From IMG/VR virus record IMGVR_UViG_3300028832_000109, positions 44,609-108,608 of that record: DNA of 64,000 nt; one strand, 5' to 3'. This document shows, one piece after another, positions 1 through 64,000 of this stretch. Positions within the stretch are counted from its first letter, which is position 1. Every line of letters starts with the position of its first letter. Source of the DNA: a virus (Duplodnaviria > Caudoviricetes). The notes under the pieces are model-generated. The model searched no databases, had not been told where the DNA came from, and saw only the letters and a list, made by a program, of their open reading frames with translations. The position numbers and the translations under genes were made by a program.

Positions 1-551
1 TCTATCGTCTGCTCGGTGAGCACGGAAACCTGGTTTGCCGATTCCTCCGACGAGGCACTGTCCGCGGTAAGCGTCATCTCACCCGCGGCATTCCATGTGG
101 CTTCTGAGCCGTTTCCCGGATTCTTCACTGTCGACGTGTGCGTGCGGCGGTTGTGCGTGTAGGTGTACCCGCTCTCGCCCATGTTGAGCACGGCGACGTC
201 CGGGTACTCGGATACATACTTTTCCGGGAGGAACCCCTTGGTCTGGGAGACGCCGTAATACATCCCCTGGTTGATGTCGCCGTCTATGAACTTGACGAGC
301 AGCCACTGCCCCTGCTGGGGAACCTGCTGCATGCCGGTAGTCAACTGCGGGGCGAACCACGGCTGGTCCTTGTCGGCCCACTTGTCCGTGACGCCGCTGA
401 TTCTCGCCTGAACGCATCCGGCGCGGTTGGGGTCGACCGACGTGCCGACCACCTGGGCATAGTAATACTCGAACGTTAGGCGGCCCTTCTTCGCGGTACG
501 CCCCGTATAGTCCGGGTGCCACTCGTGGTTGTTATTCGGCAGCGACTCCAT
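1..551 (-). CDS. Baseplate central spike / gp5-VgrG-like OB-fold protein (runs off the window start)
   Basis: Not in the ORF track; my translation from ATG 551 (TGATG overlap with the upstream stop): MESLPNNNHEW...YYYAQVVGTSVDPNRAGCVQARISG...WFAP...VPQQGQWLLVKFIDGDINQGMYYG. This fits the gp5/VgrG OB-fold pattern DP..GRV..R...VP..G..V.V.F..GD; baseplate context. Confidence 0.85.
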   Translation of the reverse strand, partial: MESLPNNNHEWHPDYTGRTAKKGRLTFEYYYAQVVGTSVDPNRAGCVQARISGVTDKWADKDQPWFAPQLTTGMQQVPQQGQWLLVKFIDGDINQGMYYGVSQTKGFLPEKYVSEYPDVAVLNMGESGYTYTHNRRTHTSTVKNPGNGSEATWNAAGEMTLTADSASSEESANQVSVLTEQTI

Positions 552-1891
552 CATTTCTTCTCCGAGTTACGTATGTCCTGTGTCATGGCATCGGCAACGG
601 ACATGACCGCCTTGAACTCCGCGCCTTCCGCCCCGGAATATCCGGCGTTGCTCACCATGACGAGTTCGGTCACCATATCCGTCGTGGTCGCCATGCGGGC
701 CTTTCCCAGCATGCCGGTGCCTACAGTGGCGTTCTTCGTTATAGTCTTCCCGACAACGATGTACTTGGCGGTATAGTTCTCGTCCGGCAGGAAGTCGCCC
801 GACTTCACGCGAGGGGATGCGGCATAGAAATGTACGCAGGAACCTACGGGAGGTCCGGGATGGTTGTAAATCTTCAATCGGACGGTCTTGGAATATTCGG
901 AGAGCATGAAGCTTCGCACGAACGGGGCTATCGCGTAAGTCTTGTGCGTGTTCGACGGGAACGGCTTCACCACGAACTGCTGCCCGTACGCGGAATCCTC
1001 GAAGTATTCTTGCGAGGCGCCCATGGACGAAAGTACAGCCTGCCAGCACTCGTTGTTGCATACACCGGTATCCTTCGTGGTGCCGGACGCCGTGCTGTCT
1101 ATCACCAGGTTGGGCGAGCGGGGTTCCCGGGTCTCCCCGGCATGGTCCGACGGCAAGTACCCGGAATAATACCAGATTCCAGTGTCCGAACCTTTCAGCT
1201 GCTGCATCGCAGAATCGGTAGTCGTCACGGAATCCGTCGTGAACATGAAGAAGTGTTTCTTCTTCGCAGCCTTCGACACGTTGAACGTTCCGATGCGGAA
1301 TCCCATGCGGCTGTCATCAAAAGCCCAGAAGAGAATGTCTCCCGGAATGGACGCGTGTTCCACGACGCCATCCAGGTGGTCCGAAATGCTTCCTTCCACG
1401 AACCGCCAAGTCATGTTGTCGCTGACACCGCCGTTGCCCTTGGCCGGAGAAACCTCGTCGACCACTTCCTCGCCGACGATGGAGAACAGTTTCGCCATCG
1501 CCTCGACGCTAGTCCCGTTGATTGCCACGGGCTCCATCACGCCGTGCAGCGCGTTGTCCCCCAGCAGGAAGCTGAGCGCTATGGAATCGGAGTCCTGCGA
1601 AATTTCGGTACGGACGGCAGATACCACGTAAATCGGAAGCTCGAAGGATTTCGTGCTGCTACCGAGCCCGGTAATAATCATCTTACCGTAGGTACCGCTT
1701 ATCGGGTTAGCGGTAGAACCGGACGAACCAACTATGTTCGCCGTGCCGTACGGTAGGCTGTCAAGCGGTATGTTCATGACAAACGCGCTCACGGACGCGT
1801 CGTTGTACACGACGGCATCGCCATCACCGTGTCCGGATACGGGAAGCGCGAAACTGACCGAATACCTCTCTCCTACCCTGGATTTTCCCAT
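551..1891 (-). CDS. Putative baseplate hub protein (gp27-like position)
   Basis: 446 aa, between the LysM wedge and spike genes; C-terminal 'LKIYNHPGPPVGSCVHF...YIVVG' resembles hub C-termini. Mostly synteny. Confidence 0.55.
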   Translation of the reverse strand: MGKSRVGERYSVSFALPVSGHGDGDAVVYNDASVSAFVMNIPLDSLPYGTANIVGSSGSTANPISGTYGKMIITGLGSSTKSFELPIYVVSAVRTEISQDSDSIALSFLLGDNALHGVMEPVAINGTSVEAMAKLFSIVGEEVVDEVSPAKGNGGVSDNMTWRFVEGSISDHLDGVVEHASIPGDILFWAFDDSRMGFRIGTFNVSKAAKKKHFFMFTTDSVTTTDSAMQQLKGSDTGIWYYSGYLPSDHAGETREPRSPNLVIDSTASGTTKDTGVCNNECWQAVLSSMGASQEYFEDSAYGQQFVVKPFPSNTHKTYAIAPFVRSFMLSEYSKTVRLKIYNHPGPPVGSCVHFYAASPRVKSGDFLPDENYTAKYIVVGKTITKNATVGTGMLGKARMATTTDMVTELVMVSNAGYSGAEGAEFKAVMSVADAMTQDIRNSEKK

Positions 1892-2334
1892 CAGTCTTCC
1901 TCTTCAGCTTCGGCCAGCGTGTTGTAACGTTCGAGAAACGCGACCGAGGTGTTAGGCGACGGGATGAACAGTATCCTTCCCGGCGTCACGTCGGTGATGT
2001 TCCCGTTGGCCATGTCGTCGTATGCGAGCCAGTCCATCGAGCCCTGCACCCTGCGGTCATCAATCTCGTCGGCCACGTCCTGCACGTCGGCCGCCTTCAC
2101 TCCACGTAAAACTAGCTCATTCTCCAATGCTTCCCGGGAAGGACGAATTCCAGGCCGGGTAGCGAACGCATCCACAATTCCGTTAGCCGCGGCGACAGCC
2201 TTGTACGCCCGCGGTTCGCCATACTTTTCCTGGACTATGAGGTCGAGACGGCCAGCAAGATAAGACGGCACCGTAATCGTGTCGACGTATTCGAACTGCT
2301 TGTTCCGCAGGCGCGGGAATTCTTCTTTCGCCAT
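1891..2334 (-). CDS. Baseplate wedge LysM-like protein (gp53 / P2 gpX-like)
   Basis: 'GRLDLIVQEKYGEPRAYKAVAAANGI...PGRILFIP' is a split LysM-like motif typical of tail X / gp53 proteins. Confidence 0.75.
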   Translation of the reverse strand: MAKEEFPRLRNKQFEYVDTITVPSYLAGRLDLIVQEKYGEPRAYKAVAAANGIVDAFATRPGIRPSREALENELVLRGVKAADVQDVADEIDDRRVQGSMDWLAYDDMANGNITDVTPGRILFIPSPNTSVAFLERYNTLAEAEEED

Positions 2335-2345
2335 ATCCTACCTCG

Positions 2346-3545
2346 TCACTTCTTCAATTTAGGGTTCGACGTCGCTGAACCGGCCCCGGGGACGGCCGCG
2401 CGTTTCCCGGACGCGAGCGGCTTGGAATCGGTAGGCTTCCCTGCAGGTCTAGTATTACCTGTAGCGGGAGCCGACGTGGACTGCGCGTTAGTGTAACCGA
2501 TGTTGAACACGTCGTCGCCGAGCCAGCGAACAAATCCCTTGTTCGGGTCGGGAAGCATCCACATCGCGAACTGGATGTCCGCCGTCACGAACAGCGGAAT
2601 GTTCGTGCCGTCCGTCGTCATGAACTGCTCCTTGCTCCCGCTGACCTTGACGTTGGTAATCACAAGCGGCTCGATATCAAGGATGTGTCCCATCGTCAGG
2701 CGAACCGGCATCGGGGCCACCGTGAGGGAACCACCGAAGAACTCGTTGATGTCTATTGCGGTATTCACCAGCTTGTCTATGCTGACCACGCTGTCCACAG
2801 CTTCCAGGCCTTCCGACATGAGGTTCATCGCACCGCCGACAACCGTATTGACGACACCGCCCTCCTCGCCGGGCTCGTTGAAACTGTTAAGCTGATTGGT
2901 GACCGCACTCAGCGCGTTGGCGACCTTGCGGGCATAATTCGTCCGCATGTTCGGGTCGAGGTTCCTCACATAGCACATTTTCAGGAGGCGCGTGATACCG
3001 ACGCGGGCCTGCGCCTCCATCTCCGGCATGTACCAGCTGCACTTCACCGTCTTGTTAAAGGCAAACGAGGCCTTGCTGAACGTTTTCATCGTGCAGGAAC
3101 CGGTGCTTATGTTGTCCAGCCCCATTGCCCGGGTAAGCGCCGTGCCTACCTTGGCGGCTCCGGCACCCCATGAAGCAAGTTTACCGATGCCAGGGAACTT
3201 GTTGAATTTCTGGGCCATGCCCTCAAAAGTGGCATCCTTGGATTCCACCCAGTTGGCCTGCAAGTCGAACCCGATGTCCCCATTGGCTGCCGGGTCGAAG
3301 AACCCGAGGAACGGCCGGTTTGCGTCGGGTGTCATTATGGAGTTGGCCAGCTCCTGCCGGAATCCGTCCATCATACTATGGAACTTTCCCAGATACCTCG
3401 CCTTCACGTGCGGCGAAAGCACCTCAATGCGGACAATGTTCGGGTCCGGTAGAGCCGACGAGTGGTACTGCCGGTTTTCCGGGAGTCCCTTGTTGTCATG
3501 CTTCGGGAAAGGCTTGTACCTGGTTATCTTAGTCTTGTCGGCCAT
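2346..3545 (-). CDS. Putative baseplate-tube junction / tube initiator (gp48/gp54-like)
   Basis: 399 aa, directly downstream of the tape measure gene; 'PVRLTMG...LVITNVKVS...DG..IPLFVTADIQF' resembles tube-fold initiator C-termini. Confidence 0.55.
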   Translation of the reverse strand: MADKTKITRYKPFPKHDNKGLPENRQYHSSALPDPNIVRIEVLSPHVKARYLGKFHSMMDGFRQELANSIMTPDANRPFLGFFDPAANGDIGFDLQANWVESKDATFEGMAQKFNKFPGIGKLASWGAGAAKVGTALTRAMGLDNISTGSCTMKTFSKASFAFNKTVKCSWYMPEMEAQARVGITRLLKMCYVRNLDPNMRTNYARKVANALSAVTNQLNSFNEPGEEGGVVNTVVGGAMNLMSEGLEAVDSVVSIDKLVNTAIDINEFFGGSLTVAPMPVRLTMGHILDIEPLVITNVKVSGSKEQFMTTDGTNIPLFVTADIQFAMWMLPDPNKGFVRWLGDDVFNIGYTNAQSTSAPATGNTRPAGKPTDSKPLASGKRAAVPGAGSATSNPKLKK

Positions 3546-3548
3546 GCG

Positions 3549-5567
3549 CTAATCCCTCCCTACCATGCTCTCGTTAATCTGTCGCCCCTGCAGGCGTGCG
3601 TTTTCCTCGTTCTGCCTCTGGACATCCGCGTCGGTAAGGGCACGTTTTGAGCCCATATACATGGCATCCTCCATGCGCTTTGCCTGCTCGGCCGCGGTTT
3701 CGACCCGCTCGGGCTCGGCCTTCACCCCCGGTGTTGAGACGGTAGGTGCCGACGTCTGTTCAAGATTACCAGCTGCCAGCTTCGTGTGCCCGGAACGGTA
3801 TGACTCGGCGAACCGGTTCATGGCATCTTCGTCCTTAGTATCCACGCCAGCTTCCCTGGCGGCCCTCACTACCTCATATCGCTCCGCTTTGAGCCGTCTG
3901 GATTTTTCAACTGCGGTATCAAGTTCCGCCTCACGCTTTTCAAGCTCTGTTGTGTAGACTTTCTCCCCGGCGACGTTTTCGGTAACGAAGTTCACAACAC
4001 CGCCGACCGCCCGGTCGACTATGCCCAATGCCGACGCACTTTCCTTCGCGGCTGCCGCGCGGGCTTCATTCTCAGCCTTGACGGCCTCGATAGACTCGTT
4101 GTTCCACCCATGCTTGTAGCGGTCTAGGGAATCGTTGTTCTTCTTCGTCATCTCCTCGATATGACGCTGGGTCTCGTTACCGGATTTTACCAAGTCAGCA
4201 ACAAGGCCAACGCCTTCGGCTATCTTATTTATAGAAGCCAATGCGGCAACGATGAGCGCACCGGTCGCGCCACCCTTGCCCGCACTCTTAAGATTGACAT
4301 TGCTTGTAATAGAGTCAAACAAATCCCCGTCGTTGGCCTTCTTGAAGAATTCCGTACCTTCCCGGTAAAACTCAGGGCGAACCTGCGTGTCCAGCTTGCG
4401 CTGTATGTCGTGCAGCTCCTTGTCATTGGCCTTCTTGAAGAATTCCATACCTTCCCGGTAAAGGTCAGGGCGAACCTGCGTGTCCAGCTTACGCTGTATG
4501 TCGTGCAGCTCCTTGTCATTGGCATTCTTGAAGAATTCCGTACCTTCCCGGTAAAAGTCAGGGTGAACCTGCGTGTCCGGCTTTCGCTGTATGTCGTGCA
4601 GCTCCTTGTCATCCGGAGCGGCTCCCGGCCTGCCCGGTGCACGTTCCGGGCGGTCAGCCATATCCTGTGTCCGGACGATGTTGTCATTTGCGGGAGCCGA
4701 CGCGCCGAGGTTATCCGAAGCGCGGGCATCTCCGATATCCTTGTGGATGCCCGCATTGCGAGAGCCCATGACGTCGGCCATCCGCATCTCGACAAGGTCG
4801 TTCATCGGGTCGCGAGAGCGTTCCTCGATACGGTGAGCCGCTTCCTCCATCTTGTCCTGTCGGGCACTGATGGCTTCCAGTATCTCGGTAAGCTCGTCTT
4901 CGGTAGCGTTGTCACGTTTAGCCTTGCGGTATTTCGCCCCGAGCCGCTCAATCGCGCGTGATTCCCTCTTTATTTCCCCGCGGTCCTTGGCATCCGCCTT
5001 GGCTTCCTTCCTGATGTTACGGTCGGCAATCCAGTTTTTCGCGCTGTTTACGAACCCGAAGCCAAGGCTATCCAGGGCCTTCTCGCCGAATGTTCGCATG
5101 TCGGCGTTGCTGGACAACGCGGCCTTTATCGTGTTTCCTCCAAAGGATTCCCGCAAAGTCTTCTGGAAATCAAATTCTTCGAAAGCCTGTTTCAGGGCCC
5201 GGGCCTGCGTTTCCGCGGCAGTGGCCGGAGTTACCTCGAACGCCTTTGCCCAGAACCCGGCATCCCCGCGCTGCGGCCCTATTTCTCGGTTAGACTGCTC
5301 CAGCGCGGCGCGGTTCTGCGCCATCGCGTCCTCGTAGTAACGACGGTCCGTGTCCACCTGTTTCAGCGACTCGGTCAACTTTGAACCGAGCGCGGCGAAG
5401 AAGTTGCTCGACGGGTCGGACAGTGTGTCGTTGAGGTAATTCACCTCCTCGGTCAACGAGCTCGCGACACCGGACATCCCGTCCAGCTTCCTTTCGAGCG
5501 ACTGCAGGGTATCGACAGTAGCCTGTCCCTGCTTGCTCAGCATTTCAAGATTGGTTAAACCCGCCAT
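3549..5567 (-). CDS. Probable tail tape measure protein
   Basis: 672 aa, Ala/Glu/Lys-rich and helical, one hydrophobic GGATGALIVAALAS segment; lies between the chaperone and baseplate genes; ATAAACT motif upstream. Confidence 0.6.
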   Translation of the reverse strand: MAGLTNLEMLSKQGQATVDTLQSLERKLDGMSGVASSLTEEVNYLNDTLSDPSSNFFAALGSKLTESLKQVDTDRRYYEDAMAQNRAALEQSNREIGPQRGDAGFWAKAFEVTPATAAETQARALKQAFEEFDFQKTLRESFGGNTIKAALSSNADMRTFGEKALDSLGFGFVNSAKNWIADRNIRKEAKADAKDRGEIKRESRAIERLGAKYRKAKRDNATEDELTEILEAISARQDKMEEAAHRIEERSRDPMNDLVEMRMADVMGSRNAGIHKDIGDARASDNLGASAPANDNIVRTQDMADRPERAPGRPGAAPDDKELHDIQRKPDTQVHPDFYREGTEFFKNANDKELHDIQRKLDTQVRPDLYREGMEFFKKANDKELHDIQRKLDTQVRPEFYREGTEFFKKANDGDLFDSITSNVNLKSAGKGGATGALIVAALASINKIAEGVGLVADLVKSGNETQRHIEEMTKKNNDSLDRYKHGWNNESIEAVKAENEARAAAAKESASALGIVDRAVGGVVNFVTENVAGEKVYTTELEKREAELDTAVEKSRRLKAERYEVVRAAREAGVDTKDEDAMNRFAESYRSGHTKLAAGNLEQTSAPTVSTPGVKAEPERVETAAEQAKRMEDAMYMGSKRALTDADVQRQNEENARLQGRQINESMVGRD
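4331..4611 (-). repeat. Three near-identical 93-bp (31-aa) tandem repeats inside the tape measure gene
   Basis: DKELHDIQRK(P/L)DTQV(H/R)P(D/E)(F/L)YREG(T/M)EFFK(N/K)AN x3; 'ttcttgaagaattcc' recurs at about 4339, 4432 and 4525. Confidence 0.95.
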
Positions 5568-5586
5568 CTACTGACCTCAAATCAGC

Positions 5587-5593
5587 AGTTTAT
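5587..5593 (-). promoter_or_regulatory. Putative late promoter motif ATAAACT (tape measure operon)
   Basis: Same heptamer recurs upstream of many structural/unknown genes; analogous to T4 late TATAAATA. Confidence 0.6.
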
Positions 5594-5607
5594 ATGGCGG
5601 GAGGAGC

Positions 5608-6096
5608 CTAAATCCGTCTCATGATTTCGGCCAAGGCTGACTTCGGGTCCTTATACAGTATGGCCTGCCCGCCTGCAGCAATGAACCCGTCCACGTTCTT
5701 GTCCGTGTCGTCGACAAGCAGGCGGTCGGGCCTGGCGAACTTTGCCTTGTCCTCGCCGTGGCGAACGATTATCAGGTGCTCGTTGTCGATATCGGTATTC
5801 CAGTGGGTCCAGAGGGTCTTTCCCTTGACCCCGGCGGGCATCTCGATTGCCGTGAGAATGCCCATCTCTATTCCGGTAGCGTTGCAAAGCTCGCGGCACG
5901 CCGCGAAGAAGGCATCGGCGCCGGGCATCCACTTCATGTTGGCCCAGAAATCCGGTCCTATCCGTCGGGGAATGTCCCAGTCGATTGCGCTAGGGCTCTT
6001 CCCCGCAAACTTGCGGCATCCGAACTCCTCGACTCGGGAGTCGAAGTCGACCAGAACGCCATCCATGTCAAGATACAGCCGGTTAATGTTACCCAT
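5608..6096 (-). CDS. HAD-family 5'(3')-deoxyribonucleotidase-like protein
   Basis: Motif I 'LYLDMDGVLVDF', 'ILTA', 'K...W', motif IV 'LLVDD..KNVDGF.AAGG'. Confidence 0.85.
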   Translation of the reverse strand: MGNINRLYLDMDGVLVDFDSRVEEFGCRKFAGKSPSAIDWDIPRRIGPDFWANMKWMPGADAFFAACRELCNATGIEMGILTAIEMPAGVKGKTLWTHWNTDIDNEHLIIVRHGEDKAKFARPDRLLVDDTDKNVDGFIAAGGQAILYKDPKSALAEIMRRI

Positions 6097-6104
6097 AGGA
6101 TTCC

Positions 6105-6115
6105 AAATATAGCAA
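6105..6115 (-). promoter_or_regulatory. Extended -10 type promoter TTGCTATATTT
   Basis: TG-N-TATATT, 9 nt before the HAD start codon; motif recurs at least 8 times upstream of minus-strand non-structural genes. Confidence 0.7.
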
Positions 6116-6125
6116 AAACAAAAGT

Positions 6126-6338
6126 TTATGCCAGCTCAGCGGTAAGTTCGGAACCACGGTCCGGGGTATAGTACATCGCGTTGAACCGCATGTTGGCATA
6201 ACGGGCAAGTTCGAGGAACTCCGGTATGAACATGTGGTCACAGTCTTCGAATGTGTTGCTAGTCATCTCGGAGATTATGCACTTGTCCTGCACAATCTCC
6301 TTCTTGCTAAAGCGAGGCCACAAACTCAAAATATCGAA
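6126..6338 (-). CDS. Tail chaperone extension (gp51/GT-like), probably reached by +1 frameshift from the upstream gene
   Basis: Open frame overlapping the end of 6307..8085, no well-spaced RBS/start; reads FDILSLWPRFSKKEIVQDKCIISEMTSNTFEDCDHMFIPEFLELARYAN... Confidence 0.55.
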   Translation of the reverse strand, partial: FDILSLWPRFSKKEIVQDKCIISEMTSNTFEDCDHMFIPEFLELARYANMRFNAMYYTPDRGSELTAELA

Positions 6339-8085
6339 ACGGATACGGCACGGATGCCGCACCTCCGCACCTTGGGCACTTCAACGTAACCATGGTCTTC
6401 ACCGTCATCTGCGCATCGAGAACGGCCTGCATGAAGTCGCGCTTAGCATACAGGGGGTACTTCTCGATGTAGTCAATTTTGTCGCTTATGGTTTCGCAGT
6501 CCTCAATCTCGACGATGACGGCCAGGTTGAGCGCCTTGCGCTTCCATTTCGGGAAAGCCATGCGGTTGGCATTCTCCCATCCATGCACGTATTCCTCGCT
6601 GATGCGGTCATGCTTCCTGCGGCGGAGGTATATGTTACAGACGCGTCCGTCGCACAGGTCGTACGTCACGCATCCGTTCTGCATGTGCTTGGCCGCGACT
6701 TCCTCGGGGGAGCCGTCCATGATGAAGGACATGTAGCTGAACGACGGCGACTCCACCATAGACAGCGATTCGGCGTCGTGGTACTTGCGATGGCAATGCG
6801 GGCACTCGAACCGCACTCTCGGAAGCCCATAGTTCTGTTCCGGGTATGATGACGCGCGGAGCCAGTACATGAGGAACTCCTCGTCGCAAGTGAGGATATC
6901 TTCCGGGGACACTCCGCGCACCCTGCGCGAAATAACGGTGGAAAGCACGCTAGTTATGTCGTCCTCGTCCACTTCGCTGAGCATGAACGCGTCGACAGTC
7001 TGCAACGCCTGGGCGAACACCTTTCCCGTATAGAACAGGCCGTGAGACGGCCATCCGCTCACCTCGGTGAACACTTCGAAGTTCCGGTCCGGGCGGCACG
7101 GGTCGAATCCCATTACCCGGGGGAGGACTAGTCCTGCCTGCGCCCTGTTCGGCGCGGCCGGTGTCTGTACTGCCTGCGGCTCCTGCGCAGGATGGTCCGG
7201 TTCGGCCGGGACGGGTTCTGCCGGATACTCCGCACGCATTTCGGCCTCGGGCAATTCCGGGAATTCCCTCGGGGCAGGCATGGCACCCGGCTCGATTGCC
7301 GCTGGACGGTATGCCGGGAATTCCTGCGCCAGATGTGGCGGAAGGGGTCTGGCCGCAATGGGACCCTGCGCCTGGAGCCGAGATTGGTTCATCGACTGCT
7401 GAATGGGCAAGTTCGATTGCATGGGAGCATTCATAGAGGAAACCGGCTCGCGCTGCCGGAGGGGGGAATTGGCGGCGAAATCGGATGGCCGTAGTTCCGG
7501 CCCCACCATGTATGGTGCGGGTTCCTGTATTGGTTGCGGCATCCTACGCATGTCGACCGCTCCCGGATGTATTGTATCGTGATGCTCAAGGAAAGTATCC
7601 CTGGACCGTTCGCGTGAATTCTTGACCATGTTGATGAGCTCTATGTCGCCCGCCGTCAACGAAAGTGACGAATCCTGCCCCGGGGCCGATGGCTCCGGCT
7701 GTTCGGGCAACGGTATGGCCGGCGCTATCGGGCGAAAGTCGGTATGCGGGGTTTCCGGGAGGTTCACCTGTGCAGGCTCCTGCCGTACCATCCCGCGCTT
7801 CCCGCGTCGTTTCACCGGCTTCTGCTCAACTTCCGAGGGTGGAACCCGAATATCGCCGGTAGGTTCGCCAGCAAGAAGCCGGGCCCGGCGCTTCTGCACC
7901 TCCGCGTTCTTCCGCGTCATGTCGTCCGCAAGCTCTTTCTGCTCCCGGAGCATGGTTTCCCGTAACTGAGGGTCTACCCCGTTGGCCAGCCCCATCGATG
8001 CCTGGGCGGCAGCCGCGCTCATTCCCTGGGCGAGAAGCTGCTTCGTCTTGCTATCGTATTCCTCGAGATTCGTAGAATCACTCAT
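6307..8085 (-). CDS. Baseplate hub assembly / tail assembly chaperone (gp26-like) with long Pro/Gln-rich N-terminal extension
   Basis: C-terminal ~260 aa: 'WPSHGLFY', 'DILTCDEEFLMYWLRASSY', CPHC and CPRC motifs typical of gp26-like proteins. Confidence 0.75.
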   Translation of the reverse strand: MSDSTNLEEYDSKTKQLLAQGMSAAAAQASMGLANGVDPQLRETMLREQKELADDMTRKNAEVQKRRARLLAGEPTGDIRVPPSEVEQKPVKRRGKRGMVRQEPAQVNLPETPHTDFRPIAPAIPLPEQPEPSAPGQDSSLSLTAGDIELINMVKNSRERSRDTFLEHHDTIHPGAVDMRRMPQPIQEPAPYMVGPELRPSDFAANSPLRQREPVSSMNAPMQSNLPIQQSMNQSRLQAQGPIAARPLPPHLAQEFPAYRPAAIEPGAMPAPREFPELPEAEMRAEYPAEPVPAEPDHPAQEPQAVQTPAAPNRAQAGLVLPRVMGFDPCRPDRNFEVFTEVSGWPSHGLFYTGKVFAQALQTVDAFMLSEVDEDDITSVLSTVISRRVRGVSPEDILTCDEEFLMYWLRASSYPEQNYGLPRVRFECPHCHRKYHDAESLSMVESPSFSYMSFIMDGSPEEVAAKHMQNGCVTYDLCDGRVCNIYLRRRKHDRISEEYVHGWENANRMAFPKWKRKALNLAVIVEIEDCETISDKIDYIEKYPLYAKRDFMQAVLDAQMTVKTMVTLKCPRCGGAASVPYPFRYFEFVASL

Positions 8086-8363
8086 CGTGACACCTCCCCT
8101 ACTACAAATGTGTAACGTGGACCTTTGTATTGCATCCCGTTCGCCAGGGTTATTTCAATGATTTCTCCACCAGAAGTTTTGTTCAACGAGCTGGCGACGT
8201 TCTTGGCGTCTTCCAAGGTCGGGTACTTTGTTTCAAGCGGAAGAGGCGCCGATACTTCGCGGTCTTCATATGAACGGGAACGACCCGGGCGGTCCGGGTC
8301 CGGGTCGGCTTCGAGACTCAAGTTGTCATACTTGACAACGCAGAATCTTCCCTCGTCTTCCAT
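8082..8363 (-). CDS. Hypothetical protein
   Basis: 93 aa, overlaps both neighbours by 1-4 nt (translational coupling). Confidence 0.6.
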   Translation of the reverse strand: MEDEGRFCVVKYDNLSLEADPDPDRPGRSRSYEDREVSAPLPLETKYPTLEDAKNVASSLNKTSGGEIIEITLANGMQYKGPRYTFVVGEVSR

Positions 8364-9904
8364 TACTTCTCCGTGTCACCGGTCGTCGCTGTACCGTCGG
8401 CCAGTGGGCTAGTTTGTTCCGCTTCTTTCGACTTTTTGAGCTTGGCCATGCCTTCGTCGAACCTTGCCTTGAGAGCGAGGCTCACGCGGCGACCGAGCAT
8501 CGAGTGGAAGTAGCCGGACAGGACGGCCGGGTCGGACACCAGACGGTGTTCCATCAGGGTACGCTGCTTGGTGTAGGCCTCGTCCCAGTTGACCGTGATG
8601 CGCCACTTCTCGATGATGGCATGAAGCTCGGCGGGCCTGATGTTATTGCCGAACACGAAATTAGGGCCGCACTCGTTGCAGAGATGCACGCCCTTGTCGA
8701 AATGCGCGTCGGCAATCTGGGCGAACACAACCGAGCCGGAAGCTACCGCGAGAAGAGCGTCCGTGTCGGTAATGGTAATGTTGTAGATGTCGCTCTCCAC
8801 CGTTTCCGGTTCCGTCAGGATGACAAAGTCGAACCCGGCGTCACGTTCCATGGCCATCGTCTCGGTGATGTTCTTTTCGGTGACGTACGGGTTGGCCCAG
8901 TGCATGACATGGCGGACAATCGGAGGGAGCTTCTTCCCGCCAACCGACATGCGCGGGGCAAGAAGCTTCATGAGGCGCGGGTCGAGGTCACAGACAGTGG
9001 AAAGTGTGAACTCGTACTCGTTGCACGAGTGGATGATGAAGTTCTGGACACCTTGCGGTATGTCGGTACCCTTGACGAGAATCTTCGGCTTGCTGATGGA
9101 TGTGTATCCATCGCTTGCCTTGAGGAAGACCTTGTGAGTCGGGTAGAAGAAGCTGGAGACATATGTCGGGATGACCACGATGTCCTTGTCCATTGGCGTA
9201 AGTTTCAGCTGTTCGAGCGCGATACGGAGCTCGTTATTCGGAACGACAACCGTGTCGGCGTAGCTCAGGCAGTCCGTAACAATCTTGGCCTCGACTATCG
9301 ACTTGTTGCGGGCAACCGGGGCATCCCACACGAACTCATCGAGCGTGTATACGACGCGGAGTGTCAAGGAACGGTACTCGTTCGCCTGCGCCATGTACTT
9401 GTCATAGACGGTACCGGCCTCGCGCAATTCGGTAAGTTTCTTGTCGACGCTAGCGAGGTATTCCTCGATGGCCTTCTCATCGTCCCCAAGTGCGGCGACC
9501 CTGCTGTCCACCGCGTCCTGGAATTCCTCGTACGCCTTCTGGGCGGGCTCGTTTTCCACGCGCACCCGTTCGGCATCTTCCTTCCAACCCGGCGCCACGC
9601 GTTCGAAAGCGTTACGCATGCTTTCGACGATGATGTCGTTGAACTCGCGACTGATGATATTGTCGACCCAGACCACGCTGTACACTGAGAGGTCGGGCTT
9701 TGTCCGGCAGAATGTCTTGCTGTCCATCGTGGTCATCGTGACTTCGGCGATGGTACTGTAGAACTGCTTGAACTGCTGCATCGCGTCGTAACCGCGAACG
9801 CAGGACAGACGGGATTTCCCGTCGGTGATAAAGAGGACGTTGAACTCGCGCTTCGTTTCCAGAATTTGGTTGAGGCGCTCCTCGATTTTCTTGGTGTAAT
9901 CCAT
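8363..9904 (-). CDS. Glycosyltransferase-like protein (GT-B/GT4-like, divergent, with coiled-coil insert)
   Basis: 'NVLFITDG', 'VVYTLDEFVWD', 'YADTVVVPNNELR', 'IVVIPTY', 'FDFVIL' follow the order of phage GT4-type motifs; adjacent to the gp47-like gene. Confidence 0.5.
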   Translation of the reverse strand: MDYTKKIEERLNQILETKREFNVLFITDGKSRLSCVRGYDAMQQFKQFYSTIAEVTMTTMDSKTFCRTKPDLSVYSVVWVDNIISREFNDIIVESMRNAFERVAPGWKEDAERVRVENEPAQKAYEEFQDAVDSRVAALGDDEKAIEEYLASVDKKLTELREAGTVYDKYMAQANEYRSLTLRVVYTLDEFVWDAPVARNKSIVEAKIVTDCLSYADTVVVPNNELRIALEQLKLTPMDKDIVVIPTYVSSFFYPTHKVFLKASDGYTSISKPKILVKGTDIPQGVQNFIIHSCNEYEFTLSTVCDLDPRLMKLLAPRMSVGGKKLPPIVRHVMHWANPYVTEKNITETMAMERDAGFDFVILTEPETVESDIYNITITDTDALLAVASGSVVFAQIADAHFDKGVHLCNECGPNFVFGNNIRPAELHAIIEKWRITVNWDEAYTKQRTLMEHRLVSDPAVLSGYFHSMLGRRVSLALKARFDEGMAKLKKSKEAEQTSPLADGTATTGDTEK

Positions 9905-9994
9905 CTCGCTAGTTTCCTTGGTAAGAGTGTCCCGGGCAGGATTATCCCGGGTCGGAAGTTCCTTTGCAAGGAAAACTAGTGCATTTCGGTCTTA

Positions 9995-11104
9995 CTATGT
10001 CGGATAAGTGGCCAAAATTCCGAGAATCTTCTCTTTTGGGTCCTCCCCGGACCAGAAAGTGGGCAGGGACTCCGGGTAACGGTCCATGTACATGGCGGCC
10101 ATGGATATGCTGTCCGACCCGAGTATCCGGCGGGTCTCCTCGTCGTCGAGCCGGCGGGCCTCATCCACGGTGGACACCTCGCCACCATACGGGACCGGCT
10201 TTACGTACAGCGGGTTGGCCGCGTTCAGCTTCTTCTTGCGCTCGCACGAATCGTCGAACGCCCGGCTGTTGAGGAAGCAGTAGCGAACAAAACAGTTCGA
10301 CAGGTCACCCAGGCCGTCAAGGTGTTCGTCATCCACATCCACGAAACGCGGGGACATGGTGTTCTCGACGAACTCCACCTGGCCGTCATCGTCCATCACA
10401 TAGTACCCGCACTTGGTTCCAACGTGCGCGAACGAAAGCTGGTACGGGGTCCCGAGATACATGATGTATGAATTCGGGTCCTTCCCCTTGTTCAGGGACT
10501 TGCAATGGTAGTGCCCGCTTATCACGCGGGTAGCCGCCTTGTAGAACTTTTCCGGGGGGAGGCCGACGTCGGATATCCTCCCGCCCTCCATCAGGCAGTC
10601 CATGATGTCGAAATGCCCGAACAGGACGGTCTTCTCCCGGACAGCCTTGGGTTTCTTGGCCAGCGCGGATAGCCAGTCGCTGAACGCGGGGAGCTTGTCC
10701 GGGAATATCCACGGTACCATGTACCAGGTCAGCCCGTTGAGCTCGAGCTTCTCTATCCCGGAACGGTACACATGAACGTTCGGCAGGAGTTCGAGCAGCG
10801 CGAGGGAGCTCAGCGATTCCTTGTTCTCGTAGAGATAGTCGTGGTTGCCGGCTATGACGTGCACGTCGAAGTCGCGCATCATGTCCCGGAAGAGGTGTAT
10901 GGCGTATGTCATCACCTCGATTGTCATGAACGGGCGGATTGTGAACACGTCGCCGCTCAGCAGGATGGTCTTAATGCCCCTCGCGCGGAACTCGTCGAGC
11001 ATCGCCTGGTGCAGCTTCGGGTACCAGGAAACAACATGCTCCTTGATGGTGTTCTGTTCGCATTTGGGGCCAAGATGTAGGTCTCCGACGATTCCTATCG
11101 GCAT
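9995..11104 (-). CDS. Recombination endonuclease subunit, Mre11/SbcD-like (T4 gp47)
   Basis: Metallophosphoesterase motifs GDLHLG, GDVF, AGNHD, FGHF, SGHYH, YLGTPYQ. Confidence 0.92.
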   Translation of the reverse strand: MPIGIVGDLHLGPKCEQNTIKEHVVSWYPKLHQAMLDEFRARGIKTILLSGDVFTIRPFMTIEVMTYAIHLFRDMMRDFDVHVIAGNHDYLYENKESLSSLALLELLPNVHVYRSGIEKLELNGLTWYMVPWIFPDKLPAFSDWLSALAKKPKAVREKTVLFGHFDIMDCLMEGGRISDVGLPPEKFYKAATRVISGHYHCKSLNKGKDPNSYIMYLGTPYQLSFAHVGTKCGYYVMDDDGQVEFVENTMSPRFVDVDDEHLDGLGDLSNCFVRYCFLNSRAFDDSCERKKKLNAANPLYVKPVPYGGEVSTVDEARRLDDEETRRILGSDSISMAAMYMDRYPESLPTFWSGEDPKEKILGILATYPT

Positions 11105-11661
11105 CTGTCATTCTCCGTGGTTTTATCGCGACCGCTAACGATACGGTCGAAAAGTTCCTTGATTGGAAGACGGGTTTCCTCGGTCCTCCCGTCCGCGGTG
11201 TGCACAGTGGTGCGGATGTCGGGAAATTCCGGCGTAAAGGAACGCTCATCCGGGTCCATCGCCTTTTTCTTCCACTCCGTCCAGCATTCCTTGCACAGGG
11301 GAAGTATGTACCCGCGGGTCATCATTACAGGATAAGCGCCGCACTTGGCACAGAACGCCTGCGACACACCCTCGTAGAGCCGGGTGACCTCGGCCAGTCG
11401 TCTGGAATTCCCCGTACGCCCCCAGTACCACCTTAGGCCACCGAACTTTTCCTTGACGTCGATTACGCGCAAGTCGTCGAGCTTTTGCCCGTCCTCCTTG
11501 GCGGCATTGGCGAAGTCATTCAGCATCTGGCTCCCGAAAGCGGCCATCCATCCCTTTGGGATGCCGGACAGGTAGGTCTGCCCCGGTATGACGGTATCGT
11601 CGACCCGGCGGACCTGGATAAAGGGATAACGTTCGAGAAGTTCTGATTCCTGGTTAGTCAT
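11095..11661 (-). CDS. Conserved phage hypothetical protein
   Basis: 'GW...VKEKFGGLRWY...CAKCG...GYILPLCKEC' pattern common in phages. Confidence 0.75.
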   Translation of the reverse strand: MTNQESELLERYPFIQVRRVDDTVIPGQTYLSGIPKGWMAAFGSQMLNDFANAAKEDGQKLDDLRVIDVKEKFGGLRWYWGRTGNSRRLAEVTRLYEGVSQAFCAKCGAYPVMMTRGYILPLCKECWTEWKKKAMDPDERSFTPEFPDIRTTVHTADGRTEETRLPIKELFDRIVSGRDKTTENDRCR

Positions 11662-11685
11662 TGGAGTTCCTCGTTGCTATCCGGC

Positions 11686-11696
11686 AAATATAGCAA
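11686..11696 (-). promoter_or_regulatory. Extended -10 type promoter TTGCTATATTT
   Basis: Exact motif upstream of 11661 and the gp47-like gene. Confidence 0.7.
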
Positions 11697-11698
11697 AA

Positions 11699-12475
11699 CT
11701 ACTGCGCGGCATCCCCGTCCTGGTCCCGTGGACCGTCCAGCAGACGCTCGTTGTACTTAGTATGCAAGTCGGCCATGACATCGGCCTCGCCCTCTTCCGC
11801 CCATTTTGCAAGCCAACTGTTCGTGTCCTGCGGAGTGACGACGATGGCGTCCTCGGCGACGACTTCCCCTCCGGGAACGAGCGTGGTTCCGCCCGGGCCC
11901 TTGCCGGGTGCCGCCCCAGTCTGCTGCCTGTGGGCTTCCTCCTCCTTACGAAGCATGACCAGCGCCTCCCGGATGCTGTCGAGCATCTTCAGCATAAGGG
12001 CCATCTGGTGCTGGTAGCTCGCCCAGTCTGCCGGTTCTGGGTTCACCAGGTCGTTGATGTCGTTCTCTATCCTAGTGAGCATGACCTTTCCGCGGCGGAA
12101 CAGCTCCATGTACTGGTCCCTGAGCGCGTGGCGGTCCTCCGCGAGGGTTTCTATGCTGAACCCGGCGGACAGCTCCTCCTCCCCGGAAAGCGCGAGCTTC
12201 TCCTTTGAGTCGATAATGTCCTTTTTCGACTTCAGCGCCTTGGCCTCGTTAGAAATCTCCTTGACTTCCTTCTTGGTCGCGGCGAGCCCCTGCTTGGTCG
12301 AGCCTCGGGGAAGCCCAAGAGCATCCTCGACCCCCTCGAACGGGTTGGCCTTGTTTTTCGCGGGCGGTTCCGGAGCGGCAGTGTCCGGCTTTTCTACCGA
12401 CATGGGATTGGAGGTAAAGTCCACGTCAAAAACGGATTCCGCGTCCACGGTGTCGTTTCCATGGTACTCGCTCAT
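11699..12475 (-). CDS. Possible terminase small subunit (gp16-like)
   Basis: Helical core 'EDRHALRDQYMELFRRGKVML...PEPADWASY...LDSIREALVMLRK' resembles the gp16 pattern; weak. Confidence 0.4.
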   Translation of the reverse strand: MSEYHGNDTVDAESVFDVDFTSNPMSVEKPDTAAPEPPAKNKANPFEGVEDALGLPRGSTKQGLAATKKEVKEISNEAKALKSKKDIIDSKEKLALSGEEELSAGFSIETLAEDRHALRDQYMELFRRGKVMLTRIENDINDLVNPEPADWASYQHQMALMLKMLDSIREALVMLRKEEEAHRQQTGAAPGKGPGGTTLVPGGEVVAEDAIVVTPQDTNSWLAKWAEEGEADVMADLHTKYNERLLDGPRDQDGDAAQ

Positions 12476-12720
12476 CCAAGGACCGCCTTTTTCTTTTCAA
12501 GTGGTATCCCGTCCACAATCGGGGGCTTACCCTCAGCCAACTGGCGCGTGGTTTGCTCCGGGATGTCGCCATCGTGCTGGTACAGCTTTTTCACCGCATC
12601 AGCCAGGCTCAACTGCTCGCCAGTATCCTCGTCGACAGCCGGCGCGTCCATTGGTGGATACACGTGGCCGGAATCCGGAGATGGTTTCTCTTCGGTTAAA
12701 GCGTTATTCTCTTCACTCAT
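12472..12720 (-). CDS. Hypothetical protein (82 aa)
   Basis: Start re-assigned to MSEENN at 12720 (ATGA overlap with the uvsY-like stop). Confidence 0.6.
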   Translation of the reverse strand: MSEENNALTEEKPSPDSGHVYPPMDAPAVDEDTGEQLSLADAVKKLYQHDGDIPEQTTRQLAEGKPPIVDGIPLEKKKAVLG

Positions 12721-13244
12721 CTTGGCATCCTCGGGTTGCGAACCACTATAATTTTTCCGATTTCGGTACCGAAATTGTGCACTCGCACCATAGCGTCGGC
12801 ATTCCTGGCATAATAGCGTATGTTGTCCTGCATATTTTCGAGAAACTTGACGAAATCCTCCTGGCATTCGAGACGCTCCTTGATGTCAACCAGGTCAGGG
12901 TCACCTTCCAGCATTATGGTTTCGCCTTCCTTGGACGGAATCCACTTGTGCTTTGTCGTAGCTATCCGCACGTATACGTCGCGTTTCGCCTTGTTGTACT
13001 GCTTGCGAAGGGCGTTGAGTTTCAGCTTGTTTTTGAATGCCAGCATGGCTATATGTATAGCGTTCTCGCCCATGTTGTAGTTGCCCTGACGGTAGACTAC
13101 ATTCGGGTCGGGTTCACCGTTATCGTCGGTTGTCCGGAGCGCCTCGGCACACCATTGCCTCAGACGCGCTATCTGCACATTCACCGGGTCATTCTGGTTT
13201 CCCACCATCTCGTTGATGGCGTCTTCATCTATAGAAAAGGGCAT
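12717..13244 (-). CDS. uvsY: UvsY-like recombination mediator
   Basis: 'KKLNAL...IMLEGDPDLVDIKERLECQEDFVKFLENMQDNIRYY'-type C-terminal helix pattern (LEGDPDL...E.VKFLE) of UvsY. Confidence 0.7.
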   Translation of the reverse strand: MPFSIDEDAINEMVGNQNDPVNVQIARLRQWCAEALRTTDDNGEPDPNVVYRQGNYNMGENAIHIAMLAFKNKLKLNALRKQYNKAKRDVYVRIATTKHKWIPSKEGETIMLEGDPDLVDIKERLECQEDFVKFLENMQDNIRYYARNADAMVRVHNFGTEIGKIIVVRNPRMPR

Positions 13245-13293
13245 ATTCGTTCCTCTCCAATGAAAACTAACAATTTTTTATCGGAAATGCAAC

Positions 13294-13317
13294 AAGAAAG
13301 GGGGCCGAAGCCCCCTT
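13294..13317 (-). terminator. Intrinsic terminator after the tail tube gene
   Basis: Minus strand GGGGGC-TTCG-GCCCCC-TTTCTT. Confidence 0.85.
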
Positions 13318-13342
13318 GCCTGCAAGTTTTTCACGGTTAACG

Positions 13343-14083
13343 TTACTGGCCGACCTTGATAACCTTGTAGTCCGGGTTGAACCAGATGTTCCACCTGTCA
13401 TAGGTAATATCAAAGTTGAACTTCATGAGCGTCGCGTTGTTGTAGTTCAGGGTCTGACCCACACCAACCTTAGACGGCCATGCGTTGATGTAACGAATGC
13501 CCATGATGACGTTCCCGTACTGCCAGTCGTACAGTTCGAGAGTGACATGGGAGTTACGCAGGAGCACCGCCGTCGGGTTGAGGTAGTTCTCCTGCTGGCC
13601 GGTACCGAGGTATAGCTTGTTGGCGCCTTCCTCGATTCGGTTGGTCTCGCTGTTCGTGTCACCCGTACCCTCCTTGTTGAGGATACCGCTGTTGAGGCAG
13701 CTCTGGTTCCAGATGAGCATGGACTCGTAGCAGCGCCCGTCTTCCAGCAGCAACGCGTTGAGCGTCGTCGTGCCGGCGAGGTTCATCTGCTGGACAGGGT
13801 ACTTCTTCTCGTAACCCATGTACCAAATGGAGTCAGACTTGATTGCCGCATCAGGAATCTTCGCGCCATCAGAAATGTGGATGCTGAACTCCTTGGCCGT
13901 CTCGTTGTTGGTCCCGAAGCTCTCGCCGTTGGTAGGCGCGAGCCCGCAGGCCTTGAAGATGGCTGAACTGCAGCAGAAACGCCAACGGGTGCTTCGCACC
14001 GGGTCTGACAAGTGGTCAACGTTCGAGCCGAAGAATATCTTCTTCTTGTCGGTAACTTGTACTCCAAACGGATTGCTAGCCAT
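13343..14083 (-). CDS. Tail tube protein (gp19-like)
   Basis: 'DPVRSTRW', 'LELYD...IRYINAWPSKVG...LNY...FNFDITYDRW'; follows the sheath gene. Confidence 0.88.
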   Translation of the reverse strand: MASNPFGVQVTDKKKIFFGSNVDHLSDPVRSTRWRFCCSSAIFKACGLAPTNGESFGTNNETAKEFSIHISDGAKIPDAAIKSDSIWYMGYEKKYPVQQMNLAGTTTLNALLLEDGRCYESMLIWNQSCLNSGILNKEGTGDTNSETNRIEEGANKLYLGTGQQENYLNPTAVLLRNSHVTLELYDWQYGNVIMGIRYINAWPSKVGVGQTLNYNNATLMKFNFDITYDRWNIWFNPDYKVIKVGQ

Positions 14084-14098
14084 GTTTTCCTCCTTTTA

Positions 14099-17000
14099 TT
14101 AACGTTCGCCCGTTCTGATGTCGGTGGTTACGATGTTCCCGTTAGCCCGGCTGAGAACGTTAGTGGTCAAGAAGATGTACCGGGTACTGAGCGTCGGGTA
14201 CAGCATCAAGTCCACGTTAAGGCGCTTGGCCGCGACAACTTCCGGCGGGTTGTTGCTATCGTCGCACACGACCTTGCTGCCAGTTTCCAGACCGCCGGGG
14301 TTGGCAGCAATAATCTGGTCGAGCTTGGACTGGAGGTCTTCCGTGATATCGGAACGAAGGCCCGGAGTGTTGAGCTGGAACACCTTGGCGTCGAGGTAGT
14401 CGTAGAACATTTTGTGGATTCCAGCGACAAGCATCGTCACGTTAATCGCGTCGAACGCGCTGTCCTCCATCTGCATCGTGAAGTCGCCGAAGTAGTAGAT
14501 TCCCTTCTTGTTGGAACGGATTGCGTTCACGTGAAGGTCGGACAGCTTCGCGATTTCGGATTCAGCATCCTCAGGAATGTTGTACTTCCTCTTGTACTTC
14601 AAGCGGTCACACCATGCGCCAGGAACCCTACCAGTATCCACGCCGGCAGGAACATGCCAGAATATCGACTTGCGGTTCGAAGTGATGAGCGAAGCCATCG
14701 CCACGGACGGAGCCAGTTCGACATTGGTTTTGGTAATGATGGTATCGTGGAATACGAGTCGTCCATCGAAAATCGCGCCCCAGCGTCCAAGGGTCGAACC
14801 GAACTGGCTCGCCGGGGAATCCAGCTTGAGCACCTTCTCGATTTTCTTCTCATCCACGCCGTCAAACAGCGCGAAGCAGTCTTTACGAAGTTCGCAAACA
14901 TTCAGGACGGCCTGCATGAACTGCGTATCCAGGGTTTCGTATCCGCGGAGCCCGAAATTCTTGACACCGAGACCGGCACTCACGAAGAACGTAAGGTCGG
15001 ACTCATCCTTATCCAAGAAGAGGTTGACCGCGTTGGAAAGCGTGCTGGTCGACATGTTGTTCTTCGGGTCATATTTCCACACCGCATTCTTGATTATTGC
15101 CGGGTCATCGATGTTGAAGGCCGGGCAAATCATCGTTCCGGACGGAGCGGGCTTGATACCATGAGGCGTAGAAACACCGGCAACCGTAGAGGAAAGGTCG
15201 TAGGAGTTGTCCTCCCTGAACATTTCCATCACGCCGCTGTCATTCAAGATGAACGTCACGCCGGAACCTTCCAGCTCCCTTTCTGCAGTGTCGCCGATGT
15301 AAAGCTGGCGGTCGTTGTACACATACTGCACGACAGTACCGTCAAATTCATACCGGACACCCTTGTAGCTGTAGGCGATGGACATGTACAGCCGAGATAC
15401 CGCCTCGCCGTCATCGGTGAGGTCATACACTCGTTCAGACTTTCCGGTGAAGTTGACATCCATGTACCTGATGTTTGCCAACCCGAGGCCGACAAAGGTC
15501 GCGCCGATAGTTGAATCGGTCAAAACCTTCTCCGAATGGTCGATAACGCATCCGTTGCTCGGTTCAGCGTACTTGAATGCGGCACCCGCCGATATACCAA
15601 CCGTAGTTTCGTCCAAGGCAGCAGCCGTTGTCGAATTCTGAATCGCTTCCGGCACATACACCGTGAAGTTACCGATGAAATAGATGTCGGCAACCTGCTT
15701 GGACGTGTCGTCGGCAGCAACATGCACCTTTAATGTAGTGCTGGTTGGCGTAGGGGCAACATCCTGGTCGCTATCCCGGGTACCCGGGACTTCCTGGTTG
15801 ATGTTGTCGCAGCGAATAACCACGGAAGATGCATCGACCGTCTTGACGATACCCGTAACCGGGTCGGTGAGTTCGTCACATTCGAACGTGACAGTATCAC
15901 CAGCAGCGATGCCCTCCGGCATATCGGAAATATCCGCAGTAATTTCGACCGCCTGAACGAGATACACCGGGTCAACCGATTCCCCGCCCACAGACACTTG
16001 CTTCAGGTCGAATTCCGCAGTATATCCGCTTGCCACGGTCTTATCGGCAGAATGATTCGAGACCGTCGAGATTGAGGCATACACCGTCTTGTTTGTTTGG
16101 GTAAGATTCAGCAACTGGAATTCACCGTAATCGGTTTCAATCCCATCGCCGAAAGCTTCGACCAACTCAACCGTATCGGTTATCGGGTCAGAATTCTTTA
16201 CCATACCGAAGTACAGTATATTCGAATTGTCGAAATCGCCAAGGTCAACGTTCTCGGCTTCCTGAACCGTTTCCGAACTGGCTCGCGTGATGGCCACGCG
16301 GTCACCCGGCATAAAGTCGATGGCGCCGCCCGGGGCAAGCGTTATTGTCTTGCCGTCCTCGGACTTGACTATCGAGCCTTCCTTCTTGAGAAGGTCACCG
16401 ACTATCATGCTGTTGCCATACGCAAGGTCTTCACCATGCAAAATATCAAGCAACGCGTTTACCGTACTAGATACGGTAGATTCGCTGTCCAGGTACAGTG
16501 TATGGGTATGTTCCGTATCCGCCCATCCGGTGCTTTCGTTGAGAACGTTGACGGATGCGCTTTCAGCAAGTTCAGCGATTGAATCGCCGGATTCTGCCTT
16601 TAACGTGAATTCCGTCCCATTGATTGCCGTAACGGCGACGGTTGCTACCTTATCGCTCCATTTCACCAATACGGTATCGCCAACCCAGATAGAGTTCTTT
16701 GCGGTCGGGATGTCAACCACCAACGACGTATCGTTCTCGTGAACCGTGCCGGGGCTTGGCACATCCGTAGACAGGCGAACATACACTTCACCCCCGTCCT
16801 GGCTGCTAAACACCATCGGAGTACCGGATGGCAGCGCAGCGAGTTTTTCCAGTCCTTCCGGCGACAGGAACAGGGAGCTAAATGTCTTCGCGCCCTTCCC
16901 GGAAACGGCGGTCTTGATGCTCAGATAATCCGAACCGTCATCGACGATGCCGGCCGTATCGGAGTACATCAGCACTGAAGGGATGTAGCGGTACGTGTCG

Positions 17001-17845
17001 ACATTCAGCTTCGTCTGGTCGTCAGCGGCTTCAAGATAGACGGTCTTGTCGACTATCTGGGTAACCCTGAACGTACTCATCGTAGAAACGCGGCCTTCTG
17101 CAGGGCCGTAAACGATATCGTCTACCGCAAACCCTACCTTGCTCTTGGAAAGTACGGTAAGCTCGCCCGAACCGGTACGTGCACTCATCGCAGTATCGAC
17201 GGGGTACGAACTGTACGCCCTGTTAGCGCCGCTCGGGTCGGCATTCATCAGGGCAAACATGACCATGTCGGTTTCTCCGCGGGCCACGCCACCTGCAGAA
17301 ATCCAGTTATTCCTGCTCGTGAAGTCCTCGGCGGCATCGACATTGAAGTCGACGTTGCTGTTGTTGACTATCGTCTCGGCAATGTTGTTGATTTTACGGG
17401 TGACGCCGAACTTCGCCGCGCCATCCACCTTGTAACGGGTAGATGCGAAATGATGCACCCCGATGGATGTGCAGTCAGCGTTTTCCGGGTTGTTTGCCGC
17501 GTTGCGGTCGTAGGTCACGACGAACGTATCGGTTTTCAAGTCGCGCTTGTAGTCGCTGGTCTTGTCGATTTCCTCGCCGTAAGGCCTGACAAACTCAACA
17601 TGACCACCCGAGCTGAGAACGGCGCGTGCACCGTACATGCCCTGGTTGTACCGGGGGTTGTTGAACCCGAGACCGAAATAGTCTTCCTGCTGGGCAGTAT
17701 TCGTCAGGAGGCAAATCTTGTTCAGCTCTCCCTTGGGGGCAAAGCCGACCACCGCGCCTATAGCCCTTGGAGATTCGACCAGGCTGTAACCGGAACTGTC
17801 ATTTATCCCAGTGCGGACGCCGGCCGCTCCCATCCTTGTTGCCAT
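14099..17845 (-). CDS. Tail sheath protein (gp18-like) with large inserted domains
   Basis: N-terminal 'GAVVGFAPKGELN', C-terminal 'RKDCFALFD', 'WHVPAG..TG', 'VNAI', 'SAFDAINV', 'VVCDDSNNPPEVV'; start at MATR after GAGGT. Confidence 0.93.
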   Translation of the reverse strand: MATRMGAAGVRTGINDSSGYSLVESPRAIGAVVGFAPKGELNKICLLTNTAQQEDYFGLGFNNPRYNQGMYGARAVLSSGGHVEFVRPYGEEIDKTSDYKRDLKTDTFVVTYDRNAANNPENADCTSIGVHHFASTRYKVDGAAKFGVTRKINNIAETIVNNSNVDFNVDAAEDFTSRNNWISAGGVARGETDMVMFALMNADPSGANRAYSSYPVDTAMSARTGSGELTVLSKSKVGFAVDDIVYGPAEGRVSTMSTFRVTQIVDKTVYLEAADDQTKLNVDTYRYIPSVLMYSDTAGIVDDGSDYLSIKTAVSGKGAKTFSSLFLSPEGLEKLAALPSGTPMVFSSQDGGEVYVRLSTDVPSPGTVHENDTSLVVDIPTAKNSIWVGDTVLVKWSDKVATVAVTAINGTEFTLKAESGDSIAELAESASVNVLNESTGWADTEHTHTLYLDSESTVSSTVNALLDILHGEDLAYGNSMIVGDLLKKEGSIVKSEDGKTITLAPGGAIDFMPGDRVAITRASSETVQEAENVDLGDFDNSNILYFGMVKNSDPITDTVELVEAFGDGIETDYGEFQLLNLTQTNKTVYASISTVSNHSADKTVASGYTAEFDLKQVSVGGESVDPVYLVQAVEITADISDMPEGIAAGDTVTFECDELTDPVTGIVKTVDASSVVIRCDNINQEVPGTRDSDQDVAPTPTSTTLKVHVAADDTSKQVADIYFIGNFTVYVPEAIQNSTTAAALDETTVGISAGAAFKYAEPSNGCVIDHSEKVLTDSTIGATFVGLGLANIRYMDVNFTGKSERVYDLTDDGEAVSRLYMSIAYSYKGVRYEFDGTVVQYVYNDRQLYIGDTAERELEGSGVTFILNDSGVMEMFREDNSYDLSSTVAGVSTPHGIKPAPSGTMICPAFNIDDPAIIKNAVWKYDPKNNMSTSTLSNAVNLFLDKDESDLTFFVSAGLGVKNFGLRGYETLDTQFMQAVLNVCELRKDCFALFDGVDEKKIEKVLKLDSPASQFGSTLGRWGAIFDGRLVFHDTIITKTNVELAPSVAMASLITSNRKSIFWHVPAGVDTGRVPGAWCDRLKYKRKYNIPEDAESEIAKLSDLHVNAIRSNKKGIYYFGDFTMQMEDSAFDAINVTMLVAGIHKMFYDYLDAKVFQLNTPGLRSDITEDLQSKLDQIIAANPGGLETGSKVVCDDSNNPPEVVAAKRLNVDLMLYPTLSTRYIFLTTNVLSRANGNIVTTDIRTGER

Positions 17846-17885
17846 ATCCCACCTCACATGGTTTTATATGTTTGTTCTGGCGGGA

Positions 17886-17939
17886 AGTTTATCCGGTGGT
17901 CACATTTTTTTCTGATTTTGCCCCCTCTAGCGATAAACT
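17886..17939. promoter_or_regulatory. Divergent pair of ATAAACT late promoter motifs
   Basis: AGTTTAT at 17886-17892 (towards sheath) and ATAAACT at 17933-17939 (towards 17972). Confidence 0.65.
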
Positions 17940-17971
17940 TGGCTTAAACCGAGCAAAACACGGAAATTACT

Positions 17972-18871
17972 ATGGATAAAAGGGAACTGAACCGCCGAAT
18001 CAACGGGCTGAAGGAGGCCTATCCAGACGAACTGGCCCTAATCGAGGGTATCCAGGACCTGATGAACCGTAAAGTGGAGGTCATTTCCGCACAGGAACGG
18101 CACGCGCTCCGCCAGTTCCCAATGCAGTTCACCCGCAAGGTCAACCTCCCGGACGGGGAGTGGACGACGAAGCTGCACCAGTGGGCCGACAACATGGAGG
18201 AAACCCTCCTCGATATCGACCCGTTAATCCTTACAAGGTCCAACTCGCGAGGGGAGTCCGTGCTCCACGCCCTCGTGTTCGCCGCGACAGGGCGGTTCAC
18301 GCAAATGGTGAACTACGAACTGATTCAGAAGATGCTCAACAAGAACATGAGCTATATCGAGATGGTCATACCCAACAACGTGAACTCCAAGATGGAGGGA
18401 AACGCGTGGATGGCCAAAGATAGCCTGCAGAAGACCCCGATGGACTACCTGGTCGAGTTCGCCAACGGGGACGGCGAGGTGGCCCCGGACGAGCAACTGA
18501 AGCAGATGCTGTACAATTTCGGCACGACCCCGGCCGTGGAGGCCCCGGTCGACAACACTCCCAACATCGAGGAAATCACCGAAATCGACCCGACCGGCAA
18601 TGCCGGACCGACCGACTCCGCCCAGGCAGAGGGGCCCGGGCAGCCACAGGCAAATCCCGGACAACCACAGGAAAATCCATCGCAGCCTCAGGGAACCCCG
18701 GGCCAGCAGCAGGAACCTCCGGGACAGCAGGGGCAGGACGGGGAAGACGACCAGAACATCAACGCCACCGAAGACGAAATACGCGCGGCCGAGTCGGTCG
18801 CGCGGGCTGGCGCTCAGGAAAAACACGAAGAGAACCCTATTCTCGAGACTTTGCTCGGGATGACTCCTTGA
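17972..18871 (+). CDS. Hypothetical protein with ankyrin-like motifs and acidic Gln/Pro tail
   Basis: 'SNSRGESVLHAL' and 'KDSLQKTPMDYL' resemble ankyrin G.T.LH / TP.D motifs. Confidence 0.55.
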   Translation: MDKRELNRRINGLKEAYPDELALIEGIQDLMNRKVEVISAQERHALRQFPMQFTRKVNLPDGEWTTKLHQWADNMEETLLDIDPLILTRSNSRGESVLHALVFAATGRFTQMVNYELIQKMLNKNMSYIEMVIPNNVNSKMEGNAWMAKDSLQKTPMDYLVEFANGDGEVAPDEQLKQMLYNFGTTPAVEAPVDNTPNIEEITEIDPTGNAGPTDSAQAEGPGQPQANPGQPQENPSQPQGTPGQQQEPPGQQGQDGEDDQNINATEDEIRAAESVARAGAQEKHEENPILETLLGMTP

Positions 18872-19145
18872 TTGAATCGACCTCCCGTTCCATACGGGAT
18901 ACCCTGGGGCCTATCCCGGAATCATCCATGAACTTGCGGCTGGCCGTCCCGTCCCGTAGCTCGTCTACCCGGAGCCCGTTCGATATCGCCATGCGAGCCT
19001 CGCGCTCCCCTATCCTGAACTTCTCCATGACGTAGCGGACCTCCGCCGGGATTTCCGGGATTTCCTGCCCGTATTCTTCCTGGAACCGCTTCTCGTCCAT
19101 CTCCGGCCAGACGTAGCCTCCATCGCATGCCGCATTATTTTCCAT
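18837..19145 (-). CDS. Hypothetical protein
   Basis: 102 aa, overlaps the end of the gp62-like gene. Confidence 0.6.
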   Translation of the reverse strand: MENNAACDGGYVWPEMDEKRFQEEYGQEIPEIPAEVRYVMEKFRIGEREARMAISNGLRVDELRDGTASRKFMDDSGIGPRVSRMEREVDSIKESSRAKSRE

Positions 19146-19614
19146 TTCCGTTCACCTTCGCCGCGTGCACCTTGCGTGCCGGGGCCTTCTTTTTCTTGGT
19201 GAGAAGCGCAAGCAGCTTCTCCGGTTCATATATCCGGGCATACCGTTCCTCGATGGCGTCGAGGTCGAACAATCCGTAGCGCAACGTGTGCACCACGTCG
19301 TTATTGCTGAGCCCGGTTACCTTCATGATGTGGTCAATCTGCTCCTTCTTCGCGCGGACGACTTCCCCCTTGGCGATGTTCCAGCGGTTGGACCAGTGGA
19401 CGTTGTTTAGCCCGTTGAATGTCATCGCCTGGATGTCCCTGGGGAGATGGGCGAAAGAGAGCTCGTTCAACTCGTGGGTAATCTTCCGGAGGGACGGGTC
19501 CATCGACAGCGCCTGCACGACGTTGTACAGCTGGAACTCGTCCTTGTCCAGTTCGCTTACGGGAAGTCCCCGGCGCCGGTCGTCGAGAAACTTGAAGAAG
19601 TTGAACGCGGCCAT
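19135..19614 (-). CDS. Clamp loader small subunit (gp62-like)
   Basis: 'FQLYNVVQALSMD...HELN...LPRDIQ'; coupled directly behind the gp44-like gene. Confidence 0.75.
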   Translation of the reverse strand: MAAFNFFKFLDDRRRGLPVSELDKDEFQLYNVVQALSMDPSLRKITHELNELSFAHLPRDIQAMTFNGLNNVHWSNRWNIAKGEVVRAKKEQIDHIMKVTGLSNNDVVHTLRYGLFDLDAIEERYARIYEPEKLLALLTKKKKAPARKVHAAKVNGNGK

Positions 19615-20702
19615 CAGGACACCGCCTTTGGCACGGCAACCTCTTCCAGCGGCATCTTCCCCACCATCTGGTACTGGGCGAGGAGGAGCTGCACGTCGGC
19701 GAGGAACTCCTCGAGGGTGACCATTTGGTTGACCTGCGACTGGGTGGCACGGAGCGCCTTTCCGAGCAAGGAGGCAAACGAGATGGACAGGTAGTCAATC
19801 TGCCCGTTCGTCGGGAGCGGGATGCGTTTCTGGAAGTATACACCAAAGGGGACGTACACGCTTCGGTAGTCCTGGACATGGGTCGACAGGTAATACTGCA
19901 GCTTGCGGAAATCCATCGCAATGGTCAGCTTGTATATGTCGGCGATGGTCTGTTCCCTGATGACGTTCGGGTGGCCAACTATGCTCCCGCCGTTTTCGAG
20001 GAACGTGAGGTGCATCGCGTTAATCATCGCGCGGATGTCCGGGTAGCAAGCCGATATGGTCTCCGCCAGGGTGTCCTTGCTCCACGTCCCCTTGCTGATG
20101 TCGGTCTCGGTCTTCGCAATGTAGCGAAGCCTCTTGTATATGCGGCGCCTGTACTCGACATCGTCCTCCGAGTGGTCGAATGAAATCGGCTGGCAGCGGG
20201 AACGGATGGCCTCACGAATCTGCCAGATTGAGTTGCAGGTAAGTATAAAACGAAGGTTGGACGAGGTTGCCTCGATGAGACTCTGTAGCTTCGTGTAGAA
20301 GGAATCGGGATTGGACGGGTTGTCCGCCTCGTCGATGACGTAGTATTTCGGAAGACCGTTCCCGGACCTGTACATGCCGCCCTCCTCGATTGACTGCAGA
20401 ATCTCGGAGTCGCGCCTGGCATAGATTACCTCGCGCTCGGCGCCAAGCATCAGGGGGAACGCCATGGCCAGGCTCGTCTTCCCTGTACCGGGGGAGCCGG
20501 AATGGAATATGTAGTTGTTGTACCCGCCAAGCTTGATGGCGTTGCGTATGATGTTGTCGAGCCTTGTCGGGAGTATGATTTCGTCCAGGTTCACACCCCG
20601 ATACTTCTCCACCCAGGCACGCGTACGGTCGTCGGACACATTTACCGTTGACTGGTCGTTCTGTAAGGGCTGACCCGTTATAAGGTCCACTTCTTGTTCC
20701 AT
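19614..20702 (-). CDS. Clamp loader large subunit (gp44 / RFC-like AAA+)
   Basis: 'WVEKYR', Walker A GSPGTGKT, Walker B VIDEAD, 'RFILTCN', 'IRSRC'. Confidence 0.95.
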   Translation of the reverse strand: MEQEVDLITGQPLQNDQSTVNVSDDRTRAWVEKYRGVNLDEIILPTRLDNIIRNAIKLGGYNNYIFHSGSPGTGKTSLAMAFPLMLGAEREVIYARRDSEILQSIEEGGMYRSGNGLPKYYVIDEADNPSNPDSFYTKLQSLIEATSSNLRFILTCNSIWQIREAIRSRCQPISFDHSEDDVEYRRRIYKRLRYIAKTETDISKGTWSKDTLAETISACYPDIRAMINAMHLTFLENGGSIVGHPNVIREQTIADIYKLTIAMDFRKLQYYLSTHVQDYRSVYVPFGVYFQKRIPLPTNGQIDYLSISFASLLGKALRATQSQVNQMVTLEEFLADVQLLLAQYQMVGKMPLEEVAVPKAVS

Positions 20703-20720
20703 AGGTTATACCTCGCTACC

Positions 20721-20746
20721 AAATATAGCAAAGACCGGCATAAACT
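20721..20746. promoter_or_regulatory. Back-to-back TTGCTATATTT (minus, clamp loader) and ATAAACT (plus) motifs
   Basis: aaatatagcaa at 20721-20731; ataaact at 20740-20746. Confidence 0.65.
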
Positions 20747-20753
20747 GTCGGAT

Positions 20754-21110
20754 ATGAGCGTCATTCTCAACTTCATGAACAAGGTCACCGAGAAGGACCC
20801 CGAACTCCGGGGCAAGGTCGCCGGCATGTACCGGAACATCTTCGAAAGCTCGGCCACCGACATCAACGCAAAGCAGATTGCCGCACAACCGGGAACTTGC
20901 CAGCAGGGAATAGCCCCGAACGGGCGCCTTGACCGGAACACGGAAATGCCTACGGACGAAACAGTGGCGCGACTGATGAAGAACTCGTACGCGGCCCGGT
21001 TCGGCCAATGGTGCGGCTCGGTTTCTCCGGGAAGGACTTCACTCGGAATGTGGGGTGGTACCGGCCCTCAGAACGTTAACGCGTCCACGGATTCCGGGAC
21101 CACTAAGTAA
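20754..21110 (+). CDS. Hypothetical late protein
   Basis: Start at MSVILNF, 7 nt after ATAAACT; contains 'IFES'. Confidence 0.65.
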   Translation: MSVILNFMNKVTEKDPELRGKVAGMYRNIFESSATDINAKQIAAQPGTCQQGIAPNGRLDRNTEMPTDETVARLMKNSYAARFGQWCGSVSPGRTSLGMWGGTGPQNVNASTDSGTTK

Positions 21111-21434
21111 TCAAACGACGGCGTCTAAATCGACATCGACCCGTTTCGCTTTGGGAGCCATATCATTGATTTCGCCAGCATCGTCCTGGACCTGGGCGCT
21201 AGGTACTTTGTTCACGTGAACAGAAAAATCTACCGATACGTTGTATCTCCCCGTCTCGCGCGTCATGACGCTCGACTCTAGCGCTGCCATAATCTCCTTT
21301 GCAATGCCGTCCGCGAGCTTGCACGATAGTGGCTGAGACACATACTCGCGAAACTCCTCTTTACTGAGAAGAGTAATCATGGGCATACTAAGCGACAATG
21401 AGATAGTCGGAGATTTCGATTCGGACGTCCCCAT
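21111..21434 (-). CDS. Hypothetical protein
   Basis: 107 aa with its own TTGCTATATTT motif at 21465-21475. Confidence 0.65.
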   Translation of the reverse strand: MGTSESKSPTISLSLSMPMITLLSKEEFREYVSQPLSCKLADGIAKEIMAALESSVMTRETGRYNVSVDFSVHVNKVPSAQVQDDAGEINDMAPKAKRVDVDLDAVV

Positions 21435-21492
21435 AAGAATTTCCTATTGATGGTTTCCTGGGGCAAATATAGCAATTAATACACCGGCTGCA

Positions 21493-24480
21493 TCAAATCA
21501 GTTCCAGCATAGCGTCGCTCTCGTCATATTCCAGCTCTTCGGGCCAGCCAACGGCGGTGAAGAGTCGCCCGATGACCTGGGCGACAGACACCTTCCACTG
21601 TTCATCCCAGTCAATATAGAACATGTCTATCAGACGCTGTGGGCAATGGTCCCCGGTATAGCAAATGATACTCACGCCGAAATCATCGTCAGCCTTCTTG
21701 ATGAATTTCATCTTTTCACCGGCGACGACCGGCTCGTACGTTTCCTGCGATAGCACGGGGTCGGTTTCGATAAGGTAGTTCCAGACCGATGCCGCCCGGC
21801 GACGCCAATCCAACTTGGCCAGCTGCTCTTGCGGAAGACGGAGTTGAATCGGGTACGGAATCGGTTCCTCCTTCATGCCGGACGGAATGGAAATCTTCGT
21901 GTAGTCGCCCTTGTCAAGGGCATCGTAGAACTCGCGCTTGATATCGAGCAATCTTTCCCGCACCGCCTTACGGTCCATGGTCTTGAGCATGAGCTTCACC
22001 ATGTCCATCATGCGTTCACGCGAGAAAAGCGTAGTGGAGCTGCGAACGATTTCCAGGCCGGTCACGGCGAAATCCGGAGTGAGCTCCATAGTACCCGTAC
22101 GTACGATGTTCCCGTCCTCGTCCTTCACCGGGTCCTTGTCAAGGTACACAATGTCTTCGTTGGATTCCGCTTCGCAGATGTACTTCTTCTTTGCCGTGAC
22201 GATGGCCTTGTATATGCACTTCTCGCGTTTCAGGAAAAGCTCGTTCTTCAGGTATCCCCAGCGGTTCGCGTAGGCGAGCATGAACTCGTCCAGTTTTTCT
22301 TCCAGTATGACGGCATCCATCATTCGGCAGAAATCCGTCAGGCGGTAGCGGTTATAGATGATGCGGTACCCGTCTCCCCACACGATACCGTCATGGAACA
22401 TAATCTTCACCTTGGTAAGACCGCTCTTCGGGTCAACAACGCGGTTTTCCGGGTCATGCCATGTATCGTGGGCATAGCGGTTGCACATGCGATTAAAGCA
22501 CTTCTTCGATGCGAGTTCTTCATCATCGGAGTTGCCAAAAGTGTACCGCTCAACTTGCTCATGCCCCTTGTACACGATGACCTCTGTGCCCGTGCCCTGT
22601 TTCTGCCGGAAATTCTCGAACAGGTCCCCGACTTTACAGTAGAATGAGTCGGTGTCGCCATGTGACATGCGCTTGTAGAGAATCTGATTGTCAACGTCCT
22701 GCACCGTTCCAAGGTAGTCCGGGTTGATTGTCGGAACGTACCCGAAAGCGTTGATGAACCGCTGGTCCGAGACGACCTCCTCGTTCAAGTAATGGGCCAG
22801 CTGCTCGATGGTGAACTTGATTAGATTGCGTCCATATGCCGTGATTGACGCGGCGTTGTCCACGTCGTAAAGCGGGAAGATGTTGGCGCCGAGCAGGCCG
22901 TATAGCGAGTTTCCAAGGACCTTGTACACCTTCTGCATCATGTCATAGATGTTGGTCATCTCGTGGTCGCCGGCCTTCTTCGCGGCCTTCATCTTATTCT
23001 TCAAGTTCGCACGGCCGTCAAAAAGGAGACGGGTAACCTTCGGGACGATTCCTTCCTTGTCCTTCCGGAAGTATACCTTGTACCGGCCGTTGTGCGTCCA
23101 CGGACTCTCTATGAGAGTAGCACGCTCTTCCGCAGTCATTATGTAGTCGAGAGGCTTAATGACCTTGGTCTCCGGGCTGGTATTGAATGTCATCATTATG
23201 GACGGGTAAAGCGAACGGTAGTCATACGAGACGAGCCACTCGTAGAAACCTGGGATGGAGTAGACAAATGCTCCGGGATACTCCTCCTTCTCCTTCAGCT
23301 TGTATGCCGGGAACACCATGTTGTTCTGGTGGAGGTAGTTCATGACGAACCCCACCAGCATCTTCTTGGACTCGAAAACGAAAGAGAACGGGACGTGGGC
23401 CTCGGCAGCAGCGGCAACGCAGAGCTGGAACATGCGCTCGTGGAGCTCGATTTTCTTCAGAAGCCTGACGTCCTGCCAGTTATACAGGATGAACTGTGAC
23501 CAGTAGTTCTTCCACGACCGATAGCCATCCGGGAGCGGGGCCTTGTGTTCGCCGCACACCTTGTTGCCGATGTAGTCGAGCTTGTACGAAGGCTCCTCGG
23601 TAAAGGTGTACTTGCGGTATAGCGCAAGGAAGTCGATAACTTCGGTACCCGCTATCTGCAGCTCGCCCTTATCTGTCATCCAGGCCTTCTTGAACTGAGC
23701 CGGGAGCCTGGACAACTGCTTGAGTTCTACGCCGAGCTGCTCGGCGCGGTTCGCCATGTACGTAGTATCGTAAGAGAAGTTCCAGCCGGAGAGTATCGCT
23801 ACCTCGTTGCGGCCTATTTCAGAGAAAAGCTGGTTGAGGAGGTCTTTCTCGGTGGCGCACAGGACGTACTTTCCGTTCTCCTTGGCCATCTCCTCCTTGA
23901 CGTAATCCTCGACATCCTTCCCGACCCCGTAGGTTATGTAGTTGTCGGTAGTCGAGAAGTAAATCGTCACACAATTAATTGGGTATTCGGCGCGGTGGGC
24001 CGCTGGAAAGCGGCCTGTAGTCTCCACCTCTATATCGAGGAAGCATATGTTGATTTTCTTCATGTCCGGCTTCAACATGCCGGTATGTTCGTAATGCTTC
24101 TGGAGGAACCTGGCCCGGGGGTCAATGTCTATCTCCGCAATCTCGTTGTGCGGCCCGCGATTGTTGTTCCAAATGTCACGTTCCTTCCTTGTATGGGCAC
24201 GAGCGACATACATGGGTTTCCCGTATATGTCAGTCATACCACATGGTATAGCGCCATACTGCCCGCGGTTTGGCGTATAGAACGTGTTAACGATGCGCTG
24301 CTGCTCCATCGTCCCGTCATCATACCACAGAAACAGGTTGTCTGTATCCCTGTCGTGGTATATGGCCGACCACATCCTGTACTGCTTCGGTGGCTCGTTA
24401 GCGGAGTATAGGCTTGCCGAGCCGATGGCAGTCTGCCAGGTGGTCTGCACCGGGTCACTAGCTGTCATTAACTGTTCCAT
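21493..24480 (-). CDS. Family B DNA polymerase (gp43-like)
   Basis: Exo motifs FLDIEV, GWNFSYD, YNWQDV; polymerase motifs DYRSLYPS, KVLGNSLYG, HGDTDS, KKKY. Confidence 0.97.
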   Translation of the reverse strand: MEQLMTASDPVQTTWQTAIGSASLYSANEPPKQYRMWSAIYHDRDTDNLFLWYDDGTMEQQRIVNTFYTPNRGQYGAIPCGMTDIYGKPMYVARAHTRKERDIWNNNRGPHNEIAEIDIDPRARFLQKHYEHTGMLKPDMKKINICFLDIEVETTGRFPAAHRAEYPINCVTIYFSTTDNYITYGVGKDVEDYVKEEMAKENGKYVLCATEKDLLNQLFSEIGRNEVAILSGWNFSYDTTYMANRAEQLGVELKQLSRLPAQFKKAWMTDKGELQIAGTEVIDFLALYRKYTFTEEPSYKLDYIGNKVCGEHKAPLPDGYRSWKNYWSQFILYNWQDVRLLKKIELHERMFQLCVAAAAEAHVPFSFVFESKKMLVGFVMNYLHQNNMVFPAYKLKEKEEYPGAFVYSIPGFYEWLVSYDYRSLYPSIMMTFNTSPETKVIKPLDYIMTAEERATLIESPWTHNGRYKVYFRKDKEGIVPKVTRLLFDGRANLKNKMKAAKKAGDHEMTNIYDMMQKVYKVLGNSLYGLLGANIFPLYDVDNAASITAYGRNLIKFTIEQLAHYLNEEVVSDQRFINAFGYVPTINPDYLGTVQDVDNQILYKRMSHGDTDSFYCKVGDLFENFRQKQGTGTEVIVYKGHEQVERYTFGNSDDEELASKKCFNRMCNRYAHDTWHDPENRVVDPKSGLTKVKIMFHDGIVWGDGYRIIYNRYRLTDFCRMMDAVILEEKLDEFMLAYANRWGYLKNELFLKREKCIYKAIVTAKKKYICEAESNEDIVYLDKDPVKDEDGNIVRTGTMELTPDFAVTGLEIVRSSTTLFSRERMMDMVKLMLKTMDRKAVRERLLDIKREFYDALDKGDYTKISIPSGMKEEPIPYPIQLRLPQEQLAKLDWRRRAASVWNYLIETDPVLSQETYEPVVAGEKMKFIKKADDDFGVSIICYTGDHCPQRLIDMFYIDWDEQWKVSVAQVIGRLFTAVGWPEELEYDESDAMLELI

Positions 24481-24495
24481 AGGTCTTTATGGAAT

Positions 24496-24505
24496 AAATA
24501 TAGCA
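24496..24505 (-). promoter_or_regulatory. Extended -10 type promoter TGCTATATTT of the polymerase gene
   Basis: Motif lies 16 nt (from TATATT) upstream of the ATG. Confidence 0.7.
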
Positions 24506-24529
24506 CATAGTGGGCGGGGATGCTAGAGA

Positions 24530-24552
24530 AAATCCCGGAAAATCCGGGATTT
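24530..24552 (-). terminator. Probable intrinsic terminator
   Basis: Perfect inverted repeat AAATCCCGGA-aaa-TCCGGGATTT between the late gene 24596 and the polymerase promoter. Confidence 0.7.
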
Positions 24553-24595
24553 ATTAAATGTGTGCTGATGTTCGGATAATCCGATTCGTTAAGAA

Positions 24596-25252
24596 TTAAT
24601 CTTTTTTAGCATCGGATTTTCCCGACTTATTTGCGCCGGGCATTTTCTTGCCAAGGTAAGGTGACAGCTCGTCGATTTTCTTCAAAACCTTCGCTGCATC
24701 GGACTTGGTTTTCTCGTCGACCCCAAGGCCCTTCACGAATCCTTTGAGCATCTCGATTTTTCTTTGCCGGCGGCTTTCCTCGGAAAACTTCTTGTTGGAC
24801 TCGGCACCGGAACGCTGGGTAGCGGCTGCATTCTTGGCGGCAGTGTCGAAACTCCCGGACTTGGGCTTGGGTTCCCCCTTGGCCTCATGGGAAGCATCCT
24901 CGGTCACCAGTTGCGTGACCTGCTTGTCTTCCTTCTTCTCGGTGACGGTGACGTTTTCGGTGACCTGGTCCTTGGTCTGTTTAGTCGGCACCTCGGTGCC
25001 CTTGGCTGCCTTAGAGCCCTTGCTCATGTCAGGGTTCGTTGCCGTCTTGGCCTTGCCGACCTTCTTGGAATCGGCCGTCCAGGTACCGAAGTCCACCTTC
25101 TTTCCTTCGAAAATGCCGATGGACTCGACAATGGGACGGGGGTTCCGGACCTCGTTGTACGGTAGCTGTTCTTCGATTGGCTGATTTGCAATGCTTTCAA
25201 ACAATGCAAGAGTGCGGTCTTCTTCTTCGAGGCTGTAGTAACCAATACCCAT
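24596..25252 (-). CDS. Hypothetical Lys-rich late protein (possible internal head protein)
   Basis: ATAAACT at 25288-25294; ALFES, IVES, IFEG near the N-terminus. Confidence 0.65.
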   Translation of the reverse strand: MGIGYYSLEEEDRTLALFESIANQPIEEQLPYNEVRNPRPIVESIGIFEGKKVDFGTWTADSKKVGKAKTATNPDMSKGSKAAKGTEVPTKQTKDQVTENVTVTEKKEDKQVTQLVTEDASHEAKGEPKPKSGSFDTAAKNAAATQRSGAESNKKFSEESRRQRKIEMLKGFVKGLGVDEKTKSDAAKVLKKIDELSPYLGKKMPGANKSGKSDAKKD

Positions 25253-25317
25253 GTCGATACCTGCCTAAGGAAATGCGTTTTGTGAACAGTTTATAATCCG
25301 AGTCTTCTTTTTTATCG

Positions 25318-26064
25318 CTAAAAGTCCCAATCGAGCAACAACCCGACACGCCCTCGCCATGGTTCGGTGTATTTTGCGGTCATTCCTCTCTTTTTGCAGG
25401 CATTGATAAATTCGTTTGCGGCAACCGGGTCAAATTCTTCCTCATGGAACCATATACCGGTATGGCCGTGTGCCCAGTGAACCTGTCCACTGCTTATCTG
25501 CGACTTTATGCCATCAAGGCCCGGTATTGCCTTGCCGACTTCCTTTTCGGCCGCATCAATCTCGCCAACGAGAAGCTTGTCCTTTTCCTTTTCCAAGGCC
25601 TCGTCGGTGAAGTTTACCCTCATCATGATATCCGTCGCGTTCATTGTCCAGAAGTTTGACCGGATACCGGCATCGGCTAGCATTTGGACCAGTTCCGCCA
25701 TGGTTGACTGCACCACGGGATTGTTTGCCTCGTTCTGTACATTTAAAGCGGATAACTGTATTCTTCCGGTAGGCTCGCGCTCGGACAGTATATCGTTAAG
25801 CCCGGCCAGTATTTTTCTACCGAATGTCCCAAGGACCCTGAGATGATATTTTGCACTTGCAGGACCTTCTGCAGTCGGGGCCTCGTTGGCCAGACCGGAA
25901 ATCTTCTCGTCCAGACGTGCAGAAAAATTCTTAATTCTGTCGCCCACCGGCTGCAGCGTGTATTTTGTTGACTCCATGAGCGCACACTCAGCGAACGCTC
26001 GTTCCGCCGACTCGAAATTGGGACACAACAAGCTCAAATCCATTACCGGCATATCATCCTCCAT
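25318..26064 (-). CDS. Hypothetical late protein
   Basis: ATAAACT at 26075-26081; NFES, ALMES near the N-terminus. Confidence 0.65.
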   Translation of the reverse strand: MEDDMPVMDLSLLCPNFESAERAFAECALMESTKYTLQPVGDRIKNFSARLDEKISGLANEAPTAEGPASAKYHLRVLGTFGRKILAGLNDILSEREPTGRIQLSALNVQNEANNPVVQSTMAELVQMLADAGIRSNFWTMNATDIMMRVNFTDEALEKEKDKLLVGEIDAAEKEVGKAIPGLDGIKSQISSGQVHWAHGHTGIWFHEEEFDPVAANEFINACKKRGMTAKYTEPWRGRVGLLLDWDF

Positions 26065-26119
26065 GTTATTCCATAGTTTATGCTCCAGTCGATAAACTGC
26101 ATTTCACGGAGATACCGCA

Positions 26120-26716
26120 ATGAACAAACCGAGGATTACCACAATGTCGTCTCCCCTTTGGAAAGCACTGGCGACTGGATACCAGGTTTGCCTGGAAAGC
26201 GAGTCATACAATCCCGGACAAGTCCGGGAGGCTACCCGCGAAGAATACGACCGAGTATGCACAGCAATAGCCGAGAACGAGGTAACCGAGTATTATCCCG
26301 GACTTACCCCGGAAGAACACGCGGCCAAGGTGCAGAGCTTCCTTTCCGACAACGACCGGGTGTGGAACTGCCATCTGCACGCCTATACCTATGACGGGAA
26401 CCAGATGCTCGTAACCGTCCCGAACAAGGACGGCAGCTCGTACATCTTCCTGGCATACATCGAGCCGACCAAGCGCGGTACTGGCCTGGCAACGATGGTC
26501 CTGAAGAAGTGCATAGCCGACCACCCGGAAGGCCTGTCCTTGCATACAAACAAGGAGAACCGTCTAGTACGTGGCCTGTGCAAGCATTTCGGGTTCGCCG
26601 AATACCCGTCCAGAATCCCCGACGAGGTATTCATGGCAAACAAGCCCGGTATCGGAGGCGAGGAATGGTGGGACGACCCGGAACAGGAGAAGAGCAATGG
26701 ACCTGAACTTACCTAA
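26120..26716 (+). CDS. GNAT-family acetyltransferase
   Basis: 'YIFLAYIEPTKRGTGLATMVL' (motif A, R.xG.A) and 'LHTNKEN..VRGL..HFGF' (motif B); ATAAACT at 26092-26098. Confidence 0.8.
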   Translation: MNKPRITTMSSPLWKALATGYQVCLESESYNPGQVREATREEYDRVCTAIAENEVTEYYPGLTPEEHAAKVQSFLSDNDRVWNCHLHAYTYDGNQMLVTVPNKDGSSYIFLAYIEPTKRGTGLATMVLKKCIADHPEGLSLHTNKENRLVRGLCKHFGFAEYPSRIPDEVFMANKPGIGGEEWWDDPEQEKSNGPELT

Positions 26717-27356
26717 GACTTCCACGGCCAGCCACGAGCTGCCCATATTCAACGAATTGAGCAAGGAATCCGGACTCCCGGTAAGCGAGATAAAGGCCAG
26801 GTTCCGCAACAAGATGCTCGAACTCCATCAGGAGGCGCTCGACGACCCATCCACGCAGGTGATGGGCGGGGATTCTCAAGAAATGGTGCACAACGCAATC
26901 AACGAGTTGCGCAAGGAACTCCAGCACCCCGAAGAAACATCCAGCGACTCCGAAGAATACGATTCCATCATGGGTTTCGACCCGTCGCAGCCGGTGCCCG
27001 GTGCAGACATCTTCTCATCCGATGGCGGAGGTTTCGGAGGTGGCGGATTCGGTGGAGGGTTCGGTGGCGACATTGGCGGAACCGGTGGTGACATTGGCGG
27101 GTCTGCCGGCGGTGGATTCGGCGGAGGCATAGACAATATGGACCTCGGGTTCTCTGATGAAGGCATGGACGCCGTAAACTCCGTAGCCAGCGAAGGATAC
27201 GAAGACCCGAACATGTCCCCGGCCGAGTCGGCTGGAGAAGTAAACGCCATGTCGGAGCTCGAACCGGACATCCCGGACGGGACCGACAATACTGAAAACG
27301 GCGGTTCCGAAGAACCGCCGCCAGAAAATCCGGAACCCACCGAAGACAACGGCTAG
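26697..27356 (+). CDS. Hypothetical acidic, Gly-rich protein
   Basis: Start at MDLNLPK; GGGFGGGGFGGGFGGDIGGTGGDIGG tract. Confidence 0.7.
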   Translation: MDLNLPKTSTASHELPIFNELSKESGLPVSEIKARFRNKMLELHQEALDDPSTQVMGGDSQEMVHNAINELRKELQHPEETSSDSEEYDSIMGFDPSQPVPGADIFSSDGGGFGGGGFGGGFGGDIGGTGGDIGGSAGGGFGGGIDNMDLGFSDEGMDAVNSVASEGYEDPNMSPAESAGEVNAMSELEPDIPDGTDNTENGGSEEPPPENPEPTEDNG

Positions 27357-28576
27357 CCGCCGAAATACATGCACTTCCTTGAGAACTTTTTGTCCCTGAA
27401 CATAAGGAAGAGCCTGCCGTCCTCGCCGTAGAGCATTTCAAGGACGGCCTGTCCGGCATTCCTCACCATCATGGTGCTCACGTCCATCGGGAACATGATG
27501 CGCTTGGACGTGTCCTTCATCAGCACGCCGCTCATGGTAATCGTACCGGAATACCTGTTTTCGTGCTTGTAATGAATCTCCACCGTCTTCTCGTCAAGCG
27601 GGACGAGTTCGACCGGCGCAATCGGGTCCTTGTAGTTCAGGCCGTATATCATGTTGATGGTGGCCATCATACCGATTGTATCGAACTTCATGTATGAAGT
27701 CATCCCTTCCGAGCTTTCCGAACGCAACGTTCCTTCGCTGTACTTGTAGTTGACAGCGTACAGCTTTCCAGCAGAGCGCACCCTGCCCCGGCTCCAGTCG
27801 ATGTCGAATGTGCACAGCGGCTCGGTATTCACGAGCGGCATGATGCGGAACACGTTGACCGGTATGGATATGGCGAAATCCTTGCGGTCGGCTTCGTTCT
27901 CGGTTCCAAGCATCTTGACGAGGGAAGGCAGCGTGGCGATGCAGACCCTCTCGTTACCGGTACGGAACGAGAGCGTGCCGCCGATACGGACCAGCTCGAC
28001 CCGTTCGAACTCGTAGCAGCTCTCGAGAATCGAGGCGATGACCATCTGCTCGACCTGGATTGTCTCGTCGGTGCAGAAAGTCTCGTCCAGCTCGAACGGC
28101 TCGACGAATGGCATGCTGGCCTCGACCTCGAAGCATTGAAGCTGTTCGTTGTAGGAAGAACCGATATAGAGACGGTCGTTCGCAATCCAAAGGGACACCA
28201 GGCCTTCCTGGACACCCTTGTCGCATGCAATATAGAAATCCTGCAGGTTCACGTACACATCGTGCTCGAGGCATTCCGACTTCAACGTAGTGTCCACCAA
28301 CGCCGTCACGCCCTTCTCGGTGGTCATCTTCATGTAGACCATCCCGTCGTCATCGTTGACGAACGTCTCGAGATGAAGCCTGTTGTCCTCGGACTCGCTA
28401 GAAAAACCAATGAACGATACCGCCTCGCGGAAACCGGTTACCGTGCTGAACGTGGTAAGTTTTGGCCCCTCATCCTCTTCCTGGACAGGTTCTTCCGCCG
28501 GGGCCGTCGAGGCCTCCTGCACCGGTTCTTCCACTGGGTTGATTTCGGTTTCCTGGGTAACATCTGATTCGGCCAT
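27353..28576 (-). CDS. Possible DnaN (beta-clamp)-like protein
   Basis: ~370-aa acidic alpha/beta body in three similar-sized units; 'DVYVNLQDF', 'FAISIPVNVF', 'IMFPMD..TMM......LEMLY...RLFLM' echo beta-clamp repeats. Start MAESD after AAGGAG. Confidence 0.45.
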   Translation of the reverse strand: MAESDVTQETEINPVEEPVQEASTAPAEEPVQEEDEGPKLTTFSTVTGFREAVSFIGFSSESEDNRLHLETFVNDDDGMVYMKMTTEKGVTALVDTTLKSECLEHDVYVNLQDFYIACDKGVQEGLVSLWIANDRLYIGSSYNEQLQCFEVEASMPFVEPFELDETFCTDETIQVEQMVIASILESCYEFERVELVRIGGTLSFRTGNERVCIATLPSLVKMLGTENEADRKDFAISIPVNVFRIMPLVNTEPLCTFDIDWSRGRVRSAGKLYAVNYKYSEGTLRSESSEGMTSYMKFDTIGMMATINMIYGLNYKDPIAPVELVPLDEKTVEIHYKHENRYSGTITMSGVLMKDTSKRIMFPMDVSTMMVRNAGQAVLEMLYGEDGRLFLMFRDKKFSRKCMYFGG

Positions 28577-28622
28577 AAAATTCGCTCCTTTTCCGTTAAA
28601 ACTATGACATTTCAAGGCAACG

Positions 28623-28647
28623 AAAAAACGCGGGCTTTCGCCCGCGT
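28623..28647 (-). terminator. Intrinsic terminator
   Basis: Minus strand ACGCGGGC-GAAA-GCCCGCGT-TTTTT. Confidence 0.85.
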
Positions 28648-28663
28648 CTCGAATATCTGTCAG

Positions 28664-30190
28664 CTAGAACAGGTTGTCCAGCGACTCGATTGCCAAGTCG
28701 GTCTTGTCCTTCCCACCGCCTTCCGCGGCATTCCCGTTCTCGGACATGTCTATCCCGGCGTTCATCTCGCCGGCATCCATCCCGCCCATGGGGCCGAACT
28801 TCTCTTGGGCGGAATCCATCAGGTCGCCCATTTCGCCGGCCCCGCCGAAATTCACGGTAGAGTCCATGTCGAGGCCTCCGTTTCCGGCAGGAGCGAAGTC
28901 GTCTTCGGGGAAAGTCATCGCGGCGGCTTCCTTGGCCACGTCGTGCATGGCGGTGCCGTCAGTATTGTAGACTTCAGGGAACCACTTCCCGAGGTCCGTC
29001 TTGAACTTGGTGACGTCGACCTTCCCGCCTTCGAGGGCGTGAGCGAACTGCTGCAGGCCCTTGATTGGAAGCACCGTGTCGAGGGCCTTGTAGTCGTCGA
29101 ATGAAAGGAACTGCTCGAGAATCTCGTCAGGAATCATGTTCTTGACACCCGGGAAGCCCTCATACCACTCGGTCGCGGATGGCTTGACACCGCCGGACTG
29201 GTTGTCGTTGATGTAGTTGATTGCGTCGGCCACAATCTGCGCCAGGTTGTCCCAGGCAGCCTGTGAAAGACCGGAGCCGTTGTCCGGGTCGCTCGGAAGG
29301 ACAAACTCACGGAATTCCATCATGTTGTCGCCATCGCCGTTGCCATCGGTCACGCCGTTTACGTCGCCCGCATTCTGCGGGTGCTCGGTACCGTCGGCCC
29401 CGTTCGGAACCTGTGGCGCGTTCGGGTCAGTGGTTGCGCCCGGTGCGGTGCTCCCGTCGGGAGGTGCGCTGAAGTCGTCCGGCCCGAAGTCTCCCCCGGC
29501 CTCGAACATGGCCACCGTGTCATTGCACACGTCAAGCAGCTTCTGCAGGCGCCAGTCAACCGATTCGTAAGCGGTGATGTTGTTTGGGTCGGAATTAGCC
29601 ACGCCGAGCGTATCGTTGAAGTCGTTTCCCGGAGTCTTCACGGCGCCTATACCGTAAGACAGGTCGTCGAGCGATGTCTCGTTCTCCTGCTGGATGAGGT
29701 TCTTCGCGTTTTCCCGGATAGACTGGGCGAAGTTCCCCTGGAACTGGTCGGAATCAAGCGCCACGTCATACAGCATGGAACGCCCGCCCTTCAAGCTCAG
29801 CTCGACGCTGATGGCGTTGTGCGCGTTGGGATATTTGAGGTTGATTGTTACCGGAACCCCGTTGCACGAGAACTCGCCGTTCAGCGAGGCCTGGTCCATG
29901 TCCATCCCGGAAAGGTTGAGCCGCATCGGGGAATACGATGTAGACGAAGTGGCCTCGGTCATAATCTTGATGCCGATGTCTTTCAGGGACAGGTAGTTCC
30001 TGTCCATGAGCAGACTCTTGTTCTCGTACGTCCGATGGTCCCAGTTCTTCCTGGTCTGGTCGCCTACGGGACCGAGAGTCCCCTTCATCATCTTCACCGT
30101 AGTGGTACGGGCCGGCTTGACCGGGCCGCTTTCCGTCTTGGTATATGCGAAAGCCTTCTGGAAGTCTTTCAGTGAAATGCCATTGCTCAC
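28664..30190 (-). CDS. Hypothetical acidic late protein
   Basis: 508 aa, GTG start, ATAAACT at 30224-30230; MTEA, AYES, MFEA, AIES motifs. Confidence 0.7.
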   Translation of the reverse strand: MSNGISLKDFQKAFAYTKTESGPVKPARTTTVKMMKGTLGPVGDQTRKNWDHRTYENKSLLMDRNYLSLKDIGIKIMTEATSSTSYSPMRLNLSGMDMDQASLNGEFSCNGVPVTINLKYPNAHNAISVELSLKGGRSMLYDVALDSDQFQGNFAQSIRENAKNLIQQENETSLDDLSYGIGAVKTPGNDFNDTLGVANSDPNNITAYESVDWRLQKLLDVCNDTVAMFEAGGDFGPDDFSAPPDGSTAPGATTDPNAPQVPNGADGTEHPQNAGDVNGVTDGNGDGDNMMEFREFVLPSDPDNGSGLSQAAWDNLAQIVADAINYINDNQSGGVKPSATEWYEGFPGVKNMIPDEILEQFLSFDDYKALDTVLPIKGLQQFAHALEGGKVDVTKFKTDLGKWFPEVYNTDGTAMHDVAKEAAAMTFPEDDFAPAGNGGLDMDSTVNFGGAGEMGDLMDSAQEKFGPMGGMDAGEMNAGIDMSENGNAAEGGGKDKTDLAIESLDNLF

Positions 30191-30239
30191 GGGAACCTCG
30201 CCATCGTGGAAAAATTTCCCGTAAGTTTATATTCCGAGG

Positions 30240-31124
30240 CTATTCCACCAGGCTTTCGTGGTTGATTTCGCCACCGTCGCTCTCCATGCCGGCAACGTAC
30301 ATGGAAATCGGGTCGGCTGGGTCGGCGCCCGGTATGTTGGAAAACGCCTTCACGGTCACCTTGTCGCGCTGGGCAGACTTGATGTGGCGAACCTCCACCT
30401 CGTAGTCCGTGTCGATGCCTTTCAGGATGTTGAAGTAGATTGCCGGAATCTTGCGGAACTTGTCGTGCGAGCTGGCGTAAGCGGCATCTATGTTGGCCGC
30501 GGCCCCCATCTTGGTGCAGTTCCTCGGGATGACGTTGGTAATCTGCTGTCCGGTTCGTCCCTTCATGTAAATGCTGACCTTGGTGTGGGTGAGCACGACG
30601 GAGACAAACTGGCAACCTGGGACCATCTTCAGCTCGTCGCACATCGTCTTCAACTCGTTGCGGTCCAGTATGACGGTAGACAGCAGGTTCATGGGGTCCT
30701 TGTCGCGGTCGCAGGGGCAGTGCCTGGACTTGGCGTCGAAACGGGTCGGGTCGGCGCATATGCTACGCGCGACCTTCGTCGCGGCCCCATCCGCGTCGTT
30801 CATGAACCTGACCATAGGGTATACGTGACCGTTCGTCAGGGTCTCGTCGAGTACGCTGACGTTTGCGACAGGATTTCCGGGAAAGCCGACGAGTTCGCAG
30901 AACCTGATGAATTCCATCATCGAGGCGACACATACCTCGTTCCCGGAAAAGTTAAGGTCGCTCGGACCAGCCGAGATGTGCAGGAAGGTCGCGGTTGTCG
31001 GCACCGTTATGCGGCACCGCCCGTTTCCCTTGAAGAACACGGTGGCCTTGGACTTGCTTACCATCGTGAGTTTTTTCAGCAGGGCAAAAAACTGCGGGCT
31101 CATTGTAATTATTTGAGGTTCCAT
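30240..31124 (-). CDS. Sliding clamp (gp45-like)
   Basis: 'MSPQFFALLKKLTMVSKS..VFFKG...EVCVASMMEFI' parallels the gp45 N-terminus (LS....ILK.F..IN..I...G...I.DL.EFL); replication operon. Confidence 0.75.
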   Translation of the reverse strand: MEPQIITMSPQFFALLKKLTMVSKSKATVFFKGNGRCRITVPTTATFLHISAGPSDLNFSGNEVCVASMMEFIRFCELVGFPGNPVANVSVLDETLTNGHVYPMVRFMNDADGAATKVARSICADPTRFDAKSRHCPCDRDKDPMNLLSTVILDRNELKTMCDELKMVPGCQFVSVVLTHTKVSIYMKGRTGQQITNVIPRNCTKMGAAANIDAAYASSHDKFRKIPAIYFNILKGIDTDYEVEVRHIKSAQRDKVTVKAFSNIPGADPADPISMYVAGMESDGGEINHESLVE

Positions 31125-31135
31125 AGGTCCATCCT

Positions 31136-33142
31136 TTAAATGTCTTCCATAGCTTTAGACTCAAAAGTAGCAATTCTGTCGATTGCCAGATTCATCTCGG
31201 TAGTTCCCGGCCGCACGTAATACTCCATCCCGGCCCAGCTGTCGACCGGTATCTGCATCATGGGCACTCCAGTCTTGCGGCATATCCCGGACAACACAGG
31301 TCCCAGCAAGCCGCGCTGGTCCCCGAGCTGCTGGAAGAACCGCATGTTATCCAGTTCCCTTATGAAGTCGCCGCGGATGGCGACGAACGGGCCGTCCATT
31401 ACCTGGACCGCGTGCGGGCCATGCCCGGAAATTCCGCGCACCTTCCGGTGCTCCCCGGTAATCTCGCTGTACAGCCCGTATTCTCCGTAGGATTCCGGGC
31501 AGCGGTCCCAGGAACCGTCCGGGAGAAGATAGCCGTACCCGAACGGGGCTACCGCGCCGACGTTGGGAGGAACCTCCTCGAGCTGCCGGTGGAACGAGGG
31601 GTCGGTTATGAACGAAGTGGCCGCGACTATGACGACCCACGATGGAGTGACCTTCACCGACTGCTGCCCGTATATCTTCAGTGCGTTGTATATCGCTCGG
31701 GCGAATGACGGCGGAATCTGCCTGCGGCCGAACGAAATGCCGCACCCGACCCTGAACAGGCACTCGTCCTTCGCGTTTGGATACTCGTCGTACCGGCCGC
31801 GGTATCCGTTCGAGCTGAACACGAAGGTCACTATCTGCGGGTCGTCGGAAAGCCGGAGCACGTCGTTACGGCTAGGACGGCTCTGCCTGGTGGCGGGTCC
31901 CCCGGAAAGCACGTTGCGTATCGCGTCAAGCCTGGCCTTCTCGGCGTGAACCTTGGCGAGTACATCTTTGCGGTGCGTGTTCCTGGCTTCCTCCGATGCC
32001 TTGAACGCCCCCGCGATTGCCGCCTCCATCTGTTCGACAGGGTTGGAGAACACCACTTCCGGCGTGGCCGACTGCACTATGCTGGAATATTTGCGGCTGG
32101 TCCTCGAGGGCTTGTGCTTGCGCACTATCTTGACATCCACGCCGGATGCGTATACCGCGTCGACATCGGACTGCAGCCATCCGCGAGGGGGTACTTTCGT
32201 GCTCCCGGTAGGCGGCACAATCTCCCCGGTCGGCAGAACTCGGCGGCATTTCCCGGATATGAACTCGTCGACCCAGCGCTCGCTCTTCATGAACTTGTAT
32301 CGGATGGCACGCCTGGTGTAGTGCTGGAATCCCTCGCAGTAGAACAGGCGCATGTTCTCCTTCTCTATCGCCTCCTCTATCTCCATGCGGGAATAGCACC
32401 ACTTCGCCGACCCGGAACCTACGGGATTGGATTGAACCTTCACTATCCCGAGCATGCGCATGTTCTCGAACTTCGCATCCCCGAATCCGGCATATACGGA
32501 AGCCACGTACGGAGAGAGGTAATCCGGGAGTGGCTCCTTCCGGTATCTCCGGCGGTCGGATTTCCGCAGGTAGGCAAGGAGCTGGGCCTTGCTGTAGAGG
32601 TATGGGCAGCGTGGCTTGCGCGGTTCGGCGGAAATAAGGCCCTTCCGGGTCTGCTCCCTGAGGTACTTGGGGGACATGTCGATGAGCAGCGCGGCGACAC
32701 GGCGGGGGACCGGGTGGGTAAGCTGCCCTACAAGATACTCGGGGAACCATTCCCGGTTGAACCGCTCGATGTCCTTGCGGTATACCGCGTTGTGCCCGGT
32801 TCGCGCCGATATGTGGGTTATCAGTTTCCCCTGCCTGACATAGCGGGTGAACTGGCGCGGAACCATGTGAAGTTCGAGCATCGCGTCCGCCAACGTAAAC
32901 TCGTGGAGAGGATGCAGGGTGTCGGGAGGCGAGACACGATACTTGGCGATGGCGTCCATCGCGGCAGCATACCGGAACATCTTCTTCCTGGCCTTGTTGT
33001 ACCTGTACGGCAGGTCGGCGAATATGCCGCTGGAACGGAGCTTATGTCCGGGAATTCCTAGGTATTTTGACAGGAATTCGAACCCGATGAATTCCGGTAC
33101 AGTGCCGCGGCGCCGGTATGCATTTTTTAGTATCGCGGGCAT
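31136..33142 (-). CDS. Tandem winged-HTH (MerR/Xis-like) array fused to a GT-A-like C-terminal domain
   Basis: About five HTH units in aa 20-335 (e.g. FTLADAMLELHMVPRQFTRYVRQGKL; VPRRVAALLIDMSPKYLREQTRKGLI); C-terminal 'VGAVAPFG...VQVMDGPFVAIRGD' resembles GT2-type domains. Confidence 0.6.
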   Translation of the reverse strand: MPAILKNAYRRRGTVPEFIGFEFLSKYLGIPGHKLRSSGIFADLPYRYNKARKKMFRYAAAMDAIAKYRVSPPDTLHPLHEFTLADAMLELHMVPRQFTRYVRQGKLITHISARTGHNAVYRKDIERFNREWFPEYLVGQLTHPVPRRVAALLIDMSPKYLREQTRKGLISAEPRKPRCPYLYSKAQLLAYLRKSDRRRYRKEPLPDYLSPYVASVYAGFGDAKFENMRMLGIVKVQSNPVGSGSAKWCYSRMEIEEAIEKENMRLFYCEGFQHYTRRAIRYKFMKSERWVDEFISGKCRRVLPTGEIVPPTGSTKVPPRGWLQSDVDAVYASGVDVKIVRKHKPSRTSRKYSSIVQSATPEVVFSNPVEQMEAAIAGAFKASEEARNTHRKDVLAKVHAEKARLDAIRNVLSGGPATRQSRPSRNDVLRLSDDPQIVTFVFSSNGYRGRYDEYPNAKDECLFRVGCGISFGRRQIPPSFARAIYNALKIYGQQSVKVTPSWVVIVAATSFITDPSFHRQLEEVPPNVGAVAPFGYGYLLPDGSWDRCPESYGEYGLYSEITGEHRKVRGISGHGPHAVQVMDGPFVAIRGDFIRELDNMRFFQQLGDQRGLLGPVLSGICRKTGVPMMQIPVDSWAGMEYYVRPGTTEMNLAIDRIATFESKAMEDI

Positions 33143-34302
33143 CAGAACAAGACCTCCGCCTTGCGAGAATTGGCGTGATTCTCCTTGTATTTCTTGATTC
33201 CCTCGAATCGCTTTGCTGCAGCTGTCTTGCTCATGTTGCCATATTTCAGCGCGAACAGCACCGCTGACCCTTCCGGTTCGCGGACCCTGGCCTCGATTAC
33301 GTCGCGGCGGACGAATCCGTCCTCGTCAAGCGGGAATTCCCCGGCCGTCACGGCAGCATTCACGTCCTTGCTGTGTATTCCTTCCCAGGTGAACCACTTG
33401 AAGCCGAGCTTGCACGTCTTCTCCCTCGCTTCCCTGGCCTTATCATCGTTGTCCCATATGACTACCACGCGGTCCTTGTGCTGCATGATGTCCGGATTCT
33501 TCATAACAAGGCTGTCGAAATGCTCGATACCGCCTATCGCTATCGCGTTATGGACGAACAGCGAGTCAACTGTACCTTCAAGGACATAGAGGGGTTCATC
33601 AAAATTAACGAAGCCGATATTGTACGCCTCCCGGTGAACCCCGGCAAAGTTCAGGTACCTCAGAGGATTCCTCTTATCAATCGCTCGAGCGTCAAACTGG
33701 CTCCACCCGCCTCCAAACCGGTAAAACGGGATAATTAGACGGTTTTTGTACTTGTTCCCGGTTGGGCGCCCATTCGCGTCAAGAATGTAATTGCCGTTGG
33801 CATCGCGGTCGAGAAATTGGTCACCCTGAAGACATACGAACCAGTCGGAATATACTTCCTCTCGTATCATACGTTCTCGGCAATAGGCCAGTGCCGCCTC
33901 GGCGAGTGGATGATTCGCCGTTATCGGGATAATCTCCCCTTCCTTGAACGGCAATGTAGTGGGAACTTCGATTCTTGCGGTCGGCGCGTTCCGGACCTCC
34001 TTGGGTTGCTTGCCCTCGTTTGGGCCAAACGCCTGAAACATTAACTGATGGTACGCAGTCTCATCACGCTCCTTCAGCCATTTTGCATAAGGAATTTTGG
34101 GCGTACACTTGTAACATACATATAACCAGGTGTCGGTATATATGTATGCCTTCTTCTTGTTTGGCTGGTCCGGGCTGCCGCATTGCGGACATACGAAGTT
34201 ATAGAACCTAGGGTTCGTGTCGTCTAAATTATAGCTCCCCAGCTGTTCCCTAATTGACGTATCGTACACCGAGGCCGGTATGTCATCAAAACTAAATGCC
34301 AT
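33142..34302 (-). CDS. DNA primase (gp61-like)
   Basis: 'YNFVCPQCG', 'CYKC', 'RLIIPF', TOPRIM 'YVLEGTVDSLF', 'WDND', 'KDVN'. Confidence 0.95.
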   Translation of the reverse strand: MAFSFDDIPASVYDTSIREQLGSYNLDDTNPRFYNFVCPQCGSPDQPNKKKAYIYTDTWLYVCYKCTPKIPYAKWLKERDETAYHQLMFQAFGPNEGKQPKEVRNAPTARIEVPTTLPFKEGEIIPITANHPLAEAALAYCRERMIREEVYSDWFVCLQGDQFLDRDANGNYILDANGRPTGNKYKNRLIIPFYRFGGGWSQFDARAIDKRNPLRYLNFAGVHREAYNIGFVNFDEPLYVLEGTVDSLFVHNAIAIGGIEHFDSLVMKNPDIMQHKDRVVVIWDNDDKAREAREKTCKLGFKWFTWEGIHSKDVNAAVTAGEFPLDEDGFVRRDVIEARVREPEGSAVLFALKYGNMSKTAAAKRFEGIKKYKENHANSRKAEVLF

Positions 34303-34307
34303 GCTTT

Positions 34308-34318
34308 AAATATAGCAA
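34308..34318 (-). promoter_or_regulatory. TTGCTATATTT promoter, leaderless geometry for primase
   Basis: TATATT-taaagc-ATG. Confidence 0.65.
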
Positions 34319-34349
34319 CTGCGGGTCGACTGGTAGCCGGCCCGCAGTT
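34317..34349. terminator. Hairpin after the SSB gene
   Basis: AACTGCGGGTCG...CGGCCCGCAGTT imperfect inverted repeat. Confidence 0.45.
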
Positions 34350-34364
34350 ATTTTCCGATGTCAA

Positions 34365-36044
34365 TTAGAACGGGAGGTCGTCGTCGCTATCGGTCTCGAC
34401 AATCGGACCATTCGGGTCCACTGCCGGAGCCCCGTTGTGCGTGAACTGCACAGGGTTGGACAGTGGTGGCGCACTTTGCGGTACGTATCCCGTGGACGCC
34501 GGCTGACCCATCGGCGCAGCGGGTGCTGCTGGCGAAGGTGTGGCAGGGGCAACGCCCATCCCGAAGTTGGGCATAGCTGCGGGCTGTGCGGTAGGCATGG
34601 CTGCTGGCTGTGCGGTAGGCATGGCTGCGGGCTGTGCGGAAGGCATAGCGGCGGGCATAGCTCCAGGCATTCCAAACCCTGCACCAGGAACGGCATTCTG
34701 TGCGGAGATACCGGCAGCGAAACCTGGGGTTGCAGGAGCCTGAGCCGGGGTGGCAGGTGCAGACGGAATGCCGACATTCATCGCATTCGGTGTCTGGGCA
34801 TATGCCGTGGTCACCGGGGCAGCGGATTCAGGAATCGGATTGGGCATAGCGCAATTCGGGATTGCTGCTTCCGCCTGACCCATAAACGCAGCGGGATTGC
34901 TATTAGTAACAATCTTTGCGTTTGCCGGAACACTCGGGATGCTGTTTTGCGGCATGGCGGCACCACCGGTGGGGAACGGCTGCGAAGCGAATGACGGAGA
35001 CAGCGGAGAGACCTGAGCCGGCTGACCAAACTGTGGCTGCTGTCCGAACTGGGGCTGCTGGCCATACTGTGGCTGCTGGCCGAACTGCTGCTGGCCGTAC
35101 TGCTGCCGACCGTATCCACCTTTAGCGGCCATCTTCTGCTGAGCGAGCTTGTTGGCTTCCTGCCAGAATTCGGCAAGGTCCTGGATAGCCTGGTCAGGTG
35201 TCGGGATGTCGTCGAAAACGAACCTCAAGTCATGGCACTGGTCAAGAAGAGCCATGATAGCATTCTCATCCGCGGCAATACCGATTGGTGCACCAGTATT
35301 CGGGTCGGTCACCTGCTTGAATGCAAGCGGGTACGACTTTTCAACGAACTTGCTGCCCTTGTATGTCGGAGCGCCCTGGCGGCCGTCGCCGTAAGTCTTG
35401 GTGGCATCCCATGCGCCAACAAGGAAGTAATCCTTTCCGTTCACGGGGTCATACGGGATGAATGCGTCGCCAGTATCAACATTGATTGTTCCCTGCTGCT
35501 GAGGCTGCTGGGCCTGCTTCTGCTTTTCCATATAATTGTCGACAGGGGTCTGGAACTGCTCGTGCTGGTACTTGGAATGGGCCCAAACCTTCACCTGGTT
35601 ATTGAGTTCGGGGTGGTTTTCGTCCTGACGAATGAGGAAGTTCCCGTACCATTCTTCTTCTGCAAGCTGGCGGAGGAATTTCTTGAGCTCCTCCTTACTG
35701 GCTCCCCGCTCCTTTGCAGCATTGTATCGAGCCCATACATCCTCGCAGTAAGGGCATGAGATAACACCGGGGATATTCTTGCAGCATTTCTTAACAAGCA
35801 TCTTCCCGGAACCCAGGTCCTTGATGCGGTGCACCAAGACGGAGGTGTAGGGGTAGGCCCTCATGTCGTGGCCAAGAGGCATTGGACGGAGAAGGGCCTT
35901 GTATGAGGGATTGTTCTTTGTTACTCTTGCACGGTAGATTCGCGGGTCTTCTGCTACGCCGCCTTGGGGTGAGACCGTCGGCATTGCTGCCGGCATCTGC
36001 ACTGTGAGCATACCCATGTTGGGTACCTGAGTATTCTGTTCCAT
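34365..36044 (-). CDS. Single-stranded DNA-binding protein (gp32-like) with long low-complexity tail
   Basis: 'CPYCE', 'YGNFLIRQDENHPELNNQVKVW', 'PYDPVNGKDY', 'PTYKGSKF'; ends DSDDDLPF. Confidence 0.88.
   Translation of the reverse strand: MEQNTQVPNMGMLTVQMPAAMPTVSPQGGVAEDPRIYRARVTKNNPSYKALLRPMPLGHDMRAYPYTSVLVHRIKDLGSGKMLVKKCCKNIPGVISCPYCEDVWARYNAAKERGASKEELKKFLRQLAEEEWYGNFLIRQDENHPELNNQVKVWAHSKYQHEQFQTPVDNYMEKQKQAQQPQQQGTINVDTGDAFIPYDPVNGKDYFLVGAWDATKTYGDGRQGAPTYKGSKFVEKSYPLAFKQVTDPNTGAPIGIAADENAIMALLDQCHDLRFVFDDIPTPDQAIQDLAEFWQEANKLAQQKMAAKGGYGRQQYGQQQFGQQPQYGQQPQFGQQPQFGQPAQVSPLSPSFASQPFPTGGAAMPQNSIPSVPANAKIVTNSNPAAFMGQAEAAIPNCAMPNPIPESAAPVTTAYAQTPNAMNVGIPSAPATPAQAPATPGFAAGISAQNAVPGAGFGMPGAMPAAMPSAQPAAMPTAQPAAMPTAQPAAMPNFGMGVAPATPSPAAPAAPMGQPASTGYVPQSAPPLSNPVQFTHNGAPAVDPNGPIVETDSDDDLPF
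34570..34660 (-). repeat. 24-bp coding tandem repeats (PAAMP[S/T]AQ) in the SSB tail
   Basis: ggcat(a/g)gctgc(g/t)ggctgtgcgg(t/a)a x3. Confidence 0.85.
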
Positions 36045-36120
36045 AGGAGATTTCCTTATAATGTGTCCGGTTTAACTTGCCGGCATTAATAAATATAGTA
36101 AAATCCAAAGACAAAAAGTG

Positions 36121-36816
36121 TCATCCGGATGATTTTTCTTCGCTCGGGGTATCTTTTTTCGCCTTCAGGTGCGGAATAGCGAGTTTCGGACCCAGGTCGT
36201 GCCCGAGCAATTTCATCTGTTCCGCCTTTTCCAGGGACGCCTCAACAAGCTGTTCGAAGTCATCGGGCACGGTATATTCCTCACCAAAGTCCGACATGGC
36301 CTTCTCCAGCTCGGCCGCACACTCGCTAAGGATGTCCTCGAACTTCCAGTCAATGCACTTGGCAACCGTATTGTCGATGGTGCACGCCTCGACGAACCGC
36401 TTGGAAATCTCGTCGTGGCTAAGCGCCTCCTCGGTAACGTTCGGGTTGTACTCGTCATCCACGTGCATGACGCCCTCGTGTTTCTCGTCCTTGACCGTGA
36501 GAATCTTCTTCGCTTCGGTATCGGCCATGTATTCGGCGCCGGTGACTTCCTCGGTCTCGCGCTCGAACTCGGGCGCACGCATCATGTAGTCCTTCCCGAG
36601 GAACTCGTTCTTTCGCGCCTTGCGCAGGTCGACCAGCCATTTCTGGCAGGCTTCGGTTTTGACGAGCTGCCCGTGGGATGACTTTTCCAGGTCGGCATTG
36701 ACGATGAGCGCCGACGTACGCGCGATTTCCTTCTCGCGCGGTGCGAACTTCTTGTCGAATTCCTCGTTTTCTTCCTGGACACGCTTTCCATATCTCGGGA
36801 ATTTAAACTCAGCCAT
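36121..36816 (-). CDS. Hypothetical charged protein
   Basis: 231 aa, Glu/Lys-rich, in the replication operon. Confidence 0.7.
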   Translation of the reverse strand: MAEFKFPRYGKRVQEENEEFDKKFAPREKEIARTSALIVNADLEKSSHGQLVKTEACQKWLVDLRKARKNEFLGKDYMMRAPEFERETEEVTGAEYMADTEAKKILTVKDEKHEGVMHVDDEYNPNVTEEALSHDEISKRFVEACTIDNTVAKCIDWKFEDILSECAAELEKAMSDFGEEYTVPDDFEQLVEASLEKAEQMKLLGHDLGPKLAIPHLKAKKDTPSEEKSSG

Positions 36817-37507
36817 TGTTGCTCATCTCCTGCATGATTTCGTCGATTTGGTCCATATCGATGTCGATGTTGGACAGGTCCGGCTCGATTGACGGCACAT
36901 CCTCTACCACACGGCGTACTTTCCCCTCGCCAAGGCACAGACGGCACGGTTTCCCGTTCACTTCGCCGGTACCGCCGCATTCGGGACACTCCACTATGTC
37001 CGGTTGTTCCTCGAGCCGCTTCTCCCCTACCTTGACGGGATGCTTGGCCACGTAATCTAGTTCGCTGTCGGTAATCTTGATATTCTTTTCCGCCGCCATC
37101 TTCTGCTTGATGTCGTTCTCGAGGATGAGGGTGAACTTGTTCGCATCTACATGGGGGGCCAGTGCTAGCACAATGTCAACCATGCCGAAGCCCGGAACTT
37201 TCGTGGAATCTTCCATTATCCTCTCCGGGCGAGCATACTTGTTGTAGACCTGCCAGATGGCCAGGTTCACCTTGTCCTTCGCTTTCTTGAGATAGGAATC
37301 CGGCATCTTCAGCGTGATACAGATATCTCCAGGGAACCTCGACGTCTGAAGGAAAGCATTAATTTCCCCCACTATATCGTCTACCCCGAACTTCCTCTGC
37401 GCTTCCGAGCCGCTGGGCCCCATCTCGTCGCCACGATTGATGCCGTCAGTCTCTTGCGGGTCCCCGCTCAGACCGTCGTTGTCAGCATATTCTTCACCGT
37501 ACCTCAT
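36809..37507 (-). CDS. Hypothetical protein, possible gp33-like late co-activator with a DnaJ-type Zn finger
   Basis: CPECGGTG / CRLCLGEG pair is clear; 'MVDIVLAL...LILENDIKQKMAAEKNI' weakly resembles gp33, which lies near gp32 in T4-like phages. Confidence 0.4.
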   Translation of the reverse strand: MRYGEEYADNDGLSGDPQETDGINRGDEMGPSGSEAQRKFGVDDIVGEINAFLQTSRFPGDICITLKMPDSYLKKAKDKVNLAIWQVYNKYARPERIMEDSTKVPGFGMVDIVLALAPHVDANKFTLILENDIKQKMAAEKNIKITDSELDYVAKHPVKVGEKRLEEQPDIVECPECGGTGEVNGKPCRLCLGEGKVRRVVEDVPSIEPDLSNIDIDMDQIDEIMQEMSNNG

Positions 37508-37542
37508 GTATATTCCGCCATAGGTGTATTCCGGTGTTGAAA

Positions 37543-38289
37543 CTATGCTTTTTTCTTTCTCACCGGTTTCTTGCGGCGGGCCAATGCTTCCAGGTCGATG
37601 GGCCAGTCATCGCGATGCACCACCTTGTAGTCGGCCAGGGCCTTTGTGCGGGAATCCGAGCGGAACAGAAGCAGTGCACGGGTGTCTTCCGGGATACTGT
37701 CGGGCCCAAGGAGTTCCAGCTTGATATGGTTACGGAGAATCTCGCACATCCAGAAGGCATCGCAAAGGTCGGCGTGAGGACTCTCGTACTGCTTAGGGAA
37801 TTGCTCGAACTCAGGAAAATAGAACTGGGGATACAGCGCCTTGACTGCCTCGCACATGGCCGGTTTACCGGCATTACCGTTCCCCGTGGCGAAATGCTTA
37901 ATCTGGGTAATCCCGTATGTGATTATCCCCTTCCCCTTTAGATAGAAGTGCCTGCGGTATATCCCACAATACTCCCCTATTTGGAAAATCGCATTACTGT
38001 TACCCTTGTTGGCTTCCTCGTATGCATAATCCTCGAAAGCGATATACTTCACGTCATCCATGTCGCGGTCGAGAATGGCGAGTGCCCGTTCCTGCCTAAC
38101 CAGGTGAGGAATCTTGTCGTAATCCGTGCCGATACACATGATGTGTACGTGGTCGGTTTCCAAGATAGCGTTCAGATGCGCCTGGAAACCGTAATAGTGG
38201 ATGTCCTTGATGTCGAAGGTCTTGTCGTCGAGGTCCATTATGACCTTTCCGGTAGAGTCCATCGACGGGTCTATGCCTGCTATCTTCAT
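37543..38289 (-). CDS. RuvC-like Holliday junction resolvase
   Basis: 'IAGIDPSMDSTG', 'IAFEDYAY', 'IKHFATGNGNAGK..M', 'DLCDAF'. Confidence 0.88.
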   Translation of the reverse strand: MKIAGIDPSMDSTGKVIMDLDDKTFDIKDIHYYGFQAHLNAILETDHVHIMCIGTDYDKIPHLVRQERALAILDRDMDDVKYIAFEDYAYEEANKGNSNAIFQIGEYCGIYRRHFYLKGKGIITYGITQIKHFATGNGNAGKPAMCEAVKALYPQFYFPEFEQFPKQYESPHADLCDAFWMCEILRNHIKLELLGPDSIPEDTRALLLFRSDSRTKALADYKVVHRDDWPIDLEALARRKKPVRKKKA

Positions 38290-38303
38290 GCGTTAAACCT
38301 ACA

Positions 38304-40013
38304 TCAGATATAGTCCGACACGGTATCGTGCACGGTCGTTTCCGCGGTATTCGATACCTCAACTCCAAGCTTGCTTACTCCGCCGGGAATGCTGGCGTTC
38401 TCCTGCTTGGAAATGGCGCGTTTCGGTCCCTGTTTCTGCCCTCGTTGTGGAGAATTGATTTGCGGTTCGACCTCGGCCATAGCCGTATTGTATGCGTTGA
38501 CCTCGTCGGCCGTCGGGCTGAACCACCGCATCTTTCGGAAATCGCACCGGGTAAGGAACATGACTAGAGCCTGTCCGAGACGGGATTTCAGGATGTAATG
38601 GCAGAACATGCCCATTGAGCGGAGTACGTCGTTCGCCGCGATGGAAATCATGAGGTCCGCCGTTTCGGCATACCCCGAGGAACCCTCGACCGACTCTATA
38701 CCAGCTTCCACGTTGTGGTAGCCGCTCCTGTTGAACTGCACGGCAGACACGCAGGCAAAGTTGCGCTCTATTGCAATGTCCCTCAACTGCTCGGCCTTCA
38801 TCACGCCGTCGTTGTACATGCTGCTCTCGGTAAGCCGACCGCGGCTGGCCGGCTTCATGATTCCGATATAGTCGACGACCAGGAGGTCGAGCTTTCCATG
38901 GGCGAGTTCGAATGAATCTATCACCGCCTCGATTTCCACCGGGGTGGTCGTGGTCTTCATGTAGCGAACGTGCAGCTGGCCCGGCTTGGCGCCGACCGTT
39001 CCTGTGGCAGCGGCCGCTGCATCGATGCGTTCGCGTATTACGTCACCGGTAAGGTTGACGACATCATACATATCAACGCCGCATATGTTGGCCGCGAGAC
39101 GCTGCCATACGTAATCTTCTGCAAGTTCCAGTGTAATGTAAAGTACGTTGAACCCGCTCTTGTATGCAAAGGCCGCCTCGCTACATAGAGTAAGCGACTT
39201 ACCGATGTTTGGCTGACCGACGAAGAGGGTCAGCGTCTTGCGGTAATAACCGCCACCGGCCATCATCCCGTTCTGGTCCGGTCTACCTGTATAGTAACGT
39301 ATTTCGTTGATGCCAGACGGTATGCACTGCTTCTGCTCGCGGAGCTTCGCCAGCGCCAGTTCGGCATCGCTGTACATGTTCAGGCCGAGGTCAGTATGCA
39401 AACTGAAATTAACGGAAGCCTGCAAACGAGGAATAAGGTCTCGTATGCCGTCCACTCGCTTGTCGTGGATGGACTCCGCCGCACTTACGAGAACTTCCTC
39501 GGAAAGACGCTCCTTGAAGAACGATTCCACCATCAGGACAACGTAGTCCTGGTGCATCGTCTGAATCGGGGTGTTGTATATGAAAATCAGCTTGTCGCGG
39601 GCCTGCAACGCGTATTCGTTGGCGCCCATCCCGGTAATCAGCTCCTGTGCAGTGGGAATCCGGTCATGTTTCTTCTCGAACATGCGCACGATTTCCACGA
39701 TTGTCCTGTTTATCGGGTCCCGGAACAGTTCCGGGCGCAGCGTATCCCTCAGCTTCGGCCCAACGGCGGCATCCTGGAAGAATACCCGTATTACCAGGTC
39801 TTCCTGAGTGAGTGCATACACCTGCTGAGGAGGCTGCAAGTAACCGGGCTGCTGCCCGTTCAACTGAGCCTGCACTACCTGATTGGCTGCCTGCACAGCG
39901 GCCAACTGGGTATTCATCGCAGGATATATCGCCTGCTGTTGTACCATAGGCGCATACGCACCCTGCATAGTTGGTTGTGGCTGCGCATACGACGGGTTAG
40001 CTAATTGTTCCAT
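38304..40013 (-). CDS. Replicative DnaB-family helicase (gp41-like)
   Basis: Walker A GQPNIGKS, 'VLYITLEL', 'LLVVDYIGIM', 'SAVQFNRSG', 'ETADLM', 'KSR'. Confidence 0.95.
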   Translation of the reverse strand: MEQLANPSYAQPQPTMQGAYAPMVQQQAIYPAMNTQLAAVQAANQVVQAQLNGQQPGYLQPPQQVYALTQEDLVIRVFFQDAAVGPKLRDTLRPELFRDPINRTIVEIVRMFEKKHDRIPTAQELITGMGANEYALQARDKLIFIYNTPIQTMHQDYVVLMVESFFKERLSEEVLVSAAESIHDKRVDGIRDLIPRLQASVNFSLHTDLGLNMYSDAELALAKLREQKQCIPSGINEIRYYTGRPDQNGMMAGGGYYRKTLTLFVGQPNIGKSLTLCSEAAFAYKSGFNVLYITLELAEDYVWQRLAANICGVDMYDVVNLTGDVIRERIDAAAAATGTVGAKPGQLHVRYMKTTTTPVEIEAVIDSFELAHGKLDLLVVDYIGIMKPASRGRLTESSMYNDGVMKAEQLRDIAIERNFACVSAVQFNRSGYHNVEAGIESVEGSSGYAETADLMISIAANDVLRSMGMFCHYILKSRLGQALVMFLTRCDFRKMRWFSPTADEVNAYNTAMAEVEPQINSPQRGQKQGPKRAISKQENASIPGGVSKLGVEVSNTAETTVHDTVSDYI

Positions 40014-40043
40014 AGGTCCACAAGTCCGTCAGTTATCTGTCGT

Positions 40044-40083
40044 AAATATAGCAAAGGCGAGAACCTCGATTCTCGCCTTTTTT
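40044..40083 (-). promoter_or_regulatory. Hairpin/terminator after uvsX abutting the TTGCTATATTT promoter of the helicase
   Basis: AAAGGCGAGAA-cctcga-TTCTCGCCTTT at 40053-40080; aaatatagcaa at 40044-40054. Confidence 0.65.
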
Positions 40084-40102
40084 AATGTTTTTGAGCAAGA
40101 AA

Positions 40103-41458
40103 TTACTGGGCGCCTTCGCTGTCCAGTTCCTTCTCCGCATCGAGCCCGAGGGCCTCGGCCTGTTGGATTGCCTTCTGCAGAAGAGCACCATTTGTGGCAG
40201 CATCGGCCATGTCCAGCATCTTCTCGTCGACATCCGCCAATTCCATTTCGGTTTCGTTCTCGGTTTGGTCGTCCCCGAATATGCCGAGCTTCTGGTTCTT
40301 GTACTTCTCCTTGACATAGTCGTTGATTGGGTCAAGAATAGAACCGATGTAGCGGGCAGTGTGCAACTGAGGTTCCGGCGCGACGAGCCATTCGCTCTCG
40401 GGTTTCCTCGGGTCACGGATGACCCACTTGTTGCCTCGGAACGGAACGCCGTCTACCTTTGGGATTTCAAGGTTAGGCCAGTCGGTCTTATTGGTGTACG
40501 GAACGATAAGTCCGGCTTCCTGTGCCCAAACGTGCAAGCCGTAGTATCGGCTGAGCCCGTTCTTGTAACTGAGATACAAACGGGTCCCGAAACCTTCGTG
40601 AACCATGCGGTTCTTGATGTTCCCGACCTGGATGAATATGCCCTTGACTTCCTTCTTCTTCGCTTCGCCCTCGCCGGTCGCCTTGTCCGCTCGGTCGAGA
40701 TACTTGTACACGGAGAGAATGACTGACGCGGAATACTTCGCGCCTTCGCCGCCAGCCACCTTCTTCGGGTCGGTACGAGTCCTGGCGGCATTCGGGTCGA
40801 TATACATGTGGTTCGTGACATACATCGGAACACCGAGTTCGCCAAGGCGGAACGTAATATCCCTGTACATGGCGGCCAATTTCTTGGCCTTGGTAAGGTC
40901 GACCTTGTCTTCACCGGATAGAACGTCGTTGATGGCCTTCTCGGTGCTGAGCATACCCTGGGAATCCAGAACAATGGCGAGCTTGTTCGGGTTAATCAGC
41001 GTCTTGTGCTCAGTCATGTAATTTTCCATCTGATGCAAGATGGTCGAAATACCGCCATGGCAGCGTTCAACCGTATGGAAATGAAGAACCTTGAACTGCT
41101 GAGGGGGGAACCCGGCATAATTGATGAGGTCCTCGCGGGTGGTTTCGTTCTCGGTGTCAATGTAGAACACGAAATACTGGTCGGCGAACAAAGCGGGGCA
41201 GAAATTGTATTTCCCAATGAGGGACTTGCCCGAACCGTAAAGGCCGGCGGCCTGTACCACCTTGTTCTTCGGGAATCCGCCGTAGCAATCCCCGCAAATT
41301 ATCGCGTTCAACGCATAGCACCCGGAGTCGGCAAATCCGTATGTCGGGCGTTCAACCCCGGCGTCGACGTAAGGGTCGGTTGTTGTAATGTTATCCCAGA
41401 ACCCCCATGGGTTCTGAAGGGTCGCGGCCGTAACGTCGGCCTTCTTCCTTGCAGCCAT
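40103..41458 (-). CDS. uvsX: RecA-like recombinase UvsX
   Basis: 'DSGCYALNAIICG', Walker A GLYGSGKS, 'YIDTE', 'IVLDSQGML', 'TNHMY', 'GGEGAKYSAS', 'KNR'. Confidence 0.95.
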   Translation of the reverse strand: MAARKKADVTAATLQNPWGFWDNITTTDPYVDAGVERPTYGFADSGCYALNAIICGDCYGGFPKNKVVQAAGLYGSGKSLIGKYNFCPALFADQYFVFYIDTENETTREDLINYAGFPPQQFKVLHFHTVERCHGGISTILHQMENYMTEHKTLINPNKLAIVLDSQGMLSTEKAINDVLSGEDKVDLTKAKKLAAMYRDITFRLGELGVPMYVTNHMYIDPNAARTRTDPKKVAGGEGAKYSASVILSVYKYLDRADKATGEGEAKKKEVKGIFIQVGNIKNRMVHEGFGTRLYLSYKNGLSRYYGLHVWAQEAGLIVPYTNKTDWPNLEIPKVDGVPFRGNKWVIRDPRKPESEWLVAPEPQLHTARYIGSILDPINDYVKEKYKNQKLGIFGDDQTENETEMELADVDEKMLDMADAATNGALLQKAIQQAEALGLDAEKELDSEGAQ

Positions 41459-41491
41459 ATGTCCTCTTTATCCAAAAAACCCTGATGGACG

Positions 41492-41770
41492 CTAGTCCTT
41501 CAGGATACTGTAACAGTGAAACACTCGTTTCTTGCGAGCATCCTTGAACGTTGAATGCTCGATTTTGCGGCCGGCATCTTTAAGTGCCCTATACAGGCGT
41601 GCTGCCGGATTATCGCTTTTTGATGAGCGTGTGTCCAGGTTGCATGCTGAGATGAACCCGAAATCGGCGTCACCTAGGTAAACGCCTTGCCGTTTGAGCT
41701 CGCCTGTACTCAGGCCACTAAAACGGCTGATGCCATAGGCATCCCGATAAATTAAGATTGCTTCTTCCAT
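41492..41770 (-). CDS. Small hypothetical early protein
   Basis: 92 aa behind a sigma70-like promoter. Confidence 0.6.
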   Translation of the reverse strand: MEEAILIYRDAYGISRFSGLSTGELKRQGVYLGDADFGFISACNLDTRSSKSDNPAARLYRALKDAGRKIEHSTFKDARKKRVFHCYSILKD

Positions 41771-41782
41771 AGTCCATTAATC

Positions 41783-41811
41783 AATATAATCATCAAAAAA
41801 TAAAAAAGCAA
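41783..41811 (-). promoter_or_regulatory. Sigma70-type promoter TTGCTT-N17-TATATT
   Basis: Exact 17-nt spacer, AT-rich upstream tract (41824-41849). Confidence 0.75.
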
Positions 41812-41847
41812 GCACATCGAACCGAAAAAAATGAAGAAAAATCATTT

Positions 41848-42759
41848 TTATTGCCGCGGGGAGAGCAAGTCTATCATGCTCTTCATGTTAGTCCACGTCC
41901 CGCGCAGACTCATAACCGGAATCAGGAATACTGAATGATTCTGGAACTCGACCTTGCTCCAGTGGAACTTGACATCCTGCCTGAGTTCGAATGGACGATT
42001 CGCCACGAGAACGTACGGGCGGAACTGCTTATCCTTCTCACGGTCAATCACGATGACATCGTTGAGCGAAAGTACGGCCTGCCCGGTCGTCGGCTCGATG
42101 GATGTAACCGAAACGGTCGGATTCTTCCCCAGTTCGACATTAATCAGCGCGTCCCCGGACTGGCGGCTAAACATGTGGCGCCTTTCGTCGCGGACCACGC
42201 ACAGGTAGTCATGAAGGTCGAGATACCCTACCGGCTGAAACCGAGCCGGACGTTTTCCCAGGTGCCATATAAGCGACATGTACCTGGCTATCACGGGCTC
42301 GAAGAGTGCCCCATTGTTCTCGTCAAGGTGCGCCATTAGGGTGTATATGCCGGGAAAGTCCTTGGTAAGTTCGGAACAGGTTGTAATCTTCCTCCCCGCC
42401 TTGTCCTGGAACGTGTATCGTCCGGGCTCTCCCGTAAATTTCCCGGTAAACACGTATTTTCCAAAGCGATATAACGGGGAATTGAACGAATTTAGCGCCT
42501 TCGCGAAATCCAACCCATTCCCGGTGGGTATCTTGACCCGGTCAGGAAGAACGTATACCTCGACGGTCTCTCCGACCATCTTCCAGGCGTCCACGACCAC
42601 GCCGCAATCGGTCGTGTACTTCACCTTGGCTATGTGCGCGTGGAATTCCGGATGCCCGTGTATGTCGCACAGCCCCATCGACTCGCCGAGAACGATATGC
42701 CCGGCGTCAATATCGGGCATGTACACTACCTGCGTATTTCCCCGGTGCTGCAGAATCAT
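41848..42759 (-). CDS. Hypothetical protein
   Basis: 303 aa, TGATG-coupled to the gp25 fusion gene. Confidence 0.7.
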   Translation of the reverse strand: MILQHRGNTQVVYMPDIDAGHIVLGESMGLCDIHGHPEFHAHIAKVKYTTDCGVVVDAWKMVGETVEVYVLPDRVKIPTGNGLDFAKALNSFNSPLYRFGKYVFTGKFTGEPGRYTFQDKAGRKITTCSELTKDFPGIYTLMAHLDENNGALFEPVIARYMSLIWHLGKRPARFQPVGYLDLHDYLCVVRDERRHMFSRQSGDALINVELGKNPTVSVTSIEPTTGQAVLSLNDVIVIDREKDKQFRPYVLVANRPFELRQDVKFHWSKVEFQNHSVFLIPVMSLRGTWTNMKSMIDLLSPRQ

Positions 42760-45131
42760 CAGGCGCGTCCCCTATTCTTGAAGGGTATGCTGATTGTCTC
42801 GACATTTCCTGACGGCAGGATTACCCCGAGCGTGAGGTATATGCCGTGCGGGCCCATGTCGGTAATCTTGCAGTGCTCGTAGACGAGGGTGATGCGGGGC
42901 TCGTACGTCTCGAGAACGGATATGCATTCCTTCAGGATGGTTTCCGCGGAGCCTCCCGTACGTATACTGTAGATACGGTCCTCTATTGTCGTTCCAAAAT
43001 CCGGGTTGAACATGCGCTCTCCCCGACGGGTGAGGAGGCATGAGTACAGGTTCTGAATCATGCTGTTCTCGTCGGTAATCTCGCAGAATCCGTTGAATGC
43101 AAAATCGCGGTTGTACGCCGCGCTGCGGCTGACCTTCTTGTCTATTACCCCCGGCTTCATCCGGTCGTTCAGCTTGACGACCCGCGTGACCTCGGCGACC
43201 GCATATATGTCCACTGGTTCGGAACATTCGAACGCTTCCCCGGACGACCAGTCGGCGTGAGGCGGCTTTTCCATGACGGTGAGCGATACGTCTCCCGAAT
43301 AGCCGGACGGCATGACGAACGATAGCGACTCCCCGGTATTGGAAATCACCTGGGACCATTCGTCCGGGTTGGCGGATTCACCCACGCGCACCCTGTAGTT
43401 TCCGGTCATAGCGTCAAACGTACCCGCGTTGTTCGTGTACACGGTAACCCGGTCGCCCGCGGACGCCCTTCCAGGCACCACGGTAACAGGAAGGGGTACA
43501 TGTTCCCCGCCATCGACCATGTGCTGCAGCTCTATCCTGAACGCCGACGGGTCCACTCCAGGTCCGGGCATGGAAAGGGTGACTTCCGCACCTTCCCGGC
43601 CGCGAAGAATGAACATCATCGAGACCGGTACGCCGGCCCGGCAAAGATTCTCGCTTACCGATACGGGTAGCTCAAAAGTGAATACCCTCGGCTCGATATC
43701 GTAGTTGCATGACTGCTCCGCGCCCTGGTCACTCTGTATGACCACGCTGGAAAGAGGCGACCTCTCCGCCATGCGGTAGACTTCCGCGGTCGTGCTTCCC
43801 TCAGTCCACGATGTCCCGGACAGCGCCGAGAGGTACATGACGGCGGAAACTTCCGTGCTGGCCCTTGCGACGACACTTATGCGAAAACAGTTTCCCTCGA
43901 TTCCGCCCTCCGTTACCGGGGGCATGAAGGAAATCACGGCGAATTTCCGGTTAGAAACGGTTATCTTCCCATCCTGTACCGTACCACTCTTCCCGAACCT
44001 GTAGTCGCCGAACTGGTAGTCGGGAGCCAGCTCGAACGCCCCATAAGCATACGGGTATATCGGGTCGGGAGACATGTTCATGAGTGTCGACGAGTTGTCC
44101 AGCGACACCGAGCCGGCCTTCGCACCAGACACCATCGGAATATAGTTGGCGGGGACGTTCGCTACGGGCGTGCGCGGCGCATATAGCACGGTGTCCACCT
44201 CGTCGGTAATGTCCAAGTTCCCCGAACGGCAGACGAACGAGTTCGGCGCGACCGAACATACCACTGCGTTCTCGGCAACGACGGAATTCCCCTTCATAAG
44301 GGTCACGCGGTCCCCCGGTACAAAGGTGTGCGATTCCCATATTACGATTGCTTCGGACGCCCCGAGCATCGGCGAACGCCGAGCACTATACGTGCATACG
44401 CGCCATTTCGAAACGGTCATCCGGGAAACGTCGAGTTCCTCGGAACCAGAGAAGTCAGGCCTAGCCTCGGTGACATAATAGAAGCTGTCTGGAGATAACC
44501 GGGTTATCCGGTATGTCCCGTTAAACCGCTCCCCTGAAACACCGTACGAGTGGTCGGTTACCTGGTATCCGGTAACGGTAACTGCATCCCCATCAGAAAA
44601 CCCGTGGTCGCCACGGGTGACGACGGTCACCCTTCCGGATACCGGGTCGAAGGCAGCCGATTCAACGGAAACCTCGGAAACCAGCTTCTCGAAGAGGATG
44701 TTTACCGGGAGGGAATCTCCCGTATAATCCCCGTCCAGTACGGATTCTCCAGTCAATTTCGCCGGGCTACCCGCGTGATTGCAGAACTCGAACGAGTGCT
44801 CCACTGTGTCATCAGAAAACTCGCACACGACCTCGGTATTGAAAGACGAATCATGGTAGCGGGGGGACATGTCATAGTACGGTTTGCGGAACTTCCCATC
44901 CCAACTCTCATAAGACACGGTGTCGCACGGATTGGATGGTACCGCATACAGACCTAACCCGGAATCCCCGCTCAAGTCGTTCACCGCAGAATAGAGAAAG
45001 AAGAGTCGAGCGCGGTACTTTCCGCTCTTTCCAAAATCCTTCGCCAGCTCGAACGAGCACCGATACTTACCGGAGCCGTCAATGCCGCCCGACACCCTCT
45101 CCACGATATCATCCACAACAGCCATCCTCAC
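42759..45131 (-). CDS. Baseplate wedge gp25-like domain fused behind ~660 aa of beta-rich domains
   Basis: C-terminal 'SMIQNLYSCLLTRRGERMFNPDFGT...LETYEPRITL' is the gp25/gpW signature; N-terminal 'HGFSDGDAVTVTG...FNGTYRIT' and IPT/TIG-like segments. Confidence 0.85.
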   Translation of the reverse strand: MRMAVVDDIVERVSGGIDGSGKYRCSFELAKDFGKSGKYRARLFFLYSAVNDLSGDSGLGLYAVPSNPCDTVSYESWDGKFRKPYYDMSPRYHDSSFNTEVVCEFSDDTVEHSFEFCNHAGSPAKLTGESVLDGDYTGDSLPVNILFEKLVSEVSVESAAFDPVSGRVTVVTRGDHGFSDGDAVTVTGYQVTDHSYGVSGERFNGTYRITRLSPDSFYYVTEARPDFSGSEELDVSRMTVSKWRVCTYSARRSPMLGASEAIVIWESHTFVPGDRVTLMKGNSVVAENAVVCSVAPNSFVCRSGNLDITDEVDTVLYAPRTPVANVPANYIPMVSGAKAGSVSLDNSSTLMNMSPDPIYPYAYGAFELAPDYQFGDYRFGKSGTVQDGKITVSNRKFAVISFMPPVTEGGIEGNCFRISVVARASTEVSAVMYLSALSGTSWTEGSTTAEVYRMAERSPLSSVVIQSDQGAEQSCNYDIEPRVFTFELPVSVSENLCRAGVPVSMMFILRGREGAEVTLSMPGPGVDPSAFRIELQHMVDGGEHVPLPVTVVPGRASAGDRVTVYTNNAGTFDAMTGNYRVRVGESANPDEWSQVISNTGESLSFVMPSGYSGDVSLTVMEKPPHADWSSGEAFECSEPVDIYAVAEVTRVVKLNDRMKPGVIDKKVSRSAAYNRDFAFNGFCEITDENSMIQNLYSCLLTRRGERMFNPDFGTTIEDRIYSIRTGGSAETILKECISVLETYEPRITLVYEHCKITDMGPHGIYLTLGVILPSGNVETISIPFKNRGRA

Positions 45132-45137
45132 CTTCCA

Positions 45138-48100
45138 TTACTCTACGCTTGGGAACAGCAGGAACTCGTACGACGTAACGACGTTGTATATCTCGTCGAA
45201 ACGCTCGATTATCTCGTTCCTACGCTCGGTTTCCTCCGGTTGACCCGGGATTTCTTCACCGAACGGAACATCTGTACCCAGAATGTAAACTAGGTCGGAG
45301 AACGCGGCCCCGCCATCCTGTGAAATCGCCCCAACCAAAGAAACGACGCGCTCCGCGCCATATTTGACTAGGAATTCCACCAGTGACTGGTTCTTTGCGG
45401 TGAGCGCGGTGACCGACTGCTCGCTCGAAGTCTTCTGCGAATCGGCGATATCCTCGTCACGACGACGGAGAACCACGTAAATAAGCCCGAGTACCAGCAT
45501 GAACATCTCGCAAGGGTCGCCCTTGTGGAGGTATTCGTCCGAGAGCCATCCGGAAATTTCACCCGGGGACATGTCAATAGCACGAACGTCGCCCCGTGAT
45601 TCGGATTTCAGGTACTCGTAATCGTTCATGTTCAAGCCGTTACGAGCCAACCATGCGGAGGCCTTCATGAAAGAGGGCTTCTTCGCAAGCACGGCGTCAT
45701 ACTTGGCAATCAGTCTCTGGGTCAGCGGGTCGACGTTACCCGCTCCCGATGCCACATCCTCGGGTGGTATCAGGTGTCCCGGCTCGCTGTAGGAAATTCC
45801 CGACATCGCGAACCGCAGTACGCACCAGGGGAGAAGTTCATCGGGGTTCTCCGAGGGTGTGACACTCGCCTTGCGAAGCATCTCCTCCTGCTCATCCCCA
45901 TAAATCATGCGAATCCCATCGAACACGTCCTCTATCGCGCCCGGGGAGAATACATCCACGCGGTTGTCCTTCATTACACCGGACACCACTCGCTTAATGA
46001 AGTCGAACGCCTCCTTCGCACTGCAACGCTCCCCGGCCCCGTGGTGCAGAACGTCGCTCTCGATGAGCGCCTTCACGAAATCGAACTCGTTGATATACGG
46101 GTTGAGGCACCTCTTGGCGTGCTCGAATTCCTCCATGCTTCCGCAGAGGCCTACCTTGAGCTCGTCGTTGTTCATACCAAACACGGAGTACGTGTTCAGC
46201 CATGCGAGAGAAGTCTTGAGGAAGCGCCACATGCCGTAACCCTTGTGGGTAGGGCTAAGGGAACAGCTACGGAGCACCGCTCGGGCGTTCACATCATGCT
46301 GGCTGTCCCCCTTCATGCCGACTGCAGTCACGCCCGGATGTTCCTCGGAGTAACGCCGGATGAAGTCCCGCCATACATGCACGATGCTATCGCCTGAAAC
46401 ATCAGAATCTTCCGAACTGATTTCTTCCACGATTTTGCCGTCCGGCCCTGTGACAAGTCTGGACGTAGAACCCAGCGTGGTAAACCCATCGGATATGCGC
46501 AACAGCATGTCCTTGATGAAGCGAACCTTCTCCTTCTCGGAACTTTGGCTACGCGGAATACTGTCCGTGGTAAAGCCGAACATAGTACACATCGTTCGGT
46601 AGCTTCCGGTGTCCAATAGCGTATCGACCCTAGTATCGTGCACGTCATGCATCACGCTTCCGGAATCAACGTCAGCCATATCCTTCGTTTCGTTGGAAAG
46701 ATATTCGCGGCCGGCACCGATTTCCTCGCCATCCCGGTCCACGCCGGTCATTGTGGTATTTGTCTCGCTGTAATTGTCGATAAAGAAATCGAACAGCGGC
46801 TCGTCGGAGCCCGGCATGAGCTTCAAGGACCCGTTCACCATCATGCGACGGGGAGGCGTCTTGTAGGTGGCGTTCTCAACCCCGAGCCGGTAGAGTGCAG
46901 GGGATACGAACTCGTACACCCCGCGAGTCTTAGACTTGGCCTTAGACATGTCATTCAGTACCGTTGTCAGCAATGACTTATCGGCACTCTTCCCGTCAAG
47001 GTTCAGCGTACTCGCGGTCTTGACGGCCTTCTCGATGATTTCCTTCAAGTTGTATATGACGGCCTGGGTGGCACGGAATTTCCCTTCCTCAGTATTGGGG
47101 AACTGGATATATGAAGAGCCACTCGTCATCCGTCCCGGTGACGAATACACCGCATGCGCGGCCACGCCGTACTTTTCACTGAACCGCGCGACACCGATAA
47201 AGGCTAGCTCCGCAGCCAAGTCCTCCACCGAATAGCCCAGCTTCTTGATGGCATCTATGCCGGCACGGGTAACCTTCCGGCTTCCCGTACTGTTTCGCAT
47301 TTCAAGCGCGTCTATGATATCGGTGAACAGCTTGTGGGGTATGGCAAACACTGAACCACGGGTGACACGGGGATACGTCGTCCCCATATAACGTATGTTG
47401 ATGTTCTTACTGAACCCGCCAGAACTCTTTACTTGCGTACTGCCTGGAACTGAGCGGGTATCGTTGTACTGGCGGTCGCTCTTGCGGACGGCGTTCGTAT
47501 AGTAAAGAGCGCGGTCCCCCTCGCCGTCATTTCCCCTGTACGGAGCGAGTCTCGGTTCGCCGCCAGTCTTTCCGGCGATATGCGAGTTGATTATGCCCGC
47601 AGCCAGGCGAACGGCATCCTTGTCCCGCAAGTCGATGCCAAAGAACGTACCGCCCGAATAGAAATCCTTCATGGCGCGGCGGTAATGCATCGTGAGATAG
47701 AAAAGCGACACCAGGGTTTCCTGCGTAAGGACCCCGTCAGGCAATCCCGGAGGGACAAAGTCGTTGTCATGGGCAGCGATGCCCAGGGATTCCATGCACC
47801 ACCATACGTGCTGGGCTACCCTAGCCGGATTCATCTCATCACTCGGGCTTTCGTTCGGTTCACGCGCCATGGCCTCGGCCAGAGCATCCATCCCCTTCTG
47901 GACAGCTTCCGGTGTTTCCCCTCGCTCCCCGGAAAACTCGCGATACTTTTCCAGGATGTCCCCCGCGATTTTCAGCGTATTCCGAAGGAGGTCGCGCCGT
48001 TCGTAGTTCAGACGGGCCAGGTAGAGCGAGCGGTCGGCCTTCGATTGAGGCTCGTCGATTCCGGTATCGGTTTCCTCGGCCGTCCCGTCGACCACATTCA

Positions 48101-48341
48101 TACCGAGCCTGTCAGTGTCGCTATCGAGGGAACTGTCCGCGGATGGCTCGGAATAGCCCATCTCGTCCTCACCCTCGTAGTCCACAATGCGACCGTAATC
48201 CCCTATGCCACCAGAGATGTCCTCGCTCCGGTCGACCTGTTCGTCGGATTCAGCTTCGAGCGCGGCACGCGGCTTGGAGGGCTTCCGAACGACGGCGCCC
48301 CATGATTCCACCAAATTGCGATTGTAAAGATTGAGCGGCAT
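45138..48341 (-). CDS. Large hypothetical late protein (1067 aa)
   Basis: ATAAACT at 48370-48376; LVES, ALEA near the N-terminus; no motif recognised. Confidence 0.75.
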   Translation of the reverse strand: MPLNLYNRNLVESWGAVVRKPSKPRAALEAESDEQVDRSEDISGGIGDYGRIVDYEGEDEMGYSEPSADSSLDSDTDRLGMNVVDGTAEETDTGIDEPQSKADRSLYLARLNYERRDLLRNTLKIAGDILEKYREFSGERGETPEAVQKGMDALAEAMAREPNESPSDEMNPARVAQHVWWCMESLGIAAHDNDFVPPGLPDGVLTQETLVSLFYLTMHYRRAMKDFYSGGTFFGIDLRDKDAVRLAAGIINSHIAGKTGGEPRLAPYRGNDGEGDRALYYTNAVRKSDRQYNDTRSVPGSTQVKSSGGFSKNINIRYMGTTYPRVTRGSVFAIPHKLFTDIIDALEMRNSTGSRKVTRAGIDAIKKLGYSVEDLAAELAFIGVARFSEKYGVAAHAVYSSPGRMTSGSSYIQFPNTEEGKFRATQAVIYNLKEIIEKAVKTASTLNLDGKSADKSLLTTVLNDMSKAKSKTRGVYEFVSPALYRLGVENATYKTPPRRMMVNGSLKLMPGSDEPLFDFFIDNYSETNTTMTGVDRDGEEIGAGREYLSNETKDMADVDSGSVMHDVHDTRVDTLLDTGSYRTMCTMFGFTTDSIPRSQSSEKEKVRFIKDMLLRISDGFTTLGSTSRLVTGPDGKIVEEISSEDSDVSGDSIVHVWRDFIRRYSEEHPGVTAVGMKGDSQHDVNARAVLRSCSLSPTHKGYGMWRFLKTSLAWLNTYSVFGMNNDELKVGLCGSMEEFEHAKRCLNPYINEFDFVKALIESDVLHHGAGERCSAKEAFDFIKRVVSGVMKDNRVDVFSPGAIEDVFDGIRMIYGDEQEEMLRKASVTPSENPDELLPWCVLRFAMSGISYSEPGHLIPPEDVASGAGNVDPLTQRLIAKYDAVLAKKPSFMKASAWLARNGLNMNDYEYLKSESRGDVRAIDMSPGEISGWLSDEYLHKGDPCEMFMLVLGLIYVVLRRRDEDIADSQKTSSEQSVTALTAKNQSLVEFLVKYGAERVVSLVGAISQDGGAAFSDLVYILGTDVPFGEEIPGQPEETERRNEIIERFDEIYNVVTSYEFLLFPSVE

Positions 48342-48381
48342 AAATATGGATTCCAGCTAAGATATCCATAGTTTATGGTGT

Positions 48382-49347
48382 TCAGGTGGGTTCGTTACCG
48401 CCGGATTCTTCGGAATAGTATTCCTCGTAGTCGAAATTGGGGACGTCGGAATCGTCCGGCAAACCTTCGCCGTCCTCCTCCATGCTATCCGCCCGCAGTT
48501 TCTCGTCGTACATAACGAATGCCTGCTCCAGCTCGAGCTCGTCCACGAACAACACGTCATGGGGAATGTCATCCTGTTGGAGCATATGAATGGCACAGTC
48601 GACCAAGGAAGCCTCGTTGGGTACCCATACGTTGAACAGCCACCCATCTATCCCGGCGATTGCCCCAACGCACACGATGTCCGGATTTCCACCGCAGAGT
48701 ATCACTTCCACGCGGCCGCGGATTCCATCCGTGTCGTTTTCAGCGTCAGGCTCCCCGCCCATGAAATCCTTGTTCGGCCGGAACATGGCCGACTCGGTGG
48801 CGTTTACGGCATATACCTCGAACAGTGTTCCCCCCATGCGCTGTATCGTGCCGACGTGGTTCATCCTGTACGGGTTGGATGCGAGGTACCCGTTCACTAT
48901 TTCAGGGTCTATCCCGCTATCCTCCGATGGCACGTGCTTGCTGGTGAACTCCACCGCATAAGCGTACGCCTCGCACGGGTCGTCCACGTATCCGATACTG
49001 TACACGTTGGAATTGTCCCTGGAATACAGGTCAGTTATGAACCGACCCGGCTTGTCTGTCATGTACATGTCCCCGCCGCCACGGCCCTCGACAGAAATGC
49101 CCGGTTCGAGAATGAGGGGCACTCCCCCGAGCATATAGATGTACAGTATCTCGGTGGTTATCATACCGATAGAGCCACCGACAATGTATATGGGAACAGG
49201 ACGGCCCTGGCATTCGGGGTCGTCCGACAACTTGTCCAGTTCCCCCATGAGCTCCATGTACTGGTCAACACCGTCATAGTCCGCCTGCACTACTGCAAAA
49301 GGCGGCCGAACGGATGAAAGGCCATTCATGTAGCTCAACGACGGCAT
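48382..49347 (-). CDS. Hypothetical acidic protein
   Basis: 321 aa, in operon downstream of dnaJ. Confidence 0.7.
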   Translation of the reverse strand: MPSLSYMNGLSSVRPPFAVVQADYDGVDQYMELMGELDKLSDDPECQGRPVPIYIVGGSIGMITTEILYIYMLGGVPLILEPGISVEGRGGGDMYMTDKPGRFITDLYSRDNSNVYSIGYVDDPCEAYAYAVEFTSKHVPSEDSGIDPEIVNGYLASNPYRMNHVGTIQRMGGTLFEVYAVNATESAMFRPNKDFMGGEPDAENDTDGIRGRVEVILCGGNPDIVCVGAIAGIDGWLFNVWVPNEASLVDCAIHMLQQDDIPHDVLFVDELELEQAFVMYDEKLRADSMEEDGEGLPDDSDVPNFDYEEYYSEESGGNEPT

Positions 49348-49351
49348 CTAC

Positions 49352-49813
49352 TTATCTCTTGGTAATCCTGAACACAGGAGTCCGCGGCGCAGGCTGCGGG
49401 GCGACCTTCTTGGGCTCAGTCTCGGCCAGTTCCTCTTCCGTGAGGAACACCTTCAACGTTTCCACCATGTTGACGAAAAGCGGCGGGTCGGTATATGACG
49501 GATTGGCCTTGTTGGCCTCGCGCAGCTTATGCATCTCGTCCTTGTAGTCGGTGATGCGCATCTTGATGGCGTCGTGGATTCCTTCCGGGATGTCCGAAAT
49601 GTCGATGTCGAACTTCTTCTCGGGGAAGTCGCATGTCGCCTCACCGTCCACAATCCTGATTCCGAGTTCGGCCTGTTCTTCCGGGCTGAACTCGAACTTC
49701 GGGAGGAAAACCCTGAAGAATGGAAAGTACGTCTGCAACGTGCTAGGGAGGTTGTAAGCGTACTTGACGATGTTGTAGCGGTCTTTGACAGTCAAATGAA
49801 GAATCTTTTCCAT
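49352..49813 (-). CDS. Hypothetical protein
   Basis: 153 aa with GAGGA RBS. Confidence 0.7.
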   Translation of the reverse strand: MEKILHLTVKDRYNIVKYAYNLPSTLQTYFPFFRVFLPKFEFSPEEQAELGIRIVDGEATCDFPEKKFDIDISDIPEGIHDAIKMRITDYKDEMHKLREANKANPSYTDPPLFVNMVETLKVFLTEEELAETEPKKVAPQPAPRTPVFRITKR

Positions 49814-49849
49814 ATTATCCTCGGCGGGGATACACCCCTGGTTCCAAAA

Positions 49850-50854
49850 TTATGTCTTTTCTGCTTTCCTGGCGGTCTTTCTCGCATCGCGCAATGCCGA
49901 ATAGGCCTTCTTGACCCATTCCCCATCCTCTTCCGGGGCAAGTTCGATGTTAACCATGGCCCGCAACCCGGTGCCGCAAAGGTTGTCTACGGGATATCCG
50001 TACGTGAAGTCGAGCGTCTTGGGTGGGACGGATACCACGAGCAGCCTCCCGTATACGTCGAAATCTAGCGTTGTGCCCAAAATGAAGTCCTCCGGAGGTA
50101 TCCGGCGGGTAAAACTGATGAACGGGAACCCGTCGGGGGACATGAACGCCTCCATCCCGCGTTCCTCGTCGATGAGGGGGTTGATTGAAACCCGGAGGTC
50201 ACCGTTCGCGCCACCCTTTATGCCCTCGTTGCCATGTCCCGGAGCCACAATTTCGGTCATTCCCGGCATCAGGTCAAACTGATAGGTGCATTCCTTGACA
50301 AATTTGCCCTCCCCATGGCATATTGGGCATTCTCCAGTGGCAATATAGCTAGCCCCGTTGCATTTCGGGCACGTTTTTTCCTTTTTTCGGAAGACAATCT
50401 TTCCCGTCGCCCCGCATCTCGGGCAGTTTACTACCTTTTCAGCACCCCGCCCGGAGCACATCAAGCACTCGGTAGTCTTCTCGTATTTCAACTCGTACCC
50501 GTACTTGCCGAAAATGAACGTCTCCAGAGGAACATTCTCGGTAACTTCGATGTCACTTCCCCTATCGGCGCATCGGTCATCAACGGGAGGCTTTCCGAAA
50601 TTGGCCGCCACATCAGATTTCCCGAAAACTTTCTCCGTCCACTTGAACATTACGGTAAAGTCGTTGCCGTTCACGTACTTCTTGCGCAGTTCCGGAGTCT
50701 TGATGAGGGCGTAGGCCTCGTTTATCTTCGCCATCTCGTCAGCGCTGCCGCCTATGTCCGGGTGATTCTTGCGGGCAAGCTCTTTGTACCGGGCCAAAAT
50801 CTCTTCGTCAGTGGCCGATGGACTGACCCCGAGTATCCCATATGCGTCTATCAT
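49850..50854 (-). CDS. dnaJ: DnaJ-type co-chaperone
   Basis: J-domain 'YGILGVS...NHPD..G...INEAY'; four CxxCxGxG-like repeats (CLMCSGRG, CPRCGATG, CPKCNGAS, CPICHGEG); 'GANGDLRV'. Confidence 0.92.
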   Translation of the reverse strand: MIDAYGILGVSPSATDEEILARYKELARKNHPDIGGSADEMAKINEAYALIKTPELRKKYVNGNDFTVMFKWTEKVFGKSDVAANFGKPPVDDRCADRGSDIEVTENVPLETFIFGKYGYELKYEKTTECLMCSGRGAEKVVNCPRCGATGKIVFRKKEKTCPKCNGASYIATGECPICHGEGKFVKECTYQFDLMPGMTEIVAPGHGNEGIKGGANGDLRVSINPLIDEERGMEAFMSPDGFPFISFTRRIPPEDFILGTTLDFDVYGRLLVVSVPPKTLDFTYGYPVDNLCGTGLRAMVNIELAPEEDGEWVKKAYSALRDARKTARKAEKT

Positions 50855-50910
50855 CGAAAACCTCCGCCCTATAAACTACGATTAAATTCCCGAACGCGCG
50901 AGGGCCATCG

Positions 50911-51519
50911 ATGACACCGGAAGAATTAGTCAACCTGTATTACCAGAAACCGCCAAAAAAGCCGGAAGACCCGAAAATTCCGTCCGGGCTCAACGAATCC
51001 AGCGAAACATCCGACTCCGACGGGGTCGGCAAGGTAAAGGTAACCCACCCGGTCGACGGCACAAAGAAGCACCCGAAAAACGGTTGCGCCTGGGATGCCA
51101 TGGGTCCCCTGGCCGGTTCCGGGGAATCCGGGCCGTTTGACGGCCTCAATGATGGAGAGGGGGCACAAATAGGCGAAAGCTCCGTTCCTGCAGCTCCGGC
51201 CGCACCGGCATCCGGTGGCGCAATGGGTGAATCGATGCTGACACGCAAGGAGTTCAACGCCATCCTGGAAGGCTTGATGGAAAAGTACCCGAACTCCTCG
51301 GCGCCAGCCCAAATTCGGGCGATGTTCAACAGCATGCAGTCCGGCGGCAACGGCCAGCTTTATTGTGGAGCGGACGGATGCGAATCGTTGGGCAACCCAA
51401 TGAAGGAACAGATAACCGAAGGGAATCAGTTAATCAGCGCTGCTACGGCCACAGTCGAAGCCGCCCTCATGACATACCGCATCCTGACCGGGCAGGACTA
51501 TCCCGGAGTAGTCAACTAA
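50911..51519 (+). CDS. Hypothetical late protein
   Basis: ATAAACT at 50871-50877; LNES, IGES, MGES, ILEG motifs. Confidence 0.7.
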   Translation: MTPEELVNLYYQKPPKKPEDPKIPSGLNESSETSDSDGVGKVKVTHPVDGTKKHPKNGCAWDAMGPLAGSGESGPFDGLNDGEGAQIGESSVPAAPAAPASGGAMGESMLTRKEFNAILEGLMEKYPNSSAPAQIRAMFNSMQSGGNGQLYCGADGCESLGNPMKEQITEGNQLISAATATVEAALMTYRILTGQDYPGVVN

Positions 51520-51540
51520 TCTTTGCATTAATCAATATAA

Positions 51541-51564
51541 AAGGGGCGGCCTTGGCCGCCCCTT
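51541..51564. terminator. Bidirectional intrinsic terminator between convergent genes
   Basis: AAGGGGCGGC-cttg-GCCGCCCCTT flanked by an A-tract and a T-rich tract. Confidence 0.85.
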
Positions 51565-51568
51565 CTTC

Positions 51569-54500
51569 TTAGTCTTCCTGGTCCTCCGGCTCACCGGGTT
51601 CCCCTTCGGGTTCCGGCTCCGCCTCGGGATTGGCACCCCGGCCAGTGTCCCCGGGAAGACGGACCGGGAGACTCACCTCATCCCGAGTGTTGTTGTACAA
51701 TGCACTCGAGATGTCACCCTGCGCGATGTTGCTGCGGCGAACATATATGCCGTCGCCCAGTTCAACAGTCTGCCCCTGGTTGAGCGTGTCGAACTCATCG
51801 GCCGGCATATCCTTCATCATGTTATTCAACCGGGCACATATGCCCTTGTCGACAATCTGGCGGAAGAGCGACCAGAGCTGGTTGCGCAACATACTGTTCT
51901 CCACACGGGAATCCAGCTTGCGGTTTCCTGCACTGGTGTACCTGGAAATCTCGTCCGCGAACTCCTTCCAGTCGTTCACGCTACCGCTAAGCTCGCTGGA
52001 ACCGACCACATCGTTCGTAATGTCGCGAATGATGGACACTGGGATATCGAATGTGTACCAGAAATTATTTCCGCGGTAACGGTTGAAGCGATGCCTGAAC
52101 CTGACATAACCCGGGCGAGAGCTAATCGATATAGCCTTGCGGTCGCGCAGGGTATTCAGGAGCAGGGACACGATACCGTCCGTAGAAATCGGGATATCCT
52201 TGTTCATGGAAGCGCACATGCGGATGCAACGGTAGAAGTCCTCGTTCAGGAGTTCATCCGAATCAGATGGGACACCCTCGCCTTCCTCCACCGTTTCGCT
52301 GTATTTGTCAAGGGCATCACTTATGATAGCCATGCACTCGTTGCGGTCGACCGGCTCACCGTTGATGTAGTAGTCCACACCTTCGCGGAACATGTCGGAA
52401 TCCGCAACCTTGACCGGAGATTCCGGGATGGTCGCAAGCGCTTTCAAGAGTTCATCGAGCATTTCCCTGCTCGGGACGTTATCGGCAGCGACACCACGTG
52501 CGGCAGACGCCACACCGGCAGCCGGGACAACATCCTTGAGGTAGAACTTCTTGCAACGGGCGAACGCGGAAGCGATATCGTTCCTCAAAGCAACGTAGTC
52601 TTCGGCGGTCTCCGCATTACCTTCGGCACTTGCCCGTTCAGCACGGGTCATTTCGTCTAAACTCGCCGAGTCGTTCCAGTAGCAATGTGCCTCGGCAAAT
52701 TCGTCGACGGAATTCTCGAACTGGCGTTTGCTGTCCTTCGAACCCTCACCGAACAACGAATCTATGCCATCCATCACTTCATTCAACATCTTCAGAGCAT
52801 AGGCTCGCCGAGTACCCGCACCATCCTCGTCATTCCATTCACTGCCGCATTTGTTGGCAAGAGCTTTCGCACGGAGTACCTCGCGCTTTGCATCCGTCAA
52901 GTTATCGGCAGACGCCTTCATTGTAGCGACAATACCATCGTGTGTCGTCTTCATGAGGACGGCAAGCTTGGACTTCAATGACGCGATGTACTTGTTGAAC
53001 TGTGCAATAGCCGCACTTCCGGTACATCCGTTAATCTTGAACTGGACTGACTGCAACGCTTCGGCGGCCTCATCAGCAGAAACCTTTCCGGAGAGTGCAT
53101 CGGCAACCTTGTCATAAAGCTTGTCGAGACCGTTGGCGTTGTTAATCGTCTCGGTACCGAGAATAGGAACCGTCCCGTGCATGACCTTGCGAGCCTGCAG
53201 CTCGCGGTTCTTTGCAGTCGGATACGCTTCAAGATACAACGTACGGAACTCACCGTTGCGGTTTACCGCGGCATCGACCGTCTCGTTAGCCACGTTACGC
53301 AGCTTGCCCTGGCTGTTACGGCTTGCTATTTCCAGGCTAGTGGCACCCAGACGTTTCATGTAATCACGAACAAGAGTAACAGCAACCGTATTGCTTTCTG
53401 CCCCAAGCGTCTCGCTGATTTTCCCGACCGCAGCAGCAGCATCAACCTTCTGGCTAGCAAGGTCAACCAGAGCGTCAGAAATCTGCGCCAACGGCTTTCC
53501 GGTATCGGTAACCGTATTCTTGGCAATCATGCGGTCAACGAAATCGATGATAAGTTCGGATAACGCAGAGTCTTCAATATCAACGAGTTGGTCCATCGGA
53601 ATCTGATGTGACAGAACTTCAAGACATTCCTTCGCCGTTTTCTCACCCAAAATATCGCGCAGGCTGGAATTCGGGATTTCCTCACCATTTATCTCACGGT
53701 TCGCAGAAATGGAATTCCTAAGCCAAGTTGCCTTAGGTGTATCGGGGTGTGCCCGCAAATTCTGCAATGCTTTACCGAGAGCAATCTTGATATTCATCGA
53801 ATGAGCTTCCATCCGTTCAGGGATTTCGGGTAAGTTACCGTATTCTTCGCCATAAACACTGCGCATCAGTTCGTCGGACATCGTCTCCTGCTGCTTTCCG
53901 CGCAGAATCGATGCGGCCTGGTCTATGACATGGTGCATCGCGCTGTTAAGCGCAGAATCATCCATGCACATGTACAAGACAGAAAGCGGAACGAAGAGAG
54001 CGCCGTCGGAAACGGTAGTCCTAGAAGCAACAATCATCGTATTGGTAAACCGCTTCACGGTATCCGCATACAGCTTGATGTTGGTATCAGAATCGCGACG
54101 GCGTAGCGTACGGAGAGCCGAACTCGACTCGAGCTTCCTGGTAACTACTGCCTCTCTCATCTTCCTGGCCACATCGACAGCGCTGTCGCCATTTTCAAGC
54201 GGAACATTGATTGCCTTACCAATTTCCTCCAACGACGAGAATGCGGGGGAGCCTGCATCATCGAACCTCGCCTCAGTGGTACTGTTGCTGACTATTGCCG
54301 AACCATTCTGGTCAAAAATGACCCAGGTCATCGTATCATAGTCCAACTGGCCATCGTTTGTAAGAAGACCTTTAACGACGTACGCGGGAACGGCAACCGG
54401 TATCTGGTCAGTACCCTGCTGGGCAGCATCCTGTTCAGCACCACGGCCCATGACATAATCAAGCGCGGTATTCAGGTTTTCGTAGCCAGCGGACCCATTA

Positions 54501-57500
54501 CGTTCGTCAGTCATAAGCTCGTAAAGGAGAACCGCGCCGAGGTCATTGACGGCCTCACCACTATAGATGTTACGGTAGCTACTCTCGTGCTTAGTCTTGC
54601 TCTTTTCCACTAGGTCGTTAAACGGAACGATTGCACCCATGAAACCACGGGTATCACCCATGCCAAGCTCATCATAAATTGTTGCGAGAGTGTTAGCGTA
54701 GCGTTCGCTACTGCTCATCCCAGCAAGCGTTGAGTCCTTGAACTTGGAATACGCTTCCTTGGTCAAGGCTGTCTTCGCGCGGGACAGAACGCCCGCGCCC
54801 TTGCCGGAGCGACCATTGTTTGAGCCCGCACTGCCCAAGGCGACGCTGGCGTACCTGTCCGCAGGGGACGTGTCCTCGGTATACCCGTACTGCCCGAACG
54901 CCCGTTGACCGTAGACTTCAAGGCCTTCCGGACTGTCACTCAGCATCTCGTTCTTGTTGTAGGACTCGATGTTGAGGATGATGTTTGCTATCGCAGTCGC
55001 TATCGTTCGGGCTGCACGGATGGCTACGTATTCCGGATTGGCCTCCGGATTTCCGCGGTCGGTCTCCAACTGGGAATTGACTCCGGAAAGCACTCGGTTG
55101 AACGCATCAACCATTTCTCGAAGCATCGGAAGGACAGTAAGGTCCTTGCAACGCTTGGCCACCTTCCCGAAAGCCAACCGGACATCCTTGGCCTCAGCAA
55201 GCACGTTGCGTTGGTAAAACGGCTTCTTAGAAGCCATGAAATTGTAGAACGCGTCGATTGCCATATCGAGGGGATACGTCTTGCTGTTGATGTATTCCCT
55301 GATTGCCATGTTCTTACCGACAACGCCATCCGATATGCGGGACAGGGTATCATGTGCCGAGTCGAGCGCCAAGGCTACCTTCTTGAACTCGGTCGGGCTG
55401 ATTCCAGACGCGACATTGAAGTTGCCCTGACCGCTGTGCATACCCGATGGGTCACAGAGAATCATCCCCAGCATTGTACAGTCGGTAACGTCACTGAACG
55501 TTGATATATCACCCGATGCGTCGAACTCGTCGAGCTGTTGCTCGTTGACAGAGGACATCACGTAATCACCTGTATGGTCATCGCGTTCACCCGTCACATC
55601 CGGTCTAACCAGTTCGGCAGCTTCCGGGTCGTCGGATGCTGCGATACGGGTCGGCGAACCCTCGCCCACCTCGTCATTGTAGTCATTTTTAACCTTCCTC
55701 AACGAGCGGTTTTCGTCAATCATGTCCATGGCAGCTTGAGTTGCCATCATAACATCGACCACGGAACGGCTCATTACTTCCGGGGAAAGCCGGACTGCCG
55801 GCATAATAGCCTCAATACGGTCGGCCAGGCATTTCACCGCGGCAGGAGACACCATCACGTCACGGAAAGACGAAATCTTTCCATCAAGATTCAGTTCGCC
55901 TCGCGAATTCCTGTGTTCCTCGGATGAGAAGTCATACTTGACGGCCGTACAATACAGCTTGTACAGCCTGTTCAGGACTTCCATCCCTTCCGTATAGAGG
56001 TCATCCCCCGCGCCTTCCTGGCCTACCAGTTGGGCGATGCGCTCGTTGCATTCGGCATATTCGTCCTCGATACCGTATTTGGAGAAGTATTCCTCGGAGC
56101 TCCACTCTTCACCGGTATTCGCGAGCGTGACGGTGTCGCCTTCCATACCGCCGACCTCGAATGGGTTGGCATAGACCTGGAGATAGGATTCCATGGCTGA
56201 CCGAATCCTCGCGGCCTTCGACTCCGGCGTCTGCGCGGATGAACAGAATTCCATAACACTCCGCAGCGCCAGCATAGAAGATATGTCGGTAACAAAGTCC
56301 GGATTCTTATCGAGCTTTGTAGCGTAAAGGGAGTTAGCCACACCGTCCATGATGTCGGTCGCGGCCTTTAATGGAGTCTTTCCCTTTATGTTCCTGAACT
56401 GAATGGCGTCGTTGAACATATTGTCGCGAATGACCTTGCCATTGTTCACAAACGCCAGAAGGTCCTTCACCCGGTTATAGGTGCCGTCGCTCATGTTCCA
56501 GAGTATATCGCCGGCACGCTTGACCGCGGTAAGCGCCGGCTGGCTGGCAGTACCAAGGAACCCGGCTGCGGCCCTCATGCTAGGAGTAGAATCCATGGGG
56601 TTGGTGCGGCCACCGGCGATATCGGCCTCTGCATTGGAAGCATCGATAACATCCTGTGGACGCTCGAACGTGTTCATGCCGCCCTCGTCGGTCTGGATGG
56701 TCACGAAATTCACACCACGCCAGATGGCATACTGGAAATGGGCGGTGTCGCTGTCGGAAATCTTGATGATACTGCCCGGAGTCCAGTCATTCAGACGCGA
56801 TTCCGGAATATCCGACGCGATAATACCGCTACCCGGCGCAAACCGGACACGGAAAGAACGCTCGCCGTTACTTCCGGTGACAGCATATACCTTACCCATC
56901 GTGCTACGGAGCAGCTGCTTGCCATCAGACGTTACCGTACCCTCGGCACCGCCAGTCAGACGGAGACGGCCGTTAGCCTCGGTGTTGACCGGGGAAATCG
57001 GGAGCACCTTGGAAGCTTCAAGTTCACCGCTCAACTCGTAGTCATAAGAACCGCTCTTGATGTTGAAGATGTAACGCTCAACGTAATACCGGGTATCCCG
57101 TATGATATCCGCCAGAGTATCGGCGAACTTGCGGAGTTTTGTTCCTCCTCGCTGGATACGGGCATCGAGGTAGTCAAGGATGGCACGTCCTATGCTCATC
57201 CAGCTGTCCTCGTTGGTAATGGCGTCCACCCACTCGTTGCGCAGCATGACCGCGTTGGCCGGGTTGCTGCTTCCGGCAATCTTGCGGAAATATTCGTTGA
57301 CAATCTCGTTGACTTCCTCGGCATTGATATCCGCATCTTCGGCGATGCCAATCTTTACGATAGAGGTTTCGTCCTCCCCTGCTTCCGTTTCCCTGGAAAG
57401 CCATGGAAGGGGCGGGATGTTGCTGTCCCCATATGCAATGGAGAGGTACGTCACCAACGCCGTCGTCAATCGGTAAAGCTGCCGTTCTACAGGGTCATCA

Positions 57501-59113
57501 GCATCGGGTGATTCCACCTTGACGGCGAAAAGCGGGATAGAAATCTTCGGAAGAACGTACGAACCTTTGACATCGACCTGGGTCGGGTCAAGAACGCTCA
57601 CCTCATATTCGGCACCGGTTAACCGGTCTCTGGTATCCGGGGCCTGGGAACGATTAAGCAGTGCATCAGAACGGTCAATCGCCGGGTCCACCTCGGCAAG
57701 CTGTTCCGGCGTCTTAAATTTCGGCTTCGCGGCATTTTCCTCCGCCGTAGTCACCCCAACCAGAGGGTCAACCCCCTCGGGTTCCTCAAGCAAGCCGGTT
57801 TCCAGGTTTTCTGCCGGGTTTTCCGGGTTGTATTGGGAGAGGATGAGCGCAATAACTCTAACCAGGCTGAGGCGCCGCTCCTTCACTTCTTCGCTCAGTA
57901 AAGGCTTCAATACCGACAGTGCGTTGCTGTCCCTCAATTTACCGCCCAACTGGCGGGCCAAGAGCTCGGCAGACGGGTTATTCCCGGAATCCGCAACCTT
58001 CTGCGCAGTATCCTTTATTGCCGACTCCTTCCAATTACTGATAGGAGTTTTCAAAACCCGGGGGCGTCCTCCATTTCCTTCCTCATCAGCGCCGGTGACA
58101 CCAAAAGGAGCGCGGCTGAACTTCGCCAACTTGTCGACTCCGGCCTCGTCACCGAACCCGTCAAGGGTTCCCCTGACGAAGTCGAACAGCGTAACCTTTT
58201 GGTCGCCGGGGACTCTTACGGAGGTGTTGCCGAACATGCCGAGCAACGCGCCAAGCTGGAAAATGTCACGGTCGACCTTCAGTTCCCCCGCATGGGTTTC
58301 CGGGATATTCCCGAGATTGGGGTTGCTCAGCTTCATGTCGAGGTCACGAAGCATCTTGTTCACGTCTGGGTCGAGAATCATGTTACGCAATGCCGTTACG
58401 TAACTGAAAACGCTCTTTCCGAGGAACTCGTTGTTAACGTCATTTGCCCCCACGTTGATATATACCATCGCATAGTACCAGCGTTCGAGTACCTCGAGCT
58501 TTTCCCATGCCTCAGGAGTAAGGTCTTCCCTCGCAAAACCGAAAAGCGTATTGTAGTCAACCAACTCGGAAATTTCTTCGCTTCCCGAGCCACCCGCCTT
58601 CGAGTTACGGGAAAGCACGCTTTCGGTAGTCATGTTCCCGTTTTCGTTAATGGTCCTGCGAAGCGCATCCGCGTTCTGGGCAGCCTGCTCGCTCGCGAAC
58701 GAAGATGACGATTCCGTCTCGTTGGCACTCCGCGGGTTGCTGTCCATCGCGAACATAATGAAGCCGGCCCGAGCATCTTCAAGGAGCCGCACCATCGGGT
58801 GGGCCATTAGCCGGTCCTCGTCAACCTGTCCTTCCCCGGACGGAGGAACGACAACCGCATATTCTCTCAGCATGGAATCGGCAGTGCCGGTATATCCGCC
58901 CCTGGCCACCTTGTTAGGGGTGATGGTCAGATGCTTAACTTCCGGGTGCACGAAAGAAACCATGTAAGCCAGCCCAGCGGCGGCTGAGTTGTTAGACGTT
59001 ACCTGGTTGGCAATGAATTGGAGTACACCGTAAGCATCGTTGAACTTGCTAACGATTTCCCGCCGGTTCAGGTTTCCCGAACCCGCGCCGGCTTCAATCA
59101 ACAGTCTTTCCAT
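51569..59113 (-). CDS. Giant hypothetical late protein (2514 aa)
   Basis: Uninterrupted ORF; ATAAACT at 59150-59156; begins MERLLIEA; no catalytic motif recognised. Confidence 0.8.
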   Translation of the reverse strand: MERLLIEAGAGSGNLNRREIVSKFNDAYGVLQFIANQVTSNNSAAAGLAYMVSFVHPEVKHLTITPNKVARGGYTGTADSMLREYAVVVPPSGEGQVDEDRLMAHPMVRLLEDARAGFIMFAMDSNPRSANETESSSSFASEQAAQNADALRRTINENGNMTTESVLSRNSKAGGSGSEEISELVDYNTLFGFAREDLTPEAWEKLEVLERWYYAMVYINVGANDVNNEFLGKSVFSYVTALRNMILDPDVNKMLRDLDMKLSNPNLGNIPETHAGELKVDRDIFQLGALLGMFGNTSVRVPGDQKVTLFDFVRGTLDGFGDEAGVDKLAKFSRAPFGVTGADEEGNGGRPRVLKTPISNWKESAIKDTAQKVADSGNNPSAELLARQLGGKLRDSNALSVLKPLLSEEVKERRLSLVRVIALILSQYNPENPAENLETGLLEEPEGVDPLVGVTTAEENAAKPKFKTPEQLAEVDPAIDRSDALLNRSQAPDTRDRLTGAEYEVSVLDPTQVDVKGSYVLPKISIPLFAVKVESPDADDPVERQLYRLTTALVTYLSIAYGDSNIPPLPWLSRETEAGEDETSIVKIGIAEDADINAEEVNEIVNEYFRKIAGSSNPANAVMLRNEWVDAITNEDSWMSIGRAILDYLDARIQRGGTKLRKFADTLADIIRDTRYYVERYIFNIKSGSYDYELSGELEASKVLPISPVNTEANGRLRLTGGAEGTVTSDGKQLLRSTMGKVYAVTGSNGERSFRVRFAPGSGIIASDIPESRLNDWTPGSIIKISDSDTAHFQYAIWRGVNFVTIQTDEGGMNTFERPQDVIDASNAEADIAGGRTNPMDSTPSMRAAAGFLGTASQPALTAVKRAGDILWNMSDGTYNRVKDLLAFVNNGKVIRDNMFNDAIQFRNIKGKTPLKAATDIMDGVANSLYATKLDKNPDFVTDISSMLALRSVMEFCSSAQTPESKAARIRSAMESYLQVYANPFEVGGMEGDTVTLANTGEEWSSEEYFSKYGIEDEYAECNERIAQLVGQEGAGDDLYTEGMEVLNRLYKLYCTAVKYDFSSEEHRNSRGELNLDGKISSFRDVMVSPAAVKCLADRIEAIMPAVRLSPEVMSRSVVDVMMATQAAMDMIDENRSLRKVKNDYNDEVGEGSPTRIAASDDPEAAELVRPDVTGERDDHTGDYVMSSVNEQQLDEFDASGDISTFSDVTDCTMLGMILCDPSGMHSGQGNFNVASGISPTEFKKVALALDSAHDTLSRISDGVVGKNMAIREYINSKTYPLDMAIDAFYNFMASKKPFYQRNVLAEAKDVRLAFGKVAKRCKDLTVLPMLREMVDAFNRVLSGVNSQLETDRGNPEANPEYVAIRAARTIATAIANIILNIESYNKNEMLSDSPEGLEVYGQRAFGQYGYTEDTSPADRYASVALGSAGSNNGRSGKGAGVLSRAKTALTKEAYSKFKDSTLAGMSSSERYANTLATIYDELGMGDTRGFMGAIVPFNDLVEKSKTKHESSYRNIYSGEAVNDLGAVLLYELMTDERNGSAGYENLNTALDYVMGRGAEQDAAQQGTDQIPVAVPAYVVKGLLTNDGQLDYDTMTWVIFDQNGSAIVSNSTTEARFDDAGSPAFSSLEEIGKAINVPLENGDSAVDVARKMREAVVTRKLESSSALRTLRRRDSDTNIKLYADTVKRFTNTMIVASRTTVSDGALFVPLSVLYMCMDDSALNSAMHHVIDQAASILRGKQQETMSDELMRSVYGEEYGNLPEIPERMEAHSMNIKIALGKALQNLRAHPDTPKATWLRNSISANREINGEEIPNSSLRDILGEKTAKECLEVLSHQIPMDQLVDIEDSALSELIIDFVDRMIAKNTVTDTGKPLAQISDALVDLASQKVDAAAAVGKISETLGAESNTVAVTLVRDYMKRLGATSLEIASRNSQGKLRNVANETVDAAVNRNGEFRTLYLEAYPTAKNRELQARKVMHGTVPILGTETINNANGLDKLYDKVADALSGKVSADEAAEALQSVQFKINGCTGSAAIAQFNKYIASLKSKLAVLMKTTHDGIVATMKASADNLTDAKREVLRAKALANKCGSEWNDEDGAGTRRAYALKMLNEVMDGIDSLFGEGSKDSKRQFENSVDEFAEAHCYWNDSASLDEMTRAERASAEGNAETAEDYVALRNDIASAFARCKKFYLKDVVPAAGVASAARGVAADNVPSREMLDELLKALATIPESPVKVADSDMFREGVDYYINGEPVDRNECMAIISDALDKYSETVEEGEGVPSDSDELLNEDFYRCIRMCASMNKDIPISTDGIVSLLLNTLRDRKAISISSRPGYVRFRHRFNRYRGNNFWYTFDIPVSIIRDITNDVVGSSELSGSVNDWKEFADEISRYTSAGNRKLDSRVENSMLRNQLWSLFRQIVDKGICARLNNMMKDMPADEFDTLNQGQTVELGDGIYVRRSNIAQGDISSALYNNTRDEVSLPVRLPGDTGRGANPEAEPEPEGEPGEPEDQED

Positions 59114-59245
59114 CTGAGACCCCTGGTCGTAAAAAAACGATTTGCCCCAAGTTTATACCCAGTGACAGTTTTGGTGGGCTTTGTATCCTTGAAATGCGTT
59201 CGACTTACCCGCATAAACCATAAACTCCGTGTTTAGAGGTTAACT

Positions 59246-61189
59246 ATGCCATCATTATTTTCCCCAGCCGCGGGAGCGCTGGTATCCACGATTGACCGAG
59301 CAGTATTGAAGCACTCTTCCAATTCTCGGAAGACGGCGTTCAATTTTATCGTGCTGTCGACGTTTGGCGGCATCTACCTCTCGTCCAAGGCGGCCAACGA
59401 GGGAAACCTCGCATCCATCATACCGGCACTAGCCAAACAGCTCGACGAGACCAGCCTCAACAACCCACTGATGATGGGCCAGTGGAGAAATGCCCAGGGC
59501 TGCGAGAAGGTATGCTCGGACTGCATACAGTTCATGCGTAAGTACGCTATACCGTTGGGTGGGCTTGAATCCAGCCAACGGCTGGTTGACCTGATTTCCG
59601 GTGCCATAGTTGCCGGTAACAACTGGATGTACGGGACCAATATCAAGGAATTCTACAATTTCAGCAAGACTATTTGCGTAAAGAACCTCCTCAGCGGACT
59701 CGCGACGAACGTTCTCGGGTATATCCCGGCTTCTACCGCGTCCCGTCCGATACTGGACGGGGTCTCTGCCGCCGGAAAGGTGATTTTCCCGGACGACGAG
59801 ACAATGGCGGCCCGGGCCGCCGGCTACATCCTCCAATCGAGCTACGTCTCCCAGTGGGGTAACGGGCCCGCGGCCAACTTCGACGTACCCGACGACATCC
59901 TGCAGAAGTCCATCGACGAGACACAGTCCTTCTTCGAGTCACAGGGGCAGGACCAGGAAAATGTTCGCGAGTACATACGGAACTCGTACAATAACCTAGA
60001 TATCGATTCGCTGAGACAAGAACCGGAGCAGGCGGCACCGGACAATACGGTTCCCGAGTTCGACCTCGGGTCGCCGTCCGTCGGAGAGACAACAGTCCAG
60101 GAACCCCAGGCGGCACCTGTACCCCAAACCACCGTCCAGCCGCAGGCCACCCAACAGCCTCAACCAGTCCAGACCCCCCAGGCTCCGGTGAAAAAGCCGG
60201 CCGCGCCAAAGATTGGGAAACCCGCCCAGACCGCACCGGCCACCGCCACCACGGCGCAACCCGCGCAGCAAGAAAGGCCAGGCGGTCTCCACCCGACGTC
60301 TTTCGACATCCTGTCGCACATGGCGGTTGACGAGGACCAGCTCAGACAGGCGTTCGACGTACTGACCGCGGGGTCCTACGCGCTAACGCCCTACCTCACC
60401 ACGTACCAGCCAGGTCTTACGGAGAAGGCCGCGGCCCAGTTACTCGACAAGTACACAGACAAGGCATCCCACCGTCCATACAAGGTCACCCCCGGAGACC
60501 CCCACGAGCGCAGGAGCGTGATGACGCCTCCCATTTTCAAGATTGACCCGTCCACCGGGATATGGTCGAAAGTGGTAGTCACCAGCATGGGCTTCCCGTT
60601 CATCAACTTCCGGTCCCCGGTCGTCATGGAACTGGTTCGCGGTACCAAGGGAAGGGAAATCCGCCGGGCCTACAGGCAGCTAAAGAAAATTTTCCGTCAA
60701 TGCCGCATGAGGAACCCGATATCCACGCTGAAGGCATTCGCGCAGGAGAAGTACAGGGACTGCTCGCTGAACTCTCTCGTGGTCAATGCCGAGGAACTCC
60801 TTGTCGCCCGTCCGGGAATGCCGGTCTCGGCATCGGTAGTCGACCCGTACAGCACGGGAACGGTTACCAAGGGAGCGGCCAGCATACCGACCGAATTCCT
60901 CATGTCCTTCTATAACGTGCTGTCACCGGTTTCGGCTTCAAGAGAATACGCCGCCCTCAGCGGGATGGATGAGCAATCGTACATGAACTACCTCTCCGAG
61001 AAGGGACAGCCACCTGTCTACATACTGACCCCTAAACGCTGCGTATTCAAGCGAGGCGCAAGAAAGGGCCTACTGCGTTCGATTCTCGGTAACCCGGGCG
61101 CGGGAATCCTGATACGTGCCCACCTGGGCTCTCATGACGGCGGGTTCATCATGCCCGAACGTATCGCAAACCTCCTTTTCGGAGACTAA
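59246..61189 (+). CDS. Hypothetical late protein, C-terminal domain paralogous to the next gene
   Basis: ATAAACT at 59220-59226; central Pro/Gln/Thr linker. Confidence 0.75.
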   Translation: MPSLFSPAAGALVSTIDRAVLKHSSNSRKTAFNFIVLSTFGGIYLSSKAANEGNLASIIPALAKQLDETSLNNPLMMGQWRNAQGCEKVCSDCIQFMRKYAIPLGGLESSQRLVDLISGAIVAGNNWMYGTNIKEFYNFSKTICVKNLLSGLATNVLGYIPASTASRPILDGVSAAGKVIFPDDETMAARAAGYILQSSYVSQWGNGPAANFDVPDDILQKSIDETQSFFESQGQDQENVREYIRNSYNNLDIDSLRQEPEQAAPDNTVPEFDLGSPSVGETTVQEPQAAPVPQTTVQPQATQQPQPVQTPQAPVKKPAAPKIGKPAQTAPATATTAQPAQQERPGGLHPTSFDILSHMAVDEDQLRQAFDVLTAGSYALTPYLTTYQPGLTEKAAAQLLDKYTDKASHRPYKVTPGDPHERRSVMTPPIFKIDPSTGIWSKVVVTSMGFPFINFRSPVVMELVRGTKGREIRRAYRQLKKIFRQCRMRNPISTLKAFAQEKYRDCSLNSLVVNAEELLVARPGMPVSASVVDPYSTGTVTKGAASIPTEFLMSFYNVLSPVSASREYAALSGMDEQSYMNYLSEKGQPPVYILTPKRCVFKRGARKGLLRSILGNPGAGILIRAHLGSHDGGFIMPERIANLLFGD

Positions 61190-61217
61190 ATTGGCTCGAA
61201 CAGCCGGAGACTGTCAA

Positions 61218-62816
61218 ATGGATTACATCTGGGAAAAGAAAAACACCGGAAACGACCTGCACGAGATGGCATTCATCAAGAGGAAGATGCTTATCGAAAG
61301 CGGGGAGAACATCGCTGCCGGACAGCAACCGGAAGAAATCGTGCTCGCCGTCCCGAAGAACCAGGCGGGGGTCGTTGAAGGATTCCTCAAAGACAAGGGG
61401 GTCGAACACCGTCTCGACACGGAACAAGGCCGGCTGGTCGTATCCGCCAAGGCGCTGGCAAACCCTTCAGCCAAGGCCGCTATAGACGAACTGAAGAAAC
61501 GCGGCATCGTCTCCGACGGCACGCCGAATGACGACGAGCGGGCCATTGACGAGAACCGGCAGAAGGTGATAACGGAGATTCTGTCGAGGTTCCCGAAGGA
61601 AATCCACGATACCGTCGGGTTCGGTATAAGGCAGATGCTCGCGGGCAACTGGTTCGACGGGTCCACCCCGAACGAAGCGCAGCAGAAGATGATTGCGCTC
61701 TGCAGGGGATTGGTTTCCAAGGGAAGCACGGATGACCTTGAAAAACTCCTGAACCACCTGGGATTCCTCGTAAAATCCGGGAAATTCCGGCTCGACAGCA
61801 AGAACCAAGGCCTCTACCGGGAAACCGCGGAAAAGAAGGCGATTACGACCCATGTCCGCATGCCGGCATTCTTCGAAAGCGAACCGGATGACTCCATGTG
61901 GGACGACATCGTGGTAAACGCGTTCGGCATCGGCATGGTCAACCTGAACCACCCGGTAGTCAACAAGATAATCCATTCAGAAAACCCGGAGGATGAATGC
62001 CCCGGCGACCTTAAAACGTTCAAGAAAGCCATATACGGCGACAAGCGCATGACAGCCGTTTTCGGCGAAGGCGGCATAGCGCGGATGCTCGGCAAGCTGG
62101 CCAATCTCTGCACCCTCGGAATCGCCGGAAAAACCGTCGATGCCGGAAAGCGGGCCGACCGGATAATCAAGGAACTTGCCGAGAAGGGCGGGCGAATCGT
62201 CCACCGGAACCTGCTCCTGGTGGACTACGACGATATCGTAAACGCCGACCCCGACAATGACGAACTGGCAATCGAGGTGGATGCATACAACCGCAGCAAA
62301 AGGACATACATCCCCGGAACGTTTAGCGTACCGGCTGCCGCACTGGCGAACTTCTATAGCGTGGTCGACCCCATCGAGTCCTCGAAAATTTACGTGGAAA
62401 TGTACATGAACCACGACACGGCAAAGCGGTCGCTGCACGAGGCGGAGGAAAGCGACGACAACGCCCTTCTCGAAGGCAGAGGCGTGTTCGGACGAATCGC
62501 GCAGGGCGCACGTAACGTACAGGACAAGTTCACCCGCGGAGAAAACAAGGCCACGGCACCGGCCAAGCACGGTAACGACGAATTGGCGGCTGTGAAGGAA
62601 CGGTTCATCGCCACGGTGCAGAAACTCGGCCACCCCCCGTTCTACGTACTCAAGGGAAAGAGCGCCAACCGGGAAGTCGACGTCATCTCCACTTCGGCTA
62701 CTGGCCAGGCCGGGACAACCGGAGGGAAGGTCTACATGGTCACCATGAGCATAGGTTCCCACAAGGCCGCCATGTTCATGACACCGAACGAAATCAAGCA
62801 CTACTTCTCGGCATAA
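61218..62816 (+). CDS. Hypothetical protein, paralogous C-terminal domain
   Basis: Start MDYIWE after GGAG; LHEM, LIES, LHEA, LLEG motifs. Confidence 0.75.
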   Translation: MDYIWEKKNTGNDLHEMAFIKRKMLIESGENIAAGQQPEEIVLAVPKNQAGVVEGFLKDKGVEHRLDTEQGRLVVSAKALANPSAKAAIDELKKRGIVSDGTPNDDERAIDENRQKVITEILSRFPKEIHDTVGFGIRQMLAGNWFDGSTPNEAQQKMIALCRGLVSKGSTDDLEKLLNHLGFLVKSGKFRLDSKNQGLYRETAEKKAITTHVRMPAFFESEPDDSMWDDIVVNAFGIGMVNLNHPVVNKIIHSENPEDECPGDLKTFKKAIYGDKRMTAVFGEGGIARMLGKLANLCTLGIAGKTVDAGKRADRIIKELAEKGGRIVHRNLLLVDYDDIVNADPDNDELAIEVDAYNRSKRTYIPGTFSVPAAALANFYSVVDPIESSKIYVEMYMNHDTAKRSLHEAEESDDNALLEGRGVFGRIAQGARNVQDKFTRGENKATAPAKHGNDELAAVKERFIATVQKLGHPPFYVLKGKSANREVDVISTSATGQAGTTGGKVYMVTMSIGSHKAAMFMTPNEIKHYFSA

Positions 62817-62820
62817 CCTG

Positions 62821-63852
62821 ATGAAACTTGAGACGTTCCTAAATAACGCCGGCACTTTGCTGGAAAATAACATGGCCTTCTACTCGAAGAAGGCCGATTC
62901 CGGCCGCAAACTACGGGCAAAGTCCACCAAGCGATTCTTCAAGGGCATATCCCGTAACCAGCAGGGGCAGGCCGTCCTTGAATTCGCAGTCCCGTCAGCC
63001 TCCAACCCAGGGCGCCGGTATCAATGCTACATATCGGTCGAACCGCCTCAGGAAACACTCTTCGTGCTTGCCCATGCGGACGGCAATACGGCGGAAAAGA
63101 TGGCCATGATAAAGAACGCTGACGTAAAATGCTTTTGTACGTGTCCGGATTTCAACTGGTCCGGAATGAAATACAACATGAAGCACCGATACGACGGATA
63201 CGAGGAAGGCCACACATCTATGAGCGGTGTGCCCGACGGTTCGGACATCCGGCCGAAGGTTCGGGACCCGCGAGGAAAGAACACCGTGTGCAAACACCTC
63301 CTGGCATGCTTCAACGGGATTCTACTCTCCGCCCCGACCATCATGAAGGCCGCACGCAACGCGAAATTCCCAAAAGAGTATACCGCGCCGGAAGAAACCC
63401 CGGAGATACTCGGTAAAGAAGCTCCCGAGACCCAAACGGGAGGCGAAATACAGGCAATGAACGGAAGCAAGAAGTCCAGGGGTGCCGAACGGACATCCGG
63501 GCAAATACAGATGGCGAACTCAAACCCGAAGGCCCCCGTCATGGATTATCCGTCCGAGGAGGACGCCATAACGATGCTGGGCGAATCGGCCCCGGTCAAG
63601 ATACCTGAAGCACAGGATGCGCTGGATGCGCTGGCCGGCACGCTTGGCCCGAGCGAGGAATCCGGGAATGCGCCGGTGGCTTCCGGGGAAGTATCCGTTA
63701 TGAACTCCGGAGAATCCGGGGACGAACACGATTCAGGTACGGGCGGTATCCAAATGTTCAACGGGAGCGATACCGAATTCAACCCGTTGAGCGACATAGA
63801 AGACGCTGCGCAGATGCCCATGTTCAATCCGGGTCAACTACCCACCGTCTAA
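62821..63852 (+). CDS. SWIM zinc-finger protein with acidic tail
   Basis: 'VKCFCTCPDF...VCKHL' = CxC...CxH SWIM motif. Confidence 0.75.
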   Translation: MKLETFLNNAGTLLENNMAFYSKKADSGRKLRAKSTKRFFKGISRNQQGQAVLEFAVPSASNPGRRYQCYISVEPPQETLFVLAHADGNTAEKMAMIKNADVKCFCTCPDFNWSGMKYNMKHRYDGYEEGHTSMSGVPDGSDIRPKVRDPRGKNTVCKHLLACFNGILLSAPTIMKAARNAKFPKEYTAPEETPEILGKEAPETQTGGEIQAMNGSKKSRGAERTSGQIQMANSNPKAPVMDYPSEEDAITMLGESAPVKIPEAQDALDALAGTLGPSEESGNAPVASGEVSVMNSGESGDEHDSGTGGIQMFNGSDTEFNPLSDIEDAAQMPMFNPGQLPTV

Positions 63853-63863
63853 AGAACGGTGGG
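63841..63863 (+). terminator. Hairpin overlapping the stop of the SWIM gene
   Basis: CCCACCGT...ACGGTGGG inverted repeat. Confidence 0.45.
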
Positions 63864-64000
63864 CTTGAGGGAGCCCGGTTTCCCGGTAGTTCCCTCGATT
63901 GGCCAGTTGACGGTGGCCTGCCAAGTAGATTCAGCTTGCCATATATGGGCATAGTGAATGTACTTGGGTGGTAACGGCTAGCTATATTGATGCTCGCATT

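Follow-up and report, generated by a model that had tools for sequence, protein, structure and literature searches.

A start-codon motif shared by replication genes of a rumen jumbo phage is RegA-like in logic and lies outside the RegA family

To our knowledge, the balancing of replisome subunits in phages is understood for T4 only, through RegA and the autoregulation of gp32 and gp43, and the locus discussed here raises the question of why several unrelated replication genes of another phage should begin with one and the same string of nucleotides. The window, a stretch of 64,000 nt (44609-108608 of a 108,608-bp virus record), derives from an uncultured jumbo phage of the cattle rumen, a deep-branching T4-like lineage whose nearest cultured phages, the Sinorhizobium phiM12-like phages and the cyanomyoviruses, share about 26% polymerase identity. 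No near-identical phage records were found; a locus search by the helicase alone gave one match, and contigs from four DNA runs are 97-99% identical. An earlier sequence-only reading had claimed that five non-homologous replication genes share an identical 10-nt start, and this is borne out: CCTATGGAAC has exactly 5 exact matches on the two strands of the window, all on the minus strand, and each of their ATGs is the start codon of a long ORF, assigned as a replication gene. That the full motif occurs at no other start of the window also holds, and the whole record contains the same five copies with no extra. The copies and near-copies are as follows.

20696..20705, minus strand: CCTATGGAAC, start of the gp44-like clamp loader (ORF 19614-20702, 362 aa; phrog_168, E 4e-40)
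24474..24483, minus strand: CCTATGGAAC, start of the family-B DNA polymerase (ORF 21493-24480, 995 aa; phrog_262, E 5e-139)
31118..31127, minus strand: CCTATGGAAC, start of the predicted sliding clamp (ORF 30240-31124, 294 aa; no Pfam or PHROG match)
36038..36047, minus strand: CCTATGGAAC, start of the putative gp32-like SSB (ORF 34365-36044, 559 aa)
40007..40016, minus strand: CCTATGGAAC, start of the DnaB-like replicative helicase (ORF 38304-40013, 569 aa; phrog_19, E 6e-61)
41765..41772, minus strand: core-only copy CTATGGAA(G) (near-match ACTATGGAAG, 41772) at a conserved 92-aa ORF, 41492-41770 (p92)
6099: near-copy CCTATGGG, a partial match inside the window
Record position 24909, minus strand: sixth near-copy ttgctatatttcaggttaggaCTATGGAACag, outside the window, before a 75-aa membrane-like ORF (p75)

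The 294-aa ORF is a sliding clamp by its modelled structure, as the AlphaFold model (pLDDT 64, pTM 0.61) displays the two-domain beta-clamp/PCNA fold and its best 50 Foldseek matches comprise PCNA, 9-1-1 and beta-clamp structures only (E ~1e-8, TM 0.5-0.6). Assignment of the 559-aa ORF as a gp32-like SSB is weakly supported by profile comparison (phrog_224, E 7e-8), the Pfam gp32 match falling under the cut-off. The gene of a 668-aa multi-HTH protein lies between the primase and the clamp, and p92 is encoded upstream of a UvsX-like recombinase. The two partial matches listed by the sequence-only reading, at 6099 and 41772, are both real, and near-copies are present at 2 non-replisome genes.

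The recurrence of the motif far exceeds expectation. Shuffled sequence would hold 0.06 copies of CCTATGGAAC, and five were reached in 0 of 100 shuffles, while a position-specific start-context model built from 92 ATG starts of the same genome predicts 0.036 full matches against the 5 seen (Poisson P ~5e-10); by this background model, a count that the earlier reading had called for, the motif is not frequent at the starts of unrelated genes. Among the same 92 starts, CCT occupies -3..-1 at five, and 5/5 of these carry GAAC at +4..+7. Five exact copies against 0.04-0.06 expected, together with this association, exclude chance. The full extent of the motif in the present genome is CCUAUGGAAC, mostly CCUAUGGAACAR, and a literature search with the motif string returned primers only.

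In related phages, the core CU-AUG-GAA (-2 to +6) is 100% identical in 21/21 motif-bearing orthologous starts amid flanks of 26-68% identity, a set of 5 genes from 4-6 lineages, within a comparison of only about six lineages in all, for which the ascertainment of a "motif gene" is partly circular. Control genes of the same genomes display 0.29-0.67 identity at the core positions, and further metagenome lineages follow the same core pattern. The Glu of codon 2 is GAA in every copy, against 47% GAA and 53% GAG in the gene bodies (GAA usage 47-60%). The full 10-mer CCTATGGAAC is not retained in relatives, where codon 3 and the flanks drift. The exact string noted by the sequence-only reading is not shared by relatives, whereas its non-coding CU (-2/-1) and synonymous GAA are, the outcome which that reading had named for an RNA-level signal, and this retention amid drift points to an element selected at the RNA level. 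As judged from these alignments and counts, the motif occurs far beyond chance and its nucleotides are evidently subject to purifying selection; it is very probably a selected nucleotide-level signal.

The earlier reading had offered, as an alternative, that the shared N-terminal peptide is what matters, and a Met-Glu-(Asn/Gln) tag for modification, stability or subunit recruitment would make the nucleotides a by-product. All motif genes do begin with Met-Glu, and five proteins here converge on Met-Glu-Gln through both CAA and CAG, a parallel shift that keeps a contribution of codon 3 viable. Such a constraint offers no explanation for the invariance of C(-2) and U(-1), both non-coding, for the frequent C(-3) or for the exclusive use of GAA, and residue 3 may be Asn, Thr, Ala, Tyr, Pro, Ser or Gln across lineages. 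We know of no bacterial or phage system that reads Met-Glu N-termini, and the tag is considered improbable.

The selected signal has a traceable history. It is restricted to one monophyletic clade (100/99) with polymerases at least 79% identical, and outgroups with polymerases 66-74% identical possess the same genes without it; on this phylogeny, the motif evidently arose once in the clade and later spread to more genes. The clamp-loader copy of CCTATGGAAC was found in the present genome only, a gain by which MAEE, the beginning of its orthologs, became MEQE, while the primase gained CCTATGG in L101 and the SSB is without the core in G001 and G004. These gains and losses amount to the turnover typical of a regulon. 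The term "replisome-wide" used by the sequence-only reading proves too strong, because the 10-mer and the clamp-loader copy are genome-specific and two non-replisome genes bear near-copies. Variants are also lineage-specific. The present genome has C at +7 and Gln at codon 3 in the polymerase, helicase, SSB, clamp loader and p75; the counterparts in sister lineages read Asn, Thr, Ala, Tyr, Ala-Glu or Asp-Ser, and in this genome alone five genes have moved in parallel from GAAAAY-type sequences to ATGGAACAR (Met-Glu-Gln). Three genes of G001 carry CTGCTATG at sites that read ACCTATG in the other lineages. The parallel switch of five sites to GAACAR in one lineage suggests co-evolution of the candidate operators with a putative factor that would bind them, and conversion among short identical repeats, templated or ectopic, could account for the homogeneity within the genome.

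The surroundings of the motif indicate the level at which it would act. Four of the five copies lie downstream of a putative promoter.

20722..20730, minus strand: promoter motif TGCTATATT, extended -10-like, early/middle, 19 nt before the clamp-loader ATG
24497..24505, minus strand: promoter motif TGCTATATT, 16 nt before the polymerase ATG, with a terminator-like hairpin just ahead
36092..36100, minus strand: promoter motif TACTATATT, 47 nt before the SSB ATG
40045..40053, minus strand: promoter motif TGCTATATT, 31 nt before the helicase ATG
40053-40080: terminator-like hairpin of 12 bp, directly ahead of the helicase promoter motif

A generic sigma-70 scan of the sequence was not enriched (13 found against 12.5 expected), because the phage promoter is without a -35 element. 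The clamp gene, without a promoter of its own, comes after the stop codon of the 668-aa gene and is preceded by AAGGA. Well-spaced Shine-Dalgarno sequences are present at the clamp loader (GAGG, 8 nt), clamp (AAGGA, 7 nt) and SSB (AAGGA, 8 nt), so that the earlier statement that several of these starts lack one applies to the polymerase and helicase only. The polymerase leader is inferred to be about 10 nt long, with no Shine-Dalgarno, and a 7-bp hairpin considered there (UUCCAUA/UAUGGAA) was discarded, as it is not conserved and probably lies upstream of the inferred transcript start. Folding of the five start regions (z -1.0 to +1.1) revealed no common helix and left the sites unstructured. 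Register with the ATG and orientation are invariant, whereas a Shine-Dalgarno may be present or absent and the promoter 16-47 nt away or the gene operon-internal, which argues for a role in translation rather than as a promoter or Shine-Dalgarno element. A site read in DNA, for example an operator for the multi-HTH protein, is hard to reconcile with the strict ATG register, the single orientation and the variable or absent promoter. As for a functionless motif that arose by chance or through short-tract gene conversion, the counts exclude chance, and conversion leaves conservation across lineages amid diverged flanks unexplained. The position of the multi-HTH gene beside the clamp and an array of 11-bp period in G004 that contains CCTATGG speak in favor of a DNA-level site, but these readings are highly improbable.

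If the signal acts in translation, the ribosome itself may be its reader. A class-specific initiation context CUAUGGAA, recognized by the host initiation machinery with no dedicated regulator, is a serious rival, though on balance an unlikely one. Possible routes include stacking or pairing of U(-1) with A37 of the initiator tRNA, a second codon that is A-rich and unstructured, or supply of an initiator tRNA by the phage; early replication mRNAs, which often have short leaders, would in this way initiate at an adequate or matched rate. Polymerase mRNA leaders are indeed inferred to be 0-10 nt throughout the family, many early genes are leaderless, the sites are unstructured, searches for a repressor came back empty, and CTATGG follows an ordinary Shine-Dalgarno at several starts of G004, which also encodes 24 tRNAs including one initiator-like tRNA-Met. 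As CTATGG is a moderately common start context in this relative, part of the motif may reflect a general preference. The initiator-like tRNA was rejected as reader of the motif, since it occurs in G004 only and the matches in 2 other records are other tRNAs. Against a context read by the ribosome, most early or leaderless genes and all late genes, which are presumably highly expressed, are without the motif, the late starts bearing instead an AGGAGG-type Shine-Dalgarno after ATAAACT; the clamp and SSB retain the motif despite good Shine-Dalgarno sequences; the same genes function motif-free in outgroups; and a change at +7..+9 in five genes of one lineage would be unexpected. Should the signal prove factor-free, it would represent a Kozak-like start context, unusual among viruses that infect bacteria, with a bearing on gene prediction and expression design.

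The reading favored here, at a little short of an even chance, is that the motif is an operator bound by a trans-acting translational regulator. A protein or RNA other than RegA would bind -3..+9 in competition with the initiating ribosome, jointly tuning or shutting off the replisome subunits as RegA does in T4, and the parallel change of five operators would record co-evolution with its specificity. A fuller version is held more tentatively still, namely a non-RegA replisome regulon in which a candidate phage factor of co-evolving specificity reads about 12 nt (-3..+9) on the mRNAs of the polymerase, helicase, clamp, SSB and, in the present genome only, the clamp loader, with a few other early genes of the clade carrying the same element. 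The start motif points to control over the amount of each replication protein, and such a regulon would be a natural and compact form of stoichiometric control for a multi-subunit machine.

T4 RegA provides the closest precedent, and the motif is RegA-like in logic while falling outside the RegA family. The T4 regulon includes genes 44, 45, 62, rIIB, regA and about 25 others (PMC3014915), and overlaps with the present set in the clamp loader and clamp. In both systems, the sites lie across or next to the AUG of several early or replication genes that are non-homologous and belong to a T4-like replication module, and RegA operators are likewise single-stranded without conserved structure, RegA being thought to compete with the 30S subunit (PMC3014915). 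RegA sites, however, are AU-rich without a clear consensus, SELEX having yielded AAAAUUGUUAUGUAA (PMC3014915), whereas the present core is an invariant G/C-containing 8-mer, and CCUAUGGAAC has UAUG alone in common with the SELEX sequence. The polymerase and SSB, autogenously controlled in T4, are here members of the motif set, and the present motif is limited to a young clade. A regA homolog, which the sequence-only reading had suggested seeking, was not detected: six-frame HMM searches with PF01818 returned nothing at E<=10 from the phage's own record or from five relatives, all fragments, one of them 91% complete. In all T4-like phages regA lies just distal to gene 62 (PMC3014915), and the slot distal to the gene-62-like ORF (19135-19614) is here occupied by an unrelated small protein of 102 aa (p102, 18837-19145), conserved in G001, G003 and G004, with a conserved core that looks helical and no match to PF01818 or to any Pfam or PHROG family. 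RegA was thus not found in this lineage, yet its replication genes bear a much sharper start-codon signal.

The search for another factor was similarly unproductive, and the proposal of an RNA-binding protein or antisense RNA fares well as to the RNA-level signal, but its agent was not found. As many as six related records, the 91%-complete relative among them, were searched in six frames and yielded none of RegB (PF10715), CsrA, bS21, S1, CSD or ProQ. Three small proteins were set aside as candidate factors, namely p92, whose orthologs vary in pI from 4.8 to 9.4, p75, seemingly membrane-bound, and p102, without a family; an ESM Atlas search with small motif-bearing or syntenic ORFs gave no usable match. 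The complement GTTCCATAGG, as expected of an antisense RNA, is absent from the transcribed strand of the 108.6-kb record (about 60-75% of the genome being missing), its best near-match falling inside a coding region. Neither was an RNA with repeated motif copies found in that record; half-site clusters considered as a multi-copy sponge are coding noise, and the G004 array resembles DNA iterons by its 11-bp period and does not occur in other fragments. An IMG/VR-wide scan for tandem patterns returned unrelated matches only, and scans for Rfam families and tRNAs found nothing in the window. The nucleotide-defined candidate operator, its natural specificity variants and the availability of motif-bearing and motif-free genomes nonetheless make the question testable and the factor open to nomination by comparative genomics, given the clear evolutionary birth of the signal in a clade beside motif-free sisters.

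Systems other than RegA also invite comparison. Known mRNA interferases make a recognition sequence of 8-12 nt appear long, and this over-long specificity, together with the absence of any RegB family member from the records searched, renders a phage (RegB-like) or host toxin-type endoribonuclease distinctly improbable. Cutting at the start codon would inactivate the mRNA or leave it leaderless in a timed fashion, and the sites are, as RegB targets are, single-stranded, strand-specific and fixed at early-gene initiation regions (PMC3014915). Resemblance to CsrA/RsmA sites lies in the sequence GGA(C)C-UAU-GGAAC of many motif copies, in which two GGA stand 8 nt apart over a single-stranded start. 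Dual CsrA sites are typically spaced more widely, the invariant CUAU is unexplained by GGA alone, the phage records contain no CsrA gene and no sponge RNA was found. The SAS/ESAS of Cluster K mycobacteriophages are comparable as short, asymmetric, one-orientation repeats at the starts (ATG in most cases) of non-structural genes from different families, conserved across subclusters, with a host or phage factor suspected (Pope et al. 2011, PMC3203893). The SAS is, in contrast, a 13-mer, GGGATAGGAGCCC, located 3-7 bp upstream of the start, inclusive of the Shine-Dalgarno core and found at 10-20 genes per genome (PMC3203893), whereas the present motif spans -3..+7, comprising the AUG and second codon with the Shine-Dalgarno separate, at about 5-7 genes.

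The ten-nucleotide sequence CCTATGGAAC occurs five times in the window by exact-match search, on the minus strand every time, and all five of its ATGs are the first start of a long ORF.

Copies of the motif and the genes that they open (window positions)
20696-20705, minus strand: gp44-like clamp loader
24474-24483, minus strand: polymerase B
31118-31127, minus strand: 294-aa ORF, predicted sliding clamp
36038-36047, minus strand: single-stranded DNA-binding protein (SSB)
40007-40016, minus strand: DnaB-like helicase
41770: core-only copy CTATGGAAG, start of a 92-aa ORF (p92) upstream of uvsX

The whole 108,608-bp IMG/VR virus record, which is rated 26% complete and of which the window is bases 44609-108608, holds no further copy. 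The presence of the motif at five replication-gene starts, claimed by the sequence-only reading, is confirmed, with 0.06 copies expected in shuffled sequence and 0.036 (P ~5e-10) under a position-specific start model built from 92 ATG starts of the record. All five CCT-ATG starts continue with GAAC, and CCT precedes five of the six ATG-GAAC starts; the remaining one, ACTATGGAAC, is outside the window and precedes a 75-aa membrane-like ORF (p75). Family matches are solid for the clamp loader, polymerase and helicase, and the gp32-like match of the SSB is weak. The 294-aa ORF matches no sequence family in Pfam, PHROGs or PDB sequence profiles, and its AlphaFold model (pLDDT 64) matches only PCNA, 9-1-1 and beta clamps; its earlier naming as the clamp holds at the level of the predicted fold, by which alone this phage group's sliding clamp (here 30240-31124, minus strand) is recognisable.

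Searches with the polymerase returned ~50 related contigs, the longest of 422 kb; the nearest cultured phages share only ~26% identity, and the DNA runs in which this stretch occurs are annotated as gut metagenomes of bovine or sheep origin. The relatives do not keep the exact 10-mer, of which the 84%-identical relative G003 has no copy; what they conserve is the core CTATGGAA, at positions -2 to +6.

Lineages with CTATGGAA at the start of the gene
Polymerase: 7 of 7 lineages with at least 79% identity, no exceptions
Helicase: 5 of 5, no exceptions
Clamp: 8 of 9, the exception being the G003 lineage with G/T at -2
SSB: 4 of 6, the exceptions being the relatives G001 and G004
p92: 3-4 lineages, as the G004 ORF may not be homologous

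In an ATG-anchored alignment of 21 orthologous starts, identity is 100% at -2 to +6 versus 26-68% at neighbouring positions; control genes of the same genomes (primase, uvsX, clamp loader and a gene-62-like ORF) give 0.29-0.67 at the -2 to +6 positions. The Glu codon of the motif is GAA every time, although GAA accounts for only 47% of Glu codons in this genome and 60% in G004. This is the outcome that the sequence-only reading had predicted for a signal at the RNA level, and the element is one registered to the start codon, acting at the nucleotide level and under purifying selection. That the conserved feature is an N-terminal Met-Glu-x tag on the proteins is, given the exclusive use of GAA, unlikely.

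Lineages bearing the motif form a single clade in the polymerase tree (support 100/99). In their sisters (66-74% identity), the polymerase genes are leaderless or very short-leadered and the motif is absent, and the clamp, helicase and primase starts have nothing in common; the motif is likewise absent from an intermediate clamp lineage (68% identity). The element was born in one clade, with lineage-specific variants, and is common to non-homologous replication genes by convergence. The clamp loader bears the motif in this genome alone, with MAEE changed to MEQE (a relative reads CCTATGGCT), the primase of lineage L101 has gained CCTATGG, and the SSB core is missing in two lineages of the clade. 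The flavour of the motif differs genome by genome. Here it is GACCTATGGAAC, with Gln as codon 3 in polymerase, helicase, SSB, clamp loader and p75; in the sisters, codon 3 of the first three encodes Asn, Thr, Ala or Tyr, the clamp loader begins Met-Ala-Glu, and the p75 ortholog in G003 begins Met-Asp-Ser. Position +7 is C in this genome and A in most of the sisters. Three genes of G001 read CTGCTATG in place of the ACCTATG of other lineages, and five genes of G004 read GAACCTATGGAA. Parallel change at several unlinked sites of one lineage is to be expected from a co-evolving trans factor, and short-tract templated conversion offers a neutral alternative for the same changes; that the motif as a whole is a conversion artefact or a DNA-level site is very improbable.

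Two kinds of promoter-like motif occur in the phage. The first, TTGCTATATTT(A/G), is like an extended -10 (TGnTATAAT) with no accompanying -35 and lies before early and replication genes, often directly after a terminator hairpin. A TGCTATATT box precedes four of the five motif genes by 16-47 nt, and the clamp gene, which has none, follows the stop of a 668-aa gene. A well-spaced Shine-Dalgarno (GAGG or AAGGA) is found at the clamp loader, clamp and SSB and is lacking at the polymerase and helicase. Since the box spacing varies or the box is missing, and the Shine-Dalgarno may be present or absent, the motif is independent of both. Folding revealed no common RNA structure across the five sites. 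The main rival to a regulatory operator holds that the initiation machinery itself reads the motif as a class-specific start context, a doubtful but serious reading. In this connection, G004 carries 24 tRNA genes clustered at 189,868-202,940, including an initiator-like tRNA-Met (L038:18002-18076) with a mismatch at the first pair of the acceptor stem, an anticodon stem closed by three G-C pairs, and C in place of U at position 33; no tie between the distribution of this tRNA and the motif was established.

The most likely mechanism, tentatively held, is that the element serves as an operator for a putative trans-acting regulator, which would act at the start site on translation of the motif genes. 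A regA homolog was not found, with no match to PF01818 at E<=10 in this record or in five relatives, which include one that is 91% complete. In all T4-related genomes regA is directly distal to gene 62 (PMC3014915), and the equivalent slot here (18837-19145, minus strand) holds a 102-aa ORF of no known family, conserved in three relatives, with a core of ~60 aa that looks helical from its sequence and an N-terminal tail that is strongly basic in relatives and acidic here. RegB, CsrA, bS21, CSD, S1 and ProQ are likewise missing from the phage records searched. That the motif is a nuclease site is quite unlikely. A complementary RNA (GUUCCAUAGG-like) is absent from the transcribed strand of the record; the one exception is a copy with a single mismatch that falls within a coding region. 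The operator proposed by the sequence-only reading thus stands in part: the retained core and GAA support an RNA-level signal, but neither the regA homolog nor the complementary RNA was found.

A search for a multi-copy motif RNA gave a single array, at G004 237,235-237,306 (L040:17235-17306) and absent from the other fragments. It is intergenic, with 6.4 copies of TATGGGTTCCC on the gene strand, inside a 600-bp GC-rich spacer full of repeats. The array was rejected as such an RNA, as CCTATGG is all that it has in common with the motif and its 11-bp period looks like that of DNA iterons, perhaps of an origin or partition site.

The proposed operator would work in the manner of the T4 RegA system but is not a member of it, as three of the five testable RegA features fail here. 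The closest described analogues are the RegA operators of T4 (PMC3014915) and, in Cluster K mycobacteriophages, the Start-Associated Sequences, the function of which is likewise unknown (PMC3203893); the element here differs from both in being an invariant 8-mer across the AUG and second codon.

Leader lengths assume a transcript start ~7 nt past the TGCTATATT hexamer, inferred from sigma-70 promoters. On that assumption the polymerase leader would be ~10 nt, and the primase mRNA (box 34309-34317, ATG 34302, minus strand; 6-8 nt apart) would be leaderless. Many other early genes too have the box 6-8 nt ahead of their ATG, including those of relatives L017, L024 and L026 and of G004 (95916, 100719, 103992, 144909, 148365 and 149924); such mRNAs probably have no leader, and the wider phage family has kept this arrangement. 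In the polymerase leader (24478-24497, minus strand), UUCCAUA is the exact complement of UAUGGAA at its own start and forms a 7-bp hairpin, with analogous pairing in G001; as the inferred transcript start is probably downstream of the hairpin, it would exist in read-through RNA only.

The second promoter-like motif, ATAAACT, has 25 copies in the record, which stand in front of genes on both strands, and in late genes is followed by an AGGAGG-type Shine-Dalgarno. It is late-promoter-like, and distinct from T4 TATAAATA.

ATAAACT sites include (minus strand, window positions)
5593, 6129, 17892, 25294, 26081, 30230, 48376, 59156

At 26064-26081 (minus strand), ATAAACTATGGAATAACATG is a late-promoter-like box running into a two-codon mini-ORF (Met-Glu-stop) immediately before the ATG of a 248-aa gene; the G004 clamp-loader start is preceded by a CCTATGGAT mini-ORF overlapping its ATG. 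The record ends in an inverted terminal repeat of 169 bp and 99.4% identity (record 1-169 and 108,441-108,608; window 63,833-64,000), and two ~2,510-aa ORFs near its opposite ends have no nucleotide similarity to each other. The G003 record encodes a phage tmRNA (144,405-144,781; tag AEESYALAA) that begins 12 nt past a TTGCTATATTT promoter box.

Follow-up and report, generated by a model that had tools for sequence, protein, structure and literature searches.

Five winged-HTH-like units before a predicted GT-A-fold domain in a replication-module protein of uncultivated jumbo phages

DNA-modifying transferases are usually encoded by variable accessory genes. TAGT (beta-glucosyl-HMC-alpha-glucosyltransferase) shows that enzymes of the GT-A fold can glycosylate DNA bases, and the base-J glucosyltransferase of trypanosomes is a further example; both act on bases that are already hydroxymethylated or glucosylated, and both lack an HTH array. 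TAGT is the GT-A fold DNA glycosyltransferase of phages T2 and T6, and the alpha-glucosyltransferase of T4 co-purifies with the gp45 clamp (PMC13216743). The T4 enzyme (PF11440) has a GT-B fold, needs DNA containing 5-hydroxymethylcytosine, has no DNA-binding array, and is not encoded by a core gene.

Metal-independent activity with a degenerate G-A-D-D motif has been described for WrtF, a GT2-like protein of the GT-A fold (PDB 9OMH; PMC12595478). This fucosyltransferase builds polysaccharide, and its motif still contains adjacent Asp residues. Majastridin, ORF6 of the F1-ATPase operon of Rhodobacter blasticus (PDB 2NXV, 2QGI with UDP), is a stand-alone bacterial protein of unassigned function, without an HTH array, linker helix, or replication context; according to the PDB title, it binds UDP. 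We take it to be a member of the Pfam family PF13712 (Glyco_tranf_2_5). Proteins of the Xis/RDF/MerR type have one winged HTH domain each, and several molecules bind repeated sites; HTH proteins of the Xis/RDF type bind DNA mostly in an architectural role.

The window analysed here is a stretch of 64,000 nucleotides from the IMG/VR virus record IMGVR_UViG_3300028832_000109. It encodes a protein, P0001, in which five winged-HTH-like units, a helical linker, and a GT-A domain follow each other from the N- to the C-terminus. The features of the locus are as follows.

31136..33142, minus strand: whole gene of P0001, 668 aa (ORF and translation; conserved full-length family; AlphaFold2 model)
32918..33100, minus strand: unit 1, residues 15-75, winged-HTH-like (AlphaFold2 topology; weak profile link to units 4 and 3)
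32720..32917, minus strand: unit 2, residues 76-141, winged-HTH-like (AlphaFold2 topology; hhalign)
32543..32719, minus strand: unit 3, residues 142-200, best match to HTH_17, PF12728 (Pfam; hhalign)
32333..32542, minus strand: unit 4, residues 201-270, winged-HTH-like (hhalign; AlphaFold2 topology)
32123..32332, minus strand: unit 5, residues 271-340, HTH-like by predicted topology only (AlphaFold2)
31871..32122, minus strand: basic segment, predicted long helix (368-411), and conserved basic stretch leading into the GT-A domain (AlphaFold2)
31139..31870, minus strand: predicted GT-A fold domain, residues 425-668, majastridin/Glyco_tranf_2_5-like (AlphaFold2, VIA, Foldseek, Atlas)
31601..31603, minus strand: codon of Asp514, which alone among the acidic residues is invariant in the long and short forms (invariant alignment columns A2, A3, A5)
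33142..34302, minus strand: DnaG-type primase, TGATG-coupled (phrog_47, 1e-30)
30240..31124, minus strand: PCNA/sliding-clamp-like protein, 294 aa (Atlas features)

The gene reported at 31136-33142 in a sequence-only reading of this DNA is present as an ORF of 668 aa, but it lies on the minus strand; the ORF reading found stops throughout the plus strand of this interval, and a plus-strand gene was ruled out there. The motifs quoted in that reading (SFARAIYNA, VGAVAPFG, VQVMDGPFVAIRGD, and all five HTH-like stretches) were found in the translation. The full-length family comprises 22 clusters at 39-99% identity, and more distant relatives at 23-31% identity occur on IMG/VR jumbo-phage contigs; judged by this conservation, P0001 is a real gene. 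Neither P0001 nor the family profiles found a match for the C-terminal domain in cultured phage genomes, PDB sequences, Pfam, PHROGs, or NCBIfam. The literature on majastridin, or on a phage protein combining HTH and GT-A domains, yielded nothing relevant. In cultured phages, PDB sequences, and the literature, we thus found no described protein in which excisionase-type HTHs, apparently five of them, precede a glycosyltransferase fold, and the earlier claim of an undescribed architecture stands uncontradicted. The architecture of P0001 is new, and its building blocks are individually known.

The AlphaFold2 model of the whole protein (pLDDT 80) showed five successive beta-alpha-alpha-beta-beta-alpha units in residues 15-335 (pLDDT 80-92), then the helix 368-411 and an alpha/beta domain beginning at about residue 435. 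The Pfam model HTH_17 matched P0001 in unit 3 only (E 6.4e-5; 23.6 bits, with the 27-bit cut-off not reached); it was matched in 11 of the 19 family members examined, with E down to 2.8e-6, and 10 of the 22 family representatives carry a precomputed PF12728 annotation. When the units were compared by hhalign, units 3 and 4 were linked at 95.7% probability (E 9e-9) and unit 2 was linked to units 3 and 4 at about 60% (E 8e-5), while unit 1 was linked weakly to unit 4 (E 9e-4) and unit 3 (E 4e-3). By profile comparison, then, units 1-4 are related. Unit 5 showed no profile link to them even at permissive settings; it is the best conserved N-terminal unit, with 37% identity to the distant members (units 1-4: 18-24%).

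The N-terminal units look like winged HTHs of the MerR/excisionase type, which is what had been proposed for all five. The proposal gains from the HTH_17 match of unit 3 and the linkage of units 1-4, whereas for unit 5 it follows from modelled topology alone. With their 55-70 residues, their modelled beta-alpha-alpha-beta-beta topology, and their sequence pattern, the units resemble the winged HTHs of the Xis/RDF/MerR group (HTH_17; Pukovnik Xis gp37, PDB 4J2N), and the array gave weak profile matches to Xis gp37 (0.007), GlnR (0.019), CbpM, and RdfS. Unlike in those proteins, five units stand in one chain and are fused to an enzyme-like domain. It should be noted that the VIA search with the whole model returned, among the matches listed, GT-A folds only. 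The helical linker expected after the HTH units was modelled as a single helix of 44 residues (368-411) with low pLDDT, and the short relatives likewise have a charged helical stretch N-terminal to the GT-A domain; this helix may be a coiled coil or dimeriser.

The C-terminal domain modelled alone (244 residues) reached a pLDDT of 89.6 and a pTM of 0.89. Majastridin ranked first in three structural searches. In VIA, its entries 2NXV/2QGI were the best match (Z 15.6-15.8 over 205-206 residues for the domain model, and 15.6-16.2 over 205-213 residues with the whole-model search counted in), and they led all others by about 3 Z units; majastridin is of about the same domain size, and the alignment spans nearly the whole of its 249-residue chain at an identity of only 10-11%. 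The next VIA matches among those listed were GT2-type transferases (Z 10-12), and of the 54 chains found at a Z of at least 8, 42 of the 50 among the matches listed were glycosyltransferases. The Foldseek matches (3.8e-6) from the PDB and BFVD were nearly all glycosyltransferases, and the matches in the viral structure library were phage GT-A proteins. Among the Atlas neighbours, 29 of the 30 named ones were PF13712 phage clusters (0.96-0.97, a feature similarity that provides a lead and not an alignment). The C-terminal domain is modelled as a divergent GT-A fold closest to the UDP-binding majastridin, in agreement with the GT-A/GT2-like character noticed earlier. Two outcomes could have overturned the earlier reading, a C-terminal domain of another fold and N-terminal units that are not HTHs, and on both points the results favoured it.

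A sequence bridge from this domain to PF13712 was tried by profile and failed. Neither P0001 nor any of 18 relatives matched the PF13712 model at E up to 1; its best score, in a homologue, was 11 bits (E 0.037), the cut-off being 27 bits. No PF13712 protein was reached by exhaustive and iterated profile searches; the exhaustive search returned 42 proteins belonging to this family, its fragments, or its short forms, plus two repeat proteins, and a broader family profile brought in no new families. None of the Pfam glycosyltransferase models scored above threshold in P0001 or its relatives, and ten short forms had no glycosyltransferase match in Pfam.

The explanation that we favour, tentatively and at somewhat below an even chance, is that P0001 is a DNA-tethered sugar transferase at the replication fork, with a reduced GT-A site. 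The GT-A fold, the majastridin lead, and the PF13712 phage neighbours in Atlas speak for it, as do the HTH evidence and the T4 alpha-glucosyltransferase, TAGT, and WrtF precedents, while the failure to find a Pfam glycosyltransferase match speaks against it.

The observation that the domain has no obvious DxD was correct. The canonical motif (DxD, DxH, or ExD after beta4) was absent from its place in every member aligned, long or short: after the W-V-V-I-V strand, P0001 reads A-T-S, and its relatives read S-T-S, P-A-T, D-T-S, and similar. Asp514 (in T-D-P) sits 6-7 residues past the expected place and may still occupy the metal-binding site. Arg590 is invariant in both the long and short forms. 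In the long forms, Asp583 is invariant, His577 is near-invariant, and Asp or Glu is kept at position 608 (in L-G-D) throughout; in the short forms, Asp583 and Asp608 are not kept. By analogy, Asp608 would sit where the xED base of GT2 enzymes lies. That base belongs to inverting enzymes and is not needed if the enzyme is retaining. WrtF is a structural match of the domain (Z 10.4-11.1), and since it is active with a degenerate DxD and without metal, the missing motif is no proof of inactivity; P0001, unlike WrtF, has a single Asp several residues downstream of the motif. The C-terminal half of the GT-A domain, in which Asp514, Asp583, Arg590, His577, and the Asp/Glu608 of the long forms lie, shows the highest conservation in the protein (44%, as against 16-24% for most other segments) and favours the sugar transferase. 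The nucleotide-binding half (425-499), at 20%, is among the least conserved segments, and no Asp is conserved after beta2; both points count against it together with the absent DxD and the loss of Asp583 and Asp608 in the short forms.

The same features bear on an alternative that we consider a little less probable than the tethered transferase. Here, P0001 would be a pseudo-glycosyltransferase whose GT-A domain serves as a protein-interaction or small-ligand module, and the protein would act alongside the primase as a DNA-architectural replication factor. It could be an origin or initiator protein, a loader of helicase or primase, or an organiser associated with the clamp. One sub-clade would have acquired the HTH array, and with it the ability to bind DNA in a sequence-specific or multivalent way. 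Such a role is consistent with the missing DxD, with candidate catalytic acids that differ between the long and short forms, and with the poor conservation of the nucleotide-binding half. Gly, Pro, Trp, Tyr, and Phe account for many of the invariant positions, which fits a conserved scaffold or surface, and the weak matches to Xis gp37 and RdfS point to HTH proteins of the architectural kind. It is less easily reconciled with the invariance of Asp514 and Arg590 across both forms or with the fact that conservation peaks in the stretch from which GT-A enzymes build their active-site cleft. The window also contained no iterons or binding-site arrays, its repeats being coding repeats only, and no GT-A fold is known to us in a replication factor.

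The gene lies in a replication module with the order DnaB, gp32-like SSB, primase, P0001, PCNA-like clamp, two unknowns, and PolB. The TGATG overlap of the primase stop and the P0001 start, already pointed out in the sequence-only reading, was read directly from the DNA, and the same 1-nt overlap, in the form T(A/G)ATG, occurs in 13 of 19 related loci. This overlap of stop and start shows that P0001 and the primase are produced jointly. The clamp-like gene begins 11 nt beyond the P0001 stop and was found downstream in every locus examined. Its product had been named gp45: the adjacency is real, but the clamp identity comes from language-model features only, in which the ten best Atlas matches were all PCNA_N/PCNA_C clusters (0.93), while Pfam, PHROG, NCBIfam, and PDB sequences gave no match to this 294-aa protein. 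We regard gp45 as a reasonable lead. Conserved downstream genes of 508 and 420 aa had no identifying match.

All 27 of the 27 clamp-anchored loci of IMG/VR jumbo phages contained a gene of the P0001 family, down to 23% identity. Short relatives of 270-394 aa lack the HTH array and occupy the same position in all three cases with readable flanks; a search of cultured phages with one short form gave no relative. P0001 is a core member of the replication module in this clade of uncultivated jumbo phages; we know of no other replication module in which a protein of the GT-A fold is a constant member coupled to the primase. The replisome embedding and the primase coupling suit the favoured transferase, and the core-gene behaviour argues against it, as DNA-modifying transferases are more often accessory. 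The core gene, its fixed place between primase and clamp, also in the readable short forms, and the conserved translational coupling are what would be expected of an architectural replication factor.

The neighbourhood also bears on the possibility, which we consider improbable, that P0001 glycosylates a protein of the replisome and the HTH array is a recruiter. A target could be the Pro/Thr/Gln-rich tail of the gp32-like SSB encoded two genes upstream, in which a Pfam PT match (1e-3) and coding repeats mark a Pro/Thr-rich repeat region, and polypeptide GalNAc-transferases are among the good structural matches of the C-terminal domain (Z 11-12). However, this resemblance is generic to GT-A folds, with majastridin and GT2 enzymes scoring as well or better, nothing directly ties the SSB to P0001, and the catalytic doubts, such as the missing DxD, are the same.

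For the transferase reading, the acceptor pathway was also considered. A ThyA-type hydroxymethylase and TGT were both absent from three relatives that are 81-93% complete, and the lack of either route in near-complete relatives weighs against sugar transfer to DNA. A ThyA-family gene present in two of five genomes scored like a true thymidylate synthase (419 bits). The genome search for TET/JBP gave no match, but the controls gave none either. The Pfam models of alpha-GT (PF11440), beta-GT (PF09198), and TAGT (PF20691) matched none of 19 members at E up to 1, and PF20691 was absent from five genomes (the window genome and four relatives). The T4 alpha-glucosyltransferase, as a phage sugar transferase acting on DNA, is a possible functional analogue that has no sequence relation to P0001, and the hydroxymethylcytosine pathway that it needs was not found in the P0001 genomes. 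As the DxD is absent, the nucleotide-binding half is poorly conserved, and no hydroxymethyl-base pathway was found, the transferase and the pseudo-glycosyltransferase stand nearly level.

If P0001 is a transferase, the HTH array would anchor it to duplex DNA, either at the fork or behind it, and two copies would pair through the helix. The GT-A domain would bind a nucleotide-sugar through a reduced site, in which the single Asp514 replaces the DxD and Arg590 takes part, with His577, Asp583, and Asp/Glu608 added in the long forms. The sugar would then go to DNA that has just been synthesised or, with lower probability, to a partner in the replisome. Such a scheme would resemble the T4 alpha-glucosyltransferase working with the gp45 clamp. 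The bolder form of this proposal, that a replisome-resident, DNA-tethered GT-A enzyme adds sugar to DNA during copying as a core function across the clade, appears unlikely to us. If true, it would call for a new acceptor or a new DNA-glycosylation chemistry, since no recognisable hydroxymethyl-base, TET/JBP, or deazaguanine pathway was found.

An active domain would imply that DNA or the replisome receives sugars during replication, in a manner that differs from that of the T-even phages; this would be relevant to phage counter-defence, and new DNA-modifying enzymes could come of it. A pseudo-enzyme would mean that a sugar-transferase scaffold was recruited as a structural replication factor, and P0001 might then fill a missing initiator or loader role in these jumbo phages.

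A last explanation, the least probable of those considered here, is a transcription regulator gated by a nucleotide-sugar or nucleotide, in which the HTH array would recognise operators of middle genes or of replication genes, with the GT-A domain as the sensor. MerR/Xis-type HTHs are common in regulators, as the GlnR and CbpM matches recall, and UDP binding by majastridin would suit a sensor. The short forms, however, lack the HTHs and keep the same position where it is readable, and the P0001 gene lies in the middle of the operon that would be its own target. An exact 10-mer common to the starts of five replisome genes could be an operator; it is absent from the P0001 and primase genes, and nothing ties the motif to P0001.

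The array gene is a 668-aa open reading frame on the minus strand at 31136-33142, where the plus strand is closed. Its neighbours all lie on one strand and are listed here in order, from the helicase to the AAA+ protein.

38304-40013, minus: DnaB-type helicase (TIGR03600, 7e-15)
after the helicase, minus: weak RuvC-like protein
after the RuvC-like gene, minus: zinc-finger protein
between the zinc-finger gene and the SSB, minus: protein without assignment
34365-36044, minus: gp32-like SSB
33142-34302, minus: DnaG-type primase (phrog_47, 1e-30)
31136-33142, minus: array gene, between the primase and the 294-aa gene
30240-31124, minus: 294-aa clamp-like protein (protein-language-model neighbours)
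28664-30190, minus: conserved 508-aa protein, usually present after the clamp-like gene in related loci
27353-28615, minus: conserved 420-aa protein, likewise usual after the clamp-like gene in related loci
21493-24480, minus: family-B DNA polymerase (PolB)
19614-20702, minus: AAA+ protein

The stop codon of the primase gene and the start codon of the array gene overlap in TGATG, so the coupling proposed in the sequence-only reading can be read directly in the sequence; the gene downstream begins 11 nt past the array gene stop. The same reading had placed the array gene between a primase and a sliding clamp. The primase is confirmed by its profile match, while the clamp is a lead: the 294-aa protein gave zero HMM or PDB sequence matches and is probably a clamp, as suggested by its protein-language-model neighbours, which are PCNA clusters (0.93, best 10 of 10). 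The 508-aa and 420-aa proteins, also members of the replication module, had no match in Pfam, PHROG, NCBIfam or PDB sequences. The SSB carries a long repeat tail rich in Pro, Thr, Gln and Ala (Pfam PT repeat, 1e-3), whose coding region holds 24-nt and 18-nt tandem repeats at 34570-34670 and 35021-35114.

The exact 10-mer CCTATGGAAC covers the start codons of five genes of the module, on the minus strand:

20696-20705: AAA+ protein
24474-24483: PolB
31118-31127: clamp-like gene
36038-36047: SSB
40007-40016: helicase

The window has no exact copy outside these five replication-gene starts; allowing one mismatch gives 8 matches vs 3.3 expected. The 10-mer, which is missing from the primase gene and from the array gene, could act as a common operator of translation or transcription.

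The virus record holding the window is 108.6 kb long with inverted terminal repeats and is estimated to be 26% complete; the genome is therefore jumbo-sized. The G+C content is 53-58% all along. The array protein has 22 full-length cluster representatives (39-99% identity) on contigs of up to 472 kb and farther relatives (23-31% identity) on IMG/VR contigs of 170-355 kb; it is encoded by no cultured phage of the INPHARED set. Across the 27 IMG/VR loci retrieved with the array protein, the order SSB, primase, array gene, clamp-like gene is conserved wherever the contig reaches, and in most cases the 508-aa and 420-aa genes come next. When the clamp-like protein was used as the query, each of the 27 loci obtained had the array gene immediately upstream and in the same orientation, indicating a core gene of the module rather than one carried now and then. 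A one-base T(A/G)ATG overlap joins it to the primase gene in 13 of the 19 related loci examined; the others have gaps of 0-6 nt or an inserted small ORF, such as the ~55-aa ORF that breaks the stop/start overlap in two related phages (L010:5780-5962 and L011:5779-5962).

The full-length model (pLDDT 80; 80-92 across most of residues 20-340) contains five successive beta-alpha-alpha-beta-beta-alpha units. Unit 3 of the window protein scored 23.6 bits against HTH_17, under the 27-bit threshold; the HTH_17 model matches 11 of 19 members of the protein family, and precomputed annotation places it on 10 of 22 relatives. Profile-profile comparison connected units 3 and 4 (95.7%), unit 2 with both of these (about 60%) and, weakly, unit 1 with unit 4 (E 9e-4); unit 5 was connected to none of them. 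Thus, the earlier description of about five MerR/excisionase-type units is fair, with four units supported by sequence and unit 5, the best conserved N-terminal unit, by predicted topology only. A joint profile of units 1-4 weakly matched mycobacteriophage Xis (0.007), GlnR (0.019), CbpM (0.083) and RdfS (0.98) among PDB sequences, alongside designed repeat proteins and further unrelated chains. Two near-identical 18-nt stretches lie in the unit 4 coding region (32342-32359 and 32450-32467; 16/18 bases, 108 nt apart). Both are partly palindromic and code E-N-M-R-(L/M); as this peptide is not kept in relatives, the pair is probably due to chance.

The C-terminal domain had been read as GT-A-like without an obvious DxD, and both points held: the predicted fold is GT-A, and the canonical DxD place reads A-T-S. 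The model of residues 425-668 (18-sequence alignment) reached pLDDT 89.6 and pTM 0.89. A structure search of 48,161 PDB representatives, independent of Foldseek, gave majastridin (2NXV) as the top match (Z 15.6, 206 residues aligned), followed by GT2-type and other GT-A transferases (Z 9-12). Foldseek returned the UDP complex 2QGI at 3.8e-6 (Z 15.8 on re-alignment) and only glycosyltransferases below it. The first matches in a viral structure library were phage 'Glycosyltransferase like family' proteins (1e-7), and 29 of the 30 named ESM-Atlas neighbours were phage PF13712 (Glyco_tranf_2_5) clusters (0.96-0.97). By its sequence the domain is isolated: no Pfam glycosyltransferase model matches it, PF13712 reached at most 11 bits in one homologue, and a profile search run exhaustively over 1.84 billion representatives returned only 42 proteins.

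The profile search also gave short forms of 270-394 aa (L039:4794-5846, L040:43-879 and L041:3448-4452; proteins P0049-P0062) on other large phage contigs of up to 381 kb, in which the same GT-A-like domain follows a charged helical N-terminus and the HTH array is missing. Wherever the flanks are readable, they lie between primase and clamp-like gene. One locus reads SSB, primase (1e-111 to the primase profile), short form, one small gene and clamp-like gene (3e-39); a second, judged by gene sizes only, reads SSB, 415-aa gene, short form, 187-, 299-, 513- and 421-aa genes and PolB; a third reads short form, small gene and clamp-like gene. A fourth short form, on short contigs, has a different, uninformative neighbourhood. 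The helix and the GT-A-like domain thus form the shared core; the HTH array was either added in one sub-clade or lost in the other.

Residues 500-640, the C-terminal half of the domain, are the best conserved stretch of the protein (44% identity to distant members, compared with 37% for unit 5 and 16-24% for most of the remaining segments). In the long forms D514, D583 and R590 are invariant, H577 is nearly so, and position 608 is always Asp or Glu, which by motif analogy with GT2 enzymes may correspond to the xED base. The short forms retain D514 and R590; in place of D583 and D608 they share a G-(F/Y)-x-H motif whose His is invariant. Across both forms only P500, W502, D514, L521, G535, G553, G570, P585, R590 and S618 are invariant. 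Since the cleft-forming half shows the strongest conservation and retains an Asp and an Arg that never vary, we rank slightly first, as a tentative reading, a GT-A enzyme tethered to DNA and acting together with the replisome. Partial precedents are T4 alpha-GT with gp45 and TAGT, itself a GT-A enzyme (PMC13216743); WrtF is an active GT-A enzyme without a working DxD (PMC12595478). Against catalysis stand the missing canonical DxD, the small set of residues invariant across both forms and the weak conservation of the nucleotide-binding half, which ranks with the least conserved parts (20% identity to distant members) and has no conserved Asp after beta2. The decay of this half, together with the core-gene behaviour, argues for a pseudo-glycosyltransferase employed in replication or DNA architecture and coupled to the primase, a possible though somewhat doubtful reading that stays close to that of the enzyme. 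Protein glycosylation is improbable, and a ligand-gated regulator would be a shade more so.

As for acceptors, neither TGT nor TAGT was found in the genomes searched, and a TET/JBP genome search gave zero matches with equally silent controls. A ThyA-family gene is present in the genome to which the window belongs (G000:C1:1318-2124, outside the window) and in one relative; it scores like a true thymidylate synthase (419 bits). Three relatives of 81-93% completeness lack the family. Ordinary GT2 genes occur at other places in the genomes of the relatives. Nothing among the window genes suggests sugar or base-modification metabolism, and no iteron-like arrays were found in the window.

The domains of the array protein are of known kinds. 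Our literature and database searches found no description of the architecture, in agreement with the sequence-only reading, and none of its constant position within a replication module. Elsewhere, the window encodes on the minus strand an Mre11/gp47-like metallophosphoesterase (9995-11104), a full DnaJ-type chaperone (49850-50854) and a 790-aa protein with a C-terminal gp25-like baseplate wedge domain (42759-45131).
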